Program-made: the position numbers and the translations under genes
Notes under the pieces: generated by a model
What the model was told of the DNA's origin: nothing
What the model saw: the letters and a program-made list of their open reading frames with translations, nothing else
The model's database searches: none
Shown: positions 1-64,000 of the stretch, in pieces
Layout: each line of letters opens with the position of its first letter
Numbering within the stretch: position 1 is the stretch's first letter
Source: Marinicella sp.
GTDB lineage: Bacteria; Pseudomonadota; Gammaproteobacteria; Xanthomonadales; Marinicellaceae
Assembly: GCA_965230295.1 (NCBI GenBank)
Contig: OZ246001.1
Location: 2,976,001 to 3,040,000 of the forward strand
Length of the DNA: 64,000 bases
Direction of reading: 5' to 3'

Positions 1-1
1 T

Positions 2-193
2 CCCAAACATTTCGTGGCCATCACATTGGGTCATGATGAAGACTATATTTGTCTGGATTTATCTAAATACAACCCCAGCACAGGTGAATATGCGATTCAG
101 TATTGGGCACCACCGAGGATTTTTGGGGACAAAGTTTATCCAGATTTTCCGGCTTATATGACATCGTGTTTAAAATTTTGGAACAAACTATGA
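2..193 (+). CDS. 3' end of a probable SMI1/KNR4 (SUKH) family protein, truncated by the window edge
   Basis: Not in the ORF track. Frame 2 reads PKHFVAITLGHDEDYICLDLSKYNPSTGEYAIQYWAPPRIFGDKVYPDFPAYMTSCLKFWNKL*; the 'DYICLD...GE..I.YW...F..Y' pattern resembles SUKH C-termini. Confidence 0.55.
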   Translation, partial: PKHFVAITLGHDEDYICLDLSKYNPSTGEYAIQYWAPPRIFGDKVYPDFPAYMTSCLKFWNKL

Positions 194-268
194 ATGCTTT
201 AGATTGCTGGCAAAAGAGCTCGGTGATATTGACCTCTGCGCCAACCAACTCATCATCAAGGCATTGTC

Positions 269-1045
269 ATGGTTGAGTTAGTAGTCATTTCACTGGTCGC
301 CTTGTTGGCCTCACTGCTCACCCTGTTTTCAGGCTTTGGCTTAGGGACTTTGTTGATGCCGGTGGTGGCCTTGTTCTTTCCATTGGAAGTGGCCATTGGT
401 ATCACTGCCATAGTCCATTTGGCCAACAACCTGTTCAAAGTCGCTTTGTTGGGCAAACACGCGGTGCGTTCGGTGTTGCTGCGGTTTGGCCTGGTGGCTG
501 TGTTGGCCGCTTTTCTGGGTGCTTGGGTGCTGGGACGGTTGGCGGATTCCAGCCAGGTGTTCACCTTCAATCTGCTCAGTTTTGAGTTTCAAACCACGGG
601 ATTGAAACTGGTGGTGGGTGGTTTGATCTTGATCTTTGTGTTGTTGGAATTTTCTAAATGGTTTGCCCGCATCAAACTGGGTCCTAAGTTCTTGCCATTG
701 GGCGGTATGATCAGTGGCTTCTTTGGTGGTTTGTCTGGTCATCAAGGGGCCTTTCGCAGCATGTTTCTACTCAAAGCCGGTTTGACCAAAGAACAGTTTG
801 TGGCAACCGGTGTGATGGTGGCGGTGATGGTCGATGTCACCAGGATACTGGTCTATGGCAGAGATTTGGCCATTGATTACCAGACCATTGAGTGGGGTTT
901 GGTGATTACAGCCACACTGTCTGCCTTTGTTGGTGCGTATTTGGGTAAAAAACTGTTGGAGAAAATCACCATCAAAGCGGTTCATGTGGCCGTATCCTTG
1001 TTATTGGTGATCGTGGCAATAGGTTTGATCACGGGTCTGATCTAG
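269..1045 (+). CDS. TauE/SafE (sulfite exporter) family membrane protein
   Basis: 258 aa, highly hydrophobic, with SGFGLG and GFFGGLSGHQG glycine motifs typical of the family. Confidence 0.85.
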   Translation: MVELVVISLVALLASLLTLFSGFGLGTLLMPVVALFFPLEVAIGITAIVHLANNLFKVALLGKHAVRSVLLRFGLVAVLAAFLGAWVLGRLADSSQVFTFNLLSFEFQTTGLKLVVGGLILIFVLLEFSKWFARIKLGPKFLPLGGMISGFFGGLSGHQGAFRSMFLLKAGLTKEQFVATGVMVAVMVDVTRILVYGRDLAIDYQTIEWGLVITATLSAFVGAYLGKKLLEKITIKAVHVAVSLLLVIVAIGLITGLI

Positions 1046-1950
1046 CTGCTGTAAAGTTCAGCCGCTGCCTGAAATACCAATGAATGCCTTTCGGCCAGGG
1101 CTTTTTTGTCTTGATCGTAACCTCCACCAATGACGGTGGCCACCGGGATGTTGTGTTGTTGGATGGTTTCAAGCACCAGACGTTCCCTTGCTTTGATGCC
1201 AGCAAAACTGACATTGATCAGACCCAAATCATCTTCGGTATAGACATCTACTCCGGCGTCATAAAAGACCAAATCCGGTTGGGCCAGATCCAACACTTTG
1301 AGCAAGGTGTCGTGAACCACTTGTAAATAGGCTTGATCCTCAATGCCTTTCGACAAACCCACATCCAAATCACTGTTTTGTTTGTGGTGAGGGAAATTTT
1401 TTTCGCAATGAATCGAACAAGTGAAAATAGATGGTTCTTGGGCCAAGATTGCGGCGGTACCATCGCCTTGGTGTACATCACAATCAAAAATCAATATGCG
1501 TTCAGCCTTACCTTGTGCAATCAATGCCTTGGCGGCCACTGCCAGGTCGTTAAATACACAATACCCACGGCCGTGGTCATAGAAGGCATGGTGGGTACCG
1601 CCAGCCAGATGACAGGCAATCCCGTGGTTCAAGGCTATGGCCCCGGTCATCAAGGTTCCATTGGGCGATATTTTTGATCTTTTGACCAAGGCTTCACTCC
1701 AAGGTAGGCCCATCTTGCGCATGGCTTTGTCATTGAGTTGGTTGTTGGTGAAGCGATCGATGTAATCACTGTCATGCGCCAATTGCAACACTTCTGGTTT
1801 GATTTGGCCAGGTCGAAACACATTGTGTCCGGTCAACATGCCCATGGCCGTTAAACAAGCATGCAGTTCGTGAAACTTGCTCATGGGAAAGCGGTGATTG
1901 GCAGGAAATCGGTAGGAATAATACGGGCTGTAAATCAGTGGGATGTTCAT
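1042..1950 (-). CDS. Histone deacetylase family protein
   Basis: GGTHHA, GYCVFND, DCDVHQGDGT, YDAGVD and GGGY motifs. Confidence 0.92.
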   Translation of the reverse strand: MNIPLIYSPYYSYRFPANHRFPMSKFHELHACLTAMGMLTGHNVFRPGQIKPEVLQLAHDSDYIDRFTNNQLNDKAMRKMGLPWSEALVKRSKISPNGTLMTGAIALNHGIACHLAGGTHHAFYDHGRGYCVFNDLAVAAKALIAQGKAERILIFDCDVHQGDGTAAILAQEPSIFTCSIHCEKNFPHHKQNSDLDVGLSKGIEDQAYLQVVHDTLLKVLDLAQPDLVFYDAGVDVYTEDDLGLINVSFAGIKARERLVLETIQQHNIPVATVIGGGYDQDKKALAERHSLVFQAAAELYSS

Positions 1951-1966
1951 GTCGAGTGAGCTGGTC

Positions 1967-2182
1967 TTATGCCATCAGCACAATGCTGTACTGCTCACCA
2001 TTGAACTCAATCACGTCGCCAGACTTGATTTTATTGCGCCGCCGCAATTCCACTTGGCCATTGACCTTGACCATGCCTTCATCAATCACTATTTTGGCCT
2101 CGCCACCGGTACCCACCAAACCCTCGAATTTGAGGATCTTATACAGTTCAACGGGTTCGCGATTGATTTCTATGGTTTGCAT
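1967..2182 (-). CDS. S4-domain RNA-binding protein (YbcJ/YaaA-like)
   Basis: VELYKILKFEGLVGTGGEAK...VKVNGQVELRRRNKI; start taken at ATG 2182 rather than the ORF-track 2260. Confidence 0.88.
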   Translation of the reverse strand: MQTIEINREPVELYKILKFEGLVGTGGEAKIVIDEGMVKVNGQVELRRRNKIKSGDVIEFNGEQYSIVLMA

Positions 2183-2280
2183 GGTAAAGGTGTGGCAGTC
2201 AATAAAGATTCGATTATATGTCTGCTGTTCTGCCGGGGCAACAGTTCTCCACTTTGTCATTCTTTGGCTTTGTGAGTTAA

Positions 2281-3132
2281 CTAAAGCTGATTAATCGGAA
2301 TCCGGATGTACTGTATGCCATTGTCTGCTGCTGGGCCAAAGTCACCCAGACGCATGTTGGTTTGGATCGAAGGCAAAATCAATTTCGGTACCGCCAACAT
2401 TTGATCGCGCTGCTCTCTGATTTCTTGAAATTGAGACAAGCTGGTATTGGCCTGGATCATTTTGTTGTATTGCATTTGTTCGCCCACCGTGATGCAGCTG
2501 GTGGCTTTGCGATTATCCGGGTAGTCATGACACAGGTATAGGATGGTGTCTTCAGGATATTGATACAGCCGCTGAATCGAATTGAACAACTCAGCCGCAC
2601 TGCCGCCAGGAAAATCCACTCGGGCTGTGCCTGTATCCGGGTGGAAGAGGGTGTCACCAACGAACAATGACCCGCCTATCTCATAGGTGGCACAGGCAGG
2701 GGTGTGTCCCGGGGTGTGGATCACTGTGGCGGTTAATTCGCCGATTTTAAATTGTGCACCATCATCGAAAACACAATCAAATTGCGAACCGTCAATGGGG
2801 GTGTCACTGCCGGTATCAAACAAAGGCACCCATTTCCTGAGCACTGATCTGATGCCTGAGCCGATTGCTGTTTGTCCGCCCATGTGCTGTTTGAGGTAAT
2901 GAGCTGCTGAAATGTGGTCTGCATGGATGTGGGTTTCCAATAACCACTGGTTGTTCAAGTCATTATCGCGGATGTATCGGATCACTGCATCAGCACTGTC
3001 GGTTGTGATTTTGGCGGCATCTTGATCATAATCCATAACCGAGTCAATGACTGCACAACAGGACGTATTCGTGTCAACCACCACATGGGTAAAGGTTGAA
3101 GTTAGGTCGTCGTAGAAAGATTGAACGTGCAT
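2281..3132 (-). CDS. MBL-fold hydrolase, persulfide dioxygenase (Blh/ETHE1-like)
   Basis: LETHIHADH, HTPGHTPAC, FVGDTLF, GTARVDFPGG and LCHDY motifs. Confidence 0.88.
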   Translation of the reverse strand: MHVQSFYDDLTSTFTHVVVDTNTSCCAVIDSVMDYDQDAAKITTDSADAVIRYIRDNDLNNQWLLETHIHADHISAAHYLKQHMGGQTAIGSGIRSVLRKWVPLFDTGSDTPIDGSQFDCVFDDGAQFKIGELTATVIHTPGHTPACATYEIGGSLFVGDTLFHPDTGTARVDFPGGSAAELFNSIQRLYQYPEDTILYLCHDYPDNRKATSCITVGEQMQYNKMIQANTSLSQFQEIREQRDQMLAVPKLILPSIQTNMRLGDFGPAADNGIQYIRIPINQL

Positions 3133-3142
3133 GTCTTGGATT

Positions 3143-3718
3143 TTATTCTTGACTGAAATCGTACTGTTTTAATAACTCGTAATCTATGATGATGTCTTCT
3201 TCCTTGATGGAAAATTCACCACTTGGCATCTCTTTGATGTAGCGTTTCAAGGCAGTGATGCCAACCGGAAATGCAATGCGATCCCAGGGTATGTCTTCAG
3301 GTGCAAACAACCTGGCATCGGAGGTTTCAGCACCCGCACCAAAATGATTATGGGCCAATTCTGCGCGGAAATAAACATGGACTTGATTGCGTTGGATGAT
3401 GTTATAAACACCGAATAGAGTGATGTTCTTTAAATCTGCCAGCACCTCTTCTTTGACTTCACGGATCGCACCAGAACGGGTGGCTTCGCCATTTTCCATA
3501 AAGCCGGCAGGTATGTTCCAAAACCCTGATCTGGGTTGAATGGTGCGTTTCCCCAACAAGATTTTGCCTTCATGTTCGACGATACAGGCATTGACCACTT
3601 TGGGGTTCTCATATTGAATGTTGAAACAATGGGTACAGACGGCCCTGGGTTTATCGTCGCCTTCAGGAATCCGGTATTCGGCTTCATGCCCACATAAATT
3701 ACAGAATTTAATGCTCAT
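3143..3718 (-). CDS. Nudix hydrolase with N-terminal zinc ribbon
   Basis: CNLC...CTHC ribbon, YENPK, and Nudix box PAGFMENGE...REVKEE. Confidence 0.9.
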   Translation of the reverse strand: MSIKFCNLCGHEAEYRIPEGDDKPRAVCTHCFNIQYENPKVVNACIVEHEGKILLGKRTIQPRSGFWNIPAGFMENGEATRSGAIREVKEEVLADLKNITLFGVYNIIQRNQVHVYFRAELAHNHFGAGAETSDARLFAPEDIPWDRIAFPVGITALKRYIKEMPSGEFSIKEEDIIIDYELLKQYDFSQE

Positions 3719-3846
3719 CCCGACATTGTACCATTTTAGTGATAATCAGCTTGCTGGTAATTTAATCGGGTGGATGAATAACTTGAGTAATATCAATGTG
3801 ATCTTCTCCATCTTTTAATGTAGAGCGTTAATATTTGCGCTAAAAC

Positions 3847-3875
3847 TTGACAATTGTGGCAAAAATGAATATTTT
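3847..3875 (+). promoter_or_regulatory. Possible sigma70 promoter of the pyrimidine catabolic cluster; overlaps an imperfect RutR-box-like palindrome
   Basis: TTGACA(3847)-N17-TATTTT. TTGACAATTGTGGCAA only partly matches the RutR consensus TTGACCAnnTGGTCAA, and no regulator gene lies nearby. Confidence 0.3.
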
Positions 3876-4059
3876 TATTACCTAGGATTTATTGATTCAT
3901 TGTGCATTTTTTTAAATTCAGGTGCTCAATTTATGACCTAAATCTCATTTTGGAGACAACAGCTTCGAAATCAAATCATTACCAAAAGATTGAATCGTAA
4001 GGTTCAAAACTCTCAATCAATGGTCCTGGCATAACAAACAATAAAAAGAGGACTGAGTT

Positions 4060-5430
4060 ATGGCATTAAAGCCGTGTTTTTCAGCCGATGGAACTCCGCT
4101 TTCTTCGGCTTCTATAGACATCAATTTTTCTGACTTGCACGAACCTTTAGGCAAGCAACAAGCCTTGGCCGAAGCCAACCGGTGTATTTATTGTTACGAC
4201 GCACCCTGCATTCAAGCCTGTCCGACTGGCATTGATATTCCAACATTCATTCACCAAATTCGCAGCCACAATGTCAATGGCTCAGCGGAGACCATTTTGA
4301 GTGCCAACATCCTGGGTGGCACCTGTGCTCGTGTTTGTCCCACCGAAGTTTTGTGTCAGGAAGCCTGTGTTTTGAACAATGAACATGATCACGCCGTAGA
4401 AATCGGCCATTTGCAACGTTATGCGGTTGATCATTTGATGAACACGACCGATCAGCATCCGTTTAAGCGCAACCCTGAAACGGGCAAGTCAATTGCTGTG
4501 GTCGGCGCCGGACCTGCTGGTTTGGCCTGTGCCCATCGGGCCGCTATCCTAGGTCACCAAGTCACCATTTATGAGGCCAAAGCAAGACCTGGTGGCTTGA
4601 ATGAGTATGGATTGGCAGCCTACAAGATGGTCGATGAATTTGCCCAAAGGGAAGTCGAATTTTTACTGGACATCGGTGGCATAGAAATCAAGCACAATCA
4701 GGCATTAGGCAAAGATGTTTCTTTGGCCGAACTCAAACAAAAACATGATGCGGTTTTCATCGGTGTGGGATTGGGTTCGACCCATTCATTGGGTCTGGCC
4801 AATGAGGGAATAACCGGGGTGAGTGATGCGGTCGATTTCATTGCCCAAATCAGACAAGCCAGCAATAAATCATCCGTACAAGTGGGTCAAGATGTGGTGG
4901 TCATTGGTGCTGGGAATACCGCCATTGATGCTGCGGTTCAGGCCAAACGATTGGGCGCTGCCAATGTCACTTTGGTGTATCGTCGTGGTGAAGAGCACAT
5001 GAGTGCCACTGCTTGGGAAGTTAATCTGGCCCGCACCAATGGCGTGAACATCCACTTGTGGGCCGCTCCCAATGCCATCAAGGCCCAATCGATTGATGAT
5101 GTTGATTTTGTCAAAGCGATTGAATTCAACAAAACCAAAATTAAAAATAAAAAACTGGTGAATTCAGGCCAGTCGTACCAATTGAAGGCTGACATGGTTT
5201 TAAAAGCCATTGGGCAGAAACTGAACAATGATGATCTGGTTGGGTTATCCATTGAACGCGGAAAAATAGTGATCAATGAGCAGTACGAAACATCCATAAA
5301 TGGCGTTTACGCAGGCGGTGATGCCATCGCCTCTGGGGAGGATCTAACCGTGCAGGCTGTGGAAGATGGCAAGCTGGCAGCCCATGCCATCGACGCTGCA
5401 TTGAATACCGAGGAGGTGAATCATGGCTGA
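4060..5430 (+). CDS. preT: Dihydropyrimidine dehydrogenase subunit PreT (GltD-like)
   Basis: RCIYCYDAPCIQACP Fe-S motif, GAGPAG and GAGNTAIDAA; overlaps the preA start. Confidence 0.92.
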   Translation: MALKPCFSADGTPLSSASIDINFSDLHEPLGKQQALAEANRCIYCYDAPCIQACPTGIDIPTFIHQIRSHNVNGSAETILSANILGGTCARVCPTEVLCQEACVLNNEHDHAVEIGHLQRYAVDHLMNTTDQHPFKRNPETGKSIAVVGAGPAGLACAHRAAILGHQVTIYEAKARPGGLNEYGLAAYKMVDEFAQREVEFLLDIGGIEIKHNQALGKDVSLAELKQKHDAVFIGVGLGSTHSLGLANEGITGVSDAVDFIAQIRQASNKSSVQVGQDVVVIGAGNTAIDAAVQAKRLGAANVTLVYRRGEEHMSATAWEVNLARTNGVNIHLWAAPNAIKAQSIDDVDFVKAIEFNKTKIKNKKLVNSGQSYQLKADMVLKAIGQKLNNDDLVGLSIERGKIVINEQYETSINGVYAGGDAIASGEDLTVQAVEDGKLAAHAIDAALNTEEVNHG

Positions 5431-6688
5431 CCTGAGTTGTACCATAGCCGGCATTAACAGCATCAATCCATTTTGGCTGGCATCAGCACCACCAACAGAC
5501 AAATACATCAATGTGGTCAGGGCCTTCAAAGCAGGATGGGGGGGTGTGGTTTGGAAAACCTTGGGCGAAGATCCACCCGTGATCAATGTGTCCAGTCGCT
5601 ATGGAGTGCACAAGAACAACAACCACATCGTTGGTATCAATAACATTGAACTGATTTCTGACCGACCTTTACAGGTCAACTTGGATGAGATTAAACAGGT
5701 CAGGAAAGAGTGGCCTGATCGGGTGATCATTGGTTCCATGATGGCTGTCATTGAGGAGCGAGCCTGGAAAGAATTGGCGGTAAAAATTGCCGATGCAGGC
5801 GTACATGGCATTGAACTGAATTTGGGCTGTCCGCATGGCATGTGTGAACGTGGCATGGGCTCGGCCATTGGTCAAGTGCCAGAAATGATTGAACAAGTCA
5901 CCAGGTGGGTCAAAGAAGTGGTTGATATTCCGGTGTTGGTTAAGCTCACACCCAACATCACCAACATCCTGTGGGCTGCCGAAGCGGCGCAGGCTGGTGG
6001 CGCGGATGCGGTGGCTTTGATCAACACGGTGAATTCTATTGTGTCAGTGGACCTGGATGCCATGTCACCCACACCCGTGGTTGGCGGCCAAGGTACTCAT
6101 GGTGGCTATTGTGGCACTGCGGTGAAACCAATCGCCTTGAACATGGTGGCTGAAATCGCCCGCAACCCTGACACGAAAAATCTACAAATTTCTGCCATTG
6201 GTGGTATAGAAAACTGGCGTGATGCTGCAGAATTCATTGCATTGGGAGCCAATGGCTTGCAAGTGTGTACTGCAGCCATGCTGTATGGCTTCCGCATTGT
6301 TGATGACATGATTGCTGGCTTGCAGCAGTGGATGGATGACAAGGGTTATCAGACGCTCGATGATTTTCGCGGGCAAGCCGTGGCAAACACCGTCGATTGG
6401 AATGTGTTGAACATGAATTTCGACACCAAAGCGCTGATTGATGCGGAGTCTTGCATTGAATGTGGTCGCTGTCACATTGCTTGTGAGGACACCAGTCACC
6501 AAGCCATCACTTTTGATGTGGCAGAGGATGGCAAACGTACCTTTACAGTGGTTGATGAGGAGTGTGTCGGTTGTAATTTATGCCAACATGTTTGTCCGGT
6601 GCCTGAGTGTATCAGTATGGTTCCGGTTGAAAACGGTTTGCCCAATTTAACCTGGCCAGATCATCCGTTGAATCCAATGAACTCATAA
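5423..6688 (+). CDS. preA: Dihydropyrimidine dehydrogenase subunit PreA
   Basis: NPFWLASAPPT, LNLGCPHGM, KLTPN and two C-terminal 4Fe-4S motifs. Confidence 0.95.
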   Translation: MADLSCTIAGINSINPFWLASAPPTDKYINVVRAFKAGWGGVVWKTLGEDPPVINVSSRYGVHKNNNHIVGINNIELISDRPLQVNLDEIKQVRKEWPDRVIIGSMMAVIEERAWKELAVKIADAGVHGIELNLGCPHGMCERGMGSAIGQVPEMIEQVTRWVKEVVDIPVLVKLTPNITNILWAAEAAQAGGADAVALINTVNSIVSVDLDAMSPTPVVGGQGTHGGYCGTAVKPIALNMVAEIARNPDTKNLQISAIGGIENWRDAAEFIALGANGLQVCTAAMLYGFRIVDDMIAGLQQWMDDKGYQTLDDFRGQAVANTVDWNVLNMNFDTKALIDAESCIECGRCHIACEDTSHQAITFDVAEDGKRTFTVVDEECVGCNLCQHVCPVPECISMVPVENGLPNLTWPDHPLNPMNS

Positions 6689-6733
6689 AATTTTTCTATG
6701 AAGGGCATGAAGAAGTGTAAATATAAAAAACAA

Positions 6734-6855
6734 TGTCATCCTGAGTGGAGCGCAGCGAAACCGAAGGATCTCGCAATGCTGGGCTGTGGTTCAGAAACAG
6801 AAATTTCGTGTTCATTGGGAGATTCCTCCACTCGCTTCGCTCGGTCGGAATGACA
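6734..6855. repeat. REP/REPIN-like palindromic intergenic element, copy A
   Basis: TGTCATCCTGAG...CGAAGGATCTC / GAGATTCCTCCA...CGGAATGACA imperfect inverted arms; matches the element at 12246-12340 in reverse orientation. Confidence 0.75.
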
Positions 6856-6888
6856 TGTCTTTCATTTGATATAAAAAACTAAAACAAT

Positions 6889-8199
6889 ATGACAAAGCAA
6901 AACTTAGAAAACTACTGGATGCCCTTTACGGCCAACCGTCAATTCAAAGCCAAACCGCGGTTGGTGGTGGGTGCCGATGGCATGTATTTTAAACTGGATG
7001 ATGGTCGCCAATTACTCGATGGCATAGCTGGGCTGTGGTGCTGCAATGCAGGGCACAATCGGCCTCGCATCGTGGAAGCCGTTCGGAAACAAGCCGGCGA
7101 ATTGGATTATGCACCCTCATTCCAAATGGGCCATCCCAAACAATTTGAATTGGCAGAACGTCTGGCCAATCACATGCCAGGTGATTTGAACAAAGTGTTT
7201 TTCACCAACTCGGGTTCTGAGTCGGTCGAAACTGCCTTGAAAATGGCGATTGCCTACCATCGGGTCCGTGGAGAAGGTCACCGCACCCGATTGATCGGGC
7301 GGGAAAAGGGCTATCATGGCGTGAACTTTGGTGGCATGTCAGTGGGCGGCATGCCAGCCAATCGCAAGATGTTTGGCTCGCTGGTGGCTGGTGTGGATCA
7401 TTTGCGCCATACCCATGGTGTTGCAGGTAATGAATTTTCAAAAGGCCAACCTGATTATGGCGAAGAATTGGCCGATGATTTGTTGCGTATGGTGGATTTG
7501 CATGATGCATCGACCATTGCGGCTGTGATAGTAGAGCCGTTGGCTGGCTCAGCAGGGGTGATTTTACCGCCAAAGGGCTATCTGCAAAGACTGAGAAAAA
7601 TTTGTAATGCCCATGGCATCTTGCTTATTTTTGATGAAGTGATCACTGGCTTTGGCCGCTTGGGTGCACCTTTTGCAGTGAATTACTTTGGGGTAGAGCC
7701 TGATTTGGTCACCACGGCCAAGGGTTTGACCAATGGGGTGGTGCCCATGGGTGCCGTGTTTGCTCAGGATTATATTTATGATGCTTTCATGCATGGTCCA
7801 GACAATGCCATCGAGTTTTTCCATGGTTACACCTATTCAGGCAACCCCATGGCCTGTGCCACGGCTTTGGGTGTGCTTGACACCTATGAAGAAGACGGAC
7901 TGTTGACTCGTGCCAGCAGCTTGGCCGAATACTGGCAAGAAAAAGTGCACTCGCTGAAAGACCTGGAACATGTCATTGATTTAAGAAATTTGGGCTTGAT
8001 CGCAGGTATTGAGCTGAGGCCCAGGGAAGGCGCACCAACAGCGCGGGCCTTTGATGCCTTTTTGCAAGCCTATGATGCAGGTTTATTGATCCGCACCACA
8101 GGTGACACCATCGCTTTGTCACCCCCTTTGATCATAGAAAAAGAGCACATTGATTTTGCCTTTGAAACCTTGCGCAACATCATACATAACTTAGATTGA
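6889..8199 (+). CDS. Omega-amino acid (beta-alanine):pyruvate aminotransferase, class III PLP
   Basis: WMPFTANRQFK, NSGSESVETALK, FDEVITGFGRLG and TTAKG; context in a pyrimidine catabolic cluster. Confidence 0.92.
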   Translation: MTKQNLENYWMPFTANRQFKAKPRLVVGADGMYFKLDDGRQLLDGIAGLWCCNAGHNRPRIVEAVRKQAGELDYAPSFQMGHPKQFELAERLANHMPGDLNKVFFTNSGSESVETALKMAIAYHRVRGEGHRTRLIGREKGYHGVNFGGMSVGGMPANRKMFGSLVAGVDHLRHTHGVAGNEFSKGQPDYGEELADDLLRMVDLHDASTIAAVIVEPLAGSAGVILPPKGYLQRLRKICNAHGILLIFDEVITGFGRLGAPFAVNYFGVEPDLVTTAKGLTNGVVPMGAVFAQDYIYDAFMHGPDNAIEFFHGYTYSGNPMACATALGVLDTYEEDGLLTRASSLAEYWQEKVHSLKDLEHVIDLRNLGLIAGIELRPREGAPTARAFDAFLQAYDAGLLIRTTGDTIALSPPLIIEKEHIDFAFETLRNIIHNLD

Positions 8200-8211
8200 C
8201 AGAGAATAATT

Positions 8212-9708
8212 ATGGCATTGATACAACACATCATTAACGGTCAAAGGACTTCAGGTTCAACTGGAAAAACCCAGGCAGTGTTTAACCCAGCCAGCGGAGC
8301 GCAAACCGGAGAACTGGTATTGGGTGGCGCACAAGACGTTAACCAGGCCGTAGAATCATCCAATGCTGCTTTCAAGACTTGGTCGCAAACACCACCGGCC
8401 AAAAGGGCTGCAGTGATGTTCAACCTGCGACAGTTGTTGATGGATCGAGCCGATGAAGTGGCCCAAACCATCAGCAAAGAACATGGCAAAACGCATGATG
8501 ATGCGCTGGGTGAAGTGACCCGTGCCCTGGAAGTGATTGAATATGCTTGTGGCATTTCAGAAAAACTCAAAGGCGATTTCAATGCCAATGTAGGTCCCAA
8601 TATTGATACCCATTCAGAACGACAACCACTGGGCGTTGTGGCAGGGATCACACCTTTTAACTTTCCTGCGATGGTGCCTTTGTGGATGATCCCCATGGCC
8701 TTAGCCACGGGCAACACCTTCATCTTAAAACCCTCTGAAAGAGACCCATCCAGTGCCAATTTGGTACACGATTTATTTGCTGAAGCAGGGTTGCCAGCCG
8801 GCGTGTTGAATGTGGTTCACGGTGGTAAGGAAGCAGTGGATGCCATTTTAGACCACCCAGAGATAAAAGCCGTCAGCTTCGTAGGCTCGACCCCCATAGC
8901 AGAATATGTCTATACCCGTGGCTGTGCGGCGGGTAAAAGGGTTCAGGCCTTGGGCGGTGCCAAAAATCACATGATCATCATGCCGGATGCCGATTTAGAT
9001 CAAGCGGCAGATGCCTTGTTAGGTGCTGGCTTTGGCTCTGCTGGTGAACGCTGCATGGCCATCAGTATGGCTGTGCCTGTGGGTGAAGAAACAGCCGATC
9101 GTTTGATCGCAAAACTCAAACCACAAGTCGAAGCATTGAACATCGGTCCCCATGATCAGGAAGGTGCTGAAATGGGTCCTGTGATCACCAAAGAAGCCCA
9201 AACCCGCATTGAGGGGATGATCACCGATGGCGAACATGAAGGCGCACAGGTGGTGGTGGACGGCAGGAATTACCAAGTGCCTGGATATGAACAAGGATTT
9301 TGGGTGGGTGCCACCCTGTTGGATCACGTTCAACCCGATATGTCGGTTTATAAGCAAGAAATATTTGGCCCGGTGCTCTCAGTGTTGCGGGCCAAGGATT
9401 ATGATCAGGCTGTTGATCTGATCAATGCCCATGAATACGGCAATGGCACCGCGATTTTCACGCGGGACGGTGATGCAGCCAGAAACTTCGCATCCAAGAT
9501 TCAAGTGGGGATGGTGGGCATCAATGTGCCCATTCCAGTGCCAGTGGCGTATCACAGTTTTGGCGGCTGGAAACGTTCAATCTTTGGTGCCCATGGTATT
9601 TATGGACCAGAAGCGGTGCATTTTTACACCAAATTAAAAACCGTGACATCCAGGTGGCCAACAGGCATCAGATCAGGTGCACAGTTTACCTTTCCGAGTA
9701 TGAATTGA
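8212..9708 (+). CDS. mmsA: CoA-acylating (methyl)malonate-semialdehyde dehydrogenase
   Basis: ITPFNFPAM, LKPSERDP, GAKNH, GERCMA and EIFGPV motifs. Confidence 0.92.
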   Translation: MALIQHIINGQRTSGSTGKTQAVFNPASGAQTGELVLGGAQDVNQAVESSNAAFKTWSQTPPAKRAAVMFNLRQLLMDRADEVAQTISKEHGKTHDDALGEVTRALEVIEYACGISEKLKGDFNANVGPNIDTHSERQPLGVVAGITPFNFPAMVPLWMIPMALATGNTFILKPSERDPSSANLVHDLFAEAGLPAGVLNVVHGGKEAVDAILDHPEIKAVSFVGSTPIAEYVYTRGCAAGKRVQALGGAKNHMIIMPDADLDQAADALLGAGFGSAGERCMAISMAVPVGEETADRLIAKLKPQVEALNIGPHDQEGAEMGPVITKEAQTRIEGMITDGEHEGAQVVVDGRNYQVPGYEQGFWVGATLLDHVQPDMSVYKQEIFGPVLSVLRAKDYDQAVDLINAHEYGNGTAIFTRDGDAARNFASKIQVGMVGINVPIPVPVAYHSFGGWKRSIFGAHGIYGPEAVHFYTKLKTVTSRWPTGIRSGAQFTFPSMN

Positions 9709-9807
9709 GAATTTGATTTAATCATGAAAAAAATTAAACCACTAGGTAAATGAAAGTAATGAAGGAAATAACTAATAAATTAAAGAATAATATTTCTAAC
9801 ATAATTT

Positions 9808-11256
9808 ATGAATGATACTGAACAAAAAACAGACTTTATAGATGATTTAATTAAATATATTGTGGATTATATTTTCGAAAATAATTTACAGAGGCATGAA
9901 ATTCGTACGAGAGAACTGGCTAAAAAACACCTAAAGACTCGAGGGATTGTTGGTGGTCATATTTCTACATCATTAAAGGTTCCAGTAAAATTTATAGGTT
10001 TTAGTTTTCCAGAATTTCGTAAAATCGGGGAAGATGATTTTCAATATATTTTAACTAAGCTAAAGTTCCTTGAATTTGAGAATTGTGATTTTGACTGTAC
10101 TTCTCTGGTAAAGGTAAAAATTCCATGCTCCTTTAGAAGCTGTAAATTTACGAATGAATATGAACTATATAACCATGAGCCAGTGGAAAAAAATGGACTT
10201 CTTTATGATAAGTGTACTTTTGAAAAACCAGTTAATGTTCAAACAAGTAAATTAGGAGACTATAAATTTGTGATTTTTAAAGACTGCAAATTTAAATCAG
10301 ACCTAAAACTAACAAAAATAGTATCAGATTCACTAATTTTTGACTTATCCAGTAGTGATATTCAAATAAAGAGTCTATCAATTAGTGGCTCTGAATTTTC
10401 AAATAAATTTTATCTCAACAATGTTGAAAATAATTTAATAAAGAATGTTGATATTTCAAACTCAGTATTTAAGTCTAAATTTGAGTTTAAAAATAATGAT
10501 GTTGGGTCACTAGTTGTAATTGACACAAACTTTGAAAGTATTGCTGATTTTTTTGATACCAATTTTGAAAAGGCATATTTTGAAAAATGTATCATTGAAG
10601 ATTTTATTGGTTTTGAGAAATGTGAATTTGGTAAAAAAGAAAGTAGTGCTGGTGGTGAGAAGTCGCAATTTATTTATACTACTTTTAAAAATATACCAAA
10701 TTTTCGGAGCACAAAATTCTATTGTGGATTAGACATAGAAACTGCTAATTTTTTAGGAATGCCCAATTTTTTAAATTCTGAGGTGAGCCAACTAAATACA
10801 AATAGAGAGACTTTTAGAATCATTAAAAATTCTTTTGACAAAGTAGGAAATCATATTGAAGCAAATAAATTTTTTGTTTTGGAAATGAAAAAAAGGCGTG
10901 CTGAGTTAGAAAAAACAAAAGATTGGCAAGAAAAGTTTGTTTTTAAGTGGAATGATAGGCTCTCAGGGTTTGGTCAAAGCTATCTAAAGCCTTTTCTATG
11001 GTTAGTTTTAGCTATTGTTTTATTATGGATTTTGGATGTTGGTAAAACGCAAAATTGGATTTATATATTTGATGATAATACAAATAGTAATATTTCATTT
11101 GTTATAGAGAATATCAACAACATCGCAAAGTTGTTTTTACCATTTCAGAAATTTTTAATTGTGGGAATGGAAATGATAAGTTTAATTTTTTATGTAGCTT
11201 ATTTAGTACTCATTTGGCAAATAATAGTTGCAGTTAAAAGGCATACTAAAAGGTAG
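9808..11256 (+). CDS. AT-rich hypothetical protein with pentapeptide-like repeats and C-terminal transmembrane helices
   Basis: 482 aa ORF with recurring F-xx-[C/T]-x-F units and hydrophobic C-terminal segments; much lower GC than its neighbours. Confidence 0.7.
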   Translation: MNDTEQKTDFIDDLIKYIVDYIFENNLQRHEIRTRELAKKHLKTRGIVGGHISTSLKVPVKFIGFSFPEFRKIGEDDFQYILTKLKFLEFENCDFDCTSLVKVKIPCSFRSCKFTNEYELYNHEPVEKNGLLYDKCTFEKPVNVQTSKLGDYKFVIFKDCKFKSDLKLTKIVSDSLIFDLSSSDIQIKSLSISGSEFSNKFYLNNVENNLIKNVDISNSVFKSKFEFKNNDVGSLVVIDTNFESIADFFDTNFEKAYFEKCIIEDFIGFEKCEFGKKESSAGGEKSQFIYTTFKNIPNFRSTKFYCGLDIETANFLGMPNFLNSEVSQLNTNRETFRIIKNSFDKVGNHIEANKFFVLEMKKRRAELEKTKDWQEKFVFKWNDRLSGFGQSYLKPFLWLVLAIVLLWILDVGKTQNWIYIFDDNTNSNISFVIENINNIAKLFLPFQKFLIVGMEMISLIFYVAYLVLIWQIIVAVKRHTKR

Positions 11257-11350
11257 ACAATTTGATTAAATTAATAACTTATACTTCATTAACTTCATAA
11301 CCTTCAAGGTGAAAAAAATACTACATACAAAATAAAAAGAGGACAACAAT

Positions 11351-12220
11351 ATGGCAACACTGAAAGCAGGATTGATTCAAATGGCACTGAAGTCATCGAC
11401 CGACAATGACCCGGAAACCATCCGCAAGGCGATGATTGACGCCCACATTCCGTACATCGAACAAGCGGGGGAACAAGGTGTTCAGGTGTTGAGTTTTCAG
11501 GAGGTGTTCACCCAACCTTATTTTTGCCCCAGTCAGGACAATAAATGGTATGGCAGTGCTGAATCCATTCCTGATGGACCAACCACTCAGTTAATGATGG
11601 AATATGCAGCCAAATACAAAATGGTGATCGTGGTGCCCATTTATGAAAAAGACGCAGTCAGTGGGATTTATTACAACACCGCAGCAGTGATTGATGCAGA
11701 TGGCAGTTATCTGGGTAAATACCGCAAAACTCACATCCCACAAGTGGCTGGTTTCTGGGAAAAATTCTTTTTTAAGCCAGGTGCCTCTAATTGGCCAGTA
11801 TTTCAGACCCAATATTGTAAGTTAGGCGTATATATTTGTTATGACCGACACTTTCCCGAGGGGTGGCGTGCTTTGGCTTTGAATGGTGCTGAATACATCG
11901 TCAACCCATCTGCCACTGTCGCCGGCTTGTCTGAATACTTGTGGAAATTAGAGCAGCCGGCTGCAGCCGCTGCCAATGGCTGTTGGATTGGTGCCATTAA
12001 TCGTGTAGGAACCGAAGCGCCTTGGAACATCGGTGAGTTTTATGGACAAACCTATTTTGTCAACCCCAGGGGGCAGATTGAAAAAGAAGCCAGCCGCGAT
12101 CAGGATGAATTGATCACCCATGATTTGGACATGGACATGATTCAAGAAGTCAGGAACACCTGGCAGTTCTTCCGTGACAGGCGACCCAGCACTTATGGCA
12201 AATTAACCGATGGCGAGTAA
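11351..12220 (+). CDS. Beta-ureidopropionase, nitrilase (carbon-nitrogen hydrolase) superfamily
   Basis: E-K-C triad motifs FQEVF, YRKTHIP and ICYDRHFPE; context. Confidence 0.9.
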   Translation: MATLKAGLIQMALKSSTDNDPETIRKAMIDAHIPYIEQAGEQGVQVLSFQEVFTQPYFCPSQDNKWYGSAESIPDGPTTQLMMEYAAKYKMVIVVPIYEKDAVSGIYYNTAAVIDADGSYLGKYRKTHIPQVAGFWEKFFFKPGASNWPVFQTQYCKLGVYICYDRHFPEGWRALALNGAEYIVNPSATVAGLSEYLWKLEQPAAAAANGCWIGAINRVGTEAPWNIGEFYGQTYFVNPRGQIEKEASRDQDELITHDLDMDMIQEVRNTWQFFRDRRPSTYGKLTDGE

Positions 12221-12245
12221 TGCTTATTAAAAGACTCAATAGTGT

Positions 12246-12340
12246 TGTCATTCCGACTAAGCGAAGCGCATGGAGGAATCTCCTGAAGATAAATACCATC
12301 TTAGCTTTTAAGAGATCCTTCGACTGCGCTCAGGATGACA
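12246..12340. repeat. REP/REPIN-like palindromic intergenic element, copy B (inverted relative to copy A)
   Basis: TGTCATTCCG...TGGAGGAATCTC / GAGATCCTTCG...CTCAGGATGACA; arms are reverse complements of the copy A arms. Confidence 0.75.
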
Positions 12341-12379
12341 TTAATACTGACTTCGTGGGAATTCAAAACAGGTAAAAAT

Positions 12380-13822
12380 ATGAACAACGACACAATAAAC
12401 AGTAGAGCAGCTGACGATTTATACAACGAGGACTTGGCGCCTACGGATACAGCTTCAAGAACTTGGGACTGGAAGTCATATGCCGCACTGTGGGTAGCCA
12501 TGGTGGTCTGTGTACCGACTTATATGTTGGCTGGCGGTCTGGTGTCTGAAGGCATGTCCTGGTGGCAAGCGGTGATGACAGTTTTATTGGGCAATGTGAT
12601 CGTTTTGGTGCCAATGATGCTGATCGGCCATGCCGGTGCCAAGCATGGCATACCATTTCCTGTTTTACTGCGATCATCGTTTGGCACCAAGGGTGCTCGA
12701 ATTCCTGCTGTAGCTCGTGGTTTGGTGGCCTGCGGTTGGTTTGGGATCAATACCTGGGTGGGCGGATCAGCCATCTATGTCATCATCAACGCGTTAACCG
12801 GTGGCGCCATTACCGGTTCACCCTTGCCATTGCTGGGGATCGATGTGGGCCAGTTTGTTTCATTCATTGGCTTTTGGGCCATGCATTTGTATTTCATTAA
12901 GCACGGTACCGAAAGCATCCGCTGGTTAGAAACCTATGCTGCACCGTTCTTGATCCTTATGGGCTTGGTGTTGTTGGGTTGGGCTTATTACACCGCAGGT
13001 GGCTTTGGCGAAATGTTGTCTGCGCCCTCTCAGTTTGCCGCTGGTGGTGAGCGAGAAGGGCAGTTTTTTGGTGTGTTTGTCGCCAGCTTGACAGCGATGG
13101 TGGGATTTTGGGCGACCATGGCATTGAACATCCCTGATTTCACCCGCTTTGCCAAATCACAAAAAGATCAAATCATTGGACAAGCCATTGGCTTACCGCT
13201 ACCGATGGCTTTATTTGCCTTTATCAGCGTAGCGGTGACATCGGCTACTGTGACCATATACGGAGAGGCCATCTGGGATCCAGTGACTTTGGCCGGTAAA
13301 ATGGGGGGCATCGGCGTGATTGTGGCCCTGGCTGCTCTGGTGGTGGCGACTTTAACCACCAACTTGGCCGCCAACGTGGTGGCACCTGCCTATGGGTTTT
13401 CTAATCTGAATCCCAAGAAAATCAGTTTTAAAATGGGTGGCTACATCACAGCCGCCATTGGCATTGCCATTTTTCCATGGAAGCTGTTGGAGACGGCCGG
13501 CGGGTACTTGTTTGTGTGGCTGGTGGGCTATTCAGCCTTGTTGGGTCCTATTGCTGGTATTTTAATAGTGGATTATTTTTTGGTCAGAAAAAGCGAGCTT
13601 GATGCCGATGCTTTGTTCAGCCATGAAGGCCAGTATGGGGCCTGGAATTGGGCGGGTATGGTGGCATTGATACTTGGAATTTTGCCCAATTTACCTGGAT
13701 TTTTACATGCGGCAGGTGCCTTAGACAGTGTGCCAGCTGTGTTTGATACACTGTACAGTTATGCCTGGTTTGTGGGTTTATTGATTGCAGGTGTAGTGTA
13801 TATGGTGTTGAATAAGAAATGA
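12380..13822 (+). CDS. NCS1 family nucleobase:cation symporter
   Basis: LYNEDLAP, GIPFPV..RSSFG, ACGWFGI and LNIPDFTRF; start set at ATG 12380 because the ORF-track ATG 12335 lies inside the repeat. Confidence 0.92.
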   Translation: MNNDTINSRAADDLYNEDLAPTDTASRTWDWKSYAALWVAMVVCVPTYMLAGGLVSEGMSWWQAVMTVLLGNVIVLVPMMLIGHAGAKHGIPFPVLLRSSFGTKGARIPAVARGLVACGWFGINTWVGGSAIYVIINALTGGAITGSPLPLLGIDVGQFVSFIGFWAMHLYFIKHGTESIRWLETYAAPFLILMGLVLLGWAYYTAGGFGEMLSAPSQFAAGGEREGQFFGVFVASLTAMVGFWATMALNIPDFTRFAKSQKDQIIGQAIGLPLPMALFAFISVAVTSATVTIYGEAIWDPVTLAGKMGGIGVIVALAALVVATLTTNLAANVVAPAYGFSNLNPKKISFKMGGYITAAIGIAIFPWKLLETAGGYLFVWLVGYSALLGPIAGILIVDYFLVRKSELDADALFSHEGQYGAWNWAGMVALILGILPNLPGFLHAAGALDSVPAVFDTLYSYAWFVGLLIAGVVYMVLNKK

Positions 13823-13826
13823 ATGA

Positions 13827-15317
<1,491 letters not shown>

Positions 15318-15328
15318 GGTATAGTCAG

Positions 15329-15781
15329 GTGACAGACATGCATAAAGACGAGTTTCTCCAAGCAGCCATTGATGAAGCCAAGAAGGGTTTAGCGGCAGGC
15401 GGCATACCCATTGGGTCGGTGTTGGTCATAGATGGCAAAATCGTTGGAAGGGGGCACAACCAAAGGGTACAAAAAGGCAGTGCAGTGCTACATGCTGAGA
15501 TGGACTGTTTAGAGAATGCCGGTCGCATCAAAGCCGCTGACTACAAAAGAGCCGTCCTTTACTCCACCTTATCGCCTTGTGACATGTGCAGTGGCACCGT
15601 ATTGTTGTATGGCATTCCTAAAGTGATTGTGGGTGAAAATATAACCTTTCAGGGACCAGAAGCCTATGTCCGCTCAAGAGGTGTCGAAGTCAATGTAGTG
15701 AATGATGCTGAATGCATCGCCATGATGGAAAACTTCATCGAAGATCGACCTGAACTCTGGAATGAAGACATCGGCGAATAG
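15329..15781 (+). CDS. Cytosine deaminase, zinc CDA fold (yeast Fcy1-like)
   Basis: HAEMD and SPCDMC zinc motifs, C-terminal WNEDIGE. Confidence 0.88.
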   Translation: MTDMHKDEFLQAAIDEAKKGLAAGGIPIGSVLVIDGKIVGRGHNQRVQKGSAVLHAEMDCLENAGRIKAADYKRAVLYSTLSPCDMCSGTVLLYGIPKVIVGENITFQGPEAYVRSRGVEVNVVNDAECIAMMENFIEDRPELWNEDIGE

Positions 15782-15795
15782 TGAGGATTTCTTGG

Positions 15796-16674
15796 TTAAC
15801 CCCAATATTTCATCGAGTCAACGATCCGTAAATACGATTGATAACGACTTTCTCTGATTTCATTTTTTTTAACGGCCCCCATGATGGCACACTGAGGTTC
15901 ATGGATGTGGGTACAGTTACTGAATTTACATTGCCCCAGATAGGTTTGGAATTCACGGAAGCCGCCGGCAATTTCATGCGGTGTCATGATCCACAAGCCA
16001 TATTCCCATACGCCAGGAGAGTCAATGATCATGGCATTCAAGGGATCATCATGGTACATCTGGGTGACACTGGTGGTGTGAGCACCTTTACCTGTCTTGT
16101 CAGATAATTTACCTGTTTTGAGTTCAACTGAGGGCATCATGACACGGGTTATGGATGATTTACCGACCCCGGATTGACCAACGATCACAGTGGTTTTGTC
16201 TTTCAGTAAGGGTTTAATGGCCGCAATCGATGGTTCATCTTTTTTTGATGTTTTGAAGACCTGATAGCCCAGTTGCTCATATTGGTTGATGATGCTGATG
16301 AATACTCTGGAATCAATGTCCGATTTATTGAAGACCAAAATAGGTTCTATATTTTCCAGTTCGGCAGTCACTAAATAGCGATTTAAAATGTCACGGGTCG
16401 GTGAAGGCTTGACTGCCATGACAATCATGATTTGGTCAATGTTGGCTGCAATGTGTTGTTTGCGTCCGCGATTGTCAGCTCGACAAAAACTGTTGAATCG
16501 TTTTTCAATTTTCTTGATTTTATAGCCTGATTTTGAAGATTCAACGGTCACCACATCACCACAAATGGGTTTCAGCTTGCGTGCAAAGAAGGCATTGATG
16601 GTGCTGAAATCATCCAGATTCATCAAACTGGCTGTGGTTTTTTGGGTCGAGGTGACTCGATAAACATCTGTCAT
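15796..16674 (-). CDS. rsgA: Ribosome small subunit-dependent GTPase RsgA
   Basis: Circularly permuted GTPase motifs NKSD, GQSGVGKS, GAHTT and DSPG, plus CKFSNCTH..EP.C. Confidence 0.93.
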   Translation of the reverse strand: MTDVYRVTSTQKTTASLMNLDDFSTINAFFARKLKPICGDVVTVESSKSGYKIKKIEKRFNSFCRADNRGRKQHIAANIDQIMIVMAVKPSPTRDILNRYLVTAELENIEPILVFNKSDIDSRVFISIINQYEQLGYQVFKTSKKDEPSIAAIKPLLKDKTTVIVGQSGVGKSSITRVMMPSVELKTGKLSDKTGKGAHTTSVTQMYHDDPLNAMIIDSPGVWEYGLWIMTPHEIAGGFREFQTYLGQCKFSNCTHIHEPQCAIMGAVKKNEIRESRYQSYLRIVDSMKYWG

Positions 16675-16774
16675 GGCGACATGGTAACTGAATTACCGGA
16701 TTATTCCAACATGCAGGCTTTCCTTACGTTAAAATAAGCCTCATCAAAAATCGCAGCTATAAAAGGAATGTTCA

Positions 16775-17368
16775 ATGAGCAATAAGACTAATTTAATCTG
16801 GATTGACCTGGAAATGACCGGCTTGGATCCATTCAAAGACCGGGTTATTGAAATCGCCACCATTGTGACCAACCAGGAATTGGAGACCATCGCTGAAGGG
16901 CCTTGTATAGCCATCCACCAAGATGAAAAAGTTTTACATGCCATGGATGAATGGAATACGGAGCATCACAGCAATTCTGGCTTGTGGGATCGGGTGGTGA
17001 ATTCTGATGTTTCTGCCCGAGAAGCCGAACAACTGACCATTGAATTTTTACAAGAGCATGTTGACATCCATTCATCACCCATGTGTGGCAACAGTATTTG
17101 TCAGGATCGAAGGTTTTTGGCCAAATGGATGCCAAAACTGGAAAATTATTTTCATTACCGACAAATTGATGTCAGTTCAATCAAAGAGTTGATCAGACGC
17201 TGGAACCCACAGTTGTTGAACGGTTTCAGTAAAACAGGGCAGCATTTGGCTTTGGCAGACATTCAGGAATCAATCAAAGAGTTGCAATACTACCGTCAAT
17301 TCATGGGAGAAATTGGTGGTCAGGGGGGCGGACAAAAAAAACCACCAGGATTTACTGGTGGTCTATAA
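16775..17368 (+). CDS. orn: Oligoribonuclease
   Basis: [21 protein letters not shown] and HLALADI; divergent from rsgA as is usual. Confidence 0.96.
17334..17364 (-). terminator. Intrinsic terminator after pilH, overlapping the last codons of orn
   Basis: A-run followed by ACCACCAG-gattta-CTGGTGGT; the U-tract is on the minus strand. Confidence 0.65.
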
Positions 17369-17387
17369 ATCAGTTGTTATTTTTGGT

Positions 17388-17750
17388 TTATGACAGGTGA
17401 TTGTTAAGTACGTCTTTCAATGCTTTTTCAGTCACCGGCTTAACCAAGTATTCCTTGGCGCCTTGTCTCAGTCCCCACACGCGATCAGTTTCTAACTTTT
17501 TGGTGGTGACAATAATGATGGGAATGTGAGCTGTTCTTTCATCTTTGCTGATTTTTCTGGTGGCTTGGAAACCATTCAGATCTGGCATCACCACATCCAT
17601 TAAAATCAAGTCAGGCAGTTGCTCTCTTGCAATTTGTATCCCCTCTTTACCATCTTCTGTCAAAATGGTTTCATGACCCAGCTTCTCTACTATTTTTTGC
17701 ATGCCGTAGAGTTGCGAAGGTGAATCATCAATGATTAATATTCTTGCCAT
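17388..17750 (-). CDS. pilH: Single-domain response regulator, PilH-like
   Basis: ILIIDDS, LMDVVMP, NGFQATR and TDRVWGLRQGA. Confidence 0.85.
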   Translation of the reverse strand: MARILIIDDSPSQLYGMQKIVEKLGHETILTEDGKEGIQIAREQLPDLILMDVVMPDLNGFQATRKISKDERTAHIPIIIVTTKKLETDRVWGLRQGAKEYLVKPVTEKALKDVLNNHLS

Positions 17751-17969
17751 AAATTTTTCTTAGTTTTGACCTACGATTATCATAATGAATATTCTTGCTA
17801 AATGCAAAAAAATGTGAGCAATGAATGTACAGATTCATGTGATAAGAGTGTTTTGTTCACATAATTTGTAGTTACACCAAAAATTGTCACCGATTTTCCT
17901 GAGGCAATTTATACATCCATTCACAATGATGGTTTGGAGGCAGGATGAAAACTGTTTTTTATGCCTGGA

Positions 17970-18929
17970 TTACTGGCTTAATCCAATTTCCTTGAGCCGT
18001 TGATTCAAGAAATCCCTGGCTGTGATGTCAGGGTATTTGGCACCCGTTCCTTCGCATGAAGGGATGCAGCTAAGAACGGCATCCGGATGCGGGTGGCAGA
18101 AAAATGGCATCGAGTACCGGTCAGATACATCGTCTGTTGGGTTCACAACGCGGTGGGTGGTGGCAGGAATCACTTCATTGGCAATGCGAGATAACATGTC
18201 ACCTGAGTCCACCACAATTTGGCCAGGTGTACTTTCCACAGCCAGCCATTGGCCATCACGATCCAATAATTCTAAACCGCTGTCTGTGGCACCCACCAAA
18301 AGTGTGATCAGATTGATGTCTTCATGGGCGGCTGCACGTACGGAACCGGGTAATTCAAATTCAGTCATTGGCGGGTAGTGAATGGCCCTCAAAATGGAGT
18401 TGCCATCATGGGTCATTTTCTCAAAGTAATCTTTTGGGACGTCCAAGGCTGTTGCCAAGGACCTGAACATGGTCAGAGCGGTCCGATCTAGCTGTTCATA
18501 CAAAGCATATGTCTTGGACTGAAAATCAGCAATTTCTTCAGGCCACAAATTCTTGGGGTACTCTTTGGCCAAATGGTGGTCTGCCGAGATCTCTCTGCCC
18601 ACATGCCAAAATTCTTTCAAATCAGGGTTGGTGCTGTTTTTCGCATGTTCTTGCAGCCGTGGCACATAACCCCGTTTACCACCATCGTGGATGTTGTATT
18701 GTTGTTTGGTATCCAGAGGCAGTTTGAAAAATGATTTGAACACCTGATAACAATCGTCAACCAGGGAAAAGTCAAATTCATAAGGGTTTAATATGATGAA
18801 ACCATATTCAACCAAGCCGCCATAAAATTCATCGACAAATCGTTGTTTTTCTAATTCGGTTCCCGCCACATAATCTTGCAAATTGAGTTCTGGTACTTGC
18901 CTTTTGTCCTGGTTGTTGTTGGTGTTCAT
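17970..18929 (-). CDS. 2-oxoglutarate/Fe(II) dioxygenase, IPNS-like
   Basis: DLKEFWH, LRAIHYPP, HED, H(RV) and RYS motifs. Confidence 0.9.
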   Translation of the reverse strand: MNTNNNQDKRQVPELNLQDYVAGTELEKQRFVDEFYGGLVEYGFIILNPYEFDFSLVDDCYQVFKSFFKLPLDTKQQYNIHDGGKRGYVPRLQEHAKNSTNPDLKEFWHVGREISADHHLAKEYPKNLWPEEIADFQSKTYALYEQLDRTALTMFRSLATALDVPKDYFEKMTHDGNSILRAIHYPPMTEFELPGSVRAAAHEDINLITLLVGATDSGLELLDRDGQWLAVESTPGQIVVDSGDMLSRIANEVIPATTHRVVNPTDDVSDRYSMPFFCHPHPDAVLSCIPSCEGTGAKYPDITARDFLNQRLKEIGLSQ

Positions 18930-18943
18930 GGTTGTTAATCAGT

Positions 18944-20065
18944 TTAATTATTTAATGTTAGTTGAATGCTTTGTTGGTTGTTATCGGCCACCACTGAGGC
19001 GCTCTTGATGTCATTTTCAGCAGGGGTGGCGTTGCCTGTTAGGCTTAATTTGGCGGAAAACTTGACTTCGGAGAAGTCACTGAGTTTGCGGTTCGGGTTC
19101 AGGCTGTTTTGATCGCTGATGGTCACCGACATGGGCCATGAGAAAGGTGCTTGGATAGGAACCGCAGCAATCGGCATGGGTGGGCCATCGACTTCTTCAG
19201 CAAACACAAACAAACGGGCACTGACACCCAAATCAAGCTCTTTAACAGCCTCACTGGCATCGATCACAACAAAATACGCTGTACTCGCATCAACTTGACT
19301 GTCAGCCTCGGCTAAGGGTGGTTTATTGAGTCCTGCTCGGGCTTGGTTGATTTGTTTGTTGATGGTTGCACGGATGTTTGGGTTGTCAACCTGGATCAGT
19401 AACTCAGACCAAATATCTTCTGCTGCTTGGAACTGCTGTTTCTCATAATAAACAATGCCTTGAAGCCACATCCCTTTTTGGTTTTTGGGATCGATCTCTA
19501 ATGCTAGGACTAAATATTGTTCTGGTTCTCCCAAAAAACTACCGGTGTTGTTTTTGAATGCAATGGCTTCGGCCAGATCCGCCAGGATGTTGGCATTGGC
19601 TGGATCAAGGCTGCTGGCTTTGCGGTAGGCACCCACAGCGTATTCATATTGTTGTGTTGACATCATGGCCCTGGCATACAACAGTTGACCTTGCAGGTCA
19701 TCAGGATTGGTAGTCAACTTCTGTTCTAATTGACGGATGGCTGTGGCCAAATCGGGTACTTGTGCATCAGCTTCAGCCACTGAGACCCGTTGTTCGATGG
19801 GGATTTCATGGAACCAGACATAGTCAATCACAAAGGCTGTTGGTACAATCAATATGGCGACCCATAGGGTGGTGGTGAAATTGGGTTTGTGTTGGGTTAA
19901 TTGGCCCAAGACATCAGCATATTGTTGTTGTTCCTCTCCACTGCTGGAAGCAATTTTTTGCGTGAGCCATTGTTTTTCAGTCGCTTTGCCTTGACGTCGA
20001 TACCACAGGTAAAAAAGCAAAAGACTGAATATGGAAATGCCCGCATAAATCAGAAATTCATTCAT
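18944..20065 (-). CDS. ccmI: Cytochrome c maturation TPR protein, CcmI/CycH-like
   Basis: Two TM helices, TPR repeats and C-terminal GPPMPIAA; last gene of the ccm operon; start at ATG 20065. Confidence 0.8.
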   Translation of the reverse strand: MNEFLIYAGISIFSLLLFYLWYRRQGKATEKQWLTQKIASSSGEEQQQYADVLGQLTQHKPNFTTTLWVAILIVPTAFVIDYVWFHEIPIEQRVSVAEADAQVPDLATAIRQLEQKLTTNPDDLQGQLLYARAMMSTQQYEYAVGAYRKASSLDPANANILADLAEAIAFKNNTGSFLGEPEQYLVLALEIDPKNQKGMWLQGIVYYEKQQFQAAEDIWSELLIQVDNPNIRATINKQINQARAGLNKPPLAEADSQVDASTAYFVVIDASEAVKELDLGVSARLFVFAEEVDGPPMPIAAVPIQAPFSWPMSVTISDQNSLNPNRKLSDFSEVKFSAKLSLTGNATPAENDIKSASVVADNNQQSIQLTLNN

Positions 20066-20445
20066 GATTCTTTTTTCCTGATGTTGACATACAAAATAAC
20101 CCCACCCAATAAAAACACCACCAGAGGGGAAAACCACAAGAATATAGTGCTGGCGTTCAATGGAGGATCGTAATCAACAAAATCACCATAGCGCTCAATC
20201 ATATACTGTTTGATGGTTTCAGCGTCTTGTCCGGCTTTAACAAATTCGGCCACCTGGTCTTTTAAGTCAGTGGCCAAGCCGGCATCAGAATCAGCCAGGT
20301 TCTGATTTTGGCAGACCAAACAACGCAGCTCTTTGGTCAGTTGTTGAAACAAAGCTTCTTGTTCTGGGTTGTCAAATTCATAGACTTCGATCGCTGTTGC
20401 CAGTGATGTCATTAAAACCAAAGTCAGTCCAAGCAAATTTTTCAT
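20062..20445 (-). CDS. ccmH: Cytochrome c biogenesis protein CcmH (CycL)
   Basis: LRCLVCQNQ and RYGDFV motifs. Confidence 0.93.
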   Translation of the reverse strand: MKNLLGLTLVLMTSLATAIEVYEFDNPEQEALFQQLTKELRCLVCQNQNLADSDAGLATDLKDQVAEFVKAGQDAETIKQYMIERYGDFVDYDPPLNASTIFLWFSPLVVFLLGGVILYVNIRKKES

Positions 20446-20972
20446 AAGCGCATCTTATCAATCATGGGTAACAATTCCAGACGAATGTTATCTTCTGTCA
20501 AAACACCCGTAATTTTGTGTACGATGATACCATTGGCATCAATCAAAAAACTTTCAGGTGCACCATAAACACCTAAATTAATGGCAGTGTCTCCTTCGTA
20601 ATCCACCAAAATTTCATGGTATGGGTTGCCCCAGCGTTTGAGCCAGGCATCGGCATTTTGGGGTTCATCCTTCCAATTCAATCCCACCACTTTGATCTTG
20701 CCAGATTGGGCCAGGGCATTGACCAGTGGATGTTCGACTTGACAACTGGGGCACCAACTGCCAAATACATTGAGTAACCAAGGCTGCCCCTTAAAATCTT
20801 CTTGATTGAGGGTTCGGTTACTGTACAAGGTTTGATGTTCAAAAGCAGGAACCGGCTTCCCAATCAATGGTGAAGGCAGTATTTCGGTATGGGTTTGCAT
20901 GTTGATAGACAGCAAGACAATCAAGCCAATAAAGACAGACAGGGGTAACAGTGCAATCAGTACTTTTTTCAT
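20442..20972 (-). CDS. ccmG: Thiol:disulfide oxidoreductase CcmG/DsbE
   Basis: WCPSC and GVYGAPESF motifs. Confidence 0.93.
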   Translation of the reverse strand: MKKVLIALLPLSVFIGLIVLLSINMQTHTEILPSPLIGKPVPAFEHQTLYSNRTLNQEDFKGQPWLLNVFGSWCPSCQVEHPLVNALAQSGKIKVVGLNWKDEPQNADAWLKRWGNPYHEILVDYEGDTAINLGVYGAPESFLIDANGIIVHKITGVLTEDNIRLELLPMIDKMRL

Positions 20973-22912
20973 GACAGTTTCAATCGTTTTTGCATGACCT
21001 GGTCGACTTGTTTTTGTTCCAAGCGCTGACTGCGTTTACTGAACAAAGCAATGACTGCGCCAGCCATCATCATCAAGCCACCAAACCACATCCAGCGGAT
21101 AAAGGGTTTGATGTAAATCCTCACAGCCCAGTCGCCTTGTTCATTGATTTGCTCACCCAAAGAAACATAAATGTCTTTGGTGAAGCCTGGGTATATATCG
21201 GCTTCGGTCATGGGCATTTGTTGTTTGGGGTAAAAGCGTTTTTGTGGGTTCAATTCAACAATTTGCTTGCCTTTGTGACTGACCACGATGGCTCCTTGTT
21301 GGGCTTGGTAATTTTCAATGGCCACTTGTTTAACGCCGTTAAAGGTAAAATCATAACCTGCCACCTGAGTGGTTTGTCCTGGTTTAAGTAAAATGTCTTT
21401 TTCCACATCTTTGTGTTCGGTCATGGACATGCCAAATAAAAACACTGCAACCCCAAGGTGAGCGACACTCATACCGACAAATCCGGCATGGGGTCTTCCA
21501 GGATAATTGATGATTTGCATGACTGAAGTGGAAGCGATCCAAAAGCCACCGAACACACCGGCAGTCGCTCTTAAATTCAGGCCGTCAAACAACAAGTAAG
21601 CACCAATGGTCAGGGCAACAGCCACAAAAAAGTGTGGCATGAGTGCCTTGATGGCTTGACCCATTTGGTCTTTGTGCCACTTGAGTTGGGCCCCGAGTGG
21701 TAACAAAACTGCCATGGGTATCATCAACAAGAAGAACATCAAGCCAAAGTAGGGCGAGCCCACCGATATTTTTTTACCCATTGCCTCAAATATCATTGGG
21801 AACAGGGTACCTAACAAGATGGTGAAAGTGGATGTGATGAAAATCAGAGAATTGGCCAACAGCAGGGTTTCACGGGATTCGAGGTTGATCGCATCTCTTG
21901 AGCGCAATTGATTCACCCTCAAGGCATACAAGGTCAAAGCGCCACCGGCATAGATGCCCAACAACACTAAGATAAAGATGCCACGAAAAGGGTCGGCAGC
22001 AAAAGAATGCACCGAGGTAATGCTGCCAGAACGCACCAGGAATGTACCCAATACACACAAACTGAAGGCAATGATGGCCAGCAAAACGGTCCAACCCCTG
22101 AAAGCATTTTTGCGTTCACTCACGGCTTGCACATGAATCAATGCGATTCCTGCCAACCAGGGCAAGAAAGACGCATTTTCAACTGGATCCCAGAACCACC
22201 AGCCACCCCAGCCTAATTCATAGTAAGCCCACCAGCTGCCCAAAATGATGCCAACGGTCAGAAAGGCCCAGGCCAGATTGGTCCAGCGGCGTGACCAGCG
22301 AATCCATTTTTCATCAATTTGTCCACCGATCAAAGCCGCTACAGCCAATGCAAATGCCACAGACAAGCCAACGTAGCCAAAATACAACAAGGGCGGGTGG
22401 ATGATCATGCCGAAATCTTGTAACAGCGGATTCAAGTCACGGCCATCCAGTGGTGCAGGGTTGGTGATCTCAAATGGGTTTGAGGCAAACAAGACAAATG
22501 CCAAAAAGCCGGTTGCAATGACTCCCAGAACTGACAGCACACGGGATATTTGACTCAAGCTGAGTGATTGGCTGTATCTGGCTACGGCTGCAATCCATAA
22601 GGCTTGTACAGCCACCCACATCAACACAGAACCCTCGTGAGCTCCCCATGTGGCAGTGATGCGGTACCTTAAAGGCAAGGCCAGGCTGGAGTTTTGCCAG
22701 ACATAAGTGACCGAAAAATCTTGCATCACAAATAAGCTGACCAAGATTAAAAATGTGGTCAGTACCAATAAGAACAACAAATAGGATAAGGGCCGTCCAC
22801 TTTGCATCAGCGCTTGGTGATTTCTGAAGTAACCGATCATGGGCAGCAGCATCAATGCCACAGCGGTGGTGAGTGATAAAATCAATAAAAATTGACCAAC
22901 AGATGCAAGCAT
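20969..22912 (-). CDS. ccmF: Heme lyase subunit CcmF
   Basis: WGGWWFWDPVENAS, IHPP and SVHSFA motifs. Confidence 0.96.
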   Translation of the reverse strand: MLASVGQFLLILSLTTAVALMLLPMIGYFRNHQALMQSGRPLSYLLFLLVLTTFLILVSLFVMQDFSVTYVWQNSSLALPLRYRITATWGAHEGSVLMWVAVQALWIAAVARYSQSLSLSQISRVLSVLGVIATGFLAFVLFASNPFEITNPAPLDGRDLNPLLQDFGMIIHPPLLYFGYVGLSVAFALAVAALIGGQIDEKWIRWSRRWTNLAWAFLTVGIILGSWWAYYELGWGGWWFWDPVENASFLPWLAGIALIHVQAVSERKNAFRGWTVLLAIIAFSLCVLGTFLVRSGSITSVHSFAADPFRGIFILVLLGIYAGGALTLYALRVNQLRSRDAINLESRETLLLANSLIFITSTFTILLGTLFPMIFEAMGKKISVGSPYFGLMFFLLMIPMAVLLPLGAQLKWHKDQMGQAIKALMPHFFVAVALTIGAYLLFDGLNLRATAGVFGGFWIASTSVMQIINYPGRPHAGFVGMSVAHLGVAVFLFGMSMTEHKDVEKDILLKPGQTTQVAGYDFTFNGVKQVAIENYQAQQGAIVVSHKGKQIVELNPQKRFYPKQQMPMTEADIYPGFTKDIYVSLGEQINEQGDWAVRIYIKPFIRWMWFGGLMMMAGAVIALFSKRSQRLEQKQVDQVMQKRLKLS

Positions 22913-22914
22913 GG

Positions 22915-23361
22915 TTATTCAGACTCCGGAGATTCAGGTTTGGCGGCTTCTAAGGCATCAGCCACTTCAGGTGGCATGTAGTTTTCATCGTGTTTGGCGA
23001 GCACTTCCTCGGCGACAAACAAATCACCTTCGGTCATCTTGCCTATGGTCACCACACCTTGGCCTTCACGAAATAAATCTGGCAGAATGCCTTCATATTC
23101 AACCCGGACATCTTTGGCAAAATCTGTCACAGTGAATTGAATTTTCAGGCTGTCAGGAACCCGATCCATGCTGCCGTCTTTAACCATGCCGCCCAAACGG
23201 AAACTGCGATTAACTGGATAGTCTTTGGCTGCCACTTCTGTTGGACTTTTGAAGAACATGATGTTTTCTTTGAAAGCCGTGAGAAATATGGCTGTTGCCA
23301 CAGCCACACCCAAGGCCACCATGGATATCAATATCAATCTTTTTTTGCGGGTGGGGGTCAT
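22915..23361 (-). CDS. ccmE: Heme chaperone CcmE
   Basis: LPDLFREGQG and LAKHDENY motifs. Confidence 0.96.
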   Translation of the reverse strand: MTPTRKKRLILISMVALGVAVATAIFLTAFKENIMFFKSPTEVAAKDYPVNRSFRLGGMVKDGSMDRVPDSLKIQFTVTDFAKDVRVEYEGILPDLFREGQGVVTIGKMTEGDLFVAEEVLAKHDENYMPPEVADALEAAKPESPESE

Positions 23362-23561
23362 GTGAGATTACTCCGGTTATGTGCGGTTTGATTCTGTGCT
23401 TGGCGATTTTGTGCCTTTTTGGCTTTGGCCTGAATCAAACGCTTGAGTTGTTTTTGTTTGCTGTTGATGCTGATGAAGTCAATCAAGATGGCCAGAATGA
23501 ACACACCGATTGAGCCCCACACGTAGAAATCATATTTTCCCATGTCAAACAATTCCATCAT
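23358..23561 (-). CDS. ccmD: Heme exporter protein CcmD
   Basis: MGKYDFYVWGS, one TM helix and a basic tail; lies between ccmC and ccmE. Confidence 0.85.
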   Translation of the reverse strand: MMELFDMGKYDFYVWGSIGVFILAILIDFISINSKQKQLKRLIQAKAKKAQNRQAQNQTAHNRSNLT

Positions 23562-24334
23562 GCGACACCTCCCTTGCTGTGCTCTTTATGGATGGCTTGT
23601 TGCACCCATTTTTTGTTCTGTTCTGTTTTCAGTAAATAACTTTGAGCACGGCTTAACATGGAATAAATGAAATAGAATTTAGTGGCCAGGGCCATCACCA
23701 ACAAAGGCCTGAGCATGTCCCAATCCTTGATGCCATTAGAACCACCCATCAAAGAAACCGATGAACCTTGATGGATACTGGTCCACCAATAGACTGAATA
23801 CCTGATGATGGGCAGGTTAACCAGGCCAATGATGGCCACCAAAGCGGCCAGACGAGCCGCCTTACGCGGGTCCTCATCATAGGCGGTGTAGATACCCAAC
23901 ACCCCAATGTATAAGAACAACAAGATCAATTCTGAGGTCATGCGGGCATCCCAATCCCAATAAGTTCCCCACATGGGTTTACCCCACAACATACCAGTCA
24001 GTAACGTAACGGCAGTGAACAAAGCGCCGATAGGGACACTGGCCATCATCACAGCCTCAGCCACTTTCATGCGCCAGACAAAAGTCATGATGCCGGCAAT
24101 ACCGACAATGGCATAGATGAACATACTCATCCAAGCAGCAGGCACATGAACAAAAATGATGCGGTATGAATCTCCCTGTTGGTAATCCTCGGGGGCAAAG
24201 AACAAACCATCGACCAAGCCATAAATGGTTAATATGATGGCCAACCACAACATCGGCTTAAGCCAATGAGAGGTGATTCTATAGAAGCTGGGTGGTGATC
24301 CGCATTCATGGTAAAACTTGACGATTCGATTCAT
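23558..24334 (-). CDS. ccmC: Heme exporter protein CcmC
   Basis: HVPAAW and WGKPMWGTYWDWDARMTS (WWD domain). Confidence 0.95.
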   Translation of the reverse strand: MNRIVKFYHECGSPPSFYRITSHWLKPMLWLAIILTIYGLVDGLFFAPEDYQQGDSYRIIFVHVPAAWMSMFIYAIVGIAGIMTFVWRMKVAEAVMMASVPIGALFTAVTLLTGMLWGKPMWGTYWDWDARMTSELILLFLYIGVLGIYTAYDEDPRKAARLAALVAIIGLVNLPIIRYSVYWWTSIHQGSSVSLMGGSNGIKDWDMLRPLLVMALATKFYFIYSMLSRAQSYLLKTEQNKKWVQQAIHKEHSKGGVA

Positions 24335-24343
24335 ATCAATACG

Positions 24344-25006
24344 TTATTCTAAATTAATTTTTACGGCTGCTGCAGCTGCCAAGGGTGCCAAAGTCAGGCT
24401 CAGTACCATGCAACCCAGTAACAACATCATATGGCCAAAGGCTGAATTACCCAATGTGGTTTCAAGCACAGCGCCGGCACCAAAAATCAACACTGGAGCC
24501 AACAATGGCATCACCAAGACACTCAGAAGCATGCCACCATTTTTGATGTTCATGATCAGTGCCGATCCCACTGTACCCAGTAGGCTGAATATGGGGGTTG
24601 CCAACAACAAAGACAACATCAAAATGCCATTAGAATGGCCCGGCAAGTGCATCAAGACACCAATGACCGGGGCAAACAAGATCACCGGGATGCCGGTGGT
24701 GAACCAATGTGCAGATGCTTTGCTCAAACAAGCCAGTGGTAAACTCATGCCAGACAGCACATAAACATCCAAACTGCCATCCTCGTAATCATCTTTAAAG
24801 ATGTTTTCTAAGGTGATCAAAGTGCTCAGTAAGGCCAATATCCAAACCACAGCCGGAGCGATCTTTGCTAAAGTTTGGGCTCCGGCACCTAATCCCAGAG
24901 GGAACATGGTCACAATCAGCAACTGAAAAACCAGTGGTTGGTAGATGTTGGATTTCTTGCGCCAAGAAACCATGACATCGCGTTTGAACAGTGACCAGAA
25001 TCTCAT
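24344..25006 (-). CDS. ccmB: Heme exporter protein CcmB
   Basis: FKDDYEDGSLD and PVLIFG motifs. Confidence 0.93.
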   Translation of the reverse strand: MRFWSLFKRDVMVSWRKKSNIYQPLVFQLLIVTMFPLGLGAGAQTLAKIAPAVVWILALLSTLITLENIFKDDYEDGSLDVYVLSGMSLPLACLSKASAHWFTTGIPVILFAPVIGVLMHLPGHSNGILMLSLLLATPIFSLLGTVGSALIMNIKNGGMLLSVLVMPLLAPVLIFGAGAVLETTLGNSAFGHMMLLLGCMVLSLTLAPLAAAAAVKINLE

Positions 25007-25019
25007 GCCAGCTCCAGGC

Positions 25020-25643
25020 TCATGTCATTTCCAGAGTGATGTGGTGGTCGGCCAGGTCATGTATTTTTTTCTGGTCATGGGCACTCAGTATCACTGCGCC
25101 ACATTGTTGGATGTGATCTTCGATGAGTCGATACAACCAATCACAACCTGCATGGTCTAAATTAACAAAGGGTTCGTCCAACAACCAAAATGTTTTATTC
25201 AGTAACAACAAACGACTCAAAGCCAAGCGTTTTTTTTGTCCTGCCGACAAGTCACTGGCATGTTGGAATTCATAGCCAGCCAATCCGGCTCGGTTCAACA
25301 CATGTTCAATTTGCTCATGGGTGGTGGTGATTTGATTGACATGGGCCACAAATTGTAGGTTTTCTGCACAGGTTAAATTGCCTTTGTTGCCTAACTTGTG
25401 TCCCAGGTAATGGCTTTGATTCAGCCATGGCTCCAAGGCTGTGCTTTGTTCAAAAAGACGCTCACCTTGGGCCAACATACTCAAACCAGCTAAGGCTTCT
25501 AACAAGGTGGTTTTTCCTGAACCATTGGGACCAGCAATGACCGCCATTTCTCCAGGTTGCAGGGAAAATGTAACAGGGGTAAATAATAACTCGCCAGCTC
25601 TTTGGCATTGGGCCTGATCAATTTGTAACAAAGCAGTGGTCAA
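25020..25643 (-). CDS. ccmA: Heme ABC exporter ATP-binding protein CcmA
   Basis: GPNGSGKT, LSAGQKKR and LLDEP motifs; first gene of the operon. Confidence 0.93.
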   Translation of the reverse strand: MTTALLQIDQAQCQRAGELLFTPVTFSLQPGEMAVIAGPNGSGKTTLLEALAGLSMLAQGERLFEQSTALEPWLNQSHYLGHKLGNKGNLTCAENLQFVAHVNQITTTHEQIEHVLNRAGLAGYEFQHASDLSAGQKKRLALSRLLLLNKTFWLLDEPFVNLDHAGCDWLYRLIEDHIQQCGAVILSAHDQKKIHDLADHHITLEMT

Positions 25644-25976
25644 AGGTATGAAAGCTGGGCAGTTTTTGGAGCTGTAATTTTAGTTTCACAGGTGTGAAAA
25701 GTAAAGCAAACTCAAGCTTTGGAGCTGATTTAATGGCCTTGTTTTGATTTGCATCAAGCTTCATTGATGCTGTTGAGCCGTCAGAGTAGCCGCATGTATT
25801 TCTTGAACTTCATGTACTGAAAAATACAAAAAAGCCAAATGGTTTACCATTCATCAAGATTATCCACCCGTTTGTCAGAATGTGCGAATAAAGTTGGTTT
25901 TTCGCTCAACATTCAGATCTTTATGAATTATATTGTTGCCCCATAATAATAATGAAAAATAAACTCAGAGGGTAAC

Positions 25977-26192
25977 ATGAAAAATACAGTGCTAACACCG
26001 GTGGCTGAACAACCGAGCATCCAACAACAGAAGCAACAAATCAGAGCAGAAATCAAATCGCTGCAACGTGATTTGATCAAGGCATCATTCAAACAGTCCA
26101 GCGAACCTGGTGCCTATGCAGAACTGTTACAAGCCATCAATGACCAAAGAGAAAAGCTGAAAACATTGAATCAACAAGGTTTGATCAACTGA
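25977..26192 (+). CDS. Small hypothetical helical/coiled-coil protein
   Basis: 71 aa, good RBS (AGAGGG) upstream, amphipathic helical pattern. Confidence 0.55.
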   Translation: MKNTVLTPVAEQPSIQQQKQQIRAEIKSLQRDLIKASFKQSSEPGAYAELLQAINDQREKLKTLNQQGLIN

Positions 26193-26413
26193 TTTCCGTT
26201 CTGGAAAATTTCCAGTGTCATTGAATGGTATCCAGTCCTGGCTGATTGATCAGCCAATGGCGTCATTTGCCTCTGAAAAAAACCAGACGCCATTTTAAGA
26301 AATTACCATTATTTTCTCCTTTGCTATGAAGTTTTTATTGTTTATGATGAGTTGTTGAAGGCCATCCGAAGTTTTTCAGGTGGTGTAGATTGATCAAAAT
26401 AATGGAAATTTGA

Positions 26414-26986
26414 ATGAGTGCATTGAGTTTTAGATATTGTGTAGTTGTCAGTTTACTTTTTTTTCCTTTGATCGCCCTGGCTCAAGTTGACAGTCGAGAA
26501 ATTGCCCGTTATGCCGCAGTTGTTCCTGTCATCGTGATTGTGATTTGGTTGATAAAAAGTATCTTTTTTAAGGGCAAAACAATGGGTATGGGTGTTCCAG
26601 TTGCAGTGATTGTCTTGTTTGGAGCCGGTGTGGGTGCTGCTGTTTTTTACAGTAAAAAGGACCCCATGCATGCCAAAATGAAATCGGTGGTGGCTGAAAT
26701 CAATGCCATGTCACCCTCTTTGGTTGACGAAGAAACCCGCTTAGATGGTGGTATGTACAAAGCACCGGTGTTGACCATCAGATACACCTTGGTCAACATA
26801 GAGCCCAATGAAGTCACGGCACAAGACTTGGTCGATCAATTGTATTTGGTGGTCAAAGAACAAACCTGCAGCAAGAATGACCTGGTTTATGCCTTGGACA
26901 ATGGCATTGAAATCAATTATTCATACGCCGATAAACATGGTAACCACATCACAGTGATTGATTTCAATAAATTGTCTTGTGGTTGA
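26414..26986 (+). CDS. Hypothetical membrane protein
   Basis: N-terminal hydrophobic segments followed by a soluble domain (PSLVDEETRLD). Confidence 0.7.
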   Translation: MSALSFRYCVVVSLLFFPLIALAQVDSREIARYAAVVPVIVIVIWLIKSIFFKGKTMGMGVPVAVIVLFGAGVGAAVFYSKKDPMHAKMKSVVAEINAMSPSLVDEETRLDGGMYKAPVLTIRYTLVNIEPNEVTAQDLVDQLYLVVKEQTCSKNDLVYALDNGIEINYSYADKHGNHITVIDFNKLSCG

Positions 26987-27033
26987 GTGTATCAAGTGAA
27001 ATTTCAGTTTTGGTTTTTTTCTAAGGCGATCTA

Positions 27034-27726
27034 ATGAGTAGCTATCGAAATGTGGTCGTTCTAACAGGTGCGGGTATTTCAGCAGAATCAGGCTTGTCCA
27101 CCTTCAGAGACAACAATGGATTGTGGGATAACCACCGGGTCGAAGATGTGGCCACTCCTGAGGCTTTTGATCGAGATCCAGCCTTGGTGCATCGGTTTTA
27201 CAATGCTCGTCGAGCAGCACTGAACACAGTGCTGCCCAATGCCGCCCATCATGCTTTAGCAATTGCGGAACAACAGTTTGAGTCATTCTTGTTGGTGACC
27301 CAGAATGTGGATGACCTGCATGAAAGAGGGGGCAGTAAAAACTTGCTGCACATGCATGGGGAACTGTTGAAAATTCGCTGTGTACAGTGTCATCAAATTT
27401 CTAGTCATGACCAAGACCTCACAACTGCTTCTGTTTGTCAACATTGTAATCGCTCTGGTACAGTCAGGCCGCACATTGTGTGGTTTGGAGAAATGCCTTT
27501 GTATATGGATGACATCATGCGGGCCTTGATGCAATGTGATTTGTTTGTGTCCATTGGCACGTCTGGTACGGTCTACCCAGCAGCAGGTTTTGTTGAAATT
27601 GCCAACCAGTCCGGGGCTCACACAGTTGAACTGAATTTAGAGCCCAGTGATCAACATTCACAATTCAAAGAATCGAGGCAAGGCCCCGCCGGTGAATTGG
27701 TGCCACAGTTCTTCAGTCAAACATAA
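27034..27726 (+). CDS. cobB: NAD-dependent protein deacylase (sirtuin)
   Basis: [23 protein letters not shown], CxxC...Cxx[10 protein letters not shown] and GTSG motifs. Confidence 0.93.
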
Positions 27727-27782
27727 CTTCACTGCTCAGGTGTTGAGTTGATTTTCATCTTACGAACCTAATGCTTACCGTC

Positions 27783-27805
27783 ATTACCCGGCTTGACCGG
27801 GTAAT
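27783..27805. repeat. Short palindrome (REP-like hairpin)
   Basis: ATTACCCGG-CTTGA-CCGGGTAAT, a perfect 9-bp stem. Confidence 0.5.
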
Positions 27806-28092
27806 CCACAGTGAAACAGTTTCAAACAAAGTTTGAAAATTCGCAGGGTCATGATATTTGCCCATTACTTTGTTCCTCTTGCAATAAGTAGAAACCTACA
27901 GCTATTTAATAATTCAGTGAGAGAACTGAGCACTTCACTACACCCAAATAACTTAGCCGTGAAATATTTCGAGCAGACAAAAAGTTGAAAATGTTATATT
28001 ATGTTAAAACACGGCTGTAGTTATTTGTAGAAAGGAATTGTTAATTCAATATAATTTTATGGTTAATAATCAAATAAAAATGATCGGGGTGT

Positions 28093-28827
28093 GTGTTGTC
28101 AAATACAGAAAATGAATTTGAAAGCTTAACAAAAAAAGCCGGCAATTTAGCCCGTGGCATCATATCAGGAGATAAATTTTCAGGTGAAGAATTTGTCAAT
28201 TTACATTACCGCTGGTTGTTGTTTATTGTCAGGAAAAAATTCTCGCGCGTTTCCAGCCACGAAGACATTGTCCAGGATTCTTTTATGGTCGTAATTTCAA
28301 AATTACAACAAGGGCAGGTCAACAACCCTGACACCATCAGGGCTTTCCTCAGAACCACCGCCATCAATATAGGATATGAGTACCTGCGCAAAGACAAAAA
28401 GTACATCTCAGCGGTCGACCAGGAAAGTCTGGACATTTTCGAAGATGCCAAATCAGATGTGTTGTCCAATCTGGAATGGCATGATGGCATCAAGTTTGTG
28501 AAAAAAATCATGGAAGAATTGCCCACAGATCGTGACCGCAGTATCCTCACCCAATTCTACTTTGAGGACAAAGACAAAACCGAAATTTGTGATGACCTGG
28601 ATCTTTCGAGTGCACATTTCGATCGCGTACTTTACCGCGCCAAACACCGGCTGAAGGATTTGATCAGCAGACACAATGACCATGACAACCGGCAAGGACC
28701 TAAAGCCATCGAATCAGAGCAGGACAAGAACACCTCAACCAAACACAAAACACAAAAATGGGTCTCAAAACTCATCCACCCATTGATGTCTTTGTTCACC
28801 AATCGCTGGAGGGCTTTGGCTGTATGA
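28093..28827 (+). CDS. ECF-type RNA polymerase sigma factor with C-terminal extension
   Basis: Region 2 EDIVQDSF...AFLRTTAIN; region 4 LPTDRDRSIL...EICDDL...VLYRAKHRLK. Confidence 0.88.
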   Translation: MLSNTENEFESLTKKAGNLARGIISGDKFSGEEFVNLHYRWLLFIVRKKFSRVSSHEDIVQDSFMVVISKLQQGQVNNPDTIRAFLRTTAINIGYEYLRKDKKYISAVDQESLDIFEDAKSDVLSNLEWHDGIKFVKKIMEELPTDRDRSILTQFYFEDKDKTEICDDLDLSSAHFDRVLYRAKHRLKDLISRHNDHDNRQGPKAIESEQDKNTSTKHKTQKWVSKLIHPLMSLFTNRWRALAV

Positions 28828-29462
28828 ATACATTCAAACCAGACGACACCATGCTCCACAACTACCTCCAAAACAAACTCACCCCCACCGAAGAAGAACA
28901 ACTCGAACTGTGGCTCGCCGACCATCCGGAGGTCCTCGAAGATTTGGAGTTGGATTTGGTGATGAAGGAGGGGGTTAAATCAAAGGAAAGAAAAAAACTA
29001 TCCAATAATCGACAGCATAGAACAACGGGGTATGACTCAAGTTTCTCAAAGCTAAATTATTTTGTTGTTGGCGGTTTGTTCGCATTTTCATTAATGTTGT
29101 TTGTTTTTGGTGTTGGTCAATCTGATCATGGGGAAGGAAACTTTCAAATATTATCACTAAGCCCTTTACGTGGGGGTGATTCAAAAGAGTTTAGTCCTAT
29201 TAAAACGATTAAGCTTAACCGAGAATCAAACCAGCTAATACTGGTAGTACAACTGAACTTTCCAGATAAGGGGCCTTTTCAAATCGAGTTGAAAAACCAT
29301 AAATCCAATAAAATTCATTTTAAAATGGATGCTTTAATTCCTCAAGGTCTGGGTGATTTAAACATCAGTGTTCCCACCAAAAGCTTAGCTGAAGGAAATT
29401 TTTGGTTGATTGTGAAACACAATGAAAGACAAATAGAAAAGCTGCCATTCTCAGTTCAATAA
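28824..29462 (+). CDS. Probable single-pass anti-sigma factor
   Basis: ATGA overlap with the sigma stop. N-terminal 'LHNYLQNKLTPTEEEQLELWL' anti-sigma-domain pattern, one TM helix and a beta-rich exterior domain. Confidence 0.75.
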   Translation: MNTFKPDDTMLHNYLQNKLTPTEEEQLELWLADHPEVLEDLELDLVMKEGVKSKERKKLSNNRQHRTTGYDSSFSKLNYFVVGGLFAFSLMLFVFGVGQSDHGEGNFQILSLSPLRGGDSKEFSPIKTIKLNRESNQLILVVQLNFPDKGPFQIELKNHKSNKIHFKMDALIPQGLGDLNISVPTKSLAEGNFWLIVKHNERQIEKLPFSVQ

Positions 29463-32400
29463 TGAATACCAGAGCGGTTATACTGATACTATTCATTTTC
29501 ATGAATTCAGGTTATGGTTCAACTGAGTTTGAATGGAGAACAATTGCTCAATCTTCAATAAACATCCAAAGTGGTCATACACATTTAGCTCACAATATGA
29601 GGTTAGTGCCGGGTGTCTATGTTTTTACTGCGCATCAAAATAATCTAGATATCATTTTAACTCTAGAAAAACCTAGTTCTGCTATGGTCAGTGTGAATAG
29701 TTTTATTGAAAGGAATATGCCTGAAGAACTCTTTTTTGAAGTAAAAAACAATGGCCACTTCAGTTTTTATATTGGAGCTTATAACCAAAGCAATTTATCT
29801 AGTGATGTATCTTTTTCTATTAAACAGTCAGTAAGTAATCAAAATCTGCAAAAATATACGCAAGCATTGTTACTCCAAACCAAAGGAAGTCTTTCAGATA
29901 TTCGTGGAGATTTATTTTCGCTAGACAAAGCATTCGAATATTTATCACAAGCCAATGGTATATGGGAGTTGTTAGATGACAGAGAACAAATGGCTAAACT
30001 TAATTATATGATAGGTTTAGTTGCATATGAATCATTCATGTGGGATGCATCAGAAAATTTTTTAAAGGGAGCTATTCGGTACTACCAAAGAACAAATCAA
30101 CAAGTATATGGCTCGGTGGCCAATCATTTAGGGGCTGCATTGTTAGAAAAAAAAGCATACAGTGAAGCTCTGGATTATCTTAATAAAGCAATAGAATTAC
30201 AAAGGGGCAATAATTATCAATATGATCTTGGTGTGAGTTTAAATAACAAAGGTTTGTATTACCTATATCAGGGTAAGAATAATGAATCAGGCAAACTGTT
30301 CATGCAAGCAGCCCAAATCTTTGAAAATAATAACGTGTTATATAAACAAGCCATGAGTATTGGTAATTATGCAGTTACAGAGTTGTATCAAGGCAGATAC
30401 TTCAACGCAATCGAGTTAACAAAACAGTGTCTTACTTTGTTGGATCAAGATTTACCCAAGATTCGTGCAGCTTATTTAACTAATTTAGCACTGGCACAAG
30501 AAAAAATAGGAGATATACAGAATGCATTATTAAGTCTTAACCAAGCAAAAGAACTTCAAGAGGCGCATGCTGACACATCAGGATTGGTATGGACTTTAAC
30601 TGGTATGGCGGACTTAGCAAGAAAGATTCTTCAGTTTGATATTGCTATTAACTATCAGAATAAAGCCGTGGAATTGGCAAGGGTTCAAAATGAACATGGT
30701 TCGCTGATAGGCGGGTTATTAAACTTAGCTCAAGATCATATCCAATTAAGTACACTTCAAAAGAATCCCAAGTTAGTTGATACAGCCATTCTTATCTTTG
30801 ATGAGGCCATGTCAATTGCAAAAAGTGATGTCCATAAGGCCAAAAGCCACCTTGGTTTAGCTCGGGCAAAATATGCAAATAAAGACTTTATTGGTGCTGA
30901 AAAATCTATTGATATGGCGTTGTCTGCAATCAATAATCTCGATAATCCCGATGTTGCATTGTTGGCTTCAATGTATTTAGAAAAAGTGAATATACTACCT
31001 GATAGAGAGTTATTCAAAAAGATTGATCTCCTCAATCAAGCCAAACTGATATTGAAGGAAACTGGTAATAACAAACTTTTGTTCATGACCTATTTTAGTT
31101 TGGCCAAAGCATATCTTCAGTCTGTAGAGTTAGAAAAAGCAAATAGTAACAGCATCAAATCTCTTGAATTGTTTTTATCACATAGAGACAGGGTCGGTAA
31201 CCCGTGGTTGCGTAACAATTTATCTAAATGGTACCATCAGTTGGTTGAAATCAGATTGTTGATTCTTGAAGGCTTGGGTGATAAAGGTGCTGTTGAAGAA
31301 AGCCTTGCCTTAGTTGATTCGTTAAAAGCTATTTCATTACGAGAGCAAATTGCAGAGTCAAAGGTGAATTTGTTTAAAAATCTCAATGACGATGAAACTG
31401 ATTTATGGCAAGAGACACAAGAAAATTTAATGGCTTCATTAAAGAAAGCGGATGATCTAAAACAACAAAAAGCGAATATTACTGATATCAACAGTGCATA
31501 TGTAGATATTCATAAAGCACGATTTGAACTTGAAACTGCTAGAGCACAACTCAGTATAGAAAACCCAATATTGGCTGAATTTATTTACCCCCAAGGGGTT
31601 AATTTATCAGATTATCAACGTTGGCTCAAACATCAAAATGACCAATATCAAACGACTTCAGTCATAATAAATTACTTCATTGGAGATGAGAAAAGTTTTG
31701 CTTGGGTGATAAGTGCAGAAGGGGTTGTACAATGGTCACTTCCATCCAGGAAGTCTCTCAATGAAATTCTGTCGTCATTTAAAGATTCCATGGTCTCCGG
31801 TTCTACTACCCTAACAGAGTCATTGTACAAGCTAAGTTCATTACTACTCCCAGAAGACCTCCCTGTGAATGGTCATGTTTATATCGTTCCAGATGGTCAG
31901 TTAAATACCTTCCCGTTTTCATTATTGGTTGTAGAAGAAGGGGAGGGGAAACAATTCTTAGTCGAACAAAATCAACTAATTATGGCCCCTTCATCATCTT
32001 TGTTACTTAGAAATGAGGTCACAAAAAACGATAGAAAAGGGCCTAATAAAAATCGATTATTGCTGGTGTCTGGAAATATTCCTGGCTACGACTTGACTTA
32101 CACAGATACAGAAATTAGCAGAATAGCAGATGCATGGAAGGGCAGCACTGACATACTAAAACAAGAACAAAACGCCTTAGATGAATTTATATCACTTGAA
32201 TTAGAACAATTTGATTATCTGCATTTTGCCACTCATGGAAAAGTGGATGAAGTGGTTTCTGATGCAAATGGATTGGCATTCAATAATGGTATGAATTCAA
32301 TTGAATATTTGAATTTAGCAAGAATTTATCAACTGAAATTATCCAGTAAATTAGTGACTTTAAGCGCATGTAACTCAGGACAAGGAATACATGTTTTCGG

Positions 32401-32650
32401 AGAAGGAATTATGGGAATAGCCAGGGGTTTTATTTATGCGGGTAGTGATGCTGTCCTAGCCACCTTGTGGCAGATCTCAGACCGTTCAACTCTGATATTT
32501 ATGGATAAATTTTATCAGGTTCTGAATGAAACACATGACAGTGCCTTGGCTTTAAAAGCCACGCAGCAAGCCGCCATTTCTGGTGAATTGGGGATGGATT
32601 TAAGAGACTTTAAGAGTTGGGCAGCATTTGTTCTGATTGGCAGTGATTAG
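29462..32650 (+). CDS. TPR-CHAT (caspase-like) protease with signal-peptide-like N-terminus
   Basis: TPR array, IVPDGQL, intact His (LHFATHG) and Cys (LVTLSACNSG), TLWQISD and WAAF; TAATG overlap with the upstream gene. Confidence 0.9.
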   Translation: MNTRAVILILFIFMNSGYGSTEFEWRTIAQSSINIQSGHTHLAHNMRLVPGVYVFTAHQNNLDIILTLEKPSSAMVSVNSFIERNMPEELFFEVKNNGHFSFYIGAYNQSNLSSDVSFSIKQSVSNQNLQKYTQALLLQTKGSLSDIRGDLFSLDKAFEYLSQANGIWELLDDREQMAKLNYMIGLVAYESFMWDASENFLKGAIRYYQRTNQQVYGSVANHLGAALLEKKAYSEALDYLNKAIELQRGNNYQYDLGVSLNNKGLYYLYQGKNNESGKLFMQAAQIFENNNVLYKQAMSIGNYAVTELYQGRYFNAIELTKQCLTLLDQDLPKIRAAYLTNLALAQEKIGDIQNALLSLNQAKELQEAHADTSGLVWTLTGMADLARKILQFDIAINYQNKAVELARVQNEHGSLIGGLLNLAQDHIQLSTLQKNPKLVDTAILIFDEAMSIAKSDVHKAKSHLGLARAKYANKDFIGAEKSIDMALSAINNLDNPDVALLASMYLEKVNILPDRELFKKIDLLNQAKLILKETGNNKLLFMTYFSLAKAYLQSVELEKANSNSIKSLELFLSHRDRVGNPWLRNNLSKWYHQLVEIRLLILEGLGDKGAVEESLALVDSLKAISLREQIAESKVNLFKNLNDDETDLWQETQENLMASLKKADDLKQQKANITDINSAYVDIHKARFELETARAQLSIENPILAEFIYPQGVNLSDYQRWLKHQNDQYQTTSVIINYFIGDEKSFAWVISAEGVVQWSLPSRKSLNEILSSFKDSMVSGSTTLTESLYKLSSLLLPEDLPVNGHVYIVPDGQLNTFPFSLLVVEEGEGKQFLVEQNQLIMAPSSSLLLRNEVTKNDRKGPNKNRLLLVSGNIPGYDLTYTDTEISRIADAWKGSTDILKQEQNALDEFISLELEQFDYLHFATHGKVDEVVSDANGLAFNNGMNSIEYLNLARIYQLKLSSKLVTLSACNSGQGIHVFGEGIMGIARGFIYAGSDAVLATLWQISDRSTLIFMDKFYQVLNETHDSALALKATQQAAISGELGMDLRDFKSWAAFVLIGSD

Positions 32651-32827
32651 TTATTTTTACATTTTAATTTCTATTTTGTGGTGAGAGGTAATTCGATTAA
32701 ATGCCACTATAAAAAAACTGCACATGTCATTGAGGTTAATTTTACTTGATTTAGTAAGTTATTGAGTTAATTGGTTAAATAACATGAATAAACTAACTTA
32801 AACCTTTAAAAATTTTTGGGAGGAATT

Positions 32828-33421
32828 ATGAATAAGAAGTTCGTTGTCAGAGGCGCTGTTTCCATTGCTTCGATTGGATTGGCCGGTGCCATATATTATT
32901 TTTTAATAATACCACCTCCACGTTGCTCTATAGACGGCAATTATAGTGAAGTTAATCCTGGTGATGCTGAAGTGACATGTGTTTGTAACCCAACTCAAAT
33001 GAGCCCTCATATAATTAGTACAGATAAATTCAAATTAACTCTGAAACAAGACTCAACGGGTTCTGAATTAATACCTTCTACAGATATGATAGATAACAGG
33101 AAATGGCCAGCATCTGTTGTATTAAACTACAAAGGTGAGTCAAATGATGGCCAGGCCTACAAGGAGATACAAAGAGGGCAATATCTTAATTGTGGCACAA
33201 CGCCTCCAGTTGATGCGATATTGTGGGAAAGTGGTCCTTTAGAATTGGTAGAAGAAGATGATTGTGAAGAGCATTACGTTACTGTTTATAGAATGAGGAA
33301 AGATAATAGACCCCCACCTCGCGACAGTTCAGGAGGTCAAAAAAATGATTTGGCGATTATAAGTTTGAGTTGTTTCACTGGTGGACATAGCCATGGAGGT
33401 GTGGCGCATGCGGAACATTAA
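32828..33421 (+). CDS. Cys-rich membrane-anchored hypothetical protein
   Basis: RBS GGAGG before ATG 32828, N-terminal TM helix, six Cys. Confidence 0.7.
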   Translation: MNKKFVVRGAVSIASIGLAGAIYYFLIIPPPRCSIDGNYSEVNPGDAEVTCVCNPTQMSPHIISTDKFKLTLKQDSTGSELIPSTDMIDNRKWPASVVLNYKGESNDGQAYKEIQRGQYLNCGTTPPVDAILWESGPLELVEEDDCEEHYVTVYRMRKDNRPPPRDSSGGQKNDLAIISLSCFTGGHSHGGVAHAEH

Positions 33422-35168
33422 AATACCGCATAAACTCCAGACATTAGTAACATTGGCGTTTTTATTGCTTTTACAAAGCTGTTCAAAAAAAAAAGAACAG
33501 GTGATTGTTGACTATTCAGAGTGCTATAAAGAACAATCTTGTGACTATTATTTTGATAAGTTGCTGAATTCAAATTATTTTATTGATGCTATTCCCAAAC
33601 AGCACATAATGTTGATGACAGATTACCCATATGAACTGTTAGACGGTTTAAATCAAAACAGTCATTTTGAAATGGCTTCAAGCAATCAGCCAAAGCTGTT
33701 TTTTAACTTCAATGCAGTAGAAGTTTATAAAGATGAAAAAGATTTTCAAATTGACGACCCTGTAGAGAATAATATGCAACCATGTTTGAGAAATGACATG
33801 TATTATGGATGTGATGAGAAGTGGGGTCTTGAATTTATTCATGCGCTTGAAGTGATGAATTATGTAATTCCTAAGAAGGCAAGCAAGCCACTTTTGGCAG
33901 TATTGGATTCAGGTGTGGATATACAGCATCCTTATTTAAGAGGTCAGCTATATCAAAATACTATTGATGTGGTTGGGGGATATAAGGATGATGAGTCACC
34001 AGGGCAGTATGAAGTAGATGATGACAATGATGGTTACCAAGATTTTCAAGATCCGGAAATAAAGAGTTTGATCCGTTATCTTGAAGTCAATAAAGGCTTT
34101 AGTCACTCAAAGGCAAGATCAGTGGCTATTTATGATGATGATGAAAATGGCTATCCAGATGATTATTTAGGGTGGGATTTTAAGGATAATGACAACCTCC
34201 CTTTCCCACTCGAAAATAATGATCATGGCATGGAAATGGCAGGTATTATCTCAGCAAAAAATGAAACTGAAAATGGAGAATTGAACTCCCCTATAGGATT
34301 AGCTGCAGAGCAAAAGTTACTTCCAATAAGGTTAACTTCAGAGCCACATGGGTATCCATCTGTTTGGAGTTTTTTAAAAGCCGTCGATTATGGCCTTCAA
34401 CATGGTGTCAAAATATTTAATTATTCTGGAGATTTTAGATTAGCCTGCCGAGGTACAGCTTGTGTTGAAAAGTTAGAAATTTCACAACGTCAATTTTGTT
34501 ATCATTTAATTCATTTGCTAATGAAGAATGAAGCAGTCTTAGTAGCAGCTAACCCTGAGAATAGCAGATTAGGTGATGAAATTGACACTGATTCATTGGA
34601 TGAAGTTAATAACAAAACTGAATGGAGATTGCTGCCATCTGCATGTAATCGTTTTGATATTATAATTGATCATGTCAAAGTCAATGTCAATGATCACATG
34701 ATTTTGGTCAGTGGTATAAAAAGACCATCAAGGATTTCAATGGGTGAGGATTTTTCATTTAAGCCAATACCAGGTTTAAAAAGTAATAAATCAATTCATA
34801 TTGCAGCGCCTGGTGAAACTATTTTATCTATATCGACAAAGACCCGCATTCATCCACATTTAGAAAAGTGGTCATATAAATCAAGTGCAGCTACAGCAAT
34901 TATGACTGGCAGTATAGCCTTATTAATGTCTACTGAGAAGTTTGAGAAATGTACCGCTCCTCAAGTTGCCAAGGTTATTTTAGATAATGCAACTATTTGT
35001 TCTTGTTTTGTGGATTTCTGGGAAAATGGCAGGGTACTTAATTTGCTGAATGCTTATGAAATACCAGCTGATAATGAACCATGTGAGGCTGTTCTAAAGA
35101 CGGCAAATGTGAAACCGGGCATATGCCCTTTCCCAAATGACAGGAAATGTGTCTTTAATCAACAATAG
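33408..35168 (+). CDS. S8 subtilase-family lipoprotein with degenerate motifs
   Basis: Lipobox LLQSC; VLDSGVD, DDDENGYPDDYLGWDF, HGMEMAGII, IAAPG and KSSAAT (vs GTSMAT). Confidence 0.82.
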   Translation: MRNIKIPHKLQTLVTLAFLLLLQSCSKKKEQVIVDYSECYKEQSCDYYFDKLLNSNYFIDAIPKQHIMLMTDYPYELLDGLNQNSHFEMASSNQPKLFFNFNAVEVYKDEKDFQIDDPVENNMQPCLRNDMYYGCDEKWGLEFIHALEVMNYVIPKKASKPLLAVLDSGVDIQHPYLRGQLYQNTIDVVGGYKDDESPGQYEVDDDNDGYQDFQDPEIKSLIRYLEVNKGFSHSKARSVAIYDDDENGYPDDYLGWDFKDNDNLPFPLENNDHGMEMAGIISAKNETENGELNSPIGLAAEQKLLPIRLTSEPHGYPSVWSFLKAVDYGLQHGVKIFNYSGDFRLACRGTACVEKLEISQRQFCYHLIHLLMKNEAVLVAANPENSRLGDEIDTDSLDEVNNKTEWRLLPSACNRFDIIIDHVKVNVNDHMILVSGIKRPSRISMGEDFSFKPIPGLKSNKSIHIAAPGETILSISTKTRIHPHLEKWSYKSSAATAIMTGSIALLMSTEKFEKCTAPQVAKVILDNATICSCFVDFWENGRVLNLLNAYEIPADNEPCEAVLKTANVKPGICPFPNDRKCVFNQQ

Positions 35169-35733
35169 GGGTTGAAGTAACATTTAAATTAAAAGAGGAC
35201 AGCTGATGGTTTAGATTGAATCATCTAGCCTATTTGCTGACAACTACCTTTAATTTTTAAATGGTTCCAATTACAGTTCTTCAGATGAAGGTGGTGATAT
35301 TGGTTAACTCGCCAAGACAAGAATAATGGGTGTGCCTACCATTCGAAGTTGCTTATCACCACCTAAGCACAGACATCAAGATAAAACAACTTAGTGAGAT
35401 AATTTTAGAATCCTAATATCACTTTTCACGGTGTACAACTATTTTCATGTACTATTTTTAGAAAAAACCAGTAGGTAACATGGGATTATAGGTTTTTTGT
35501 TTACATTTACAAAATGATATCAAGAAGGGAGGTAAATAATAATGCTGGGTTGTTATCTAAGCAGAAGATAAGTAAAACCTAGTCCTTTTCATGATTCTAT
35601 TTTTGGAAATAGGTCACTTGTATTAGGCCCTGTCATAATCAGTAAAAAGTAAGGTATAAATCAGTAATAGAACAGTTAAAAAAATCCAATTATTGATTTA
35701 ATTGATCCTATTGTTTTATATATAGATTATCTG

Positions 35734-37065
35734 ATGAAAAAGTTAAAAATACTGGTTGATGGGTTCAACTTACAATTATCAAAAGGTACCGGAATCAAGA
35801 CTTATGGTTCTACATTATTGGATGCATATCAAAAAATGGGTTGTGAAATTGGCATACTTACTGACAAGGTAATCCCAAAAAGCAGAAAGGTTGTTCTTGA
35901 TGAAATCAATTTTTTTGACAATCAACCGATTCGAAAGAACAAAATTCAAATATTTAATGAATTTATTAATAGCGCCAGAAATATTGCGGGTATAGGGACA
36001 AGTCTTTATATCAAGCCCCAGTTTACAGAAATCAATAAAAAAAACTACTTATCGAAAAAAAGAGGTAAGTACAATCATATTGAAAACATCCCCAACATCT
36101 TCAGTGATGCCTATAAAGCATTCAAAATCTTTGGCACCTTTCCTAATATTAATGCATCAGAACAACCAGATGTTCTTCATCTTACAGCGCCTTGGCCAAT
36201 TAGGATGTCAAAAGCAAAAACTGTACTGACCATACATGATTTGATTCCTTTAAAACTCCCATTTACAACTTTAGATGATAAGTCCTATTTTTATAATTTA
36301 GTAAAAAAGTCTATCAACAATGCTGACGTAATTTTATCAGTTTCAAATTTTACCAAGAATTGCATTATAGATACTTTTGATGTTGATGATGAAAAAATAC
36401 ATGTAACATATCAAAGTATCGACACGAGCAGTTCTTTTAAAAAGTCCAAAAAATCAATGAAAAAATTTCTTAAATCAGTACAGCTGGAGCAGGAAAATTA
36501 TGTATTGTTTGTCGGCAATATTGAACCCAAAAAGAACCTGCCAACTCTAGTTAAAGCATTTTCTACTCTAAAACTAAAGTCTAAAGGCATGAAACTTGCG
36601 ATTGTTGGCTCAAAAGCTTGGATGTCTGAAGGTGAATTAGCAGTCTTGACTAAGTACCTCAAACCTGATCAGTATGAAATATTAGAATATGTTTCTGAAT
36701 CTAATCTGATTACTTTGTATAAACATGCGAGTTGCCTAGTCTTCCCATCAATTTATGAAGGATTTGGATTGCCTGTCTTAGAAGCCATGTACTATAAATG
36801 CCCAGTGATTTGTTCTAATGCTTCTTCAATTCCGGAAGTTGCTGGGGGAGCTGCTCTATATTTTTCCCCTTTAAATGAGCAGGATTTGAGGAAGAAAATG
36901 CAAGACCTAATTAATAATCCTTATAAGAGGTATGAGTTGATTCAAAAAGGGATCAATCAAGCTGAAAAATTCAGTCCTAGTAATTATGCAGAAAGATTAA
37001 TGACTGCATACGGAAGCTTGCATTTTTCTAATGCATCATTGTCAAGAAAGTATTTTTTGTGGTAG
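35734..37065 (+). CDS. GT4 (Glycos_transf_1) glycosyltransferase
   Basis: TIHDLIP, FVGNIEPKKN and FPSIYEGFGLPVLEAM motifs. Confidence 0.92.
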   Translation: MKKLKILVDGFNLQLSKGTGIKTYGSTLLDAYQKMGCEIGILTDKVIPKSRKVVLDEINFFDNQPIRKNKIQIFNEFINSARNIAGIGTSLYIKPQFTEINKKNYLSKKRGKYNHIENIPNIFSDAYKAFKIFGTFPNINASEQPDVLHLTAPWPIRMSKAKTVLTIHDLIPLKLPFTTLDDKSYFYNLVKKSINNADVILSVSNFTKNCIIDTFDVDDEKIHVTYQSIDTSSSFKKSKKSMKKFLKSVQLEQENYVLFVGNIEPKKNLPTLVKAFSTLKLKSKGMKLAIVGSKAWMSEGELAVLTKYLKPDQYEILEYVSESNLITLYKHASCLVFPSIYEGFGLPVLEAMYYKCPVICSNASSIPEVAGGAALYFSPLNEQDLRKKMQDLINNPYKRYELIQKGINQAEKFSPSNYAERLMTAYGSLHFSNASLSRKYFLW

Positions 37066-37738
37066 GGAGAGGTCAGTGCAATGAACCCAATAGATGTGTT
37101 TGAATTTTAAGTTTATAGCTTGTTTTTATCAATAAAATTAATATGTTATCAGATTTTGATTAAATCTAAAGTACTTCAGACTAACGGCTTCTTCCTAAAA
37201 AGTACATTGAAACAACCTATAGCATAATTATTAATTTTCTTTAATTAATGTTGAATATGAATATCAACAGTTATTCGTTAGCATGAAATAGAATTAATAC
37301 ATGCTTTCTAAAAAATAATTAGCTAGACGATATTTGCAACTAGATTTAATGGTTACTTTTTAATTCAAATTTCGTTAAATATTCTCTTTCATTACCCTTT
37401 TTAGTAGTTCATTTTCCCGCTTGAACACAAACCATAAATTGAAACCTCTTAATTTTGAAAAACTGATGGTCAGTTAGATCAGCCGCACTGGGTTGGCGGA
37501 GCTATGCTGAGTCAGAGAGTTTATGCCCAAGGTGGTGAGTCATGTTGACAGTGATCGTATTCTATTCATTATTGTCTGGAACAAAAATGAATGAAGATCC
37601 AAGAATATTCCTTTAATATAATGTCTCAGCTTAAATTTCTAAATATGTTCTGCGATGATTAATATATTCAATATAATATACCTATTAAATGGTTAAATTA
37701 TCAGTAGAATATAAACTTATTTAAATATATTTTATTAT

Positions 37739-37850
37739 AAAAAAGCAGACCACAACTGTTTAGAAAGGGGGAAAAACATGTGTTGTGATCTGCTTAAATG
37801 GGCTTAACATTGATTCGAGGTGAGTTTAAATTAATGTAAGCTCGATTCAA
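37739..37850 (-). ncRNA. Candidate small RNA (two stem-loops plus U-tract)
   Basis: Hairpins at 37802-37841 and 37743-37795, a U-run at the minus-strand 3' end, and four phased boxes upstream at 37876-37913. Confidence 0.4.
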
Positions 37851-37875
37851 TTATTGAATTTATTGGAAATTTTAA

Positions 37876-37913
37876 CCTGATCTTTGACTGATTTTTACTT
37901 AATTAAAACCTGA
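37876..37913 (-). promoter_or_regulatory. Four 11-bp-phased TCAGG-like boxes
   Basis: Plus-strand CCTGA 37876, ACTGA 37887, CTTAA 37898, CCTGA 37909. Confidence 0.55.
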
Positions 37914-37929
37914 CTAGATATACGACTGA

Positions 37930-37959
37930 AAAAAGCTTGTTGCTAAGAACAAGCTTTTT
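37930..37959 (-). terminator. Intrinsic terminator of the 37989-39761 gene
   Basis: AAAAAGCTTGTT-gctaag-AACAAGCTTTTT. Confidence 0.75.
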
Positions 37960-37988
37960 CTTGGTTGATATGTGACAGAATTAACATA

Positions 37989-39761
37989 TTAAAATGATAA
38001 ACAGTCAAAGCCACTCTGTGAAATGAAGGGGTATTTTTCATCCTCATCAAATGAATTGTTATCTTGTGGATTTATGTCATTTATGCCACTTAATAATTCA
38101 ACAGCACCTTCAATTCTAATGAGCTCATTCAAAGGAGCATCGACGATTGCATTAATTTTGTATCTAAATGCAGCCCCTACAGGCAGATCTACTATTTCAT
38201 CAATATTACCTGTACCTGAATCAAAAGGGCAAACTGAACCACCATATGAATCACAAGTCCAAGAAAGATCTAAATATTCATTAAATGATTCGTATTCGCC
38301 TGGAAAAGAAGTCACTCGGACATTGCTGACATCCATATTACCAACATTAGTGACATCCAGGAAATATGTGGTTTCTTCATTCACACCATTCTGACAATTA
38401 GAAATGGTGACTTTGAGGTCAGGTAACTCGTCATCAAAATTCACGGCATTGATCTGTGGAATGACCAAAGGAAAGTTCTGATCAAGCGTATCGAGCGAAA
38501 ATCCTATTGTATATTCTTGATCTCCATCAGTATCCTCATCATCTTGGCCTTGAACACTGACCTCAATCGGTTGATTCCAGTTAGACTGGTCTAAGACAAT
38601 ATTTTGTTGAACCACTGTGCCTTCAGACATATCAGTTGAAAAAATTGCGATGTTGACATCATAAGCAGGTGCTTGCGTTAAACGGATAGTAAATTCATCC
38701 TCACCGCCCATTTCTGTTGTGTACAGTTCAGATCCATCATAAGTAATAATAAAATCATAAATTGCTAAATCATCCACCTGAAAATCAACTGGAACAGTAT
38801 TGGATTGATTTTGACCTGAATCTTCAGAATAAGCAAAAGCTCTGGCCGGCCCATTTGCGTATTCAATTTGAGACCTACATTCCCAAGAACCATCTGATTG
38901 AACAATTGTTCGGCAAATATCCTCACCAAGTTCACCAGTAACATACAAAGTATCATTTGGAGTTGCTGTGCCTATAAACTTTGGAAGTTTGGTATTAACT
39001 GTTCCATTAGCAGCAGGCCAGATAAACACAGGGTCAACTGTTGGGTAATAGTCTACATCGAATCTGGTCACAACAACATCAGATCGATTATCAGCAACAT
39101 CAAATGCATATGTAGAAAGTGTATGAGCGCCTTCGCCAAAGCCAGCAGGAAAATTACAGCTCCATAATCCATCTGTTCCAACTGTATTACTTAAACAATG
39201 ACGACCTCCGGAGTACATGAAAACTTGGCTTCCTTCGTCACCAGTCCCACTACCTGCTGAAAAGATTTGGTTGTAAAGAAATCCTTCAATTGGTGCCACA
39301 ATGTTTGGAGCCGCAGGTGCCACTGTATCTATAGTAACTTGAAGGGCCTCTGAATGATCAGACTCAACACCACCCACAGCAATTGGAGTTTCAGTATAAG
39401 TGATCATATAAGTGCCGTCTAATAATGGATCTGTTGGATGTATGCTAAATATTGGCGATCCAGAACAAGAACTATCCCCAATCAGAGTATTGGATGCTGG
39501 GGAATCAGAATACAAGTTAACTCGATTACCCACAGTGCATTCAACCCTAAAAGTAGGTTGATTGTGGTTGGTAATGCCATCTCCATTTACACCTGAGTCT
39601 TGCATTAAAATAGGTGGTGGATTCTGAGTCATTTGTTTTAAGCAACTTGAATCTTTTTCACATTGACCAGGTGTTGCAGAAGAACTGAGAGCCCAATGAT
39701 CAGACCACACGGGCCCGCTAATTAAAATCAAAAATAAAAATATACATTTATACATAGTCAC
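37989..39761 (-). CDS. Exported Ig-like (Big) / Calx-beta-like / DUF11 multidomain protein with variant IFxxGF tail
   Basis: Signal peptide (..GPVWS), 'DSGVNGDGITNHNQPTF', 'TIDTVAPAAP', 'DLKVTI...VTNVGN...DINPQDN'; ends PFISQSGFDCLSF. Confidence 0.8.
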   Translation of the reverse strand: MTMYKCIFLFLILISGPVWSDHWALSSSATPGQCEKDSSCLKQMTQNPPPILMQDSGVNGDGITNHNQPTFRVECTVGNRVNLYSDSPASNTLIGDSSCSGSPIFSIHPTDPLLDGTYMITYTETPIAVGGVESDHSEALQVTIDTVAPAAPNIVAPIEGFLYNQIFSAGSGTGDEGSQVFMYSGGRHCLSNTVGTDGLWSCNFPAGFGEGAHTLSTYAFDVADNRSDVVVTRFDVDYYPTVDPVFIWPAANGTVNTKLPKFIGTATPNDTLYVTGELGEDICRTIVQSDGSWECRSQIEYANGPARAFAYSEDSGQNQSNTVPVDFQVDDLAIYDFIITYDGSELYTTEMGGEDEFTIRLTQAPAYDVNIAIFSTDMSEGTVVQQNIVLDQSNWNQPIEVSVQGQDDEDTDGDQEYTIGFSLDTLDQNFPLVIPQINAVNFDDELPDLKVTISNCQNGVNEETTYFLDVTNVGNMDVSNVRVTSFPGEYESFNEYLDLSWTCDSYGGSVCPFDSGTGNIDEIVDLPVGAAFRYKINAIVDAPLNELIRIEGAVELLSGINDINPQDNNSFDEDEKYPFISQSGFDCLSF

Positions 39762-39817
39762 ACTCCATACACACGTTAATTAAGAGTCTCTATGTTAGGC
39801 CTAAACCAAAAGAAAAA

Positions 39818-39844
39818 CTTGACTATAGCCTGATCAATGTCTGA
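39818..39844 (-). promoter_or_regulatory. Three 11-bp-phased TCAGG-like boxes
   Basis: CTTGA 39818, CCTGA 39829, TCTGA 39840, upstream of the minus-strand start at 39761. Confidence 0.55.
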
Positions 39845-39980
39845 TTTCTGAAACTAAAAATAACATAAAAAGAGAGTTGCTATTCATCCATGTGGTTGTG
39901 ATTAAATGAATAATTTATTTATATTTCATGATTGTGAAATTCGCCGATTATGCTCGTTGAGACGTTTGGAACATAAGTGG

Positions 39981-40012
39981 GGATGGTTTGAAGTCTAAAT
40001 TTCAAACCATCC
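39981..40012 (-). terminator. Hairpin downstream of the 40023-41522 gene
   Basis: GGATGGTTTGAA-gtctaaat-TTCAAACCATCC; no clear U-tract. Confidence 0.55.
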
Positions 40013-40022
40013 ATGTTAATAA

Positions 40023-41522
40023 TTAGAAAGATCCATCCTCAAAAATTACATCATGCCCATGTATGATATATGCGCCTCCTGAGTTAGTACCATTAGTATT
40101 CATAGCACTGGCTCCAATAATATAGTCATTAAAGCCATCGCCATTGAAGTCATTAATCCCACTGACTGACTCACCGCCTGAATACCCCTGTTCAGCCCCC
40201 TCGATTTTCATCACATCACTCGTCCCCAGCTGGGCAACATGCATAGTGGCATCATAGGTTTGTTTGCCATAAATCAGATATGTTGTTGTTGTGCCATCGG
40301 CATTGATCAAAATATCATTGATGCGATCACCATTGACATCACCGACCCCGCTGACCGATCTGCCAAAATCGTTTCTTGTAGCAGCTCCATGAATCGAGAA
40401 ACCATTGGTGCCATCCAAACCTGACAAATAAAATTCACCAGAGGAATACTGGCTGTTGCCAAAAATCACATAGGCAGATCCGGAATGTTCTCCATTAACA
40501 TCTGCACTGGGAGCTCCAATAACAAAATCATCAATGTCATCGCCGTTGATGTCTCCCAGACCATTCAGTGAAAACCCTGAAATATCATATGCAGCCACAC
40601 CAAACAACTTCAATCCATTGGTACCATCCAGAGTGGCAAGATTAAACTGATCACCAAAACCATTTTCATTTCCGAATACAACAAAGGTGACGCCTGTATT
40701 CAGGGCACCGCCGTCTCCACCGGGAGCTCCAATTAACACATCATCAAGACCGTCATTATTGACATCACCTGCTGATGCAACCACGCCGCCCATTCCACCT
40801 GATTCGAAAAACCTTGAATTGTAGATTCTGAACCCGTTACTTCCATCCAGTGAAGAGACGTTAAATGATGCAGGAAAAGCATTCGCATTTGAACTGCCAT
40901 AAACAACGTAACAGCTATCTGCCCCCGGGGCACAAGTAATAAGATCATCAACCCCATCTTCATTGATATCACCAGCATTTGAAACTGAAGTACCAAAAAA
41001 GCCGTCCTTGGTTTCACTTAACAACTCGAATCCGTTGGTGCCATCCAGGTCTGAAATTTGAAGCAATGGATTGGACTGGGCGCCTCCAAAAACAACATAT
41101 ACGGCCCCTGAATCCCTGTCATGACTTTCGTCATTATTTGCACCAATCACGATGTCGTCATAACCGTCTGCGTTTAGATCACCTGCACTGGAAATTGAAA
41201 AACCAAAAGCCGTATATCCTGGGTTGTCTTTAATCGTAAAGCCATTTTGACCATCCAGATCTGACAATTCAAGTACACCCGAGTTTGGAATGGTCGTTCC
41301 GAAGATGACATGAACCTCGTCTTTGCCGTAAGAGCCAATGAGGAGGTCATCCAATCCGTCACCATTAAAGTCGCCTGCATGACTGACACTCATCCCTGTT
41401 TTGTAACCGTTTGATATTCCTTCTACTTTAAACCCATTAACACCATTAATTGACGAGAGGTCTAAATCAGCCCATGCAACAGGGATAAATGTCAACAAAA
41501 AGAAATTAATTAAAACACGCAC
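40023..41522 (-). CDS. Exported seven-bladed FG-GAP (integrin-alpha-like) beta-propeller protein
   Basis: Signal peptide (..PVAWA), seven GDxNxDGxDDxxIG Ca-binding repeats; ends HDVIFEDGSF. Confidence 0.88.
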   Translation of the reverse strand: MRVLINFFLLTFIPVAWADLDLSSINGVNGFKVEGISNGYKTGMSVSHAGDFNGDGLDDLLIGSYGKDEVHVIFGTTIPNSGVLELSDLDGQNGFTIKDNPGYTAFGFSISSAGDLNADGYDDIVIGANNDESHDRDSGAVYVVFGGAQSNPLLQISDLDGTNGFELLSETKDGFFGTSVSNAGDINEDGVDDLITCAPGADSCYVVYGSSNANAFPASFNVSSLDGSNGFRIYNSRFFESGGMGGVVASAGDVNNDGLDDVLIGAPGGDGGALNTGVTFVVFGNENGFGDQFNLATLDGTNGLKLFGVAAYDISGFSLNGLGDINGDDIDDFVIGAPSADVNGEHSGSAYVIFGNSQYSSGEFYLSGLDGTNGFSIHGAATRNDFGRSVSGVGDVNGDRINDILINADGTTTTYLIYGKQTYDATMHVAQLGTSDVMKIEGAEQGYSGGESVSGINDFNGDGFNDYIIGASAMNTNGTNSGGAYIIHGHDVIFEDGSF

Positions 41523-41576
41523 ATTTTTTCTCCAAATTAATTAGTGAAAAATATATTCTATGCAGTGTTATATTGT

Positions 41577-41614
41577 CCTGAGCAATTTCTGAGTTTTCAC
41601 TTGTTTTTTCCTTA
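41577..41614 (-). promoter_or_regulatory. 11-bp-phased TCAGG-like boxes
   Basis: CCTGA 41577, TCTGA 41588, CCTTA 41610. Confidence 0.5.
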
Positions 41615-42070
41615 CGTTTAATAGAATTGAGTCATTACGGTTATTGATTGTTTATTTATTAAACAAACAAAAAAATGACGACACGACCCAAAAATTATGT
41701 TCTGATCAATATGCTGTTAATCACTATTTTCCAATTGACATACTTTTGCACTTAGTGAGTTTGAATTAATAATATTAGTCTTGACTTCAAGTATTTTTTG
41801 GCTATTTGCCCAGAATTGCATGCTCGAAATTTATAGTACCTGATACGGCAATGATCGAATCAACCCCATAATTTATTCACATTACTTACTGAATTATGAG
41901 AAAAAAGTACTTACTAAAACTGATTCTGTACTTGAATTTTCTTTTAACAATTAAACTTAATATAGGCTGAATGAGAGCTGCTTAGGAATGCGAAGCGCAT
42001 CTAAATTTTGAGAATGTGTACTTTTGACATACTACCAATCTTTAAAGGTTATGATACAATTTAATTGTGT

Positions 42071-42104
42071 TGTGTAGATAAAATAAGTGTGTAGATAAAA
42101 TAAG
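42071..42104 (+). repeat. Perfect 17-bp tandem duplication just before the regulator start codon
   Basis: TGTGTAGATAAAATAAG at 42071-42087 and 42088-42104; ATG at 42107; extended -10-like TGaTACAAT at 42052-42060. Confidence 0.85.
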
Positions 42105-42106
42105 GG

Positions 42107-44401
42107 ATGCAAACTTCTCAAGTTAATATAATTAATACTCCTTTTAAAGTTGGTGATTTTATAGTCAACCCTTCCTTAAGGACTATTACTAACAATAAAA
42201 AAGAAGTAGAAACCGTTCAGCCGAAGGTTATGGAACTGTTGTGCTTTTTAGCCAGTCATCAAGGCGAAGTTGTTAAAAGGGACACCATATTTGACTATGT
42301 ATGGAAAGATACTTATGTCAGTGAAGATGCGATGCACAGAACGGTATCATTGGTACGAGTGGCGCTGAATGACAATCCAAAGAAACCTGAGTACATAGTT
42401 ACAATTCCCAAAGCAGGGTATCAACTGATTGCCCCAGTTGAAATTGAAGGGAAGGAAACTGCACAACAAGATGATATTCATTATAAAAGGGCGTTTCTGG
42501 TTTTATTACCAGCATTTGTACTGTTATGGTTTTTGGTTCAATATTACACCCAACCCTCATATGCAGAAGACACAAGGGTCAGTTTTATTCCAATTAATTT
42601 GACTAAAAATGTTACATCTGAAAATTCAGATGAGTGGTTGTTTGAAGCAGGCCTTGTTTATTTAACTGAAATGATTGGGAAAAACAGCGATATCAATGCC
42701 AGAGCCCCGGTTCGTGAGTGGCGTCACAGTGAAAACAGTTCAAATTTGGCTATCAGCTTAATCGATAATGATAAAGCAGATTTGGTTGTTTTGGCAGATG
42801 TTGGAAAAGAAGAAGAGTTTTTTATATCTACGGTGCAAATCAGAGGAAGTAACGGAATTGTTGGCGAGCATCAATTCAAATCAAACTCAATCAACAGATT
42901 GATGGGTGACATCAATAACTGGGTAGGAGAGAGAGTCAGTGAGGATCAAATAGTGGTTGGCAACGATTTGATTGAGGAACAATTCCCCGAGCTCAGTGAT
43001 GATGATTATGCGGTAGAAAGTTTTTTAAGAGGGCTGTCAGCACAGCTACAAGGAGACGCAGGAAAAGCCATCAATTTTTTTGAGACGTCCATAGAACAAG
43101 ATCCTGATTTTCAATTGGCATGGTATCAGTTATCATTGGCAGAGAGGTTACAAGGTAATTATCAGAGGTCGATGGGAATATTAAATTCTCTAGAGAATTT
43201 GAAGAATGGTACATTTACTCATAGAGTTGCCAATGCAAAGGGAAATCTACTTTGGAGAACTGGAGAATATGATAAAGCTTTGGCTTCTCACGAAGTAGCG
43301 TTAACACATGCAAAAGAAGCAAAAAATCTTGATCATATAAGAAAATCTCTAGCAAACATAGCTTTGGTGAATTTAGAGTTGGGTGATACTCAAGCAGCAA
43401 GAAAAGCGCTTGATGAAGTGTTAACAATATTTAATGAAGAAAAACACGTAAAGATTCTGGGATATACTTACAATACATATGCTCGTTTGGAATATGAGGA
43501 ATATAATATAGCCGAAGCCATCGAAATGTCAAAAAAGGCCATAAATGCATTCTCATTGGAAGGAAATAGACGGGCGGAAACGAATGCAAGAGCCAGGCTT
43601 GGTGGTTATTTAATAGATATGAATCAATTTTCTGAAGCGGAAACCATTGTAACTGAAACGCTTTTTTTCAGAGAAGAATCTGATGACCGGTCTGGAATGA
43701 TTTCAAGTTATAATAAATTAGGCAAAATCTCTTTGGCTACAGGAAAGTTTGATGACGCTGAAAAACATTATATGAAAGTAACTTCACTCAGCAAGGCTTT
43801 GAAAGATAAAAATGATGAAGCTGAAAGCTACCTGAATTTAAGTCGTGTGTTTCTGATTAGCCAAGATTTACAGAAAGCCAGACTATACATTCAATTATTT
43901 AAAGATAATTCAGGTTCTGATGATGTGTCAAACATATATGCCAAAATACTTGATTTGCGTCTTGCAATTGGTGAAAAGAACTTTGAAAGCGCCCAAAAGA
44001 TTGTTGATGAGTTTGATGAACAAGATTTTCACTTGTACTACCTTTACAGTGGTGATTTTTATTATGAAACAGAAGACTATGAGTCCGCAGAGATTCAATA
44101 TCGAAAATTTCTAAATGAAATGCAGGCTAGAGGTAGAAATATTGAAATTGTTACAGGGTTTAACAGGTTGACGAGGATGTATTTGAAAACTGATATGAAA
44201 AAAGCGGCCTCAATCATAGACCAAACAAAATCATTGAATCCATTTTCATATCCTTACCTTAAATACAAGGCCATGGTAGCAAAAGAGAACAACATAGTTG
44301 ATGCTCAATCTTTGCTAAACGAACTTAAGTTATCGTCCAATGATTTTTGGTCGCCAGATGATCAAATTCTTCTGGAGCAGTACACAAAACTAATGGATTA
44401 A
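42107..44401 (+). CDS. CadC/ToxR-like membrane-anchored transcription regulator: OmpR/PhoB winged helix, TM helix, TPR sensor
   Basis: VQPKVMELLCFL...VW...VSEDAMHRTVSLVRVALND...YIVTIPKAGYQL, TM AFLVLLPAFVLLWFLV, then a long TPR array. Confidence 0.88.
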   Translation: MQTSQVNIINTPFKVGDFIVNPSLRTITNNKKEVETVQPKVMELLCFLASHQGEVVKRDTIFDYVWKDTYVSEDAMHRTVSLVRVALNDNPKKPEYIVTIPKAGYQLIAPVEIEGKETAQQDDIHYKRAFLVLLPAFVLLWFLVQYYTQPSYAEDTRVSFIPINLTKNVTSENSDEWLFEAGLVYLTEMIGKNSDINARAPVREWRHSENSSNLAISLIDNDKADLVVLADVGKEEEFFISTVQIRGSNGIVGEHQFKSNSINRLMGDINNWVGERVSEDQIVVGNDLIEEQFPELSDDDYAVESFLRGLSAQLQGDAGKAINFFETSIEQDPDFQLAWYQLSLAERLQGNYQRSMGILNSLENLKNGTFTHRVANAKGNLLWRTGEYDKALASHEVALTHAKEAKNLDHIRKSLANIALVNLELGDTQAARKALDEVLTIFNEEKHVKILGYTYNTYARLEYEEYNIAEAIEMSKKAINAFSLEGNRRAETNARARLGGYLIDMNQFSEAETIVTETLFFREESDDRSGMISSYNKLGKISLATGKFDDAEKHYMKVTSLSKALKDKNDEAESYLNLSRVFLISQDLQKARLYIQLFKDNSGSDDVSNIYAKILDLRLAIGEKNFESAQKIVDEFDEQDFHLYYLYSGDFYYETEDYESAEIQYRKFLNEMQARGRNIEIVTGFNRLTRMYLKTDMKKAASIIDQTKSLNPFSYPYLKYKAMVAKENNIVDAQSLLNELKLSSNDFWSPDDQILLEQYTKLMD

Positions 44402-44617
44402 CAGGCTCTTTTACCAAAAAGACTGAAACTTGATTCTGTTTGTTTGCGTGTTGTCGCAGTAAGGATATGGTTATTGAACTGATTTCACTCCAAATGCACC
44501 CCAGGTACAACTATTCTCAAATCACCTCTTCAGGCAGTGCTCCAAATCTCTTTCAACTGATCAGAATCTTACTTTTGCGGAATTAATTAATGTTTCAAAT
44601 TTCAGGTTTGATCAATA

Positions 44618-44655
44618 TCAGATAATAATCAGGACTTAGTAAGGTGTTGTTCTGG
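44618..44655 (+). promoter_or_regulatory. Four 11-bp-phased TCAGG-like boxes
   Basis: TCAGA 44618, TCAGG 44629, TAAGG 44640, TCTGG 44651. Confidence 0.6.
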
Positions 44656-44787
44656 TTGAGGTCGTAATCTATCAACTTTCGGAAACATGAGTTTTATTCG
44701 TTATCTGAATGTAACCTCATGCTTTGCAGTTGGTACTTTGTCAAACATTGCAAAAAGTACATTGATTAATTAAGAGAAGGAAAAGTT

Positions 44788-45789
44788 ATGAATAGTTCAA
44801 GAGGTTTTAAGAAATTAAAAGGTTTGGCGTCTGCCGGCGCATTGGGATTTGCGGGCATGTTGGGAGCAGGCACCAACCGGGGAGGAGGGAACACAGTTGG
44901 TACTTCATTTTCATTGACTGGTGACAATGTTGTATGGAATGGTTTCTATAATGGGAGATCGTTCCCCTCATCTCATGCAGTCACAACCACCAATGGAGCC
45001 GAATACACCACCGAAACTACCCCTGCCTATTGCATCACTGATGCAGTGATGTTCGAAAACTCAAGTACTTACAGTAATGCTTTTGATTGTGCGATGATTT
45101 TAGCTGTAGATGGAATTCTGTTTATGAACCCTGATTCAAGTGTGACATTAGATGGGAATACGGTAACATCAGATGTGGTTACAGACATCACTCCAGGTAT
45201 TGATGCCCAGATCCAATACCGTATATACACAGATCGAAAAGTGGTCAGAGGTTTGTACTCATTGACCAACACTACATCAAGCAGTATCGATCTCAGTGCA
45301 GCCATTTTGGGTGATTATGGTTCTGATCTCGACACCAATATTGAAACATCCAGCAATAACAATGAAACAATAGAAAATTCTGATTTGTGGTTCATCACCA
45401 GCGATCTGTTTGATTCACGCATTGCAGACAAAAACACAACCCAAGGAAGTGGAAGTAGTTATGGCCCAGTCGTGACTACTACAAGATATGGGGTTGGTGC
45501 TGAAGTCATTCCCACCAACGCCTTAACCCCGATTAATGATGGTGCTGTCTATGGTCTACGATATCAGCTTAATATTCCAGCTGGGACAACGGTTCGAATT
45601 ATGGTGTTTCATGAATTGGGTCTACCTGTACTTGCTAGTATTCCAAATCAAGTTGCAGACGCTGCTGATTTTGAATCAATGACATCATTAGATGTGGCTG
45701 GGTTGATAGATGATTTGGATGATGGCATAAGGGATACTGTTGTGAATTATGGTGACAGTGACGTCATTTTCAATAGTGGTTTTGAATGA
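44788..45789 (+). CDS. Exported hypothetical protein, NRGG-leader paralogue 1, IFxxGFE tail
   Basis: Leader FKKLKGLASAGALGFAGMLGAGTNRGG; clear paralogue of 51587-52567; ends DSDVIFNSGFE. Confidence 0.8.
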   Translation: MNSSRGFKKLKGLASAGALGFAGMLGAGTNRGGGNTVGTSFSLTGDNVVWNGFYNGRSFPSSHAVTTTNGAEYTTETTPAYCITDAVMFENSSTYSNAFDCAMILAVDGILFMNPDSSVTLDGNTVTSDVVTDITPGIDAQIQYRIYTDRKVVRGLYSLTNTTSSSIDLSAAILGDYGSDLDTNIETSSNNNETIENSDLWFITSDLFDSRIADKNTTQGSGSSYGPVVTTTRYGVGAEVIPTNALTPINDGAVYGLRYQLNIPAGTTVRIMVFHELGLPVLASIPNQVADAADFESMTSLDVAGLIDDLDDGIRDTVVNYGDSDVIFNSGFE

Positions 45790-45818
45790 TGAAGCAGCAA
45801 ACCAACCGTTCATTCAAT

Positions 45819-45848
45819 AAGGGCACCACCTGATGTGGTGGTGCCTTC
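45819..45848. terminator. Hairpin between convergent genes, probable terminator
   Basis: AAGGGCACCACC-tgatgt-GGTGGTGCCTTC. Confidence 0.65.
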
Positions 45849-45873
45849 TCTCTATCTATTATATTCAAAAAGT

Positions 45874-46914
45874 TTAACCAAAAGGCAAAGACAAAACACG
45901 CCTGATTTCATCATTCATAAAGCCAATAGCCATCGGTCGTTTGACCCCAGGTAATACACAAACATCGTACAATTCCTTAACCACACCTTCAATTCTTAAT
46001 TCATGCACAACATCACCAGATATCAAGTTGACCACTTGTAAGGCACAACGGGCCTGAACTTTTTTAGCCTCCAATTTATTTTGCAAACTCAATCCCTCAA
46101 AAGTCTTGTTTTCTCTTGGTTTAGATAAGCCCAATACCGCATAATCACCATGAAAGCTCATGCCACGCAAATAACCTGGACAAAAGGTTAGGGCTACAAA
46201 TTCGCCTGTTTTCAAGTCAATATACCCAAATTCACCTTCACCGGAGTTGAGTACCCATAATTTACCTTGGTACCAACGGGGTGAATGTGGCATGGATAAA
46301 CCATCAGCCACAACCACATCATTTTGTACGTCTATCACCACGCCTCCAGATCGACGGTGTTCACGCCAACCTTCATTAACATCAGTCTGACTGACACTGG
46401 TAACAAAAGCAGCTTTGCCATCTTTAATGGCCAAACCATTTAAATGACAGCGGTCCTCAGCAGCCAGTTTAGTGATGTACGGTGGCTGCCATACGTGTTC
46501 AAAACTGTGCGTATCACTGGGCCGTGACAAACAACTGAACAAAGTATTGACAAAAATAACGCCCTCATCATCAATCGCCACATCATGAGCATCAACATCA
46601 CCGGTGGTATAACCAACTTGTGGAAGGTATACCCGGTCAAAACCTTGATGGTATTGACCGGGTTTTAACGCATTCTCAAAACGCCAAAGTTGAAATAAAT
46701 TAGCCACCCAAAGGCTTTGGCTTTCAGGGTCCAAGCCAATACCCATACAGCGAGCGAATGTGCGTTCAAACACCGACAGTTGTTCATCGGCTTGCATGCC
46801 GATAAAAAACAGCTTTCCGGCTTGATAGGTTGAAAAACTGAGACTGATGTTTTGTTCTTGTAACCAACTGCAAAATTGTCTGGAACCATTGAATTCGAGT
46901 TTAGGAGTTTTCAT
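45874..46914 (-). CDS. TIGR03032 / DUF4915 family protein (function unknown)
   Basis: STYQAGKL, FVNTLFSCL, EDRCHLNGLA, GLSMPHSPRWY and FCPGYLRG motifs. Confidence 0.85.
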   Translation of the reverse strand: MKTPKLEFNGSRQFCSWLQEQNISLSFSTYQAGKLFFIGMQADEQLSVFERTFARCMGIGLDPESQSLWVANLFQLWRFENALKPGQYHQGFDRVYLPQVGYTTGDVDAHDVAIDDEGVIFVNTLFSCLSRPSDTHSFEHVWQPPYITKLAAEDRCHLNGLAIKDGKAAFVTSVSQTDVNEGWREHRRSGGVVIDVQNDVVVADGLSMPHSPRWYQGKLWVLNSGEGEFGYIDLKTGEFVALTFCPGYLRGMSFHGDYAVLGLSKPRENKTFEGLSLQNKLEAKKVQARCALQVVNLISGDVVHELRIEGVVKELYDVCVLPGVKRPMAIGFMNDEIRRVLSLPFG

Positions 46915-46942
46915 CGGGTTTAATTTATATTAAGTTTGACCG

Positions 46943-48553
46943 TTATTCAAAACCATTGTTAAATATGCCATCATAACCAAACACCACATAACTGGTACCC
47001 GCTGAGGTGATACCATTAGATTCTGCTAAAGGGGCGCCAATGATCAAGTCGTCGACACCATCGCCATTGACATCTCCTGCTGCATTGACAGAACCCCCAA
47101 TGGCATTGCCAGTTGTGCCGCCAATCAAGGTTATGCCACTGTCAGGCCCAATGTCAGACAGATCTACAGGACTGTTAAAACCACTGGTGGTTCCAAACAC
47201 CACATAACAGCTACCTGCTGTGTTGATTCCATTTGGGGTTGCATAAGGGGCGCCAATGATCAAGTCGTCGATACCATCACCATTGACATCACCTGCGGTA
47301 CTGACAGACTGACCACTGATTTCACCAGCTGTGCCACCATTCAGGATGAAACCATTGACCCCATCAAGATTAGCTAGATTTATAGAGCCCGTAAGACCAA
47401 GATTGATGGCTCCAAACACCACATAGCTGTTACCCGCTGAACTGATACCATTTGGTTCTGCAAAAGGAGCACCAATGATCAAGTCATCGATACCATCACC
47501 ATTGACATCACCAGCAGTGCTGACAGACTGACCACTGTTTTCACCAGTTATGCCACCGCTGCCATATAGGGTGAAGCCATTGGTCCCATCGAGGCTAGCT
47601 AGATCTATAGAGCCCGTAAGACCAAGATTGCTGGCTCCAAACACCACATAACTGCTACCTGCACCGCTGTTGCCATTGGGGTCTGCATTAGGAGCACCAA
47701 TAATCAAATCATCGATCTCATCACCATTAACATCACCTGCGGAACTGACAGACTGACCGCTGCTTTCACCAGCAGCGTCTCCATTCAGGATGAAACCATT
47801 GGTCCCATCCAGGCTAGCTAGATCTATAGAACCCGTAAGACCAAGACCACTGGCTCCAAATACCACATGGCTAATACCAGCTGCACTGGTAGCATTTGGG
47901 CTGCCAATAATCAAGTCATCGATCCCATCACCATTGACATCACCTGCTTTGTTGACAGAAGTGCCACTGAAGTCATCAGCTGTACCACCATTCAGGGTGA
48001 AGCCATTGGTCCCATCAAGGCTAGCTAGATCTATAGAGCCCGTAAGACCAAGATTGCTGGCTCCAAACACAACATAGCTTTTACCAGCTCTGCTATGACC
48101 ATTTGGGCTTGCACGAAGAGCCCCAATGATCAGGTCATCGATATGATCGTCATTGACATCACCTGCGGTGCTGACAGACCAACCACTGCGATCATTGTCA
48201 GCATCACCATTCAGTGTAAAACCACTGGATCCAAGGTCAGACAGATCTATGGTGCTGGGAAAACTGCCAGTGGTTCCAAACACCACATAGCTTTCACCAG
48301 CTGAGCTTCTCCCACTTGGGTCTGCGAAAGGAGCGCCAATGATCAAATCATCGATACCATCGCCATTGACATCTCCTGCTGTGCTGACAGAGTATCCACT
48401 GTGATCACTTGCTGCACCACCATGCAGGGAAAACCCATTGCCGCTGGATCCCAGATTAGATACATCTACGGTTGGGTTAGATTGTGCAAGGCTTGATTGA
48501 TGTACTAAAGCTAATACCATCGAAAAGGTCAGCTTGTTACGTTTTATGTTCAT
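46943..48553 (-). CDS. Exported seven-bladed FG-GAP beta-propeller protein
   Basis: Start ATG 48553 (MNIKRNK, RBS GGTGAG), signal peptide, seven AGDVNGDGIDDLIIG repeats; ends GYDGIFNNGFE. Confidence 0.88.
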   Translation of the reverse strand: MNIKRNKLTFSMVLALVHQSSLAQSNPTVDVSNLGSSGNGFSLHGGAASDHSGYSVSTAGDVNGDGIDDLIIGAPFADPSGRSSAGESYVVFGTTGSFPSTIDLSDLGSSGFTLNGDADNDRSGWSVSTAGDVNDDHIDDLIIGALRASPNGHSRAGKSYVVFGASNLGLTGSIDLASLDGTNGFTLNGGTADDFSGTSVNKAGDVNGDGIDDLIIGSPNATSAAGISHVVFGASGLGLTGSIDLASLDGTNGFILNGDAAGESSGQSVSSAGDVNGDEIDDLIIGAPNADPNGNSGAGSSYVVFGASNLGLTGSIDLASLDGTNGFTLYGSGGITGENSGQSVSTAGDVNGDGIDDLIIGAPFAEPNGISSAGNSYVVFGAINLGLTGSINLANLDGVNGFILNGGTAGEISGQSVSTAGDVNGDGIDDLIIGAPYATPNGINTAGSCYVVFGTTSGFNSPVDLSDIGPDSGITLIGGTTGNAIGGSVNAAGDVNGDGVDDLIIGAPLAESNGITSAGTSYVVFGYDGIFNNGFE

Positions 48554-48708
48554 ATTTCTCTCACCAAAAATTAACATATTTAATTAAAGTTTGAATGACT
48601 GAGTACACCACGTATCAACTAAAGGAAAGTGATATAGGCGTCAATAACAAATTCATTCAATATAATTAGAAATTGTCTTTTTATTATGCAAACCACAGCA
48701 AGAAAACA

Positions 48709-48735
48709 CCTGATTAAAGTCAACGTTTTTCCTGA
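48709..48735 (-). promoter_or_regulatory. TCAGG boxes 22 bp apart
   Basis: CCTGA at 48709 and 48731; the surrounding sequence is similar to the upstream regions of 50614 and 63565. Confidence 0.45.
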
Positions 48736-49021
48736 TTTCTGTGAACATGTCTATAAAATCAGTGGAGAAAGTCAATGTCAAACTAAAGAGGTTTTTGATT
48801 CATTTTGTTTAAATGAGAAGTTGTTCCCCCATGTCTGTATGCTTTATGAACAAATACCATCAGTGCTTTATAATCTTACATACCGATAAAATAATTTAAT
48901 GGTTTGACGAATTGAGAAACTGAGGCTGATGTCTTGTTCTAACTATTACCAGCAAACATGTCTGGAGTCATTGAGCTTGAGTTTAGTCTTTTTATTTGGA
49001 ATCGAATTTCACAATGCTTGA

Positions 49022-50614
49022 CTATTGATTAAAGCCATTAGCAAATATGCGATCATTACCAAACACCACATAGCTACTACCTGCATTGTTATTACCATTT
49101 GGGTCAGCATAAGGAGCCCCAATAATTAAGTCATCGATACCATCACCATTCACATCTCCAGCTGTGTTGACTGAATGGCCACTTTTATCACGGCCTCCAA
49201 CACCATTAAGCGTAAGACCAGTACCGCTGACCTCCAATGTTGAAAGATTGATTGGGCCCATAATATCAGTGGCTCCAAAAACGACATAGCTGCTACCAGC
49301 ATCAGTATTTCCATATGCGTCAGCGTAAGGAGCGCCAATAACCAAGTCATCAATTCCATCACCATTCACATCACCAGCTGTAGCGACAGATTGGCCGCTC
49401 AAATCTGTTGGTGCACCACCATATAGGGTAAAACCAGTACCGCTGGTCTCAAGGGTTGACAGATTGATTGGGCCAGCAATGTCATTAGCTCCAAAAACCA
49501 CGTAGCTGCTACCAGAATCAGTAACGCCGTTTGGGTCAGCATAAGGAGCCCCAATAATTAAGTCATCGATACCATCACCATTGACATCTCCAGCTGTGTT
49601 GACTGAATGGCCACTTTTATCACCGCCTCCAACACCATTAAGCGTAAGACCAGTACCACTGGCCTCCAGGATTGACAGATTGATTGGGCCCATAATATCA
49701 GTGGCTCCAAAAACGACATAGCTCCTACCTGCATCAGTATTTCCATATGCGTCAGCGTAAGAAGCGCCAATAACCAAGTCATCAATTCCATCACCATTCA
49801 CATCACCAGCTGTACTAACAGAATTACCAGTGAAATCAAGAAAAGCGCCGCCATTTAAAGTAATACCTCTACCATAGGTCTCTAGGGCTGACAGATCTAT
49901 GGGACCAGCAATATCACTGGCACCGAAAATCACATAGCATTCACCAGCTATGCCATCACCATTAGGTGCCCCAATAATCAAGTCATCGATGCCATCATTA
50001 TTCACATCTCCAGCTGAGCTGACAGAGTAGCCACTGTTAATGTAACTTCCAACTCCATTCAAGGCAAAACCTCTACTGCTGGCCTCAAGGTTTGATAAAT
50101 CTATGGTACCTGCAATATCACTGGCTCCAAAAATCACGTAGCTACTACCAGCATTTGTGATGCCATTTGGGCCTGCACTAGGTACCCCAATAATTAAATC
50201 ATCGATGCCATCATCATTGACATCACCTGCTGTGCTGACAGAATAACCACTCTCATCACCAGCTGTATCACCATTAAGAATAAAACCACTACCATTGGCT
50301 ATAAGGGTTGAAAGGTCAATAGTATTTGCAATACCACTGGTTCCAAAAATAACATAACTGCTACCAGCTGAGGGAATATCATTTGGGTCTGCACGATAAG
50401 CGCCAACAATCAGGTCATCAATGCCATCTCCATTGACATCTCCTGCCGAGCTGACAGAAAAACCACTGCGATCACCAGAATTACCACCATTCATGATGAT
50501 ACCTCTGTTGGGGATTAAGTTTGATAGGTCTATATTTGTGTCTAATTGTGCCACAGTTGTTTGTTGAAAGGCCAAAGCCACCAATGCAACCAGTTTTTTA
50601 TGTTTAATGTTCAT
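49022..50614 (-). CDS. Exported seven-bladed FG-GAP beta-propeller protein
   Basis: Signal peptide (..QQTTVA), seven FG-GAP repeats, internal near-identical duplication at a 432-bp offset; ends GNDRIFANGFNQ. Confidence 0.88.
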   Translation of the reverse strand: MNIKHKKLVALVALAFQQTTVAQLDTNIDLSNLIPNRGIIMNGGNSGDRSGFSVSSAGDVNGDGIDDLIVGAYRADPNDIPSAGSSYVIFGTSGIANTIDLSTLIANGSGFILNGDTAGDESGYSVSTAGDVNDDGIDDLIIGVPSAGPNGITNAGSSYVIFGASDIAGTIDLSNLEASSRGFALNGVGSYINSGYSVSSAGDVNNDGIDDLIIGAPNGDGIAGECYVIFGASDIAGPIDLSALETYGRGITLNGGAFLDFTGNSVSTAGDVNGDGIDDLVIGASYADAYGNTDAGRSYVVFGATDIMGPINLSILEASGTGLTLNGVGGGDKSGHSVNTAGDVNGDGIDDLIIGAPYADPNGVTDSGSSYVVFGANDIAGPINLSTLETSGTGFTLYGGAPTDLSGQSVATAGDVNGDGIDDLVIGAPYADAYGNTDAGSSYVVFGATDIMGPINLSTLEVSGTGLTLNGVGGRDKSGHSVNTAGDVNGDGIDDLIIGAPYADPNGNNNAGSSYVVFGNDRIFANGFNQ

Positions 50615-50768
50615 ATGCCTTTTCCAGGATTGCAGTTACTTACTGAAATGGTTTGTTTACTAAACCTGAATTCTGTATTGACTAATGAAAAGTGATGTAT
50701 GCATCCATAACAAAAGTATTCTATACAAAATTTGATTGATTTAATTTTCTTAAACAAATCAGAAAATT

Positions 50769-50806
50769 CCTGATGAAAATCGACTTATTTTCTGATATTA
50801 ATCTGA
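50769..50806 (-). promoter_or_regulatory. 11-bp-phased TCAGG-like boxes
   Basis: CCTGA 50769, TCTGA 50791, TCTGA 50802. Confidence 0.5.
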
Positions 50807-51399
50807 TTGACGTTAAAAGCTAATGGGCCGGTAGCCGAAAAATTTAAGAGATGATTTAGGAGATGCATTTTGGGATGTTATTCTGAACCATTGCGACGGT
50901 GAATACCTTAAACTAAGGAATAGTCAGGAATCTAAAATCAATTATTCAGCAACTCAAGATGTCAATTTACATTATTTGAATTTTCATAAATTAAGATTTG
51001 ATGTTCATCCAATCGGATAGTCAATATCTTGAAGTGAATGATCAAGAAAGCTACATTCTATTCATTCAAAAAAACACACCCAACAAAAAATATCATTAAA
51101 TGATCTCTTAATTATCAAAATCCTCGTTCATATTCAGCTTCTAGCCAATTATTTAGGACAAGTTCTGATGTCTTTTCAAAAAAACTCAAATTATGGGTCC
51201 AGAAAATTAACAAGTACAATTCAATGTAATAGCTAAACCGATTGAAATCGGTAAACCTTCAAAATCTCTAGTGGCAGAAGCCAACACATGATCAGATGAC
51301 CTAACAGCTTAATGTTAGTTGATTCGATGTTTTTTTCAATTCAGAAACTTGTTTCAAGCACACATGATCTGAATTCTGTATTTTTCAGCTTTGGCAACA

Positions 51400-51437
51400 T
51401 CAGATAATAATCAGGAGTTCATAAGGTCTTATTCTAG
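51400..51437 (+). promoter_or_regulatory. Four 11-bp-phased TCAGG-like boxes
   Basis: TCAGA 51400, TCAGG 51411, TAAGG 51422, TCTAG 51433; same layout as 44618-44655. Confidence 0.6.
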
Positions 51438-51586
51438 TTGGGGCGGTATTATTTCATTCGATGAAAACATGATTCTTGTTCGAAAATTGAACCAAACCAC
51501 ATGGTTATCATCGGTGCTGTCAGAACTGGAAGTAAATAGTTTTTTTCGACTTAAAGAATTTGGTGAAATGTATACGGGGAAATTCA

Positions 51587-52567
51587 ATGATTAAATCAAT
51601 TGGATTTAATAAATTAAAAGGGCTGGCATCTGCCGGTGCTTTGGGAATAGCGGGTATGCTGGGAGTAGGGGGCAATCGGGGAGGATCCAGCATTTCTGGA
51701 ACCCTCTCATTGACTGCTGACAATGTGGTCTGGAGATTCAATAATGAAGATTCATTTCCTACTTCAGGCACAGTCATCACCACCGGTGGAGCCATATATT
51801 CAGTCAGTCAATCAGCATATTGTGTCGTCGAAGCCATAGTCTTCGACAGCTTAGCAGCTTACTCAAATGCATTTGCCTTTGACAGTGCATTGATCTTAGG
51901 AGTTGATGGTAACTTATTTTTTAATCCAGATTCAACTGTGATTTTGGACGGAAATACAGTGACCTCTGATGTGGTTACAGACATCATTCCAGGGGTTGAT
52001 GCTCAAATTCAATACCGCATATTCACTGATCGAAAAGTAGTTAGGGGTTTATTTACTATGACCAATACTACACCAAATAGTATCAGTCTGAATGCTGCCA
52101 TTTTGGGCGGTTTTGGTGCGAATGAATCAGACATCAACATTGTGGCAACCAGTGATGCCGATACCAGCATAGATAATTCTGATTTGTGGTTTGTCACTGA
52201 CGAAGACACAGCCCAAGGTGGTGACGACCCAGTCATAACCACTACCAGGCATGGTGTTGATGCCGAAGTCGTTCCCACCAATGCCTTGACCCCGATCAAT
52301 GACGGTGCGGTTTATGGCCTCAGATACCAACTTAATATTGCAACAGGAGAAACGGTTCGGGTCATGGTGTTTCATGAACTGGGTTTGCCTAATTTGGTTG
52401 ACATCACAAATCAAGTTGCTAAAGCAGCTGATTTTGAATCGATGACATCATTAGATGCGGCTGGTTTGATCAATGATTTGAATGATTCTGTCAGAGACAC
52501 CATTGTGAACTATGGCGACAGTAACTTCATTGACGACATCTTCAAAGATGGATTTGAAAGCAATTGA
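51587..52567 (+). CDS. Exported hypothetical protein, NRGG-leader paralogue 2, IFxxGFE tail
   Basis: Start ATG 51587 (RBS GGGG); leader FNKLKGLASAGALGIAGMLGVGGNRGG; ends FIDDIFKDGFESN. Confidence 0.8.
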   Translation: MIKSIGFNKLKGLASAGALGIAGMLGVGGNRGGSSISGTLSLTADNVVWRFNNEDSFPTSGTVITTGGAIYSVSQSAYCVVEAIVFDSLAAYSNAFAFDSALILGVDGNLFFNPDSTVILDGNTVTSDVVTDIIPGVDAQIQYRIFTDRKVVRGLFTMTNTTPNSISLNAAILGGFGANESDINIVATSDADTSIDNSDLWFVTDEDTAQGGDDPVITTTRHGVDAEVVPTNALTPINDGAVYGLRYQLNIATGETVRVMVFHELGLPNLVDITNQVAKAADFESMTSLDAAGLINDLNDSVRDTIVNYGDSNFIDDIFKDGFESN

Positions 52568-52622
52568 AAAACAATCGATCAACACAGCTACCAGATAGGG
52601 TGCTCTTAATACTGGTAAAGAT

Positions 52623-54812
52623 ATGACTATTAAAGATTTACAACTCATCCACTTGGTTAATCAGTGTCTTGCAATGAATGATCGAAATCGTGTCGGACAA
52701 TTGATTCAGCAGGCCCCTAAACAAGCCGTACAATCTATCGGTTTTCAATACGCCCAGGGTATGTTAGCACTCTCAAGAAGTGATCATCATCAAGCGATTC
52801 AAAGCCTTAAGTCCATCAAACAATACTTTTTAGAAGATCACCAATTCCTTAATAACCTCGGACATGCCTTATTACAAGTAAAACAGTCAAATGATGCGTT
52901 GCTGTGTTTTGAAGAAGCTTTAGTTGTTCGACCTGATCATCAACAGATTCAGTACAACAGGGTTGCTGCGCTGATCGCCCTTGGTGAAGTGGAGAGTTCG
53001 GCTGATGCACTTAAACAGTTGCTTGAAAAAGATTCTCAAAATGCTCTATACCATTGTGCGCTGGCCGATGTCAACAGACTGTTGATGCGATACCAATCAG
53101 CCATCACTGGGTACCATAAAGCCATTGGTATTGATCCCAAAATGATTGCAGCACACAGTAACTTAAGTGTTTTATTGGTGGAGTTCGGGCAATATGATAA
53201 GGCTTTGAAGCATGCTGATAGGGCCCTCTTGTTAGCTCCTGAATTGATGTTAACCCATTTGAACAAAGGGAGGGTGTTGACGCGACTTGAGCGATTTGAA
53301 GAAGCCATGGTGTGTTTTGCAGATGGTTATGAAATTGAACAAAATTCGAGTACTTTGTGTGTTGAAATTGCCCACATGTGGCGGCTCAGCGGTGATTTGT
53401 TTGAAGCTGCTGATTGGTACCACAAAGCCTTGTCCCTGAATTCGGAATCTATTTCTGCCCAACTGGGTTTGGTTAAAATTCATCTGCACTCAGGTGAAAG
53501 TGAAAAAGCTTTACGAATGACAGCAGAATTGATGGCTAATAACCCAGACCATCATGAAATCATGCAAGCTCATGCCGATGCATTGTGGGATGAAGGTGAT
53601 GTTGAAACGGCACTATCTATCATCAACAATCTGACCGACCACTATCAACAAAATCCCAATGCCTTGAGTAAAGCAGCACAAATGATGGCCTCGTCTGGGT
53701 CGGTTGAAGAAAGTTATGAGTTGTATGAAAAGGCATTAGAATTGAATCCCAGATGCATTGCTGCATTGAATGGTTTAGCAGTCAAACAGGGCGGCCACTT
53801 CAATCATGATTTGGCAATGCGCATGAATGTCATGATCAACAACACACACATCAGACCTAATGGGCTGTCTTTATTACACAATGGTTTGGCCTATTATTTC
53901 CATGGAAACCAAGCCTATGAACAAGCGGCTTTTCACATGGCTGAAGCCAATGCCAATCAATGGAACAACATGAGTCGGCGCAATTGGGATTATGATTTGC
54001 ATCAACACCAAGCTCATATTCAAAACATCAAAAGCATATTCAGCCAAGAGTGGTTTGAGTCAGGGCTCTCTAGTGAAGTTGATAGTGAAGAACCCGTGTT
54101 TGTGGTATCTATGCCTCGATCTGGAACCACACTGACTGAGCAAATCTTATCCAGACACCCATTGGTGTTGGGCATAGGTGAGAGGAATTTTGTTAATAAA
54201 GCCATTCTCCAAATCAGCACAGGTTTTAATAATTGGCAGCAAGCCATACCTCACCTAAATCAAAAACAGCTGAATGAAGAGGCACAATCCTATCTGACTA
54301 AGTTGCATGCCATCAAGGCCCGTGATAACAAAGCTGAAGCCATCCGAGTAATTGATAAACTGCCTGACAATTACAGTAATTTAGGCTGGATTTTGGCCCT
54401 GTTTCCCAAAGCCAAAATCATTCATGTTAAACGCGACCCAAGAGATGTGGCACTGTCATGTTGGATGACGCAATTTGGCAAAATTCAATGGGCCAGTCGT
54501 TGGCCAGACTTATTAGATCGAATCCATCAATACCAATCCTTGATGCAGCATTGGCAAAGTGTAATTCCAGATCGTTTTATGGAAATCAACTATGAAGATT
54601 TAGTTCATGACCAAGAAAATATATCTAAACAAATGATCGAGTTTTTAGGATTGAAGTGGGATCCGGCTTGCCTCAGTTTTTATGATTCTGATCGCATTGT
54701 CAGAACTGCCAGCATCACGCAAGTTCGCAAGCCCATTTATCGGAAATCAGTCAACAAATGGAAGCATTATGAACCCTATATCAGTGAACTCAAAGACATC
54801 ATCTGCATCTAG
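52623..54812 (+). CDS. TPR-repeat sulfotransferase (PAPS-dependent, Sulfotransfer_3 / TPST-like)
   Basis: N-terminal TPRs, 5'-PSB motif MPRSGTTL, IDKLPDN, 3'-PB motif RDPRDVALS, YEDLV and TASITQVRKPIY; no signal peptide. Confidence 0.9.
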   Translation: MTIKDLQLIHLVNQCLAMNDRNRVGQLIQQAPKQAVQSIGFQYAQGMLALSRSDHHQAIQSLKSIKQYFLEDHQFLNNLGHALLQVKQSNDALLCFEEALVVRPDHQQIQYNRVAALIALGEVESSADALKQLLEKDSQNALYHCALADVNRLLMRYQSAITGYHKAIGIDPKMIAAHSNLSVLLVEFGQYDKALKHADRALLLAPELMLTHLNKGRVLTRLERFEEAMVCFADGYEIEQNSSTLCVEIAHMWRLSGDLFEAADWYHKALSLNSESISAQLGLVKIHLHSGESEKALRMTAELMANNPDHHEIMQAHADALWDEGDVETALSIINNLTDHYQQNPNALSKAAQMMASSGSVEESYELYEKALELNPRCIAALNGLAVKQGGHFNHDLAMRMNVMINNTHIRPNGLSLLHNGLAYYFHGNQAYEQAAFHMAEANANQWNNMSRRNWDYDLHQHQAHIQNIKSIFSQEWFESGLSSEVDSEEPVFVVSMPRSGTTLTEQILSRHPLVLGIGERNFVNKAILQISTGFNNWQQAIPHLNQKQLNEEAQSYLTKLHAIKARDNKAEAIRVIDKLPDNYSNLGWILALFPKAKIIHVKRDPRDVALSCWMTQFGKIQWASRWPDLLDRIHQYQSLMQHWQSVIPDRFMEINYEDLVHDQENISKQMIEFLGLKWDPACLSFYDSDRIVRTASITQVRKPIYRKSVNKWKHYEPYISELKDIICI

Positions 54813-55348
54813 AAATTTTAATATTCATGTTATTTTATTTGATAGTCAATAGAAAGCCCTTGGCTCTTCATTCATTTTCGTTTCCGAAAAAAATGAAAGC
54901 GAACTCGGTGAAAACACCTCTCTATTTCGGATGAGCTACGGAATTCAAGTAAGGCTAATTGCCTTTCAGGTAACTACCACGCTTTCATTACCTGCGTTGA
55001 TCCAACTGATCACCGGTTCTCCAACGAGCTGACACGTATTGAATCTTATTTACTTAATTCGCTTAATTAGAAATAGGGCAACTCACAAACACAGCTTTGG
55101 CCATATGCAAGATGTAGTTTTATTTACTTCCTTCTTACATGAGTCGAACAATCTTGTCGGTAATTCACAATTGATTAATTTCTACATGAGTACAATATCT
55201 TGTGTTTAATTCATTAGAACAGTATGTTTCCCACTAGATTTTTGAATTCAGGACAAATCACCTTGATTCAACAATGACTAAACTCTATGAATTCTTAAAA
55301 TTTGAATAAAGGTTCAAACACAATCTCTTTTTTTTTCGGATAAAACAG

Positions 55349-55375
55349 TTAGGTATAAATCAGGGTTATGTCAGG
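55349..55375 (+). promoter_or_regulatory. Three 11-bp-phased TCAGG-like boxes
   Basis: TTAGG 55349, TCAGG 55360, TCAGG 55371. Confidence 0.6.
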
Positions 55376-55428
55376 TTTTTTTCGTTCATTAGTCATTTAA
55401 TTAACCTGTTCAAAACCAAGGATTAATT

Positions 55429-57363
55429 ATGGCTAAATTTCATTATTTTTTAATACTTTTGTTCTCATGTTTCTCTTCATACGGGTCTTCCCTTTCTGGT
55501 ACGGTGACTGGAGATGGATTGCCGTTACAGGGTGCAACCGTTCATGCTCAAGACACGAATACATCGATTGAAGTAACTACTCAGACTGACATTAATGGTG
55601 ATTACACCATTCAATTATCACCAGGTACTTATGAAGTATGGGCTGATGCTCCTTCAAACGCCAATTACGGATCTTCTCCAACAGCAAACATTGTTCTTGG
55701 AACAGATCCAATTTTTTACGACATTTCTTTCATATCGCCTCCAAACCCGACTTACAACGTGAGTGGTTATGTTTTGGATCAACATGGTTTGCCTGTAACC
55801 ACAAGTCAATATCATCAAGTTACATTAGAGAATTCGGCCAATAGGTACACAATTGATGTCAACCCAGATGGGAGTTATTCAGGCGATGTCGAATCAGGCA
55901 CTTATGATGTAGAGATTTATTTCTCAGAAGACAATTCATCCTCCATGTCATACAGAGGCAGCCATGGTCAAATTACCATCTCCAACCACGATGTGATACA
56001 AGACTATATGCTAGAAATGTACACATTGGATGTCAGTGTGGTTGATACGAATGGACTTGCTGTACCAAACGCAGAAGTGTTTATTAATACATCACCATAC
56101 ATATTTGGAAATGATGACCATACTGATACAAATGGCCATTTGAGTTTGCATGCTTTGGCCCACAATAATTATAGTGTAATGGTATTTCCTCCAGTCAATT
56201 CTGGGCTGGCAAATGGAGGGGTGAGTTCTGTTGATGTGACCAATGATCAAACAGTTCAAGTAACTTTACAACCACTGCCTCAAAGATTTAATGTCAGTGG
56301 TTATGTTTTGGATCAACATGGTTTGCCTGTAACCACAAGTCAATATCATCAAGTTACATTAGAGAATTCGGCCAATAGGTACACAATCGATGTCAACCCA
56401 GATGGGAGTTATTCAGGCGATGTCGAATCAGGCACTTATGATGTAGAGATTTATTTCTCAGAAGACAATTCATCCTCCATGTCATACAGAGGCAGCCATG
56501 GTCAAATTACCATCTCCAACCACGATGTGATACAAGACTATATGCTAGAAATGTACACATTGGATGTCAGTGTGGTTGATACGAATGGACTTGCTGTACC
56601 AAACGCAGAAGTGTTTATTAATACATCACCATACATATTTGGAAATGATGACCATACTGATACAAATGGCCATTTGAGTTTGCATGCTTTGGCCCACAAT
56701 AATTATAGTGTAATGGTATTTCCTCCAGTCAATTCTGGGCTGGCAAATGGAGGGGTGAGTTCTGTTGATGTGACCAATGATCAAACAGTTCAAGTAACTT
56801 TACAACCACAGCCTCAAAGATTTAATGTCAGTGGTTATGTTTTGGATCAAGATGGTTTGCCAGTATCCAATGTAGTGGAATTATGGTTTGAGAATGTAAA
56901 TAGTAGCTACTTTATTAATACCAATCCAGATGGAAGTTACTCAGGAGATGTCGAACCAGGTACTTATGATGTAGAGATTTATTTCTCAGAAGACAATTCA
57001 TCCTCCATGTCATACAGAGGCAGCCATGGTCAAATTACCATCTCCAACCACGATGTGATACAAGACTATATGCTAGAAATGTACACATTGGATGTCAGTG
57101 TGGTTGATACGAATGGACTTGCTGTACCAAACGCAGAAGTGTTTATTAATACATCACCATACATATTTGGAAATGATGACCATACTGATACAAATGGCCA
57201 TTTGAGTTTGCGTGCTTTGGCCCACAATAATTATAGTGTAATGGTATTTCCTCCAGTCAATTCTGGGCTGGTTATTGGAGAATTGAATTCAGTTGATGTA
57301 ACCGGTGATCGAACTGTTCAGGTTATTTTGCAGCGAGTAATTATATTCAGTAGTGGGTTTTAA
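55429..57363 (+). CDS. Exported protein with carboxypeptidase-regulatory-like (prealbumin-fold) repeats, IFxxGF tail
   Basis: Signal peptide, 'SGTVTGDGLPLQGATV...TDINGDY', three 178-aa repeats; ends RVIIFSSGF. Confidence 0.82.
   Translation: MAKFHYFLILLFSCFSSYGSSLSGTVTGDGLPLQGATVHAQDTNTSIEVTTQTDINGDYTIQLSPGTYEVWADAPSNANYGSSPTANIVLGTDPIFYDISFISPPNPTYNVSGYVLDQHGLPVTTSQYHQVTLENSANRYTIDVNPDGSYSGDVESGTYDVEIYFSEDNSSSMSYRGSHGQITISNHDVIQDYMLEMYTLDVSVVDTNGLAVPNAEVFINTSPYIFGNDDHTDTNGHLSLHALAHNNYSVMVFPPVNSGLANGGVSSVDVTNDQTVQVTLQPLPQRFNVSGYVLDQHGLPVTTSQYHQVTLENSANRYTIDVNPDGSYSGDVESGTYDVEIYFSEDNSSSMSYRGSHGQITISNHDVIQDYMLEMYTLDVSVVDTNGLAVPNAEVFINTSPYIFGNDDHTDTNGHLSLHALAHNNYSVMVFPPVNSGLANGGVSSVDVTNDQTVQVTLQPQPQRFNVSGYVLDQDGLPVSNVVELWFENVNSSYFINTNPDGSYSGDVEPGTYDVEIYFSEDNSSSMSYRGSHGQITISNHDVIQDYMLEMYTLDVSVVDTNGLAVPNAEVFINTSPYIFGNDDHTDTNGHLSLRALAHNNYSVMVFPPVNSGLVIGELNSVDVTGDRTVQVILQRVIIFSSGF
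55762..57330 (+). repeat. About three tandem 534-bp near-identical intragenic repeats
   Basis: AGTGGTTATGTTTTGGATCAA recurs at 55762, 56296 and 56830. Confidence 0.9.
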
Positions 57364-57384
57364 TAACTATACATACAAACCTTT

Positions 57385-57420
57385 AATCAGTGCTGCTATA
57401 GACAGCGGCACTGATTTTTA
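57385..57420 (+). terminator. Intrinsic terminator
   Basis: AATCAGTGCTGCT-atagac-AGCGGCACTGATT followed by TTT. Confidence 0.75.
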
Positions 57421-57833
57421 CTTTTACATTATCGAGAAACTACTTCAAAAGAAGAATGAATGAGTGGTTTACTCAGATTTCGCTTTAAAAACTGTAGATA
57501 ATTCTTCTAATCCTTTGCATACCTTTTTTGATAATTGAAGTTTTTCAGGAAATCTCTTTGCTACCAATTATGCATGTGCTTATTTGTGACACTAAATTCG
57601 CCAATAATCATTAATATAGCATTTGCAATCAGAGTATCATGTTTGTGCAACAGATTAAATATTATTGAAGGTTTTTCAGAACTCATTTAAAAACTCTTGG
57701 TCTCTGGCTTAAAATGACAATGTATCATTTTCTTTACTGATTTTTTCTGTTCTTAGTATAATTTTTAAAGATCATTTAACCCTATTTATTTTTAAACACT
57801 AATTCACAATCACTTCTTTTTCGAATAAAACAG

Positions 57834-57860
57834 TTAGGTATAAATCAGGGGTATGTCAGG
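57834..57860 (+). promoter_or_regulatory. Three 11-bp-phased TCAGG-like boxes (duplicated promoter)
   Basis: TTAGG 57834, TCAGG 57845, TCAGG 57856; about 100 bp upstream is nearly identical to the 55429 promoter. Confidence 0.6.
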
Positions 57861-57913
57861 TTTTTTTCGTTCATTAGTCATTTAATTAACCTGTTGAAAA
57901 CCTGAGATTAATT

Positions 57914-60900
57914 ATGACTAAATTAAATTTTTTTCTATTACTGTTCCTTTTATCTTTTTCCGCAAATGGATCTACCATCTCTGGAACGGTGACTGGAGAT
58001 GGTTCGCCTTTGCAGGGTGCAACCATTCATGCTCAAGACACGAATACATCGATTGAAGTAACTACTCAGACTGACATAAATGGTGATTACACCATTCAAT
58101 TATCAGCTGGGACTTATGAAGTATGGGCTGATGCACCTACAAACACGAACTATGGCACGTCTCCAATTGACAGCATTGTCCTTGGAACAAACCCAGTTGC
58201 TTACAACATTGCATTTATTTCACCTCCAAATCCAACTTACAATGTCAGTGGCAATGTATTGGATCAAAATGGATCACCAATATCCAATGATGGAGGGTGG
58301 ATGAGGTTAGAGGGTTCAAATTCTAATAATAATTATAACATTGCTATAAATCCTGACGGGAGTTACTCAGGCGATGTAGAGCCAGATACTTATGGTGTGG
58401 GAATCCTTTTTCAAGAACCTATTCCATATTTTTCCTATCATAATGAAGAGCAGGGACAAATAACTGTTCCTAGTCAAAATGTGGTTCAAGATTATGTCAT
58501 CCCAATGAACACATTGGTAGTCAATGTGGTTGATTCAAATGGATTCCATATAGCAAATTCAAGTGTTGATATAGAAACTGAATCCCATATTTTTGTTAAC
58601 GAAGGTACCACTGATGCCAGTGGCCAAGTGAGCTTGCGTACTTTTGCTGATAACAACTACAAGGTTACCGTGAGTCCACCAATCAATTCGGGCCTGGTTT
58701 TTGCACATGTTAATTCTGTTGATGTAACCAGTGATCAATCGATTCAAGTTGTTTTGCAGCCACAAGCTCCAAGATTTAATGTCAGTGGCAATGTACTGGA
58801 TCAAAATGGATCACCAATATCCAATGATGGAGGGTGGATGAGGTTAGAGGGTTCAAATTCTAATAATAATTATAACATTGCTATAAATCCTGACGGGAGT
58901 TACTCAGGCGATGTAGAGCCAGATACTTATGGTGTGGGAATCCTTTTTCAAGAACCTATTCCATATTTTTCCTATCATAATGAAGAGCAGGGACAAATAA
59001 CTGTTCCTAGTCAAAATGTGGTTCAAGATTATGTCATCCCAATGAACACATTGGTAGTCAATGTGGTTGATTCAAATGGATTCCATATAGCAAATTCAAG
59101 CGTTGATATAGAAACTGAATCCCATATTTTTGTTAACGAAGGTACCACTGATGCCAGTGGCCAAGTGAGCTTGCGTGCTTTTGCTGATAATAACTACAGG
59201 GTTACGGTGAGTCCACCAATCAATTCGGGCCTGGTTTTTGCACATGTTAATTCTGTTGATGTAACCAGTGATCAATCGATTCAAGTTGTTTTGCAGCCAC
59301 AAGCTCCAAGATTTAATGTCAGTGGCAATGTACTGGATCAAAATGGATCACCAATATCCAATGATGGAGGGTGGATGAGGTTAGAGGGTTCAAATTCTAA
59401 TAATAATTATAACATTGCTATAAATCCTGACGGGAGTTACTCAGGCGATGTAGAGCCAGATACTTATGGTGTGGGAATCCTTTTTCAAGAACCTATTCCA
59501 TATTTTTCCTATCATAATGAAGAGCAGGGACAAATAACTGTTCCTAGTCAAAATGTGGTTCAAGATTATGTCATCCCAATGAACACATTGGTAGTCAATG
59601 TGGTTGATTCAAATGGATTCCATATAGCAAATTCAAGCGTTGATATAGAAACTGAATCCCATATTTTTGTTAACGAAGGTACCACTGATGCCAGTGGCCA
59701 AGTGAGCTTGCGTACTTTTGCTGATAACAACTACAAGGTTACCGTGAGTCCACCAATCAATTCGGGATTTGATTCTCAGTCAACAAATGGCAATGATTTC
59801 TCAAACGATTCTTTTTTTACCGCTGTATTGGTTTTGCCAGATATTTCAGCACCAACACTGTTGTCAGGCCCACATATAACTGATGTTTCACAATCCAGTG
59901 CAACTGTAGAATGGCAAACAGATGAACCGGCAGCAAGTATAGTAAACATCAATGGTACGACGTATTCAAATGGAAGTAATGATTACAGTACTTTGCACAA
60001 CATACTTGTTGATAATTTGCAGATCAACACTGAATATTCATTTGTTGTTGAATCTGAAGATCAATCAGGAAATACATTGGTCAGTAACACCGACAATTTC
60101 AGAACCAATGATGTTCAGGATATCCATTCACCTGTATTGACTTTTGGACCACAGGCCCATTCAATCAATCATGATCAGGTCATCATTGATTGGGAAACCA
60201 ATGAAGCAACTCATGGCATTGTCATGTATCGAGAAGAAGGAACCAATACTTGGCTGACAATCAATGATAACTCACTTGAATCCAATCATGAGGTGGTAGT
60301 TCCTGGCTTGTCATCGTCTACTCGCTATGAGTTTCAAGTATCTTCGAGTGATGCCCACCTTAACAGCCAAACCCTTTCTCAAGTTAAGACGTTTGAGACA
60401 ACTCAAAACCCTGAGTCAAATCCACCAGTCATTGTATCAGGTCCAGTACTTGTGAATTTAACCCATGATTCTGTTGCCATTGAATGGAAGACCAATGAAC
60501 CTGCCACTTCAGGGGTCTCATACAATGATGGTGTGTCTCATGGGGTTTATCAAAGCGATCATTTGGTCACCAACCATTTGGTTACTTTAAAAGGTCTTGA
60601 AGCAAGCACCCTTTACAATTTTGGTGTTTCGAGCACAGATGGCAATGGCAATGGACCTGTGTTGAGTCAAATGGATTCATTCACAACCCAAAGTCAATCA
60701 AACCCAGGTGTTCTTGATTTTGTCGGCTTACCCAAGGTGATCGGTGTGACAACAGATTCTGTGATTATCCAGGTCAGAACAACATTGCCTGCAGATTCAC
60801 TGTTAACCTTTGGTAGCAATGCCAACAGTTTGAATGACGGGGTACCGAAAACAGATCTACAAACCAGTCAATTGATACATTTGAACTCATTGAACCCAGG

Positions 60901-61843
60901 TGAAACATATTATTATCAAGTTCAATCAAGCAGTCCATCTGGTGATCAAATACAAACCAGCATTCTATCATTTGAAACACTCAGACAACCCAAGGTTCAA
61001 CCTCCATTGTTTACAGATGAGCCAAAGGTTGTTGGTCAAGACCAAGATAAATCAGTAATCAGCTGGAAAACAGATGTACCAACACGTTATGTGATCAACA
61101 GTCAATCCAATGGACAGGTCCAAAGGGTGGATCATGGTCATTTTGATAGAGAGCATACCTTTGTGTTGTCAGACCCGGGATTGAATGCGGTCGTTGACGT
61201 TGAAGTTGATGATGTCAATGGAAATCATTCGACCTATAACTTGAGTACAGCTGCTGGACTGTCGACTCCACAAACTCAGGCCACCATCCCGATTGTCGAT
61301 TACTTGAGCTCGGATAAAGCGGTGTTCAGTTGGGCTACAGCAAGTCCAGGTGACAGTCGTTTAGTCTTGAAACCGTGTGAGGCATGTGCTGAGAATCATT
61401 ATGGAAGTGTAGATATCACCAAAGACCACCAGGCCATGGTTTCAGGGTTATCTCCAGGGACAGCGTATGACGTTTATATCCGATCTAATGATGTGAATGG
61501 TGCAGAACTGGTGAATCAACAAATCCAGTTCACCACCGAACTTCAGGCAGATAAAACTAAACCAGTTATAACAGCTGTGCTGATTGAAGAGGTGCTTGGG
61601 TATGGTTCAAAGGTTTCTTGGTCAACTGATGAATTATCGACAGGTGAAGTCAGAATTCATACTGCTGATGGGGTTATTCAGCTGGGTCATATGGATGTGT
61701 CTCGCGAGCATGAAGTATATGTTTGGGTTGATTCGAATCTGATTAGTTTCATCGAAATTACTTCGATTGACTTAAGTGGTAATAAGCAAGATACATATAT
61801 AGGAGAAGATGCACCCATATTCAGGGATGGGTTTGATAATTAA
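57914..61843 (+). CDS. Large exported protein: carboxypeptidase-regulatory-like repeats plus FN3-like repeats, IFxxGFD tail
   Basis: Signal peptide, N-domain paralogous to 55429, ~three 179-aa repeats, then 'W.T.E.....H......L...T.Y.F.V.S.D' FN3-like units; ends DAPIFRDGFDN. Confidence 0.82.
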   Translation: MTKLNFFLLLFLLSFSANGSTISGTVTGDGSPLQGATIHAQDTNTSIEVTTQTDINGDYTIQLSAGTYEVWADAPTNTNYGTSPIDSIVLGTNPVAYNIAFISPPNPTYNVSGNVLDQNGSPISNDGGWMRLEGSNSNNNYNIAINPDGSYSGDVEPDTYGVGILFQEPIPYFSYHNEEQGQITVPSQNVVQDYVIPMNTLVVNVVDSNGFHIANSSVDIETESHIFVNEGTTDASGQVSLRTFADNNYKVTVSPPINSGLVFAHVNSVDVTSDQSIQVVLQPQAPRFNVSGNVLDQNGSPISNDGGWMRLEGSNSNNNYNIAINPDGSYSGDVEPDTYGVGILFQEPIPYFSYHNEEQGQITVPSQNVVQDYVIPMNTLVVNVVDSNGFHIANSSVDIETESHIFVNEGTTDASGQVSLRAFADNNYRVTVSPPINSGLVFAHVNSVDVTSDQSIQVVLQPQAPRFNVSGNVLDQNGSPISNDGGWMRLEGSNSNNNYNIAINPDGSYSGDVEPDTYGVGILFQEPIPYFSYHNEEQGQITVPSQNVVQDYVIPMNTLVVNVVDSNGFHIANSSVDIETESHIFVNEGTTDASGQVSLRTFADNNYKVTVSPPINSGFDSQSTNGNDFSNDSFFTAVLVLPDISAPTLLSGPHITDVSQSSATVEWQTDEPAASIVNINGTTYSNGSNDYSTLHNILVDNLQINTEYSFVVESEDQSGNTLVSNTDNFRTNDVQDIHSPVLTFGPQAHSINHDQVIIDWETNEATHGIVMYREEGTNTWLTINDNSLESNHEVVVPGLSSSTRYEFQVSSSDAHLNSQTLSQVKTFETTQNPESNPPVIVSGPVLVNLTHDSVAIEWKTNEPATSGVSYNDGVSHGVYQSDHLVTNHLVTLKGLEASTLYNFGVSSTDGNGNGPVLSQMDSFTTQSQSNPGVLDFVGLPKVIGVTTDSVIIQVRTTLPADSLLTFGSNANSLNDGVPKTDLQTSQLIHLNSLNPGETYYYQVQSSSPSGDQIQTSILSFETLRQPKVQPPLFTDEPKVVGQDQDKSVISWKTDVPTRYVINSQSNGQVQRVDHGHFDREHTFVLSDPGLNAVVDVEVDDVNGNHSTYNLSTAAGLSTPQTQATIPIVDYLSSDKAVFSWATASPGDSRLVLKPCEACAENHYGSVDITKDHQAMVSGLSPGTAYDVYIRSNDVNGAELVNQQIQFTTELQADKTKPVITAVLIEEVLGYGSKVSWSTDELSTGEVRIHTADGVIQLGHMDVSREHEVYVWVDSNLISFIEITSIDLSGNKQDTYIGEDAPIFRDGFDN
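58241..59767 (+). repeat. About 2.8 tandem 537-bp near-identical intragenic repeats
   Basis: AATGTCAGTGGCAATGTA recurs at 58241, 58778 and 59315. Confidence 0.9.
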
Positions 61844-61859
61844 TCTTAATATACATTTA

Positions 61860-61889
61860 ATCAGTGCTACTATGGACGGCAGCACTGAT
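61860..61889 (+). terminator. Hairpin homologous to the 57385 terminator
   Basis: ATCAGTGCT-actatggacggc-AGCACTGAT. Confidence 0.6.
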
Positions 61890-62101
61890 CTTCTCATTAT
61901 TGAGCTAAATCTTCATATGATGATTTGTAGTAGTCCCGGCTTGATTAGACAGATCACCTGATTTAGTTCAAGATTTTGTCAGGGTCATATATTTGAGACG
62001 TTATCTGTCAAAATTCTTGCCAACACCAACCTTTTGATGAATTTAATTTAATAGCGTAATTTAAATTCAGGAAATGAACTGTTCTGCAAGATTGACCACA
62101 T

Positions 62102-62545
62102 TTAATAGATTGGATGAAGTCTTTCCTCTTCATTCTTTATGCGAACAATCAAAGCACTTTTTGCTAATTTGAGGTCATTGATGAATTCAATTTTAAGGAA
62201 ATTATTTTCATCGTATTCAGTGTCTAAATACTTACTCATTAATTTTCGAATGATTGTGTTTAACCTGAGTGTTTTTCTTTGTATGTCACAAACAGTATTT
62301 CTTTCTTTTGATCCCATTTTGAATTTATTTTTTAAGAAAGCATAAAGCTGTATATTTTCCTTGATAAAGTGTTTATATATCAAACTTCTTAAGTCCGAAA
62401 GGTGTGAAAGTGCTTTGGGCCAATTGTTAAATTGAGAAATTTCAACTTCTATGATGTCGAATAAATCGATCATTAAATCATGCTCATTATTTAGCTCTTT
62501 AAGTAAATTTGATTTATTATGGTTTTTTTTGTTCTTTTTTTTCAT
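62102..62545 (-). CDS. Hemerythrin-like (HHE) domain protein
   Basis: EHDLM...HFIKENIQLY...RIKNEEERLHPIY four-helix pattern; start uncertain (ATG 62545 chosen). Confidence 0.6.
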   Translation of the reverse strand: MKKKNKKNHNKSNLLKELNNEHDLMIDLFDIIEVEISQFNNWPKALSHLSDLRSLIYKHFIKENIQLYAFLKNKFKMGSKERNTVCDIQRKTLRLNTIIRKLMSKYLDTEYDENNFLKIEFINDLKLAKSALIVRIKNEEERLHPIY

Positions 62546-62710
62546 GTTCTTCAAAATTTTTAAATGTGGCAATATTTTGAAAAAATAATCAAATAGAGTA
62601 CTGACCGAACTCTGTTTTTTTGCTTATTTTGTTCTGATTTTATTGCTGGCTGAGTGAACCAATGTACATAGTGAACAATTTAAATATTCAGAAAAGATGA
62701 ATATTACATT

Positions 62711-62908
62711 TTAACTCACACAAATGGTTTTAATGACTTCTAATGTATCATCCATAGTATTGTCAAAGGGGTAGTCATCGTTTGAATTTAGGAAAAAGTC
62801 ATCATCGATTAAACTGTCATCAGGAAAAACATCTAAAGCATCGACCTCATCTGCTGGAGCCATTTGATCAAAGGAATAAACCATCTCATCGTTGGTATTA
62901 AGTTTCAT
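62711..62908 (-). CDS. Small, very acidic hypothetical protein
   Basis: 65 aa, Asp-rich, strong RBS GAGGTG close to the ATG. Confidence 0.6.
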   Translation of the reverse strand: MKLNTNDEMVYSFDQMAPADEVDALDVFPDDSLIDDDFFLNSNDDYPFDNTMDDTLEVIKTICVS

Positions 62909-62935
62909 ATATCACCTCATAAATATTTTGTTAGT

Positions 62936-63124
62936 TCAAAATTCAATTGTTTCAAAGCCTTTTATTTCACTGAGTAATAAAATAGATCTAAATGAAGATT
63001 CAGAATCCACAATCAATAAGTGATACATTACTTTTTTTAATTTGCAAATCGCTTGATCGCCATTTTTGAGAAACAACCTGATGGTTGCACCTTTATAAAA
63101 TTGGTTTAATAGTTGGGTTCTCAT
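62936..63124 (-). CDS. Small hypothetical protein, possible Sm/Hfq-like fold
   Basis: 62 aa, RBS GAGGT; helix followed by 'IRLFLKNG...KL...LLIV...ILLLSEIKGF', resembling the Sm1/Sm2 pattern. Confidence 0.55.
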   Translation of the reverse strand: MRTQLLNQFYKGATIRLFLKNGDQAICKLKKVMYHLLIVDSESSFRSILLLSEIKGFETIEF

Positions 63125-63319
63125 GTCATACCTCTACTTGGTTATTAAAACATGATCCCAGTTTATGTAGAAAGATGAAATTTGCCCTGATCAGAATCAA
63201 ATTAATTTCTGTTTTTTTTATTAAAAAACTAAAAAAAATATGAAAAAAACATGAAAAACCACTAAATTCCAACGCTATGAACATAATGTCTAAATTTAAC
63301 GTGCAATTCAATCAACAAA

Positions 63320-63565
63320 CTACAAATTGCTCATAGCTTTTCCTGAAGAATTGATACCACCTGAGTTTGTAATAGGTGTGCCAATAATCAGATCATCAAT
63401 AACATCACCATTGACATCACAGGCATGGCTAGCAAATCTACCAATATAGTCCTCTGCTTTGTACCGATCTAATTTTGACAGATATATGATTGTGCTAAAT
63501 TAAACAAAAACTAATTGGTAACCTAAGGTTAAAGTCGCAAAACGACCTGTTTTTTTAATATTCAT
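63320..63565 (-). pseudogene. Relic of an FG-GAP exported protein gene
   Basis: Reads MNIKKTGRFATLTLGYQLVFV*FSTIIYLSKL...ACDVNGDVIDDLIIGTP...SSGKAMSNL*; in-frame stop after the signal peptide and only one blade left. Confidence 0.8.
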
Positions 63566-63676
63566 TTGTATTTTTTGGCGAATCACCTATCGATATTAAT
63601 TGTAGATAAGAGAATTTATTGTTTCCTTACTTAAATATCAGTTGAGCTTTAATTATGCTCAACACTGCAAAATATA

Positions 63677-63713
63677 CATGATGAAATTATGATTTATTCC
63701 TGACATTACCTGT
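63677..63713 (-). promoter_or_regulatory. Degenerate phased boxes upstream of the FG-GAP pseudogene
   Basis: CATGA 63677, TATGA 63688, CCTGA 63699; region similar to 48680-48735. Confidence 0.4.
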
Positions 63714-63943
63714 ATTTCGTCAAAACCTTATGGGCCAATAACCGTTTGCTTTATAGTGTGCTTCATTATGTTTAAATTGGAGGGTGGCTACTGATACCTG
63801 TTTTCGGTGAACCACATACTAATTTAAGGAAAAATATAGTTATTAGACATAGAGCCTGATAACTTAGATTGTTTGGTTGTATATTTAAAAATCCAAAGAT
63901 TCAAGCATACGAATATGATCCCATTACGAAAGTCTTCGATTTT

Positions 63944-63992
63944 ATCAATATCAGATAATAATCAGGGCAAAATAAGGTTTTATATTGGTAGG
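63944..63992 (+). promoter_or_regulatory. Third copy of the NRGG-gene promoter box array
   Basis: ATCAATATCAGATAATAATCAGG is identical to 44611-44633; TCAGA 63951, TCAGG 63962, TAAGG 63973. Confidence 0.65.
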
Positions 63993-64000
63993 GATCATAA

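Follow-up and report, generated by a model that had tools for sequence, protein, structure and literature searches.

Phased T[C/A]AGG repeat arrays in a Marinicella island as predicted operators of a membrane-anchored winged-helix regulator

The window analysed here, a whole stretch of 64,000 nucleotides from Marinicella sp., contains arrays of TCAGG-like pentamers repeated head to tail with an 11-bp period. The arrays are read here as activator operators, bound most likely by the single-pass membrane regulator encoded in the same genomic island. Based on the sequence, this reading is given a probability of about 0.62.

Two to five 11-bp units on one face of the helix would constitute the operator, with the proximal core at about -37 to -33, in the normal position of the -35 hexamer. 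Tandem-bound winged-helix protein of the OmpR/PhoB type could then recruit RNA polymerase to promoters lacking a -35 box, as PhoB does at pho boxes. The binder would be the island protein with a winged helix (wHTH), a transmembrane (TM) segment and a periplasmic TPR part. Triggered by a periplasmic signal that its TPR part may sense, it would turn on about 26 island genes, organised as some 23 transcription units, together with a few distant genes from the same families.

Arrays and their downstream genes

The original prediction listed TCAGG-like pentamers at 25 positions, and an in-phase pentamer is found at all 25. Eleven are TCAGG and six are TCAGA. Seven are one base off TCAGG (TAAGG three times, TTAGG twice, TCTGG and TCAAG), and TCTAG at 51433 is two bases off. 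Three further arrays proposed at 37876-37913, 63677-63703 and 63951-63977 are also present, and the PWM recovers them at 37874-37917 (-), 63675-63718 (-) and 63936-63990 (+) (Table 1). By eye, no arrays had been noticed upstream of the housekeeping genes in the left half; positions 1-35,000 yield no PWM window of 14 bits or more and no TCAG-N7-TCAG, while positions 35,001-64,000 yield 28 and 11, respectively. The phased-array observation is real and stronger than first claimed.

Exact TCAGR-N6-TCAGR is seen nine times in the window, against 0.43 ± 0.70 expected from 100 dinucleotide shuffles, none of which reaches nine. Genome-wide there are 52 copies. Nineteen are wholly within the 9.8% of the genome outside ORFs, and 12 of these are located within 3.010-3.065 Mb. 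Non-ORF TCAGR pairs number 19 at spacer 6, versus 3, 6, 5 and 1 at spacers 4, 5, 7 and 8. Spacers 1, 23 and 25 are also in excess (12, 21 and 12 pairs). An exact match at 36694 is inside an ORF and is probably due to chance.

The PWM, built from the array sites, was used to score three-unit windows. Outside ORFs, 68 windows reach 16 bits when the period is 11, compared with 2-5 for periods 8, 9, 10, 12, 13 and 14. Inside ORFs only 23 windows reach 16 bits, though ORF space is 11-fold larger. In an unbiased comparison of upstream regions of tail genes (see below) and non-tail genes, all 256 tetramers were taken as direct repeats with spacers 0-20 (5,376 tests). The top rank went to TCAG-N18-TCAG (11/29 in tail genes, p=1e-8), and TCAG-N7-TCAG came third (9/32 in tail genes, p=5e-6). 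AATCAG and ATCAGG are the top enriched hexamers not purely A/T in island intergenic DNA (55 vs 19.6 and 34 vs 10.4 expected).

Table 1. Arrays, downstream units and the candidate regulator (window coordinates; PWM scores in bits).
Position	Strand	Feature	PWM	Downstream unit and remarks
35635..35678	+	Array, 4 units (ATAATCAGTAA AAAGTAAGGTA TAAATCAGTAA TAGAACAGTTA)	24.0	GT4 glycosyltransferase gene
35734-37065	+	GT4 glycosyltransferase gene (Pfam Glycos_transf_1)		No tail; downstream of array 35635
37725..37845	-	Candidate non-coding transcript, ~100 nt		Ends in strong hairpin and U-run
37874..37917	-	Array, 4 units, then AATAAT -10 box at offset 29	20.9	No ORF of at least 20 aa in the ORF list; candidate small RNA
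39816..39848	-	Array, 3 units	23.5	Big_13/DUF11 gene 37989-39761 (Pfam); tail-like FISQSGFDCLSF
41564..41607	-	Array, 2 strong units (TCAGA, TCAGG)	16.3	FG-GAP gene 40023-41522; tail VIFEDGSF
42107..44401	+	Candidate regulator, wHTH-TM-TPR		
44603..44657	+	Array, 5 units (strong TCAGA, TCAGG, TAAGG)	27.5	333-aa tail protein gene 44788-45789
48707..48739	-	Array, TCAGG units 22 bp apart, degenerate middle unit, CATAAT at offset 29	16.3	FG-GAP gene 46943-48577; TIGR03032/DUF4915 gene 45874-46914 probably co-transcribed (28-bp gap)
50767..50810	-	Array, 4 units	20.6	FG-GAP gene 49022-50614
51396..51439	+	Array, 4 units	28.0	Tail protein gene 51560-52567; TPR-sulfotransferase gene 52623-54812 (Pfam Sulfotransfer_3) probably co-transcribed (55-bp gap)
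55345..55388	+	Array (TTAGG, TCAGG, TCAGG)	28.9	CarboxypepD_reg repeat protein gene 55429-57363; array 40 bp before start codon
57830..57873	+	Array, paralogous to 55345 (one flank cluster)	27.3	1309-aa CarboxypepD_reg/fn3 protein gene 57914-61843
61953..61985	+	Weak array-like site, uncertain	17.2	No clear gene
62598..62641	-	Array	22.1	Hemerythrin-like gene 62102-62572 (Pfam Hemerythrin); no tail
63184..63216	-	Array	17.6	Small ORFs 62936-63124 (62 aa) and 62711-62908 (65 aa); no Pfam family match
63675..63718	-	Array, GCATAAT-type -10 in phase	26.0	About 63320-63640 reads as decayed FG-GAP gene remnant
63936..63990	+	Array, 5 units, module as in 44603 and 51396	29.4	Rsd/AlgQ-hemerythrin-like gene just beyond window (L001:114-620; Pfam)

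The arrays are concentrated in a 51-kb island of secreted adhesin-like proteins at genome positions 3,011,734 to 3,062,697, with a GC content of 30-42% versus 44-49% on its left. Among its 28 genes, which were crudely called, 23 have their own array, three more look operon-internal, and two are without, the regulator gene among them. Array targets outside the island fall into the same families as those within it (FG-GAP, DUF285/PARCEL, Ig-like, and beta-helix). The candidate transcript downstream of array 37874 folds at -28.5 kcal/mol (z -6.75; 0/200 shuffles as good) and matches no Rfam family.

The analysis also brings out a C-terminal IFxxGF(E/D) tail in about 88 secreted proteins of the proteome, for which neither a model nor a paper was found. 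The claim that arrays precede every tail-bearing gene holds within the window (8/8) and fails in the genome (14/88). Nor is the regulon the tail-protein set, as had been proposed: 74 of about 88 tail genes are without an array, and arrays also precede the GT4 gene, the unit without an ORF, the hemerythrin-like gene and the small ORFs. Inside the island, arrays are seen at 10/12 tail genes versus 9/16 non-tail genes (p=0.22). The link between arrays and tails is indirect.

Promoter geometry

The array unit is wAAATCAGGwT, with TAAGG as a recurring variant. The 11-bp unit consensus is TAAATCAGGAT with the core T[C/A]AG[G/A], and each array contains two to five units head to tail. The conserved part is the G/C-containing core TCAGG, not the A/T flanks. 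With respect to the downstream gene, 37 arrays are sense and 10 are antisense.

The promoter-proximal TCAG is located 25 bp upstream of a cATAAT -10 box. The position of -10-like hexamers (5 of 6 or better) was scored in 41 non-identical arrays that reach 16 bits in intergenic DNA. Counted from where the last unit starts, 11 arrays have such a hexamer at precisely 29 bp and four at 18 bp (29 minus 11); every other offset is seen in 0-2. Under a looser -10 rule, 28/42 arrays are in phase, with the consensus AAATCAG..A.AAATCAGg.TT..ATCAGGT. A -35 box is not recognisable, the best -35 match being at most 3 of 6 in 25/27 in-phase promoters. Two features of a pho-box-like class II operator are found: an 11-bp direct-repeat period, and a proximal repeat in place of the -35 box at a fixed distance from the -10 box. 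This is a predicted PhoB-like activator geometry. Period, gene orientation, fixed -10 distance and the missing -35 box support the prediction that the arrays behave as OmpR/PhoB-type activator sites.

The candidate regulator and alternative binders

The protein encoded at 42107-44401 has a predicted ToxR/CadC-like layout: an N-terminal wHTH, a single TM segment and a C-terminal domain predicted to be extracytoplasmic. Its wHTH matches Pfam Trans_reg_C (PF00486) at residues 37-107 (57.8 bits vs cut-off 26.2). A single stretch, residues 126-148, rises above 1.6 in a 19-residue Kyte-Doolittle window, flanked N-terminally by K-R. TPR families match residues about 296-680, in the part predicted to be periplasmic. 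The best NCBIfam match is CadC, at residues 11-125 (E 7e-25).

Three class assignments were rejected. CadC proper (NCBIfam NF007540, equivalog) scores 87.9 bits vs a cut-off of 400, and only residues 11-125 align. An OmpR-family two-component response regulator does not fit, no Response_reg being among the 17 Pfam families at E<=0.01. A SARP/AfsR-type activator does not fit either, with no BTAD match and a TM segment after the wHTH.

The genome has 23 Trans_reg_C genes, and that of the candidate is the only one inside the island. Among the island ORFs examined, no further transcription factor domain was detected. It is also the only sizeable island gene without an array: the best three-unit score in its 585-bp upstream region is 2.5 bits, with no sign of autoregulation. 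That many activators of this kind autoregulate counts against it. On sequence grounds, the island wHTH-TM-TPR protein is the best candidate for array binding.

Genomes of the same family contain TCAG(G/A) period-11 arrays directly beside full-length wHTH-TM-TPR homologues, before genes with an IFxDGFE tail, and this supports the proposed regulator. Forty-three loci, each a gene with 5 kb on either side, were picked on homology to the regulator alone and scanned for non-ORF arrays scoring 16 bits or more. Period 11 gives 13 windows in nine loci and period 10 gives eight windows in six, while periods 8, 9, 12, 13 and 14 give 0-1. These arrays adjoin the regulator gene and point towards genes for IFxDGFE-tailed proteins or for a small membrane protein; with the present PWM, an array is found at about 9-14 of the 43 loci only. 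In five genomes of a second genus, three AAATCAGAATT units form an array upstream of a gene for a large secreted protein, next to a ~760-aa regulator. A hand tally counted 86 strict two-unit matches in 30 genomes, and all five multi-unit arrays in it are within 8 kb of a family regulator (chance about 1%). The best match of the array-linked regulators in the present genome is the island regulator (E 8e-28, full length). No regulator homologue above 33% identity was found in the 60 relatives searched, so the comparative link joins paralogous family members, not orthologues.

The arrays could be real activator sites bound by another OmpR/PhoB-family protein encoded elsewhere, a cytoplasmic response regulator or another membrane-anchored paralogue, with the island regulator controlling other things or a subset. 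This is considered rather unlikely. In its recognition helix, SEDAMHRTVSLVRVAL, the island regulator matches the array-linked homologues (TENSIDQIISKLRK and TENTIDQCISKLRK) at only a minority of positions, although these homologues adjoin near-identical units with the same DNA core. About ten arrays are 0.6-1.8 Mb away from the regulator gene, and one of the 23 Trans_reg_C proteins, of 249 aa, is encoded 13 kb beyond the island. Period-11 repeats also lie next to other membrane paralogues of the genome, TCAG-type at 1,436,088 and ATCATCA-type at 120,490. However, the island contains no other such gene, arrays in other genomes adjoin the wHTH-TM-TPR family and not response regulators, and the island regulator is conspicuously array-free amid 23 array promoters.

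It is very unlikely that the island regulator acts as a repressor or silencer occluding the -35 region, although the proximal unit extends into the region contacted by RNA polymerase and low-GC islands are a kind of DNA often silenced. Without a usable -35 hexamer, 25/27 anchored promoters should be weak unaided, and the fixed -10 phase and strict co-orientation fit polymerase recruitment. OmpR/PhoB-type sites in place of -35 are activating, as in the pho box and SARP sites.

Least probable is an origin with no dedicated regulator, as copies of a duplicated promoter module, DNA-bending phased A/T tracts, or sites of an unrelated family, for instance LytTR. In its favour, three promoters (arrays 44603, 51396 and 63936), one of them before an unrelated gene, have a module of about 120 bp in common, the units contain phased A-runs, the genome encodes 12 LytTR proteins, and orthologous promoters in relatives are without arrays. 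Against it, the flanks of 42 arrays (arrays masked) form 40 similarity clusters, in agreement with the original view that duplication alone is not the cause. Conservation in the shared module is centred on the units (35 invariant columns in 54 positions vs 30 in the preceding 133), the conserved part of the units is their TCAGG core, none of the LytTR genes is in the island, and like arrays stand beside homologous regulators in two genera. A LytTR-type operator consists of 9-bp direct repeats at a distance of about 21 bp, with a LytTR regulator expected close by; the array units are adjacent at 11 bp and their middle units are conserved (TAAGG).

Against the main reading, the sites are not conserved by descent: orthologues of the 44788 protein with 60-62% identity in two genomes of the same genus have no upstream array (best -6.9 and 4.7 bits). 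This absence suggests recent growth of the regulon, partly by promoter-module copying. It can be speculated, as an improbable extension, that a modular cassette exists throughout the family and joins wHTH-TM-TPR regulators with T[C/A]AGG arrays and with secreted proteins bearing an IFxxGF(E/D) tail, and that in the present genome the operator of one paralogue spread, partly by module copying, to more than 40 promoters. The island might then be one membrane-adjacent expression hub, and the periplasmic TPR domain might read the conserved C-terminal tails of the regulon products, so that export or accumulation of tailed proteins feeds back on their transcription. TPR domains elsewhere read C-terminal peptides.

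Significance and comparison with known systems

The proposed reading would turn unannotated intergenic DNA into a defined regulon, for which it supplies a predicted binding motif, the layout of the promoters, about 40 targets and a single candidate regulator, none of which has been described before in this lineage. Literature searches found no description of the operator motif or its regulon. Membrane-anchored one-component regulators are widespread and few have known operators; the wHTH-TM-TPR subfamily gains a predicted operator type. The many natural regulator-operator pairs could serve the study of specificity evolution. With its regulator gene surrounded by 23 array promoters in 51 kb, the island offers a system for asking how a membrane-tethered factor reaches many promoters.

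In the pho box, head-to-tail sites replace the -35 box at a fixed distance from the -10 box. The present system resembles PhoB of E. coli and PhoP of M. tuberculosis in the OmpR/PhoB-type winged helix and in the head-to-tail direct repeats with an 11-bp period, described for PhoP as ~7-bp repeats separated by 4 bp (PMC4832192). In contrast to these proteins, the candidate regulator has no receiver domain, is membrane-anchored and carries a TPR ectodomain. The arrays differ in their T[C/A]AGG core with up to five units, and in their number, more than 40 sites mostly in one 51-kb island.

ToxR, TcpP, CadC, PsaE and VtrA likewise have an N-terminal cytoplasmic wHTH, one TM helix and a periplasmic sensor. 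These transmembrane one-component regulators (TTRs) are described as widespread (PMC10269533; "TPR" and "tetratricopeptide" have 0 occurrences in its main text), and VtrA/VtrB-type regulators as controlling a whole island, Vp-PAI (PMC2800187). The candidate regulator differs from them in that it is not a CadC orthologue and its sensor would be a region of ~600 residues with TPR repeats.

SARPs bind heptameric direct repeats spaced by 11 bp, which overlap the -35 region of the clustered promoters they control. SARPs of Streptomyces, including AfsR, share with the candidate that they are wHTH activators, some of which carry TPR domains (PMC10936776, PMC5930380). They differ in being cytoplasmic with BTAD, the large ones with a NOD ATPase, whereas the TPR of the candidate regulator is located beyond the TM segment.

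Phased arrays in intergenic DNA

The original prediction placed head-to-tail TCAGG-type units, phased at 11 bp, before every tail-bearing gene, as a probable regulon of the embedded CadC/ToxR-like regulator. All the array positions that it listed carry an in-phase pentamer: 11 are TCAGG, 6 are TCAGA, 7 have one change, and 1 has two changes. Exact TCAGR-N6-TCAGR is seen nine times in the window, versus 0.43 ± 0.70 times in shuffled sequences. Genome-wide, 19 of its 52 copies lie outside crude ORFs, that is, in 9.8% of the DNA; pairs outside ORFs at the spacers 4, 5, 7 and 8 number 3, 6, 5 and 1. When spacers from 0 to 35 are scanned, the peaks are at 6 (19 copies) and 17 (11 copies). Intergenic DNA of the genome also contains extra TCAGR pairs at the spacers 1, 23 and 25 (12, 21 and 12 copies, with a background of about 4), which are probably other repeated elements.

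Based on 18 distinct intergenic dimers, the unit consensus is TAAATCAGGAT. With the position weight matrix (PWM), three-unit sums of at least 16 bits are reached in 68 non-ORF windows at period 11, versus 2–5 at periods 8–10 and 12–14. ORF DNA, which is 11 times larger, contains 23 such windows. The genome, a single contig of 4.008 Mb with 44% G+C, has 109 merged sites of at least 14 bits, and nearly every strong one is intergenic. The window covers genome positions 2,976,001–3,040,000; about 33 sites are within 3,011,635–3,062,797, corresponding to window position 35,635 to 23 kb past the window end. By eye, no arrays had been noted before the housekeeping genes of the left half, and the PWM scan finds none in 1–35,000. 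In the intergenic DNA of the island, a region of about 51 kb with genes for secreted adhesin-like proteins, the top-enriched hexamers other than pure A/T are AATCAG and ATCAGG.

Duplication is one alternative source of the arrays. A module of about 120 bp, composed of an array and the 5' leader in about 60 bp downstream of it, is common to the promoters at 44603–44657, 51396–51439 and 63936–63990. One copy precedes an unrelated gene, which suggests the copying of promoter modules, and the conservation is focused on the units. Recent duplication is rejected as the main explanation because the flanks of 42 arrays, with the arrays masked, fall in 40 clusters; that gene duplication alone is insufficient had been anticipated correctly. 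LytTR sites are an unlikely main explanation, and chance is rejected as one, given the shuffled windows and the period-11 excess.

The island and the extent of the regulon

G+C is 45–49% on the left side of the window and drops to 30–42% from about 28 kb on; the right part has genes for secreted repeat proteins whose N-termini resemble signal peptides. Of the 28 crude genes in this island, 23 come with an array of their own, and three trail another gene by 7–55 bp. The only island genes without an array are the regulator gene and a 92-aa ORF; a check for autoregulation found no array 5' of the regulator gene. The flanking genes immediately outside the island are array-free on either side.

Features of the island and related loci (plain numbers, window; L001, DNA of this genome just past the window end; L149–L160, loci of relatives; G000, this genome)
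Feature	Position	Strand	Remarks
Candidate small RNA	37725-37845	-	
Big_13/DUF11 protein	37989-39761		
FG-GAP proteins	40023-41522, 46943-48577, 49022-50614	-	tail in each
Regulator (wHTH-TM-TPR)	42107-44401	+	
Paralogous proteins, 333-335 aa	44788-45789, 51560-52567	+	no family match; tail in each
TIGR03032/DUF4915 gene	45874-46914	-	28 bp after array-driven tail-protein gene
TPR-sulfotransferase gene	52623-54812	+	55 bp after array-driven tail-protein gene
CarboxypepD_reg/fn3 proteins	55429-57363, 57914-61843	+	tail in each
Hemerythrin-fold paralogue	62102-62572	-	own array
Putative decayed FG-GAP paralogue	~63320-63640	-	
Hemerythrin-fold paralogue	L001:114-620	+	own array
IS3-type HTH_Tnp_1 remnant, 89 aa	L001:1742-2011	-	
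EAL domain split across two ORFs	L001:2848-3309, 3328-3531	+	arrays in front
Six consecutive DUF285/PARCEL-repeat surface proteins	L001:5808-19893		genome 3,045,808-3,059,893
Two-TM proteins, ~175 aa	L149:7427-7948, L159:4309-4815, L160:4202-4726, L151:10097-10633		
Three ATCATCA units, 11-bp period	G000 120,490-120,522	-	beside regulator gene 120,591-122,495, then tail-protein gene

The translations of both CarboxypepD_reg/fn3 genes contain internal repeats of about 190 aa in three nearly identical copies. The TIGR03032/DUF4915 and TPR-sulfotransferase genes are probably co-transcribed with the preceding tail-protein genes, which hints at sulfation or other modification tied to the regulon. 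Each of the six DUF285/PARCEL genes has its own three-unit array, ending 50–53 bp before the start codon; one product contains an HpiC1-cyclase-like domain, and most carry IFxNGFE tails. The hemerythrin-fold protein past the window end scores 34 bits against Rsd/AlgQ, a sigma-70 regulator, where the cut-off is 35. The split EAL ORFs and the HTH_Tnp_1 remnant are signs of decay or mobile DNA within the island. Downstream of the array at 63675–63718, a short FG-GAP-signal-peptide-like ORF is followed by stops and then by an FG-GAP-like repeat fragment, and this reads as a decayed FG-GAP paralogue. Another array, with an AATAAT -10 box, precedes a unit of about 100 nt without any ORF of at least 20 aa, ending in a strong terminator hairpin (z -6.75). 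Rfam returned no family in 35000–64000, this unit included, and it is a candidate for a regulon-controlled small RNA.

The tail, [ILV]FxxGF(E/D) in the last 14 residues, is distributed proteome-wide. Of the 1,961 genes whose upstream region could be used, about 88 encode it; nearly all of these 88 products have signal-peptide-like N-termini, and proteins of relatives carry such tails too. Pfam searches with seven tail proteins, and NCBIfam searches with three of these, left the tail itself unmatched, and nothing on a DGFE or similar C-terminal tail was found in the parts of the literature accessible to us. It is a candidate sorting or secretion signal.

All 256 tetramers were tested as direct repeats with spacers 0–20, and the sequences upstream of tail genes were compared with those upstream of non-tail genes; TCAG-N18-TCAG ranks first and TCAG-N7-TCAG third of the 5,376 tests. 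Arrays are upstream of 14 of the 88 tail genes and of 23 of the 1,873 remaining genes. With the island set aside, the numbers are 4 of 76 versus 14 of 1,857 (p = 0.004, one duplicated pair included), and the targets there are genes for DUF285, FG-GAP, Ig-like and beta-helix proteins. For island genes alone, 10 of 12 versus 9 of 16 is not a significant difference. That arrays precede every tail-bearing gene is true of the window (8 of 8) but not of the genome, and the counts do not fit a regulon equal to the tail-protein set; it is better seen as the island together with scattered genes from the same families of surface proteins.

Regulator genes and arrays in relatives

The relatives searched contain no close orthologue of the regulator, the best matches being 33% identical. 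A family member at E ≤ 1e-20 is seen in 35 of 61 genomes. In a word-index search with the regulator, no match reached E ≤ 1e-20, probably because TPR words swamped it; this is no sign that the protein stands alone. As far as sequence can tell, the link of the wHTH-TM-TPR family to the arrays holds despite the lack of a close orthologue.

In 44 genomes of the bacterial family, a search was made for a strict two-unit pattern; the reversed-pattern control gave five matches in total. The multi-unit arrays obtained are neighbours of wHTH-TM-TPR genes. Five genomes of a second genus have AAATCAGAATT-type triplets immediately 5' of a large secreted-protein gene (613–1,579 aa as called), which is next to, or at most 4 kb from, the gene of a regulator of about 760 aa. 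By a hand tally of the genomes in both the homology and the pattern searches, 5 of 5 multi-unit arrays are less than 8 kb from a wHTH-TM-TPR gene. An exact three-unit search across the genomes of all species was uninformative, with scattered matches in unrelated taxa among those listed.

In 43 loci picked by regulator homology alone (gene ± 5 kb), arrays that reach 16 bits outside ORFs occur in 13 windows of 9 loci at period 11, in 8 windows of 6 loci at period 10, and in 0–1 at other periods. They adjoin the regulator gene and face genes for IFxDGFE-tail proteins or for a membrane protein of about 175 aa. The majority of these loci are without an array by this PWM. The flanks of the three closest homologues have almost none at the strict threshold; at a lower threshold, TTTCAGAAC or TCAGA-type arrays are beside two of the three. 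No array was found upstream of two close orthologues of the 44788–45789 gene in same-genus genomes. The protein of about 175 aa has two TM segments and is conserved beside the regulator. In several relatives its gene comes with a separate array, and it may be a co-component. This genome has no homologue of it.

In this genome, two more membrane wHTH paralogues each adjoin separate repeats of period 11: TCAG-type units at 1,436,088 and ATCATCA-type units at 120,490. The latter locus is, judged by its layout, a second putative regulator–operator pair with a different unit. The pairing principle thus looks general, and we infer the pairing of one given paralogue with one given motif.

Promoter geometry and the candidate activator

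Arrays are in sense to the downstream gene in 37 cases and antisense in 10. Counted from where the last unit begins, a near-consensus -10 hexamer lies at exactly 29 bp in 11 of 41 non-identical intergenic arrays and at 18 bp in four; other offsets have 0–2 arrays each. The -10-anchored consensus, from 28 of 42 arrays, is AAATCAG-N4-AAATCAGg-N4-ATCAGGT, in which the proximal TCAG precedes cATAAT by 25 bp. In 25 of 27 anchored promoters, the best TTGACA match at a 16–18-bp spacer is at most 3/6. If the -10 hexamer is taken as -12 to -7, the proximal core would be at about -37 to -33. Pho boxes and other class II sites of OmpR/PhoB-type activators are arranged in this way.

The most enriched hexamer in the intergenic DNA of genome 3,011,000–3,063,000 is AATTAA (90 versus 34.5 expected), frequently seen as TTAATTAA in the stretch from the -10 box to the start codon. 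Part of this excess is due to the -10 context cATAATTAA.

The candidate regulator is a protein of 764 aa with a Trans_reg_C winged helix at residues 37–107 (57.8 bits), a hydrophobic segment at about 126–148, and TPRs at 296–680. The best match of its N-terminus is CadC (E 7e-25), far under the CadC cut-off, and membership tests reject it as a CadC orthologue, a response regulator or a SARP. It is the only one of the 23 Trans_reg_C proteins of the genome inside the island, and the other island ORFs examined have no transcription-factor domain except the IS3-type HTH remnant. Of the proteins of this genome, it also matches the array-linked regulators of relatives best. Most positions of its recognition helix are unlike those in the array-linked homologues, and with 22 further Trans_reg_C proteins in the genome, the arrays may be bound by another regulator than that of the island. 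A predicted complex of its periplasmic part (residues 151–764) with the C-terminal 44 residues of the 44788–45789 product scored 0.00, which has no weight either way.

In the parts of the literature accessible to us, nothing was found on the array motif or on a ToxR-like, transmembrane regulator subfamily with TPRs. The system is unusual in the density of the regulon and in the family-wide pairing of regulator and operator. In mode of working it could be likened to PhoB at pho boxes, and the island regulator would be a membrane-anchored one-component activator like ToxR, TcpP, CadC and VtrA.
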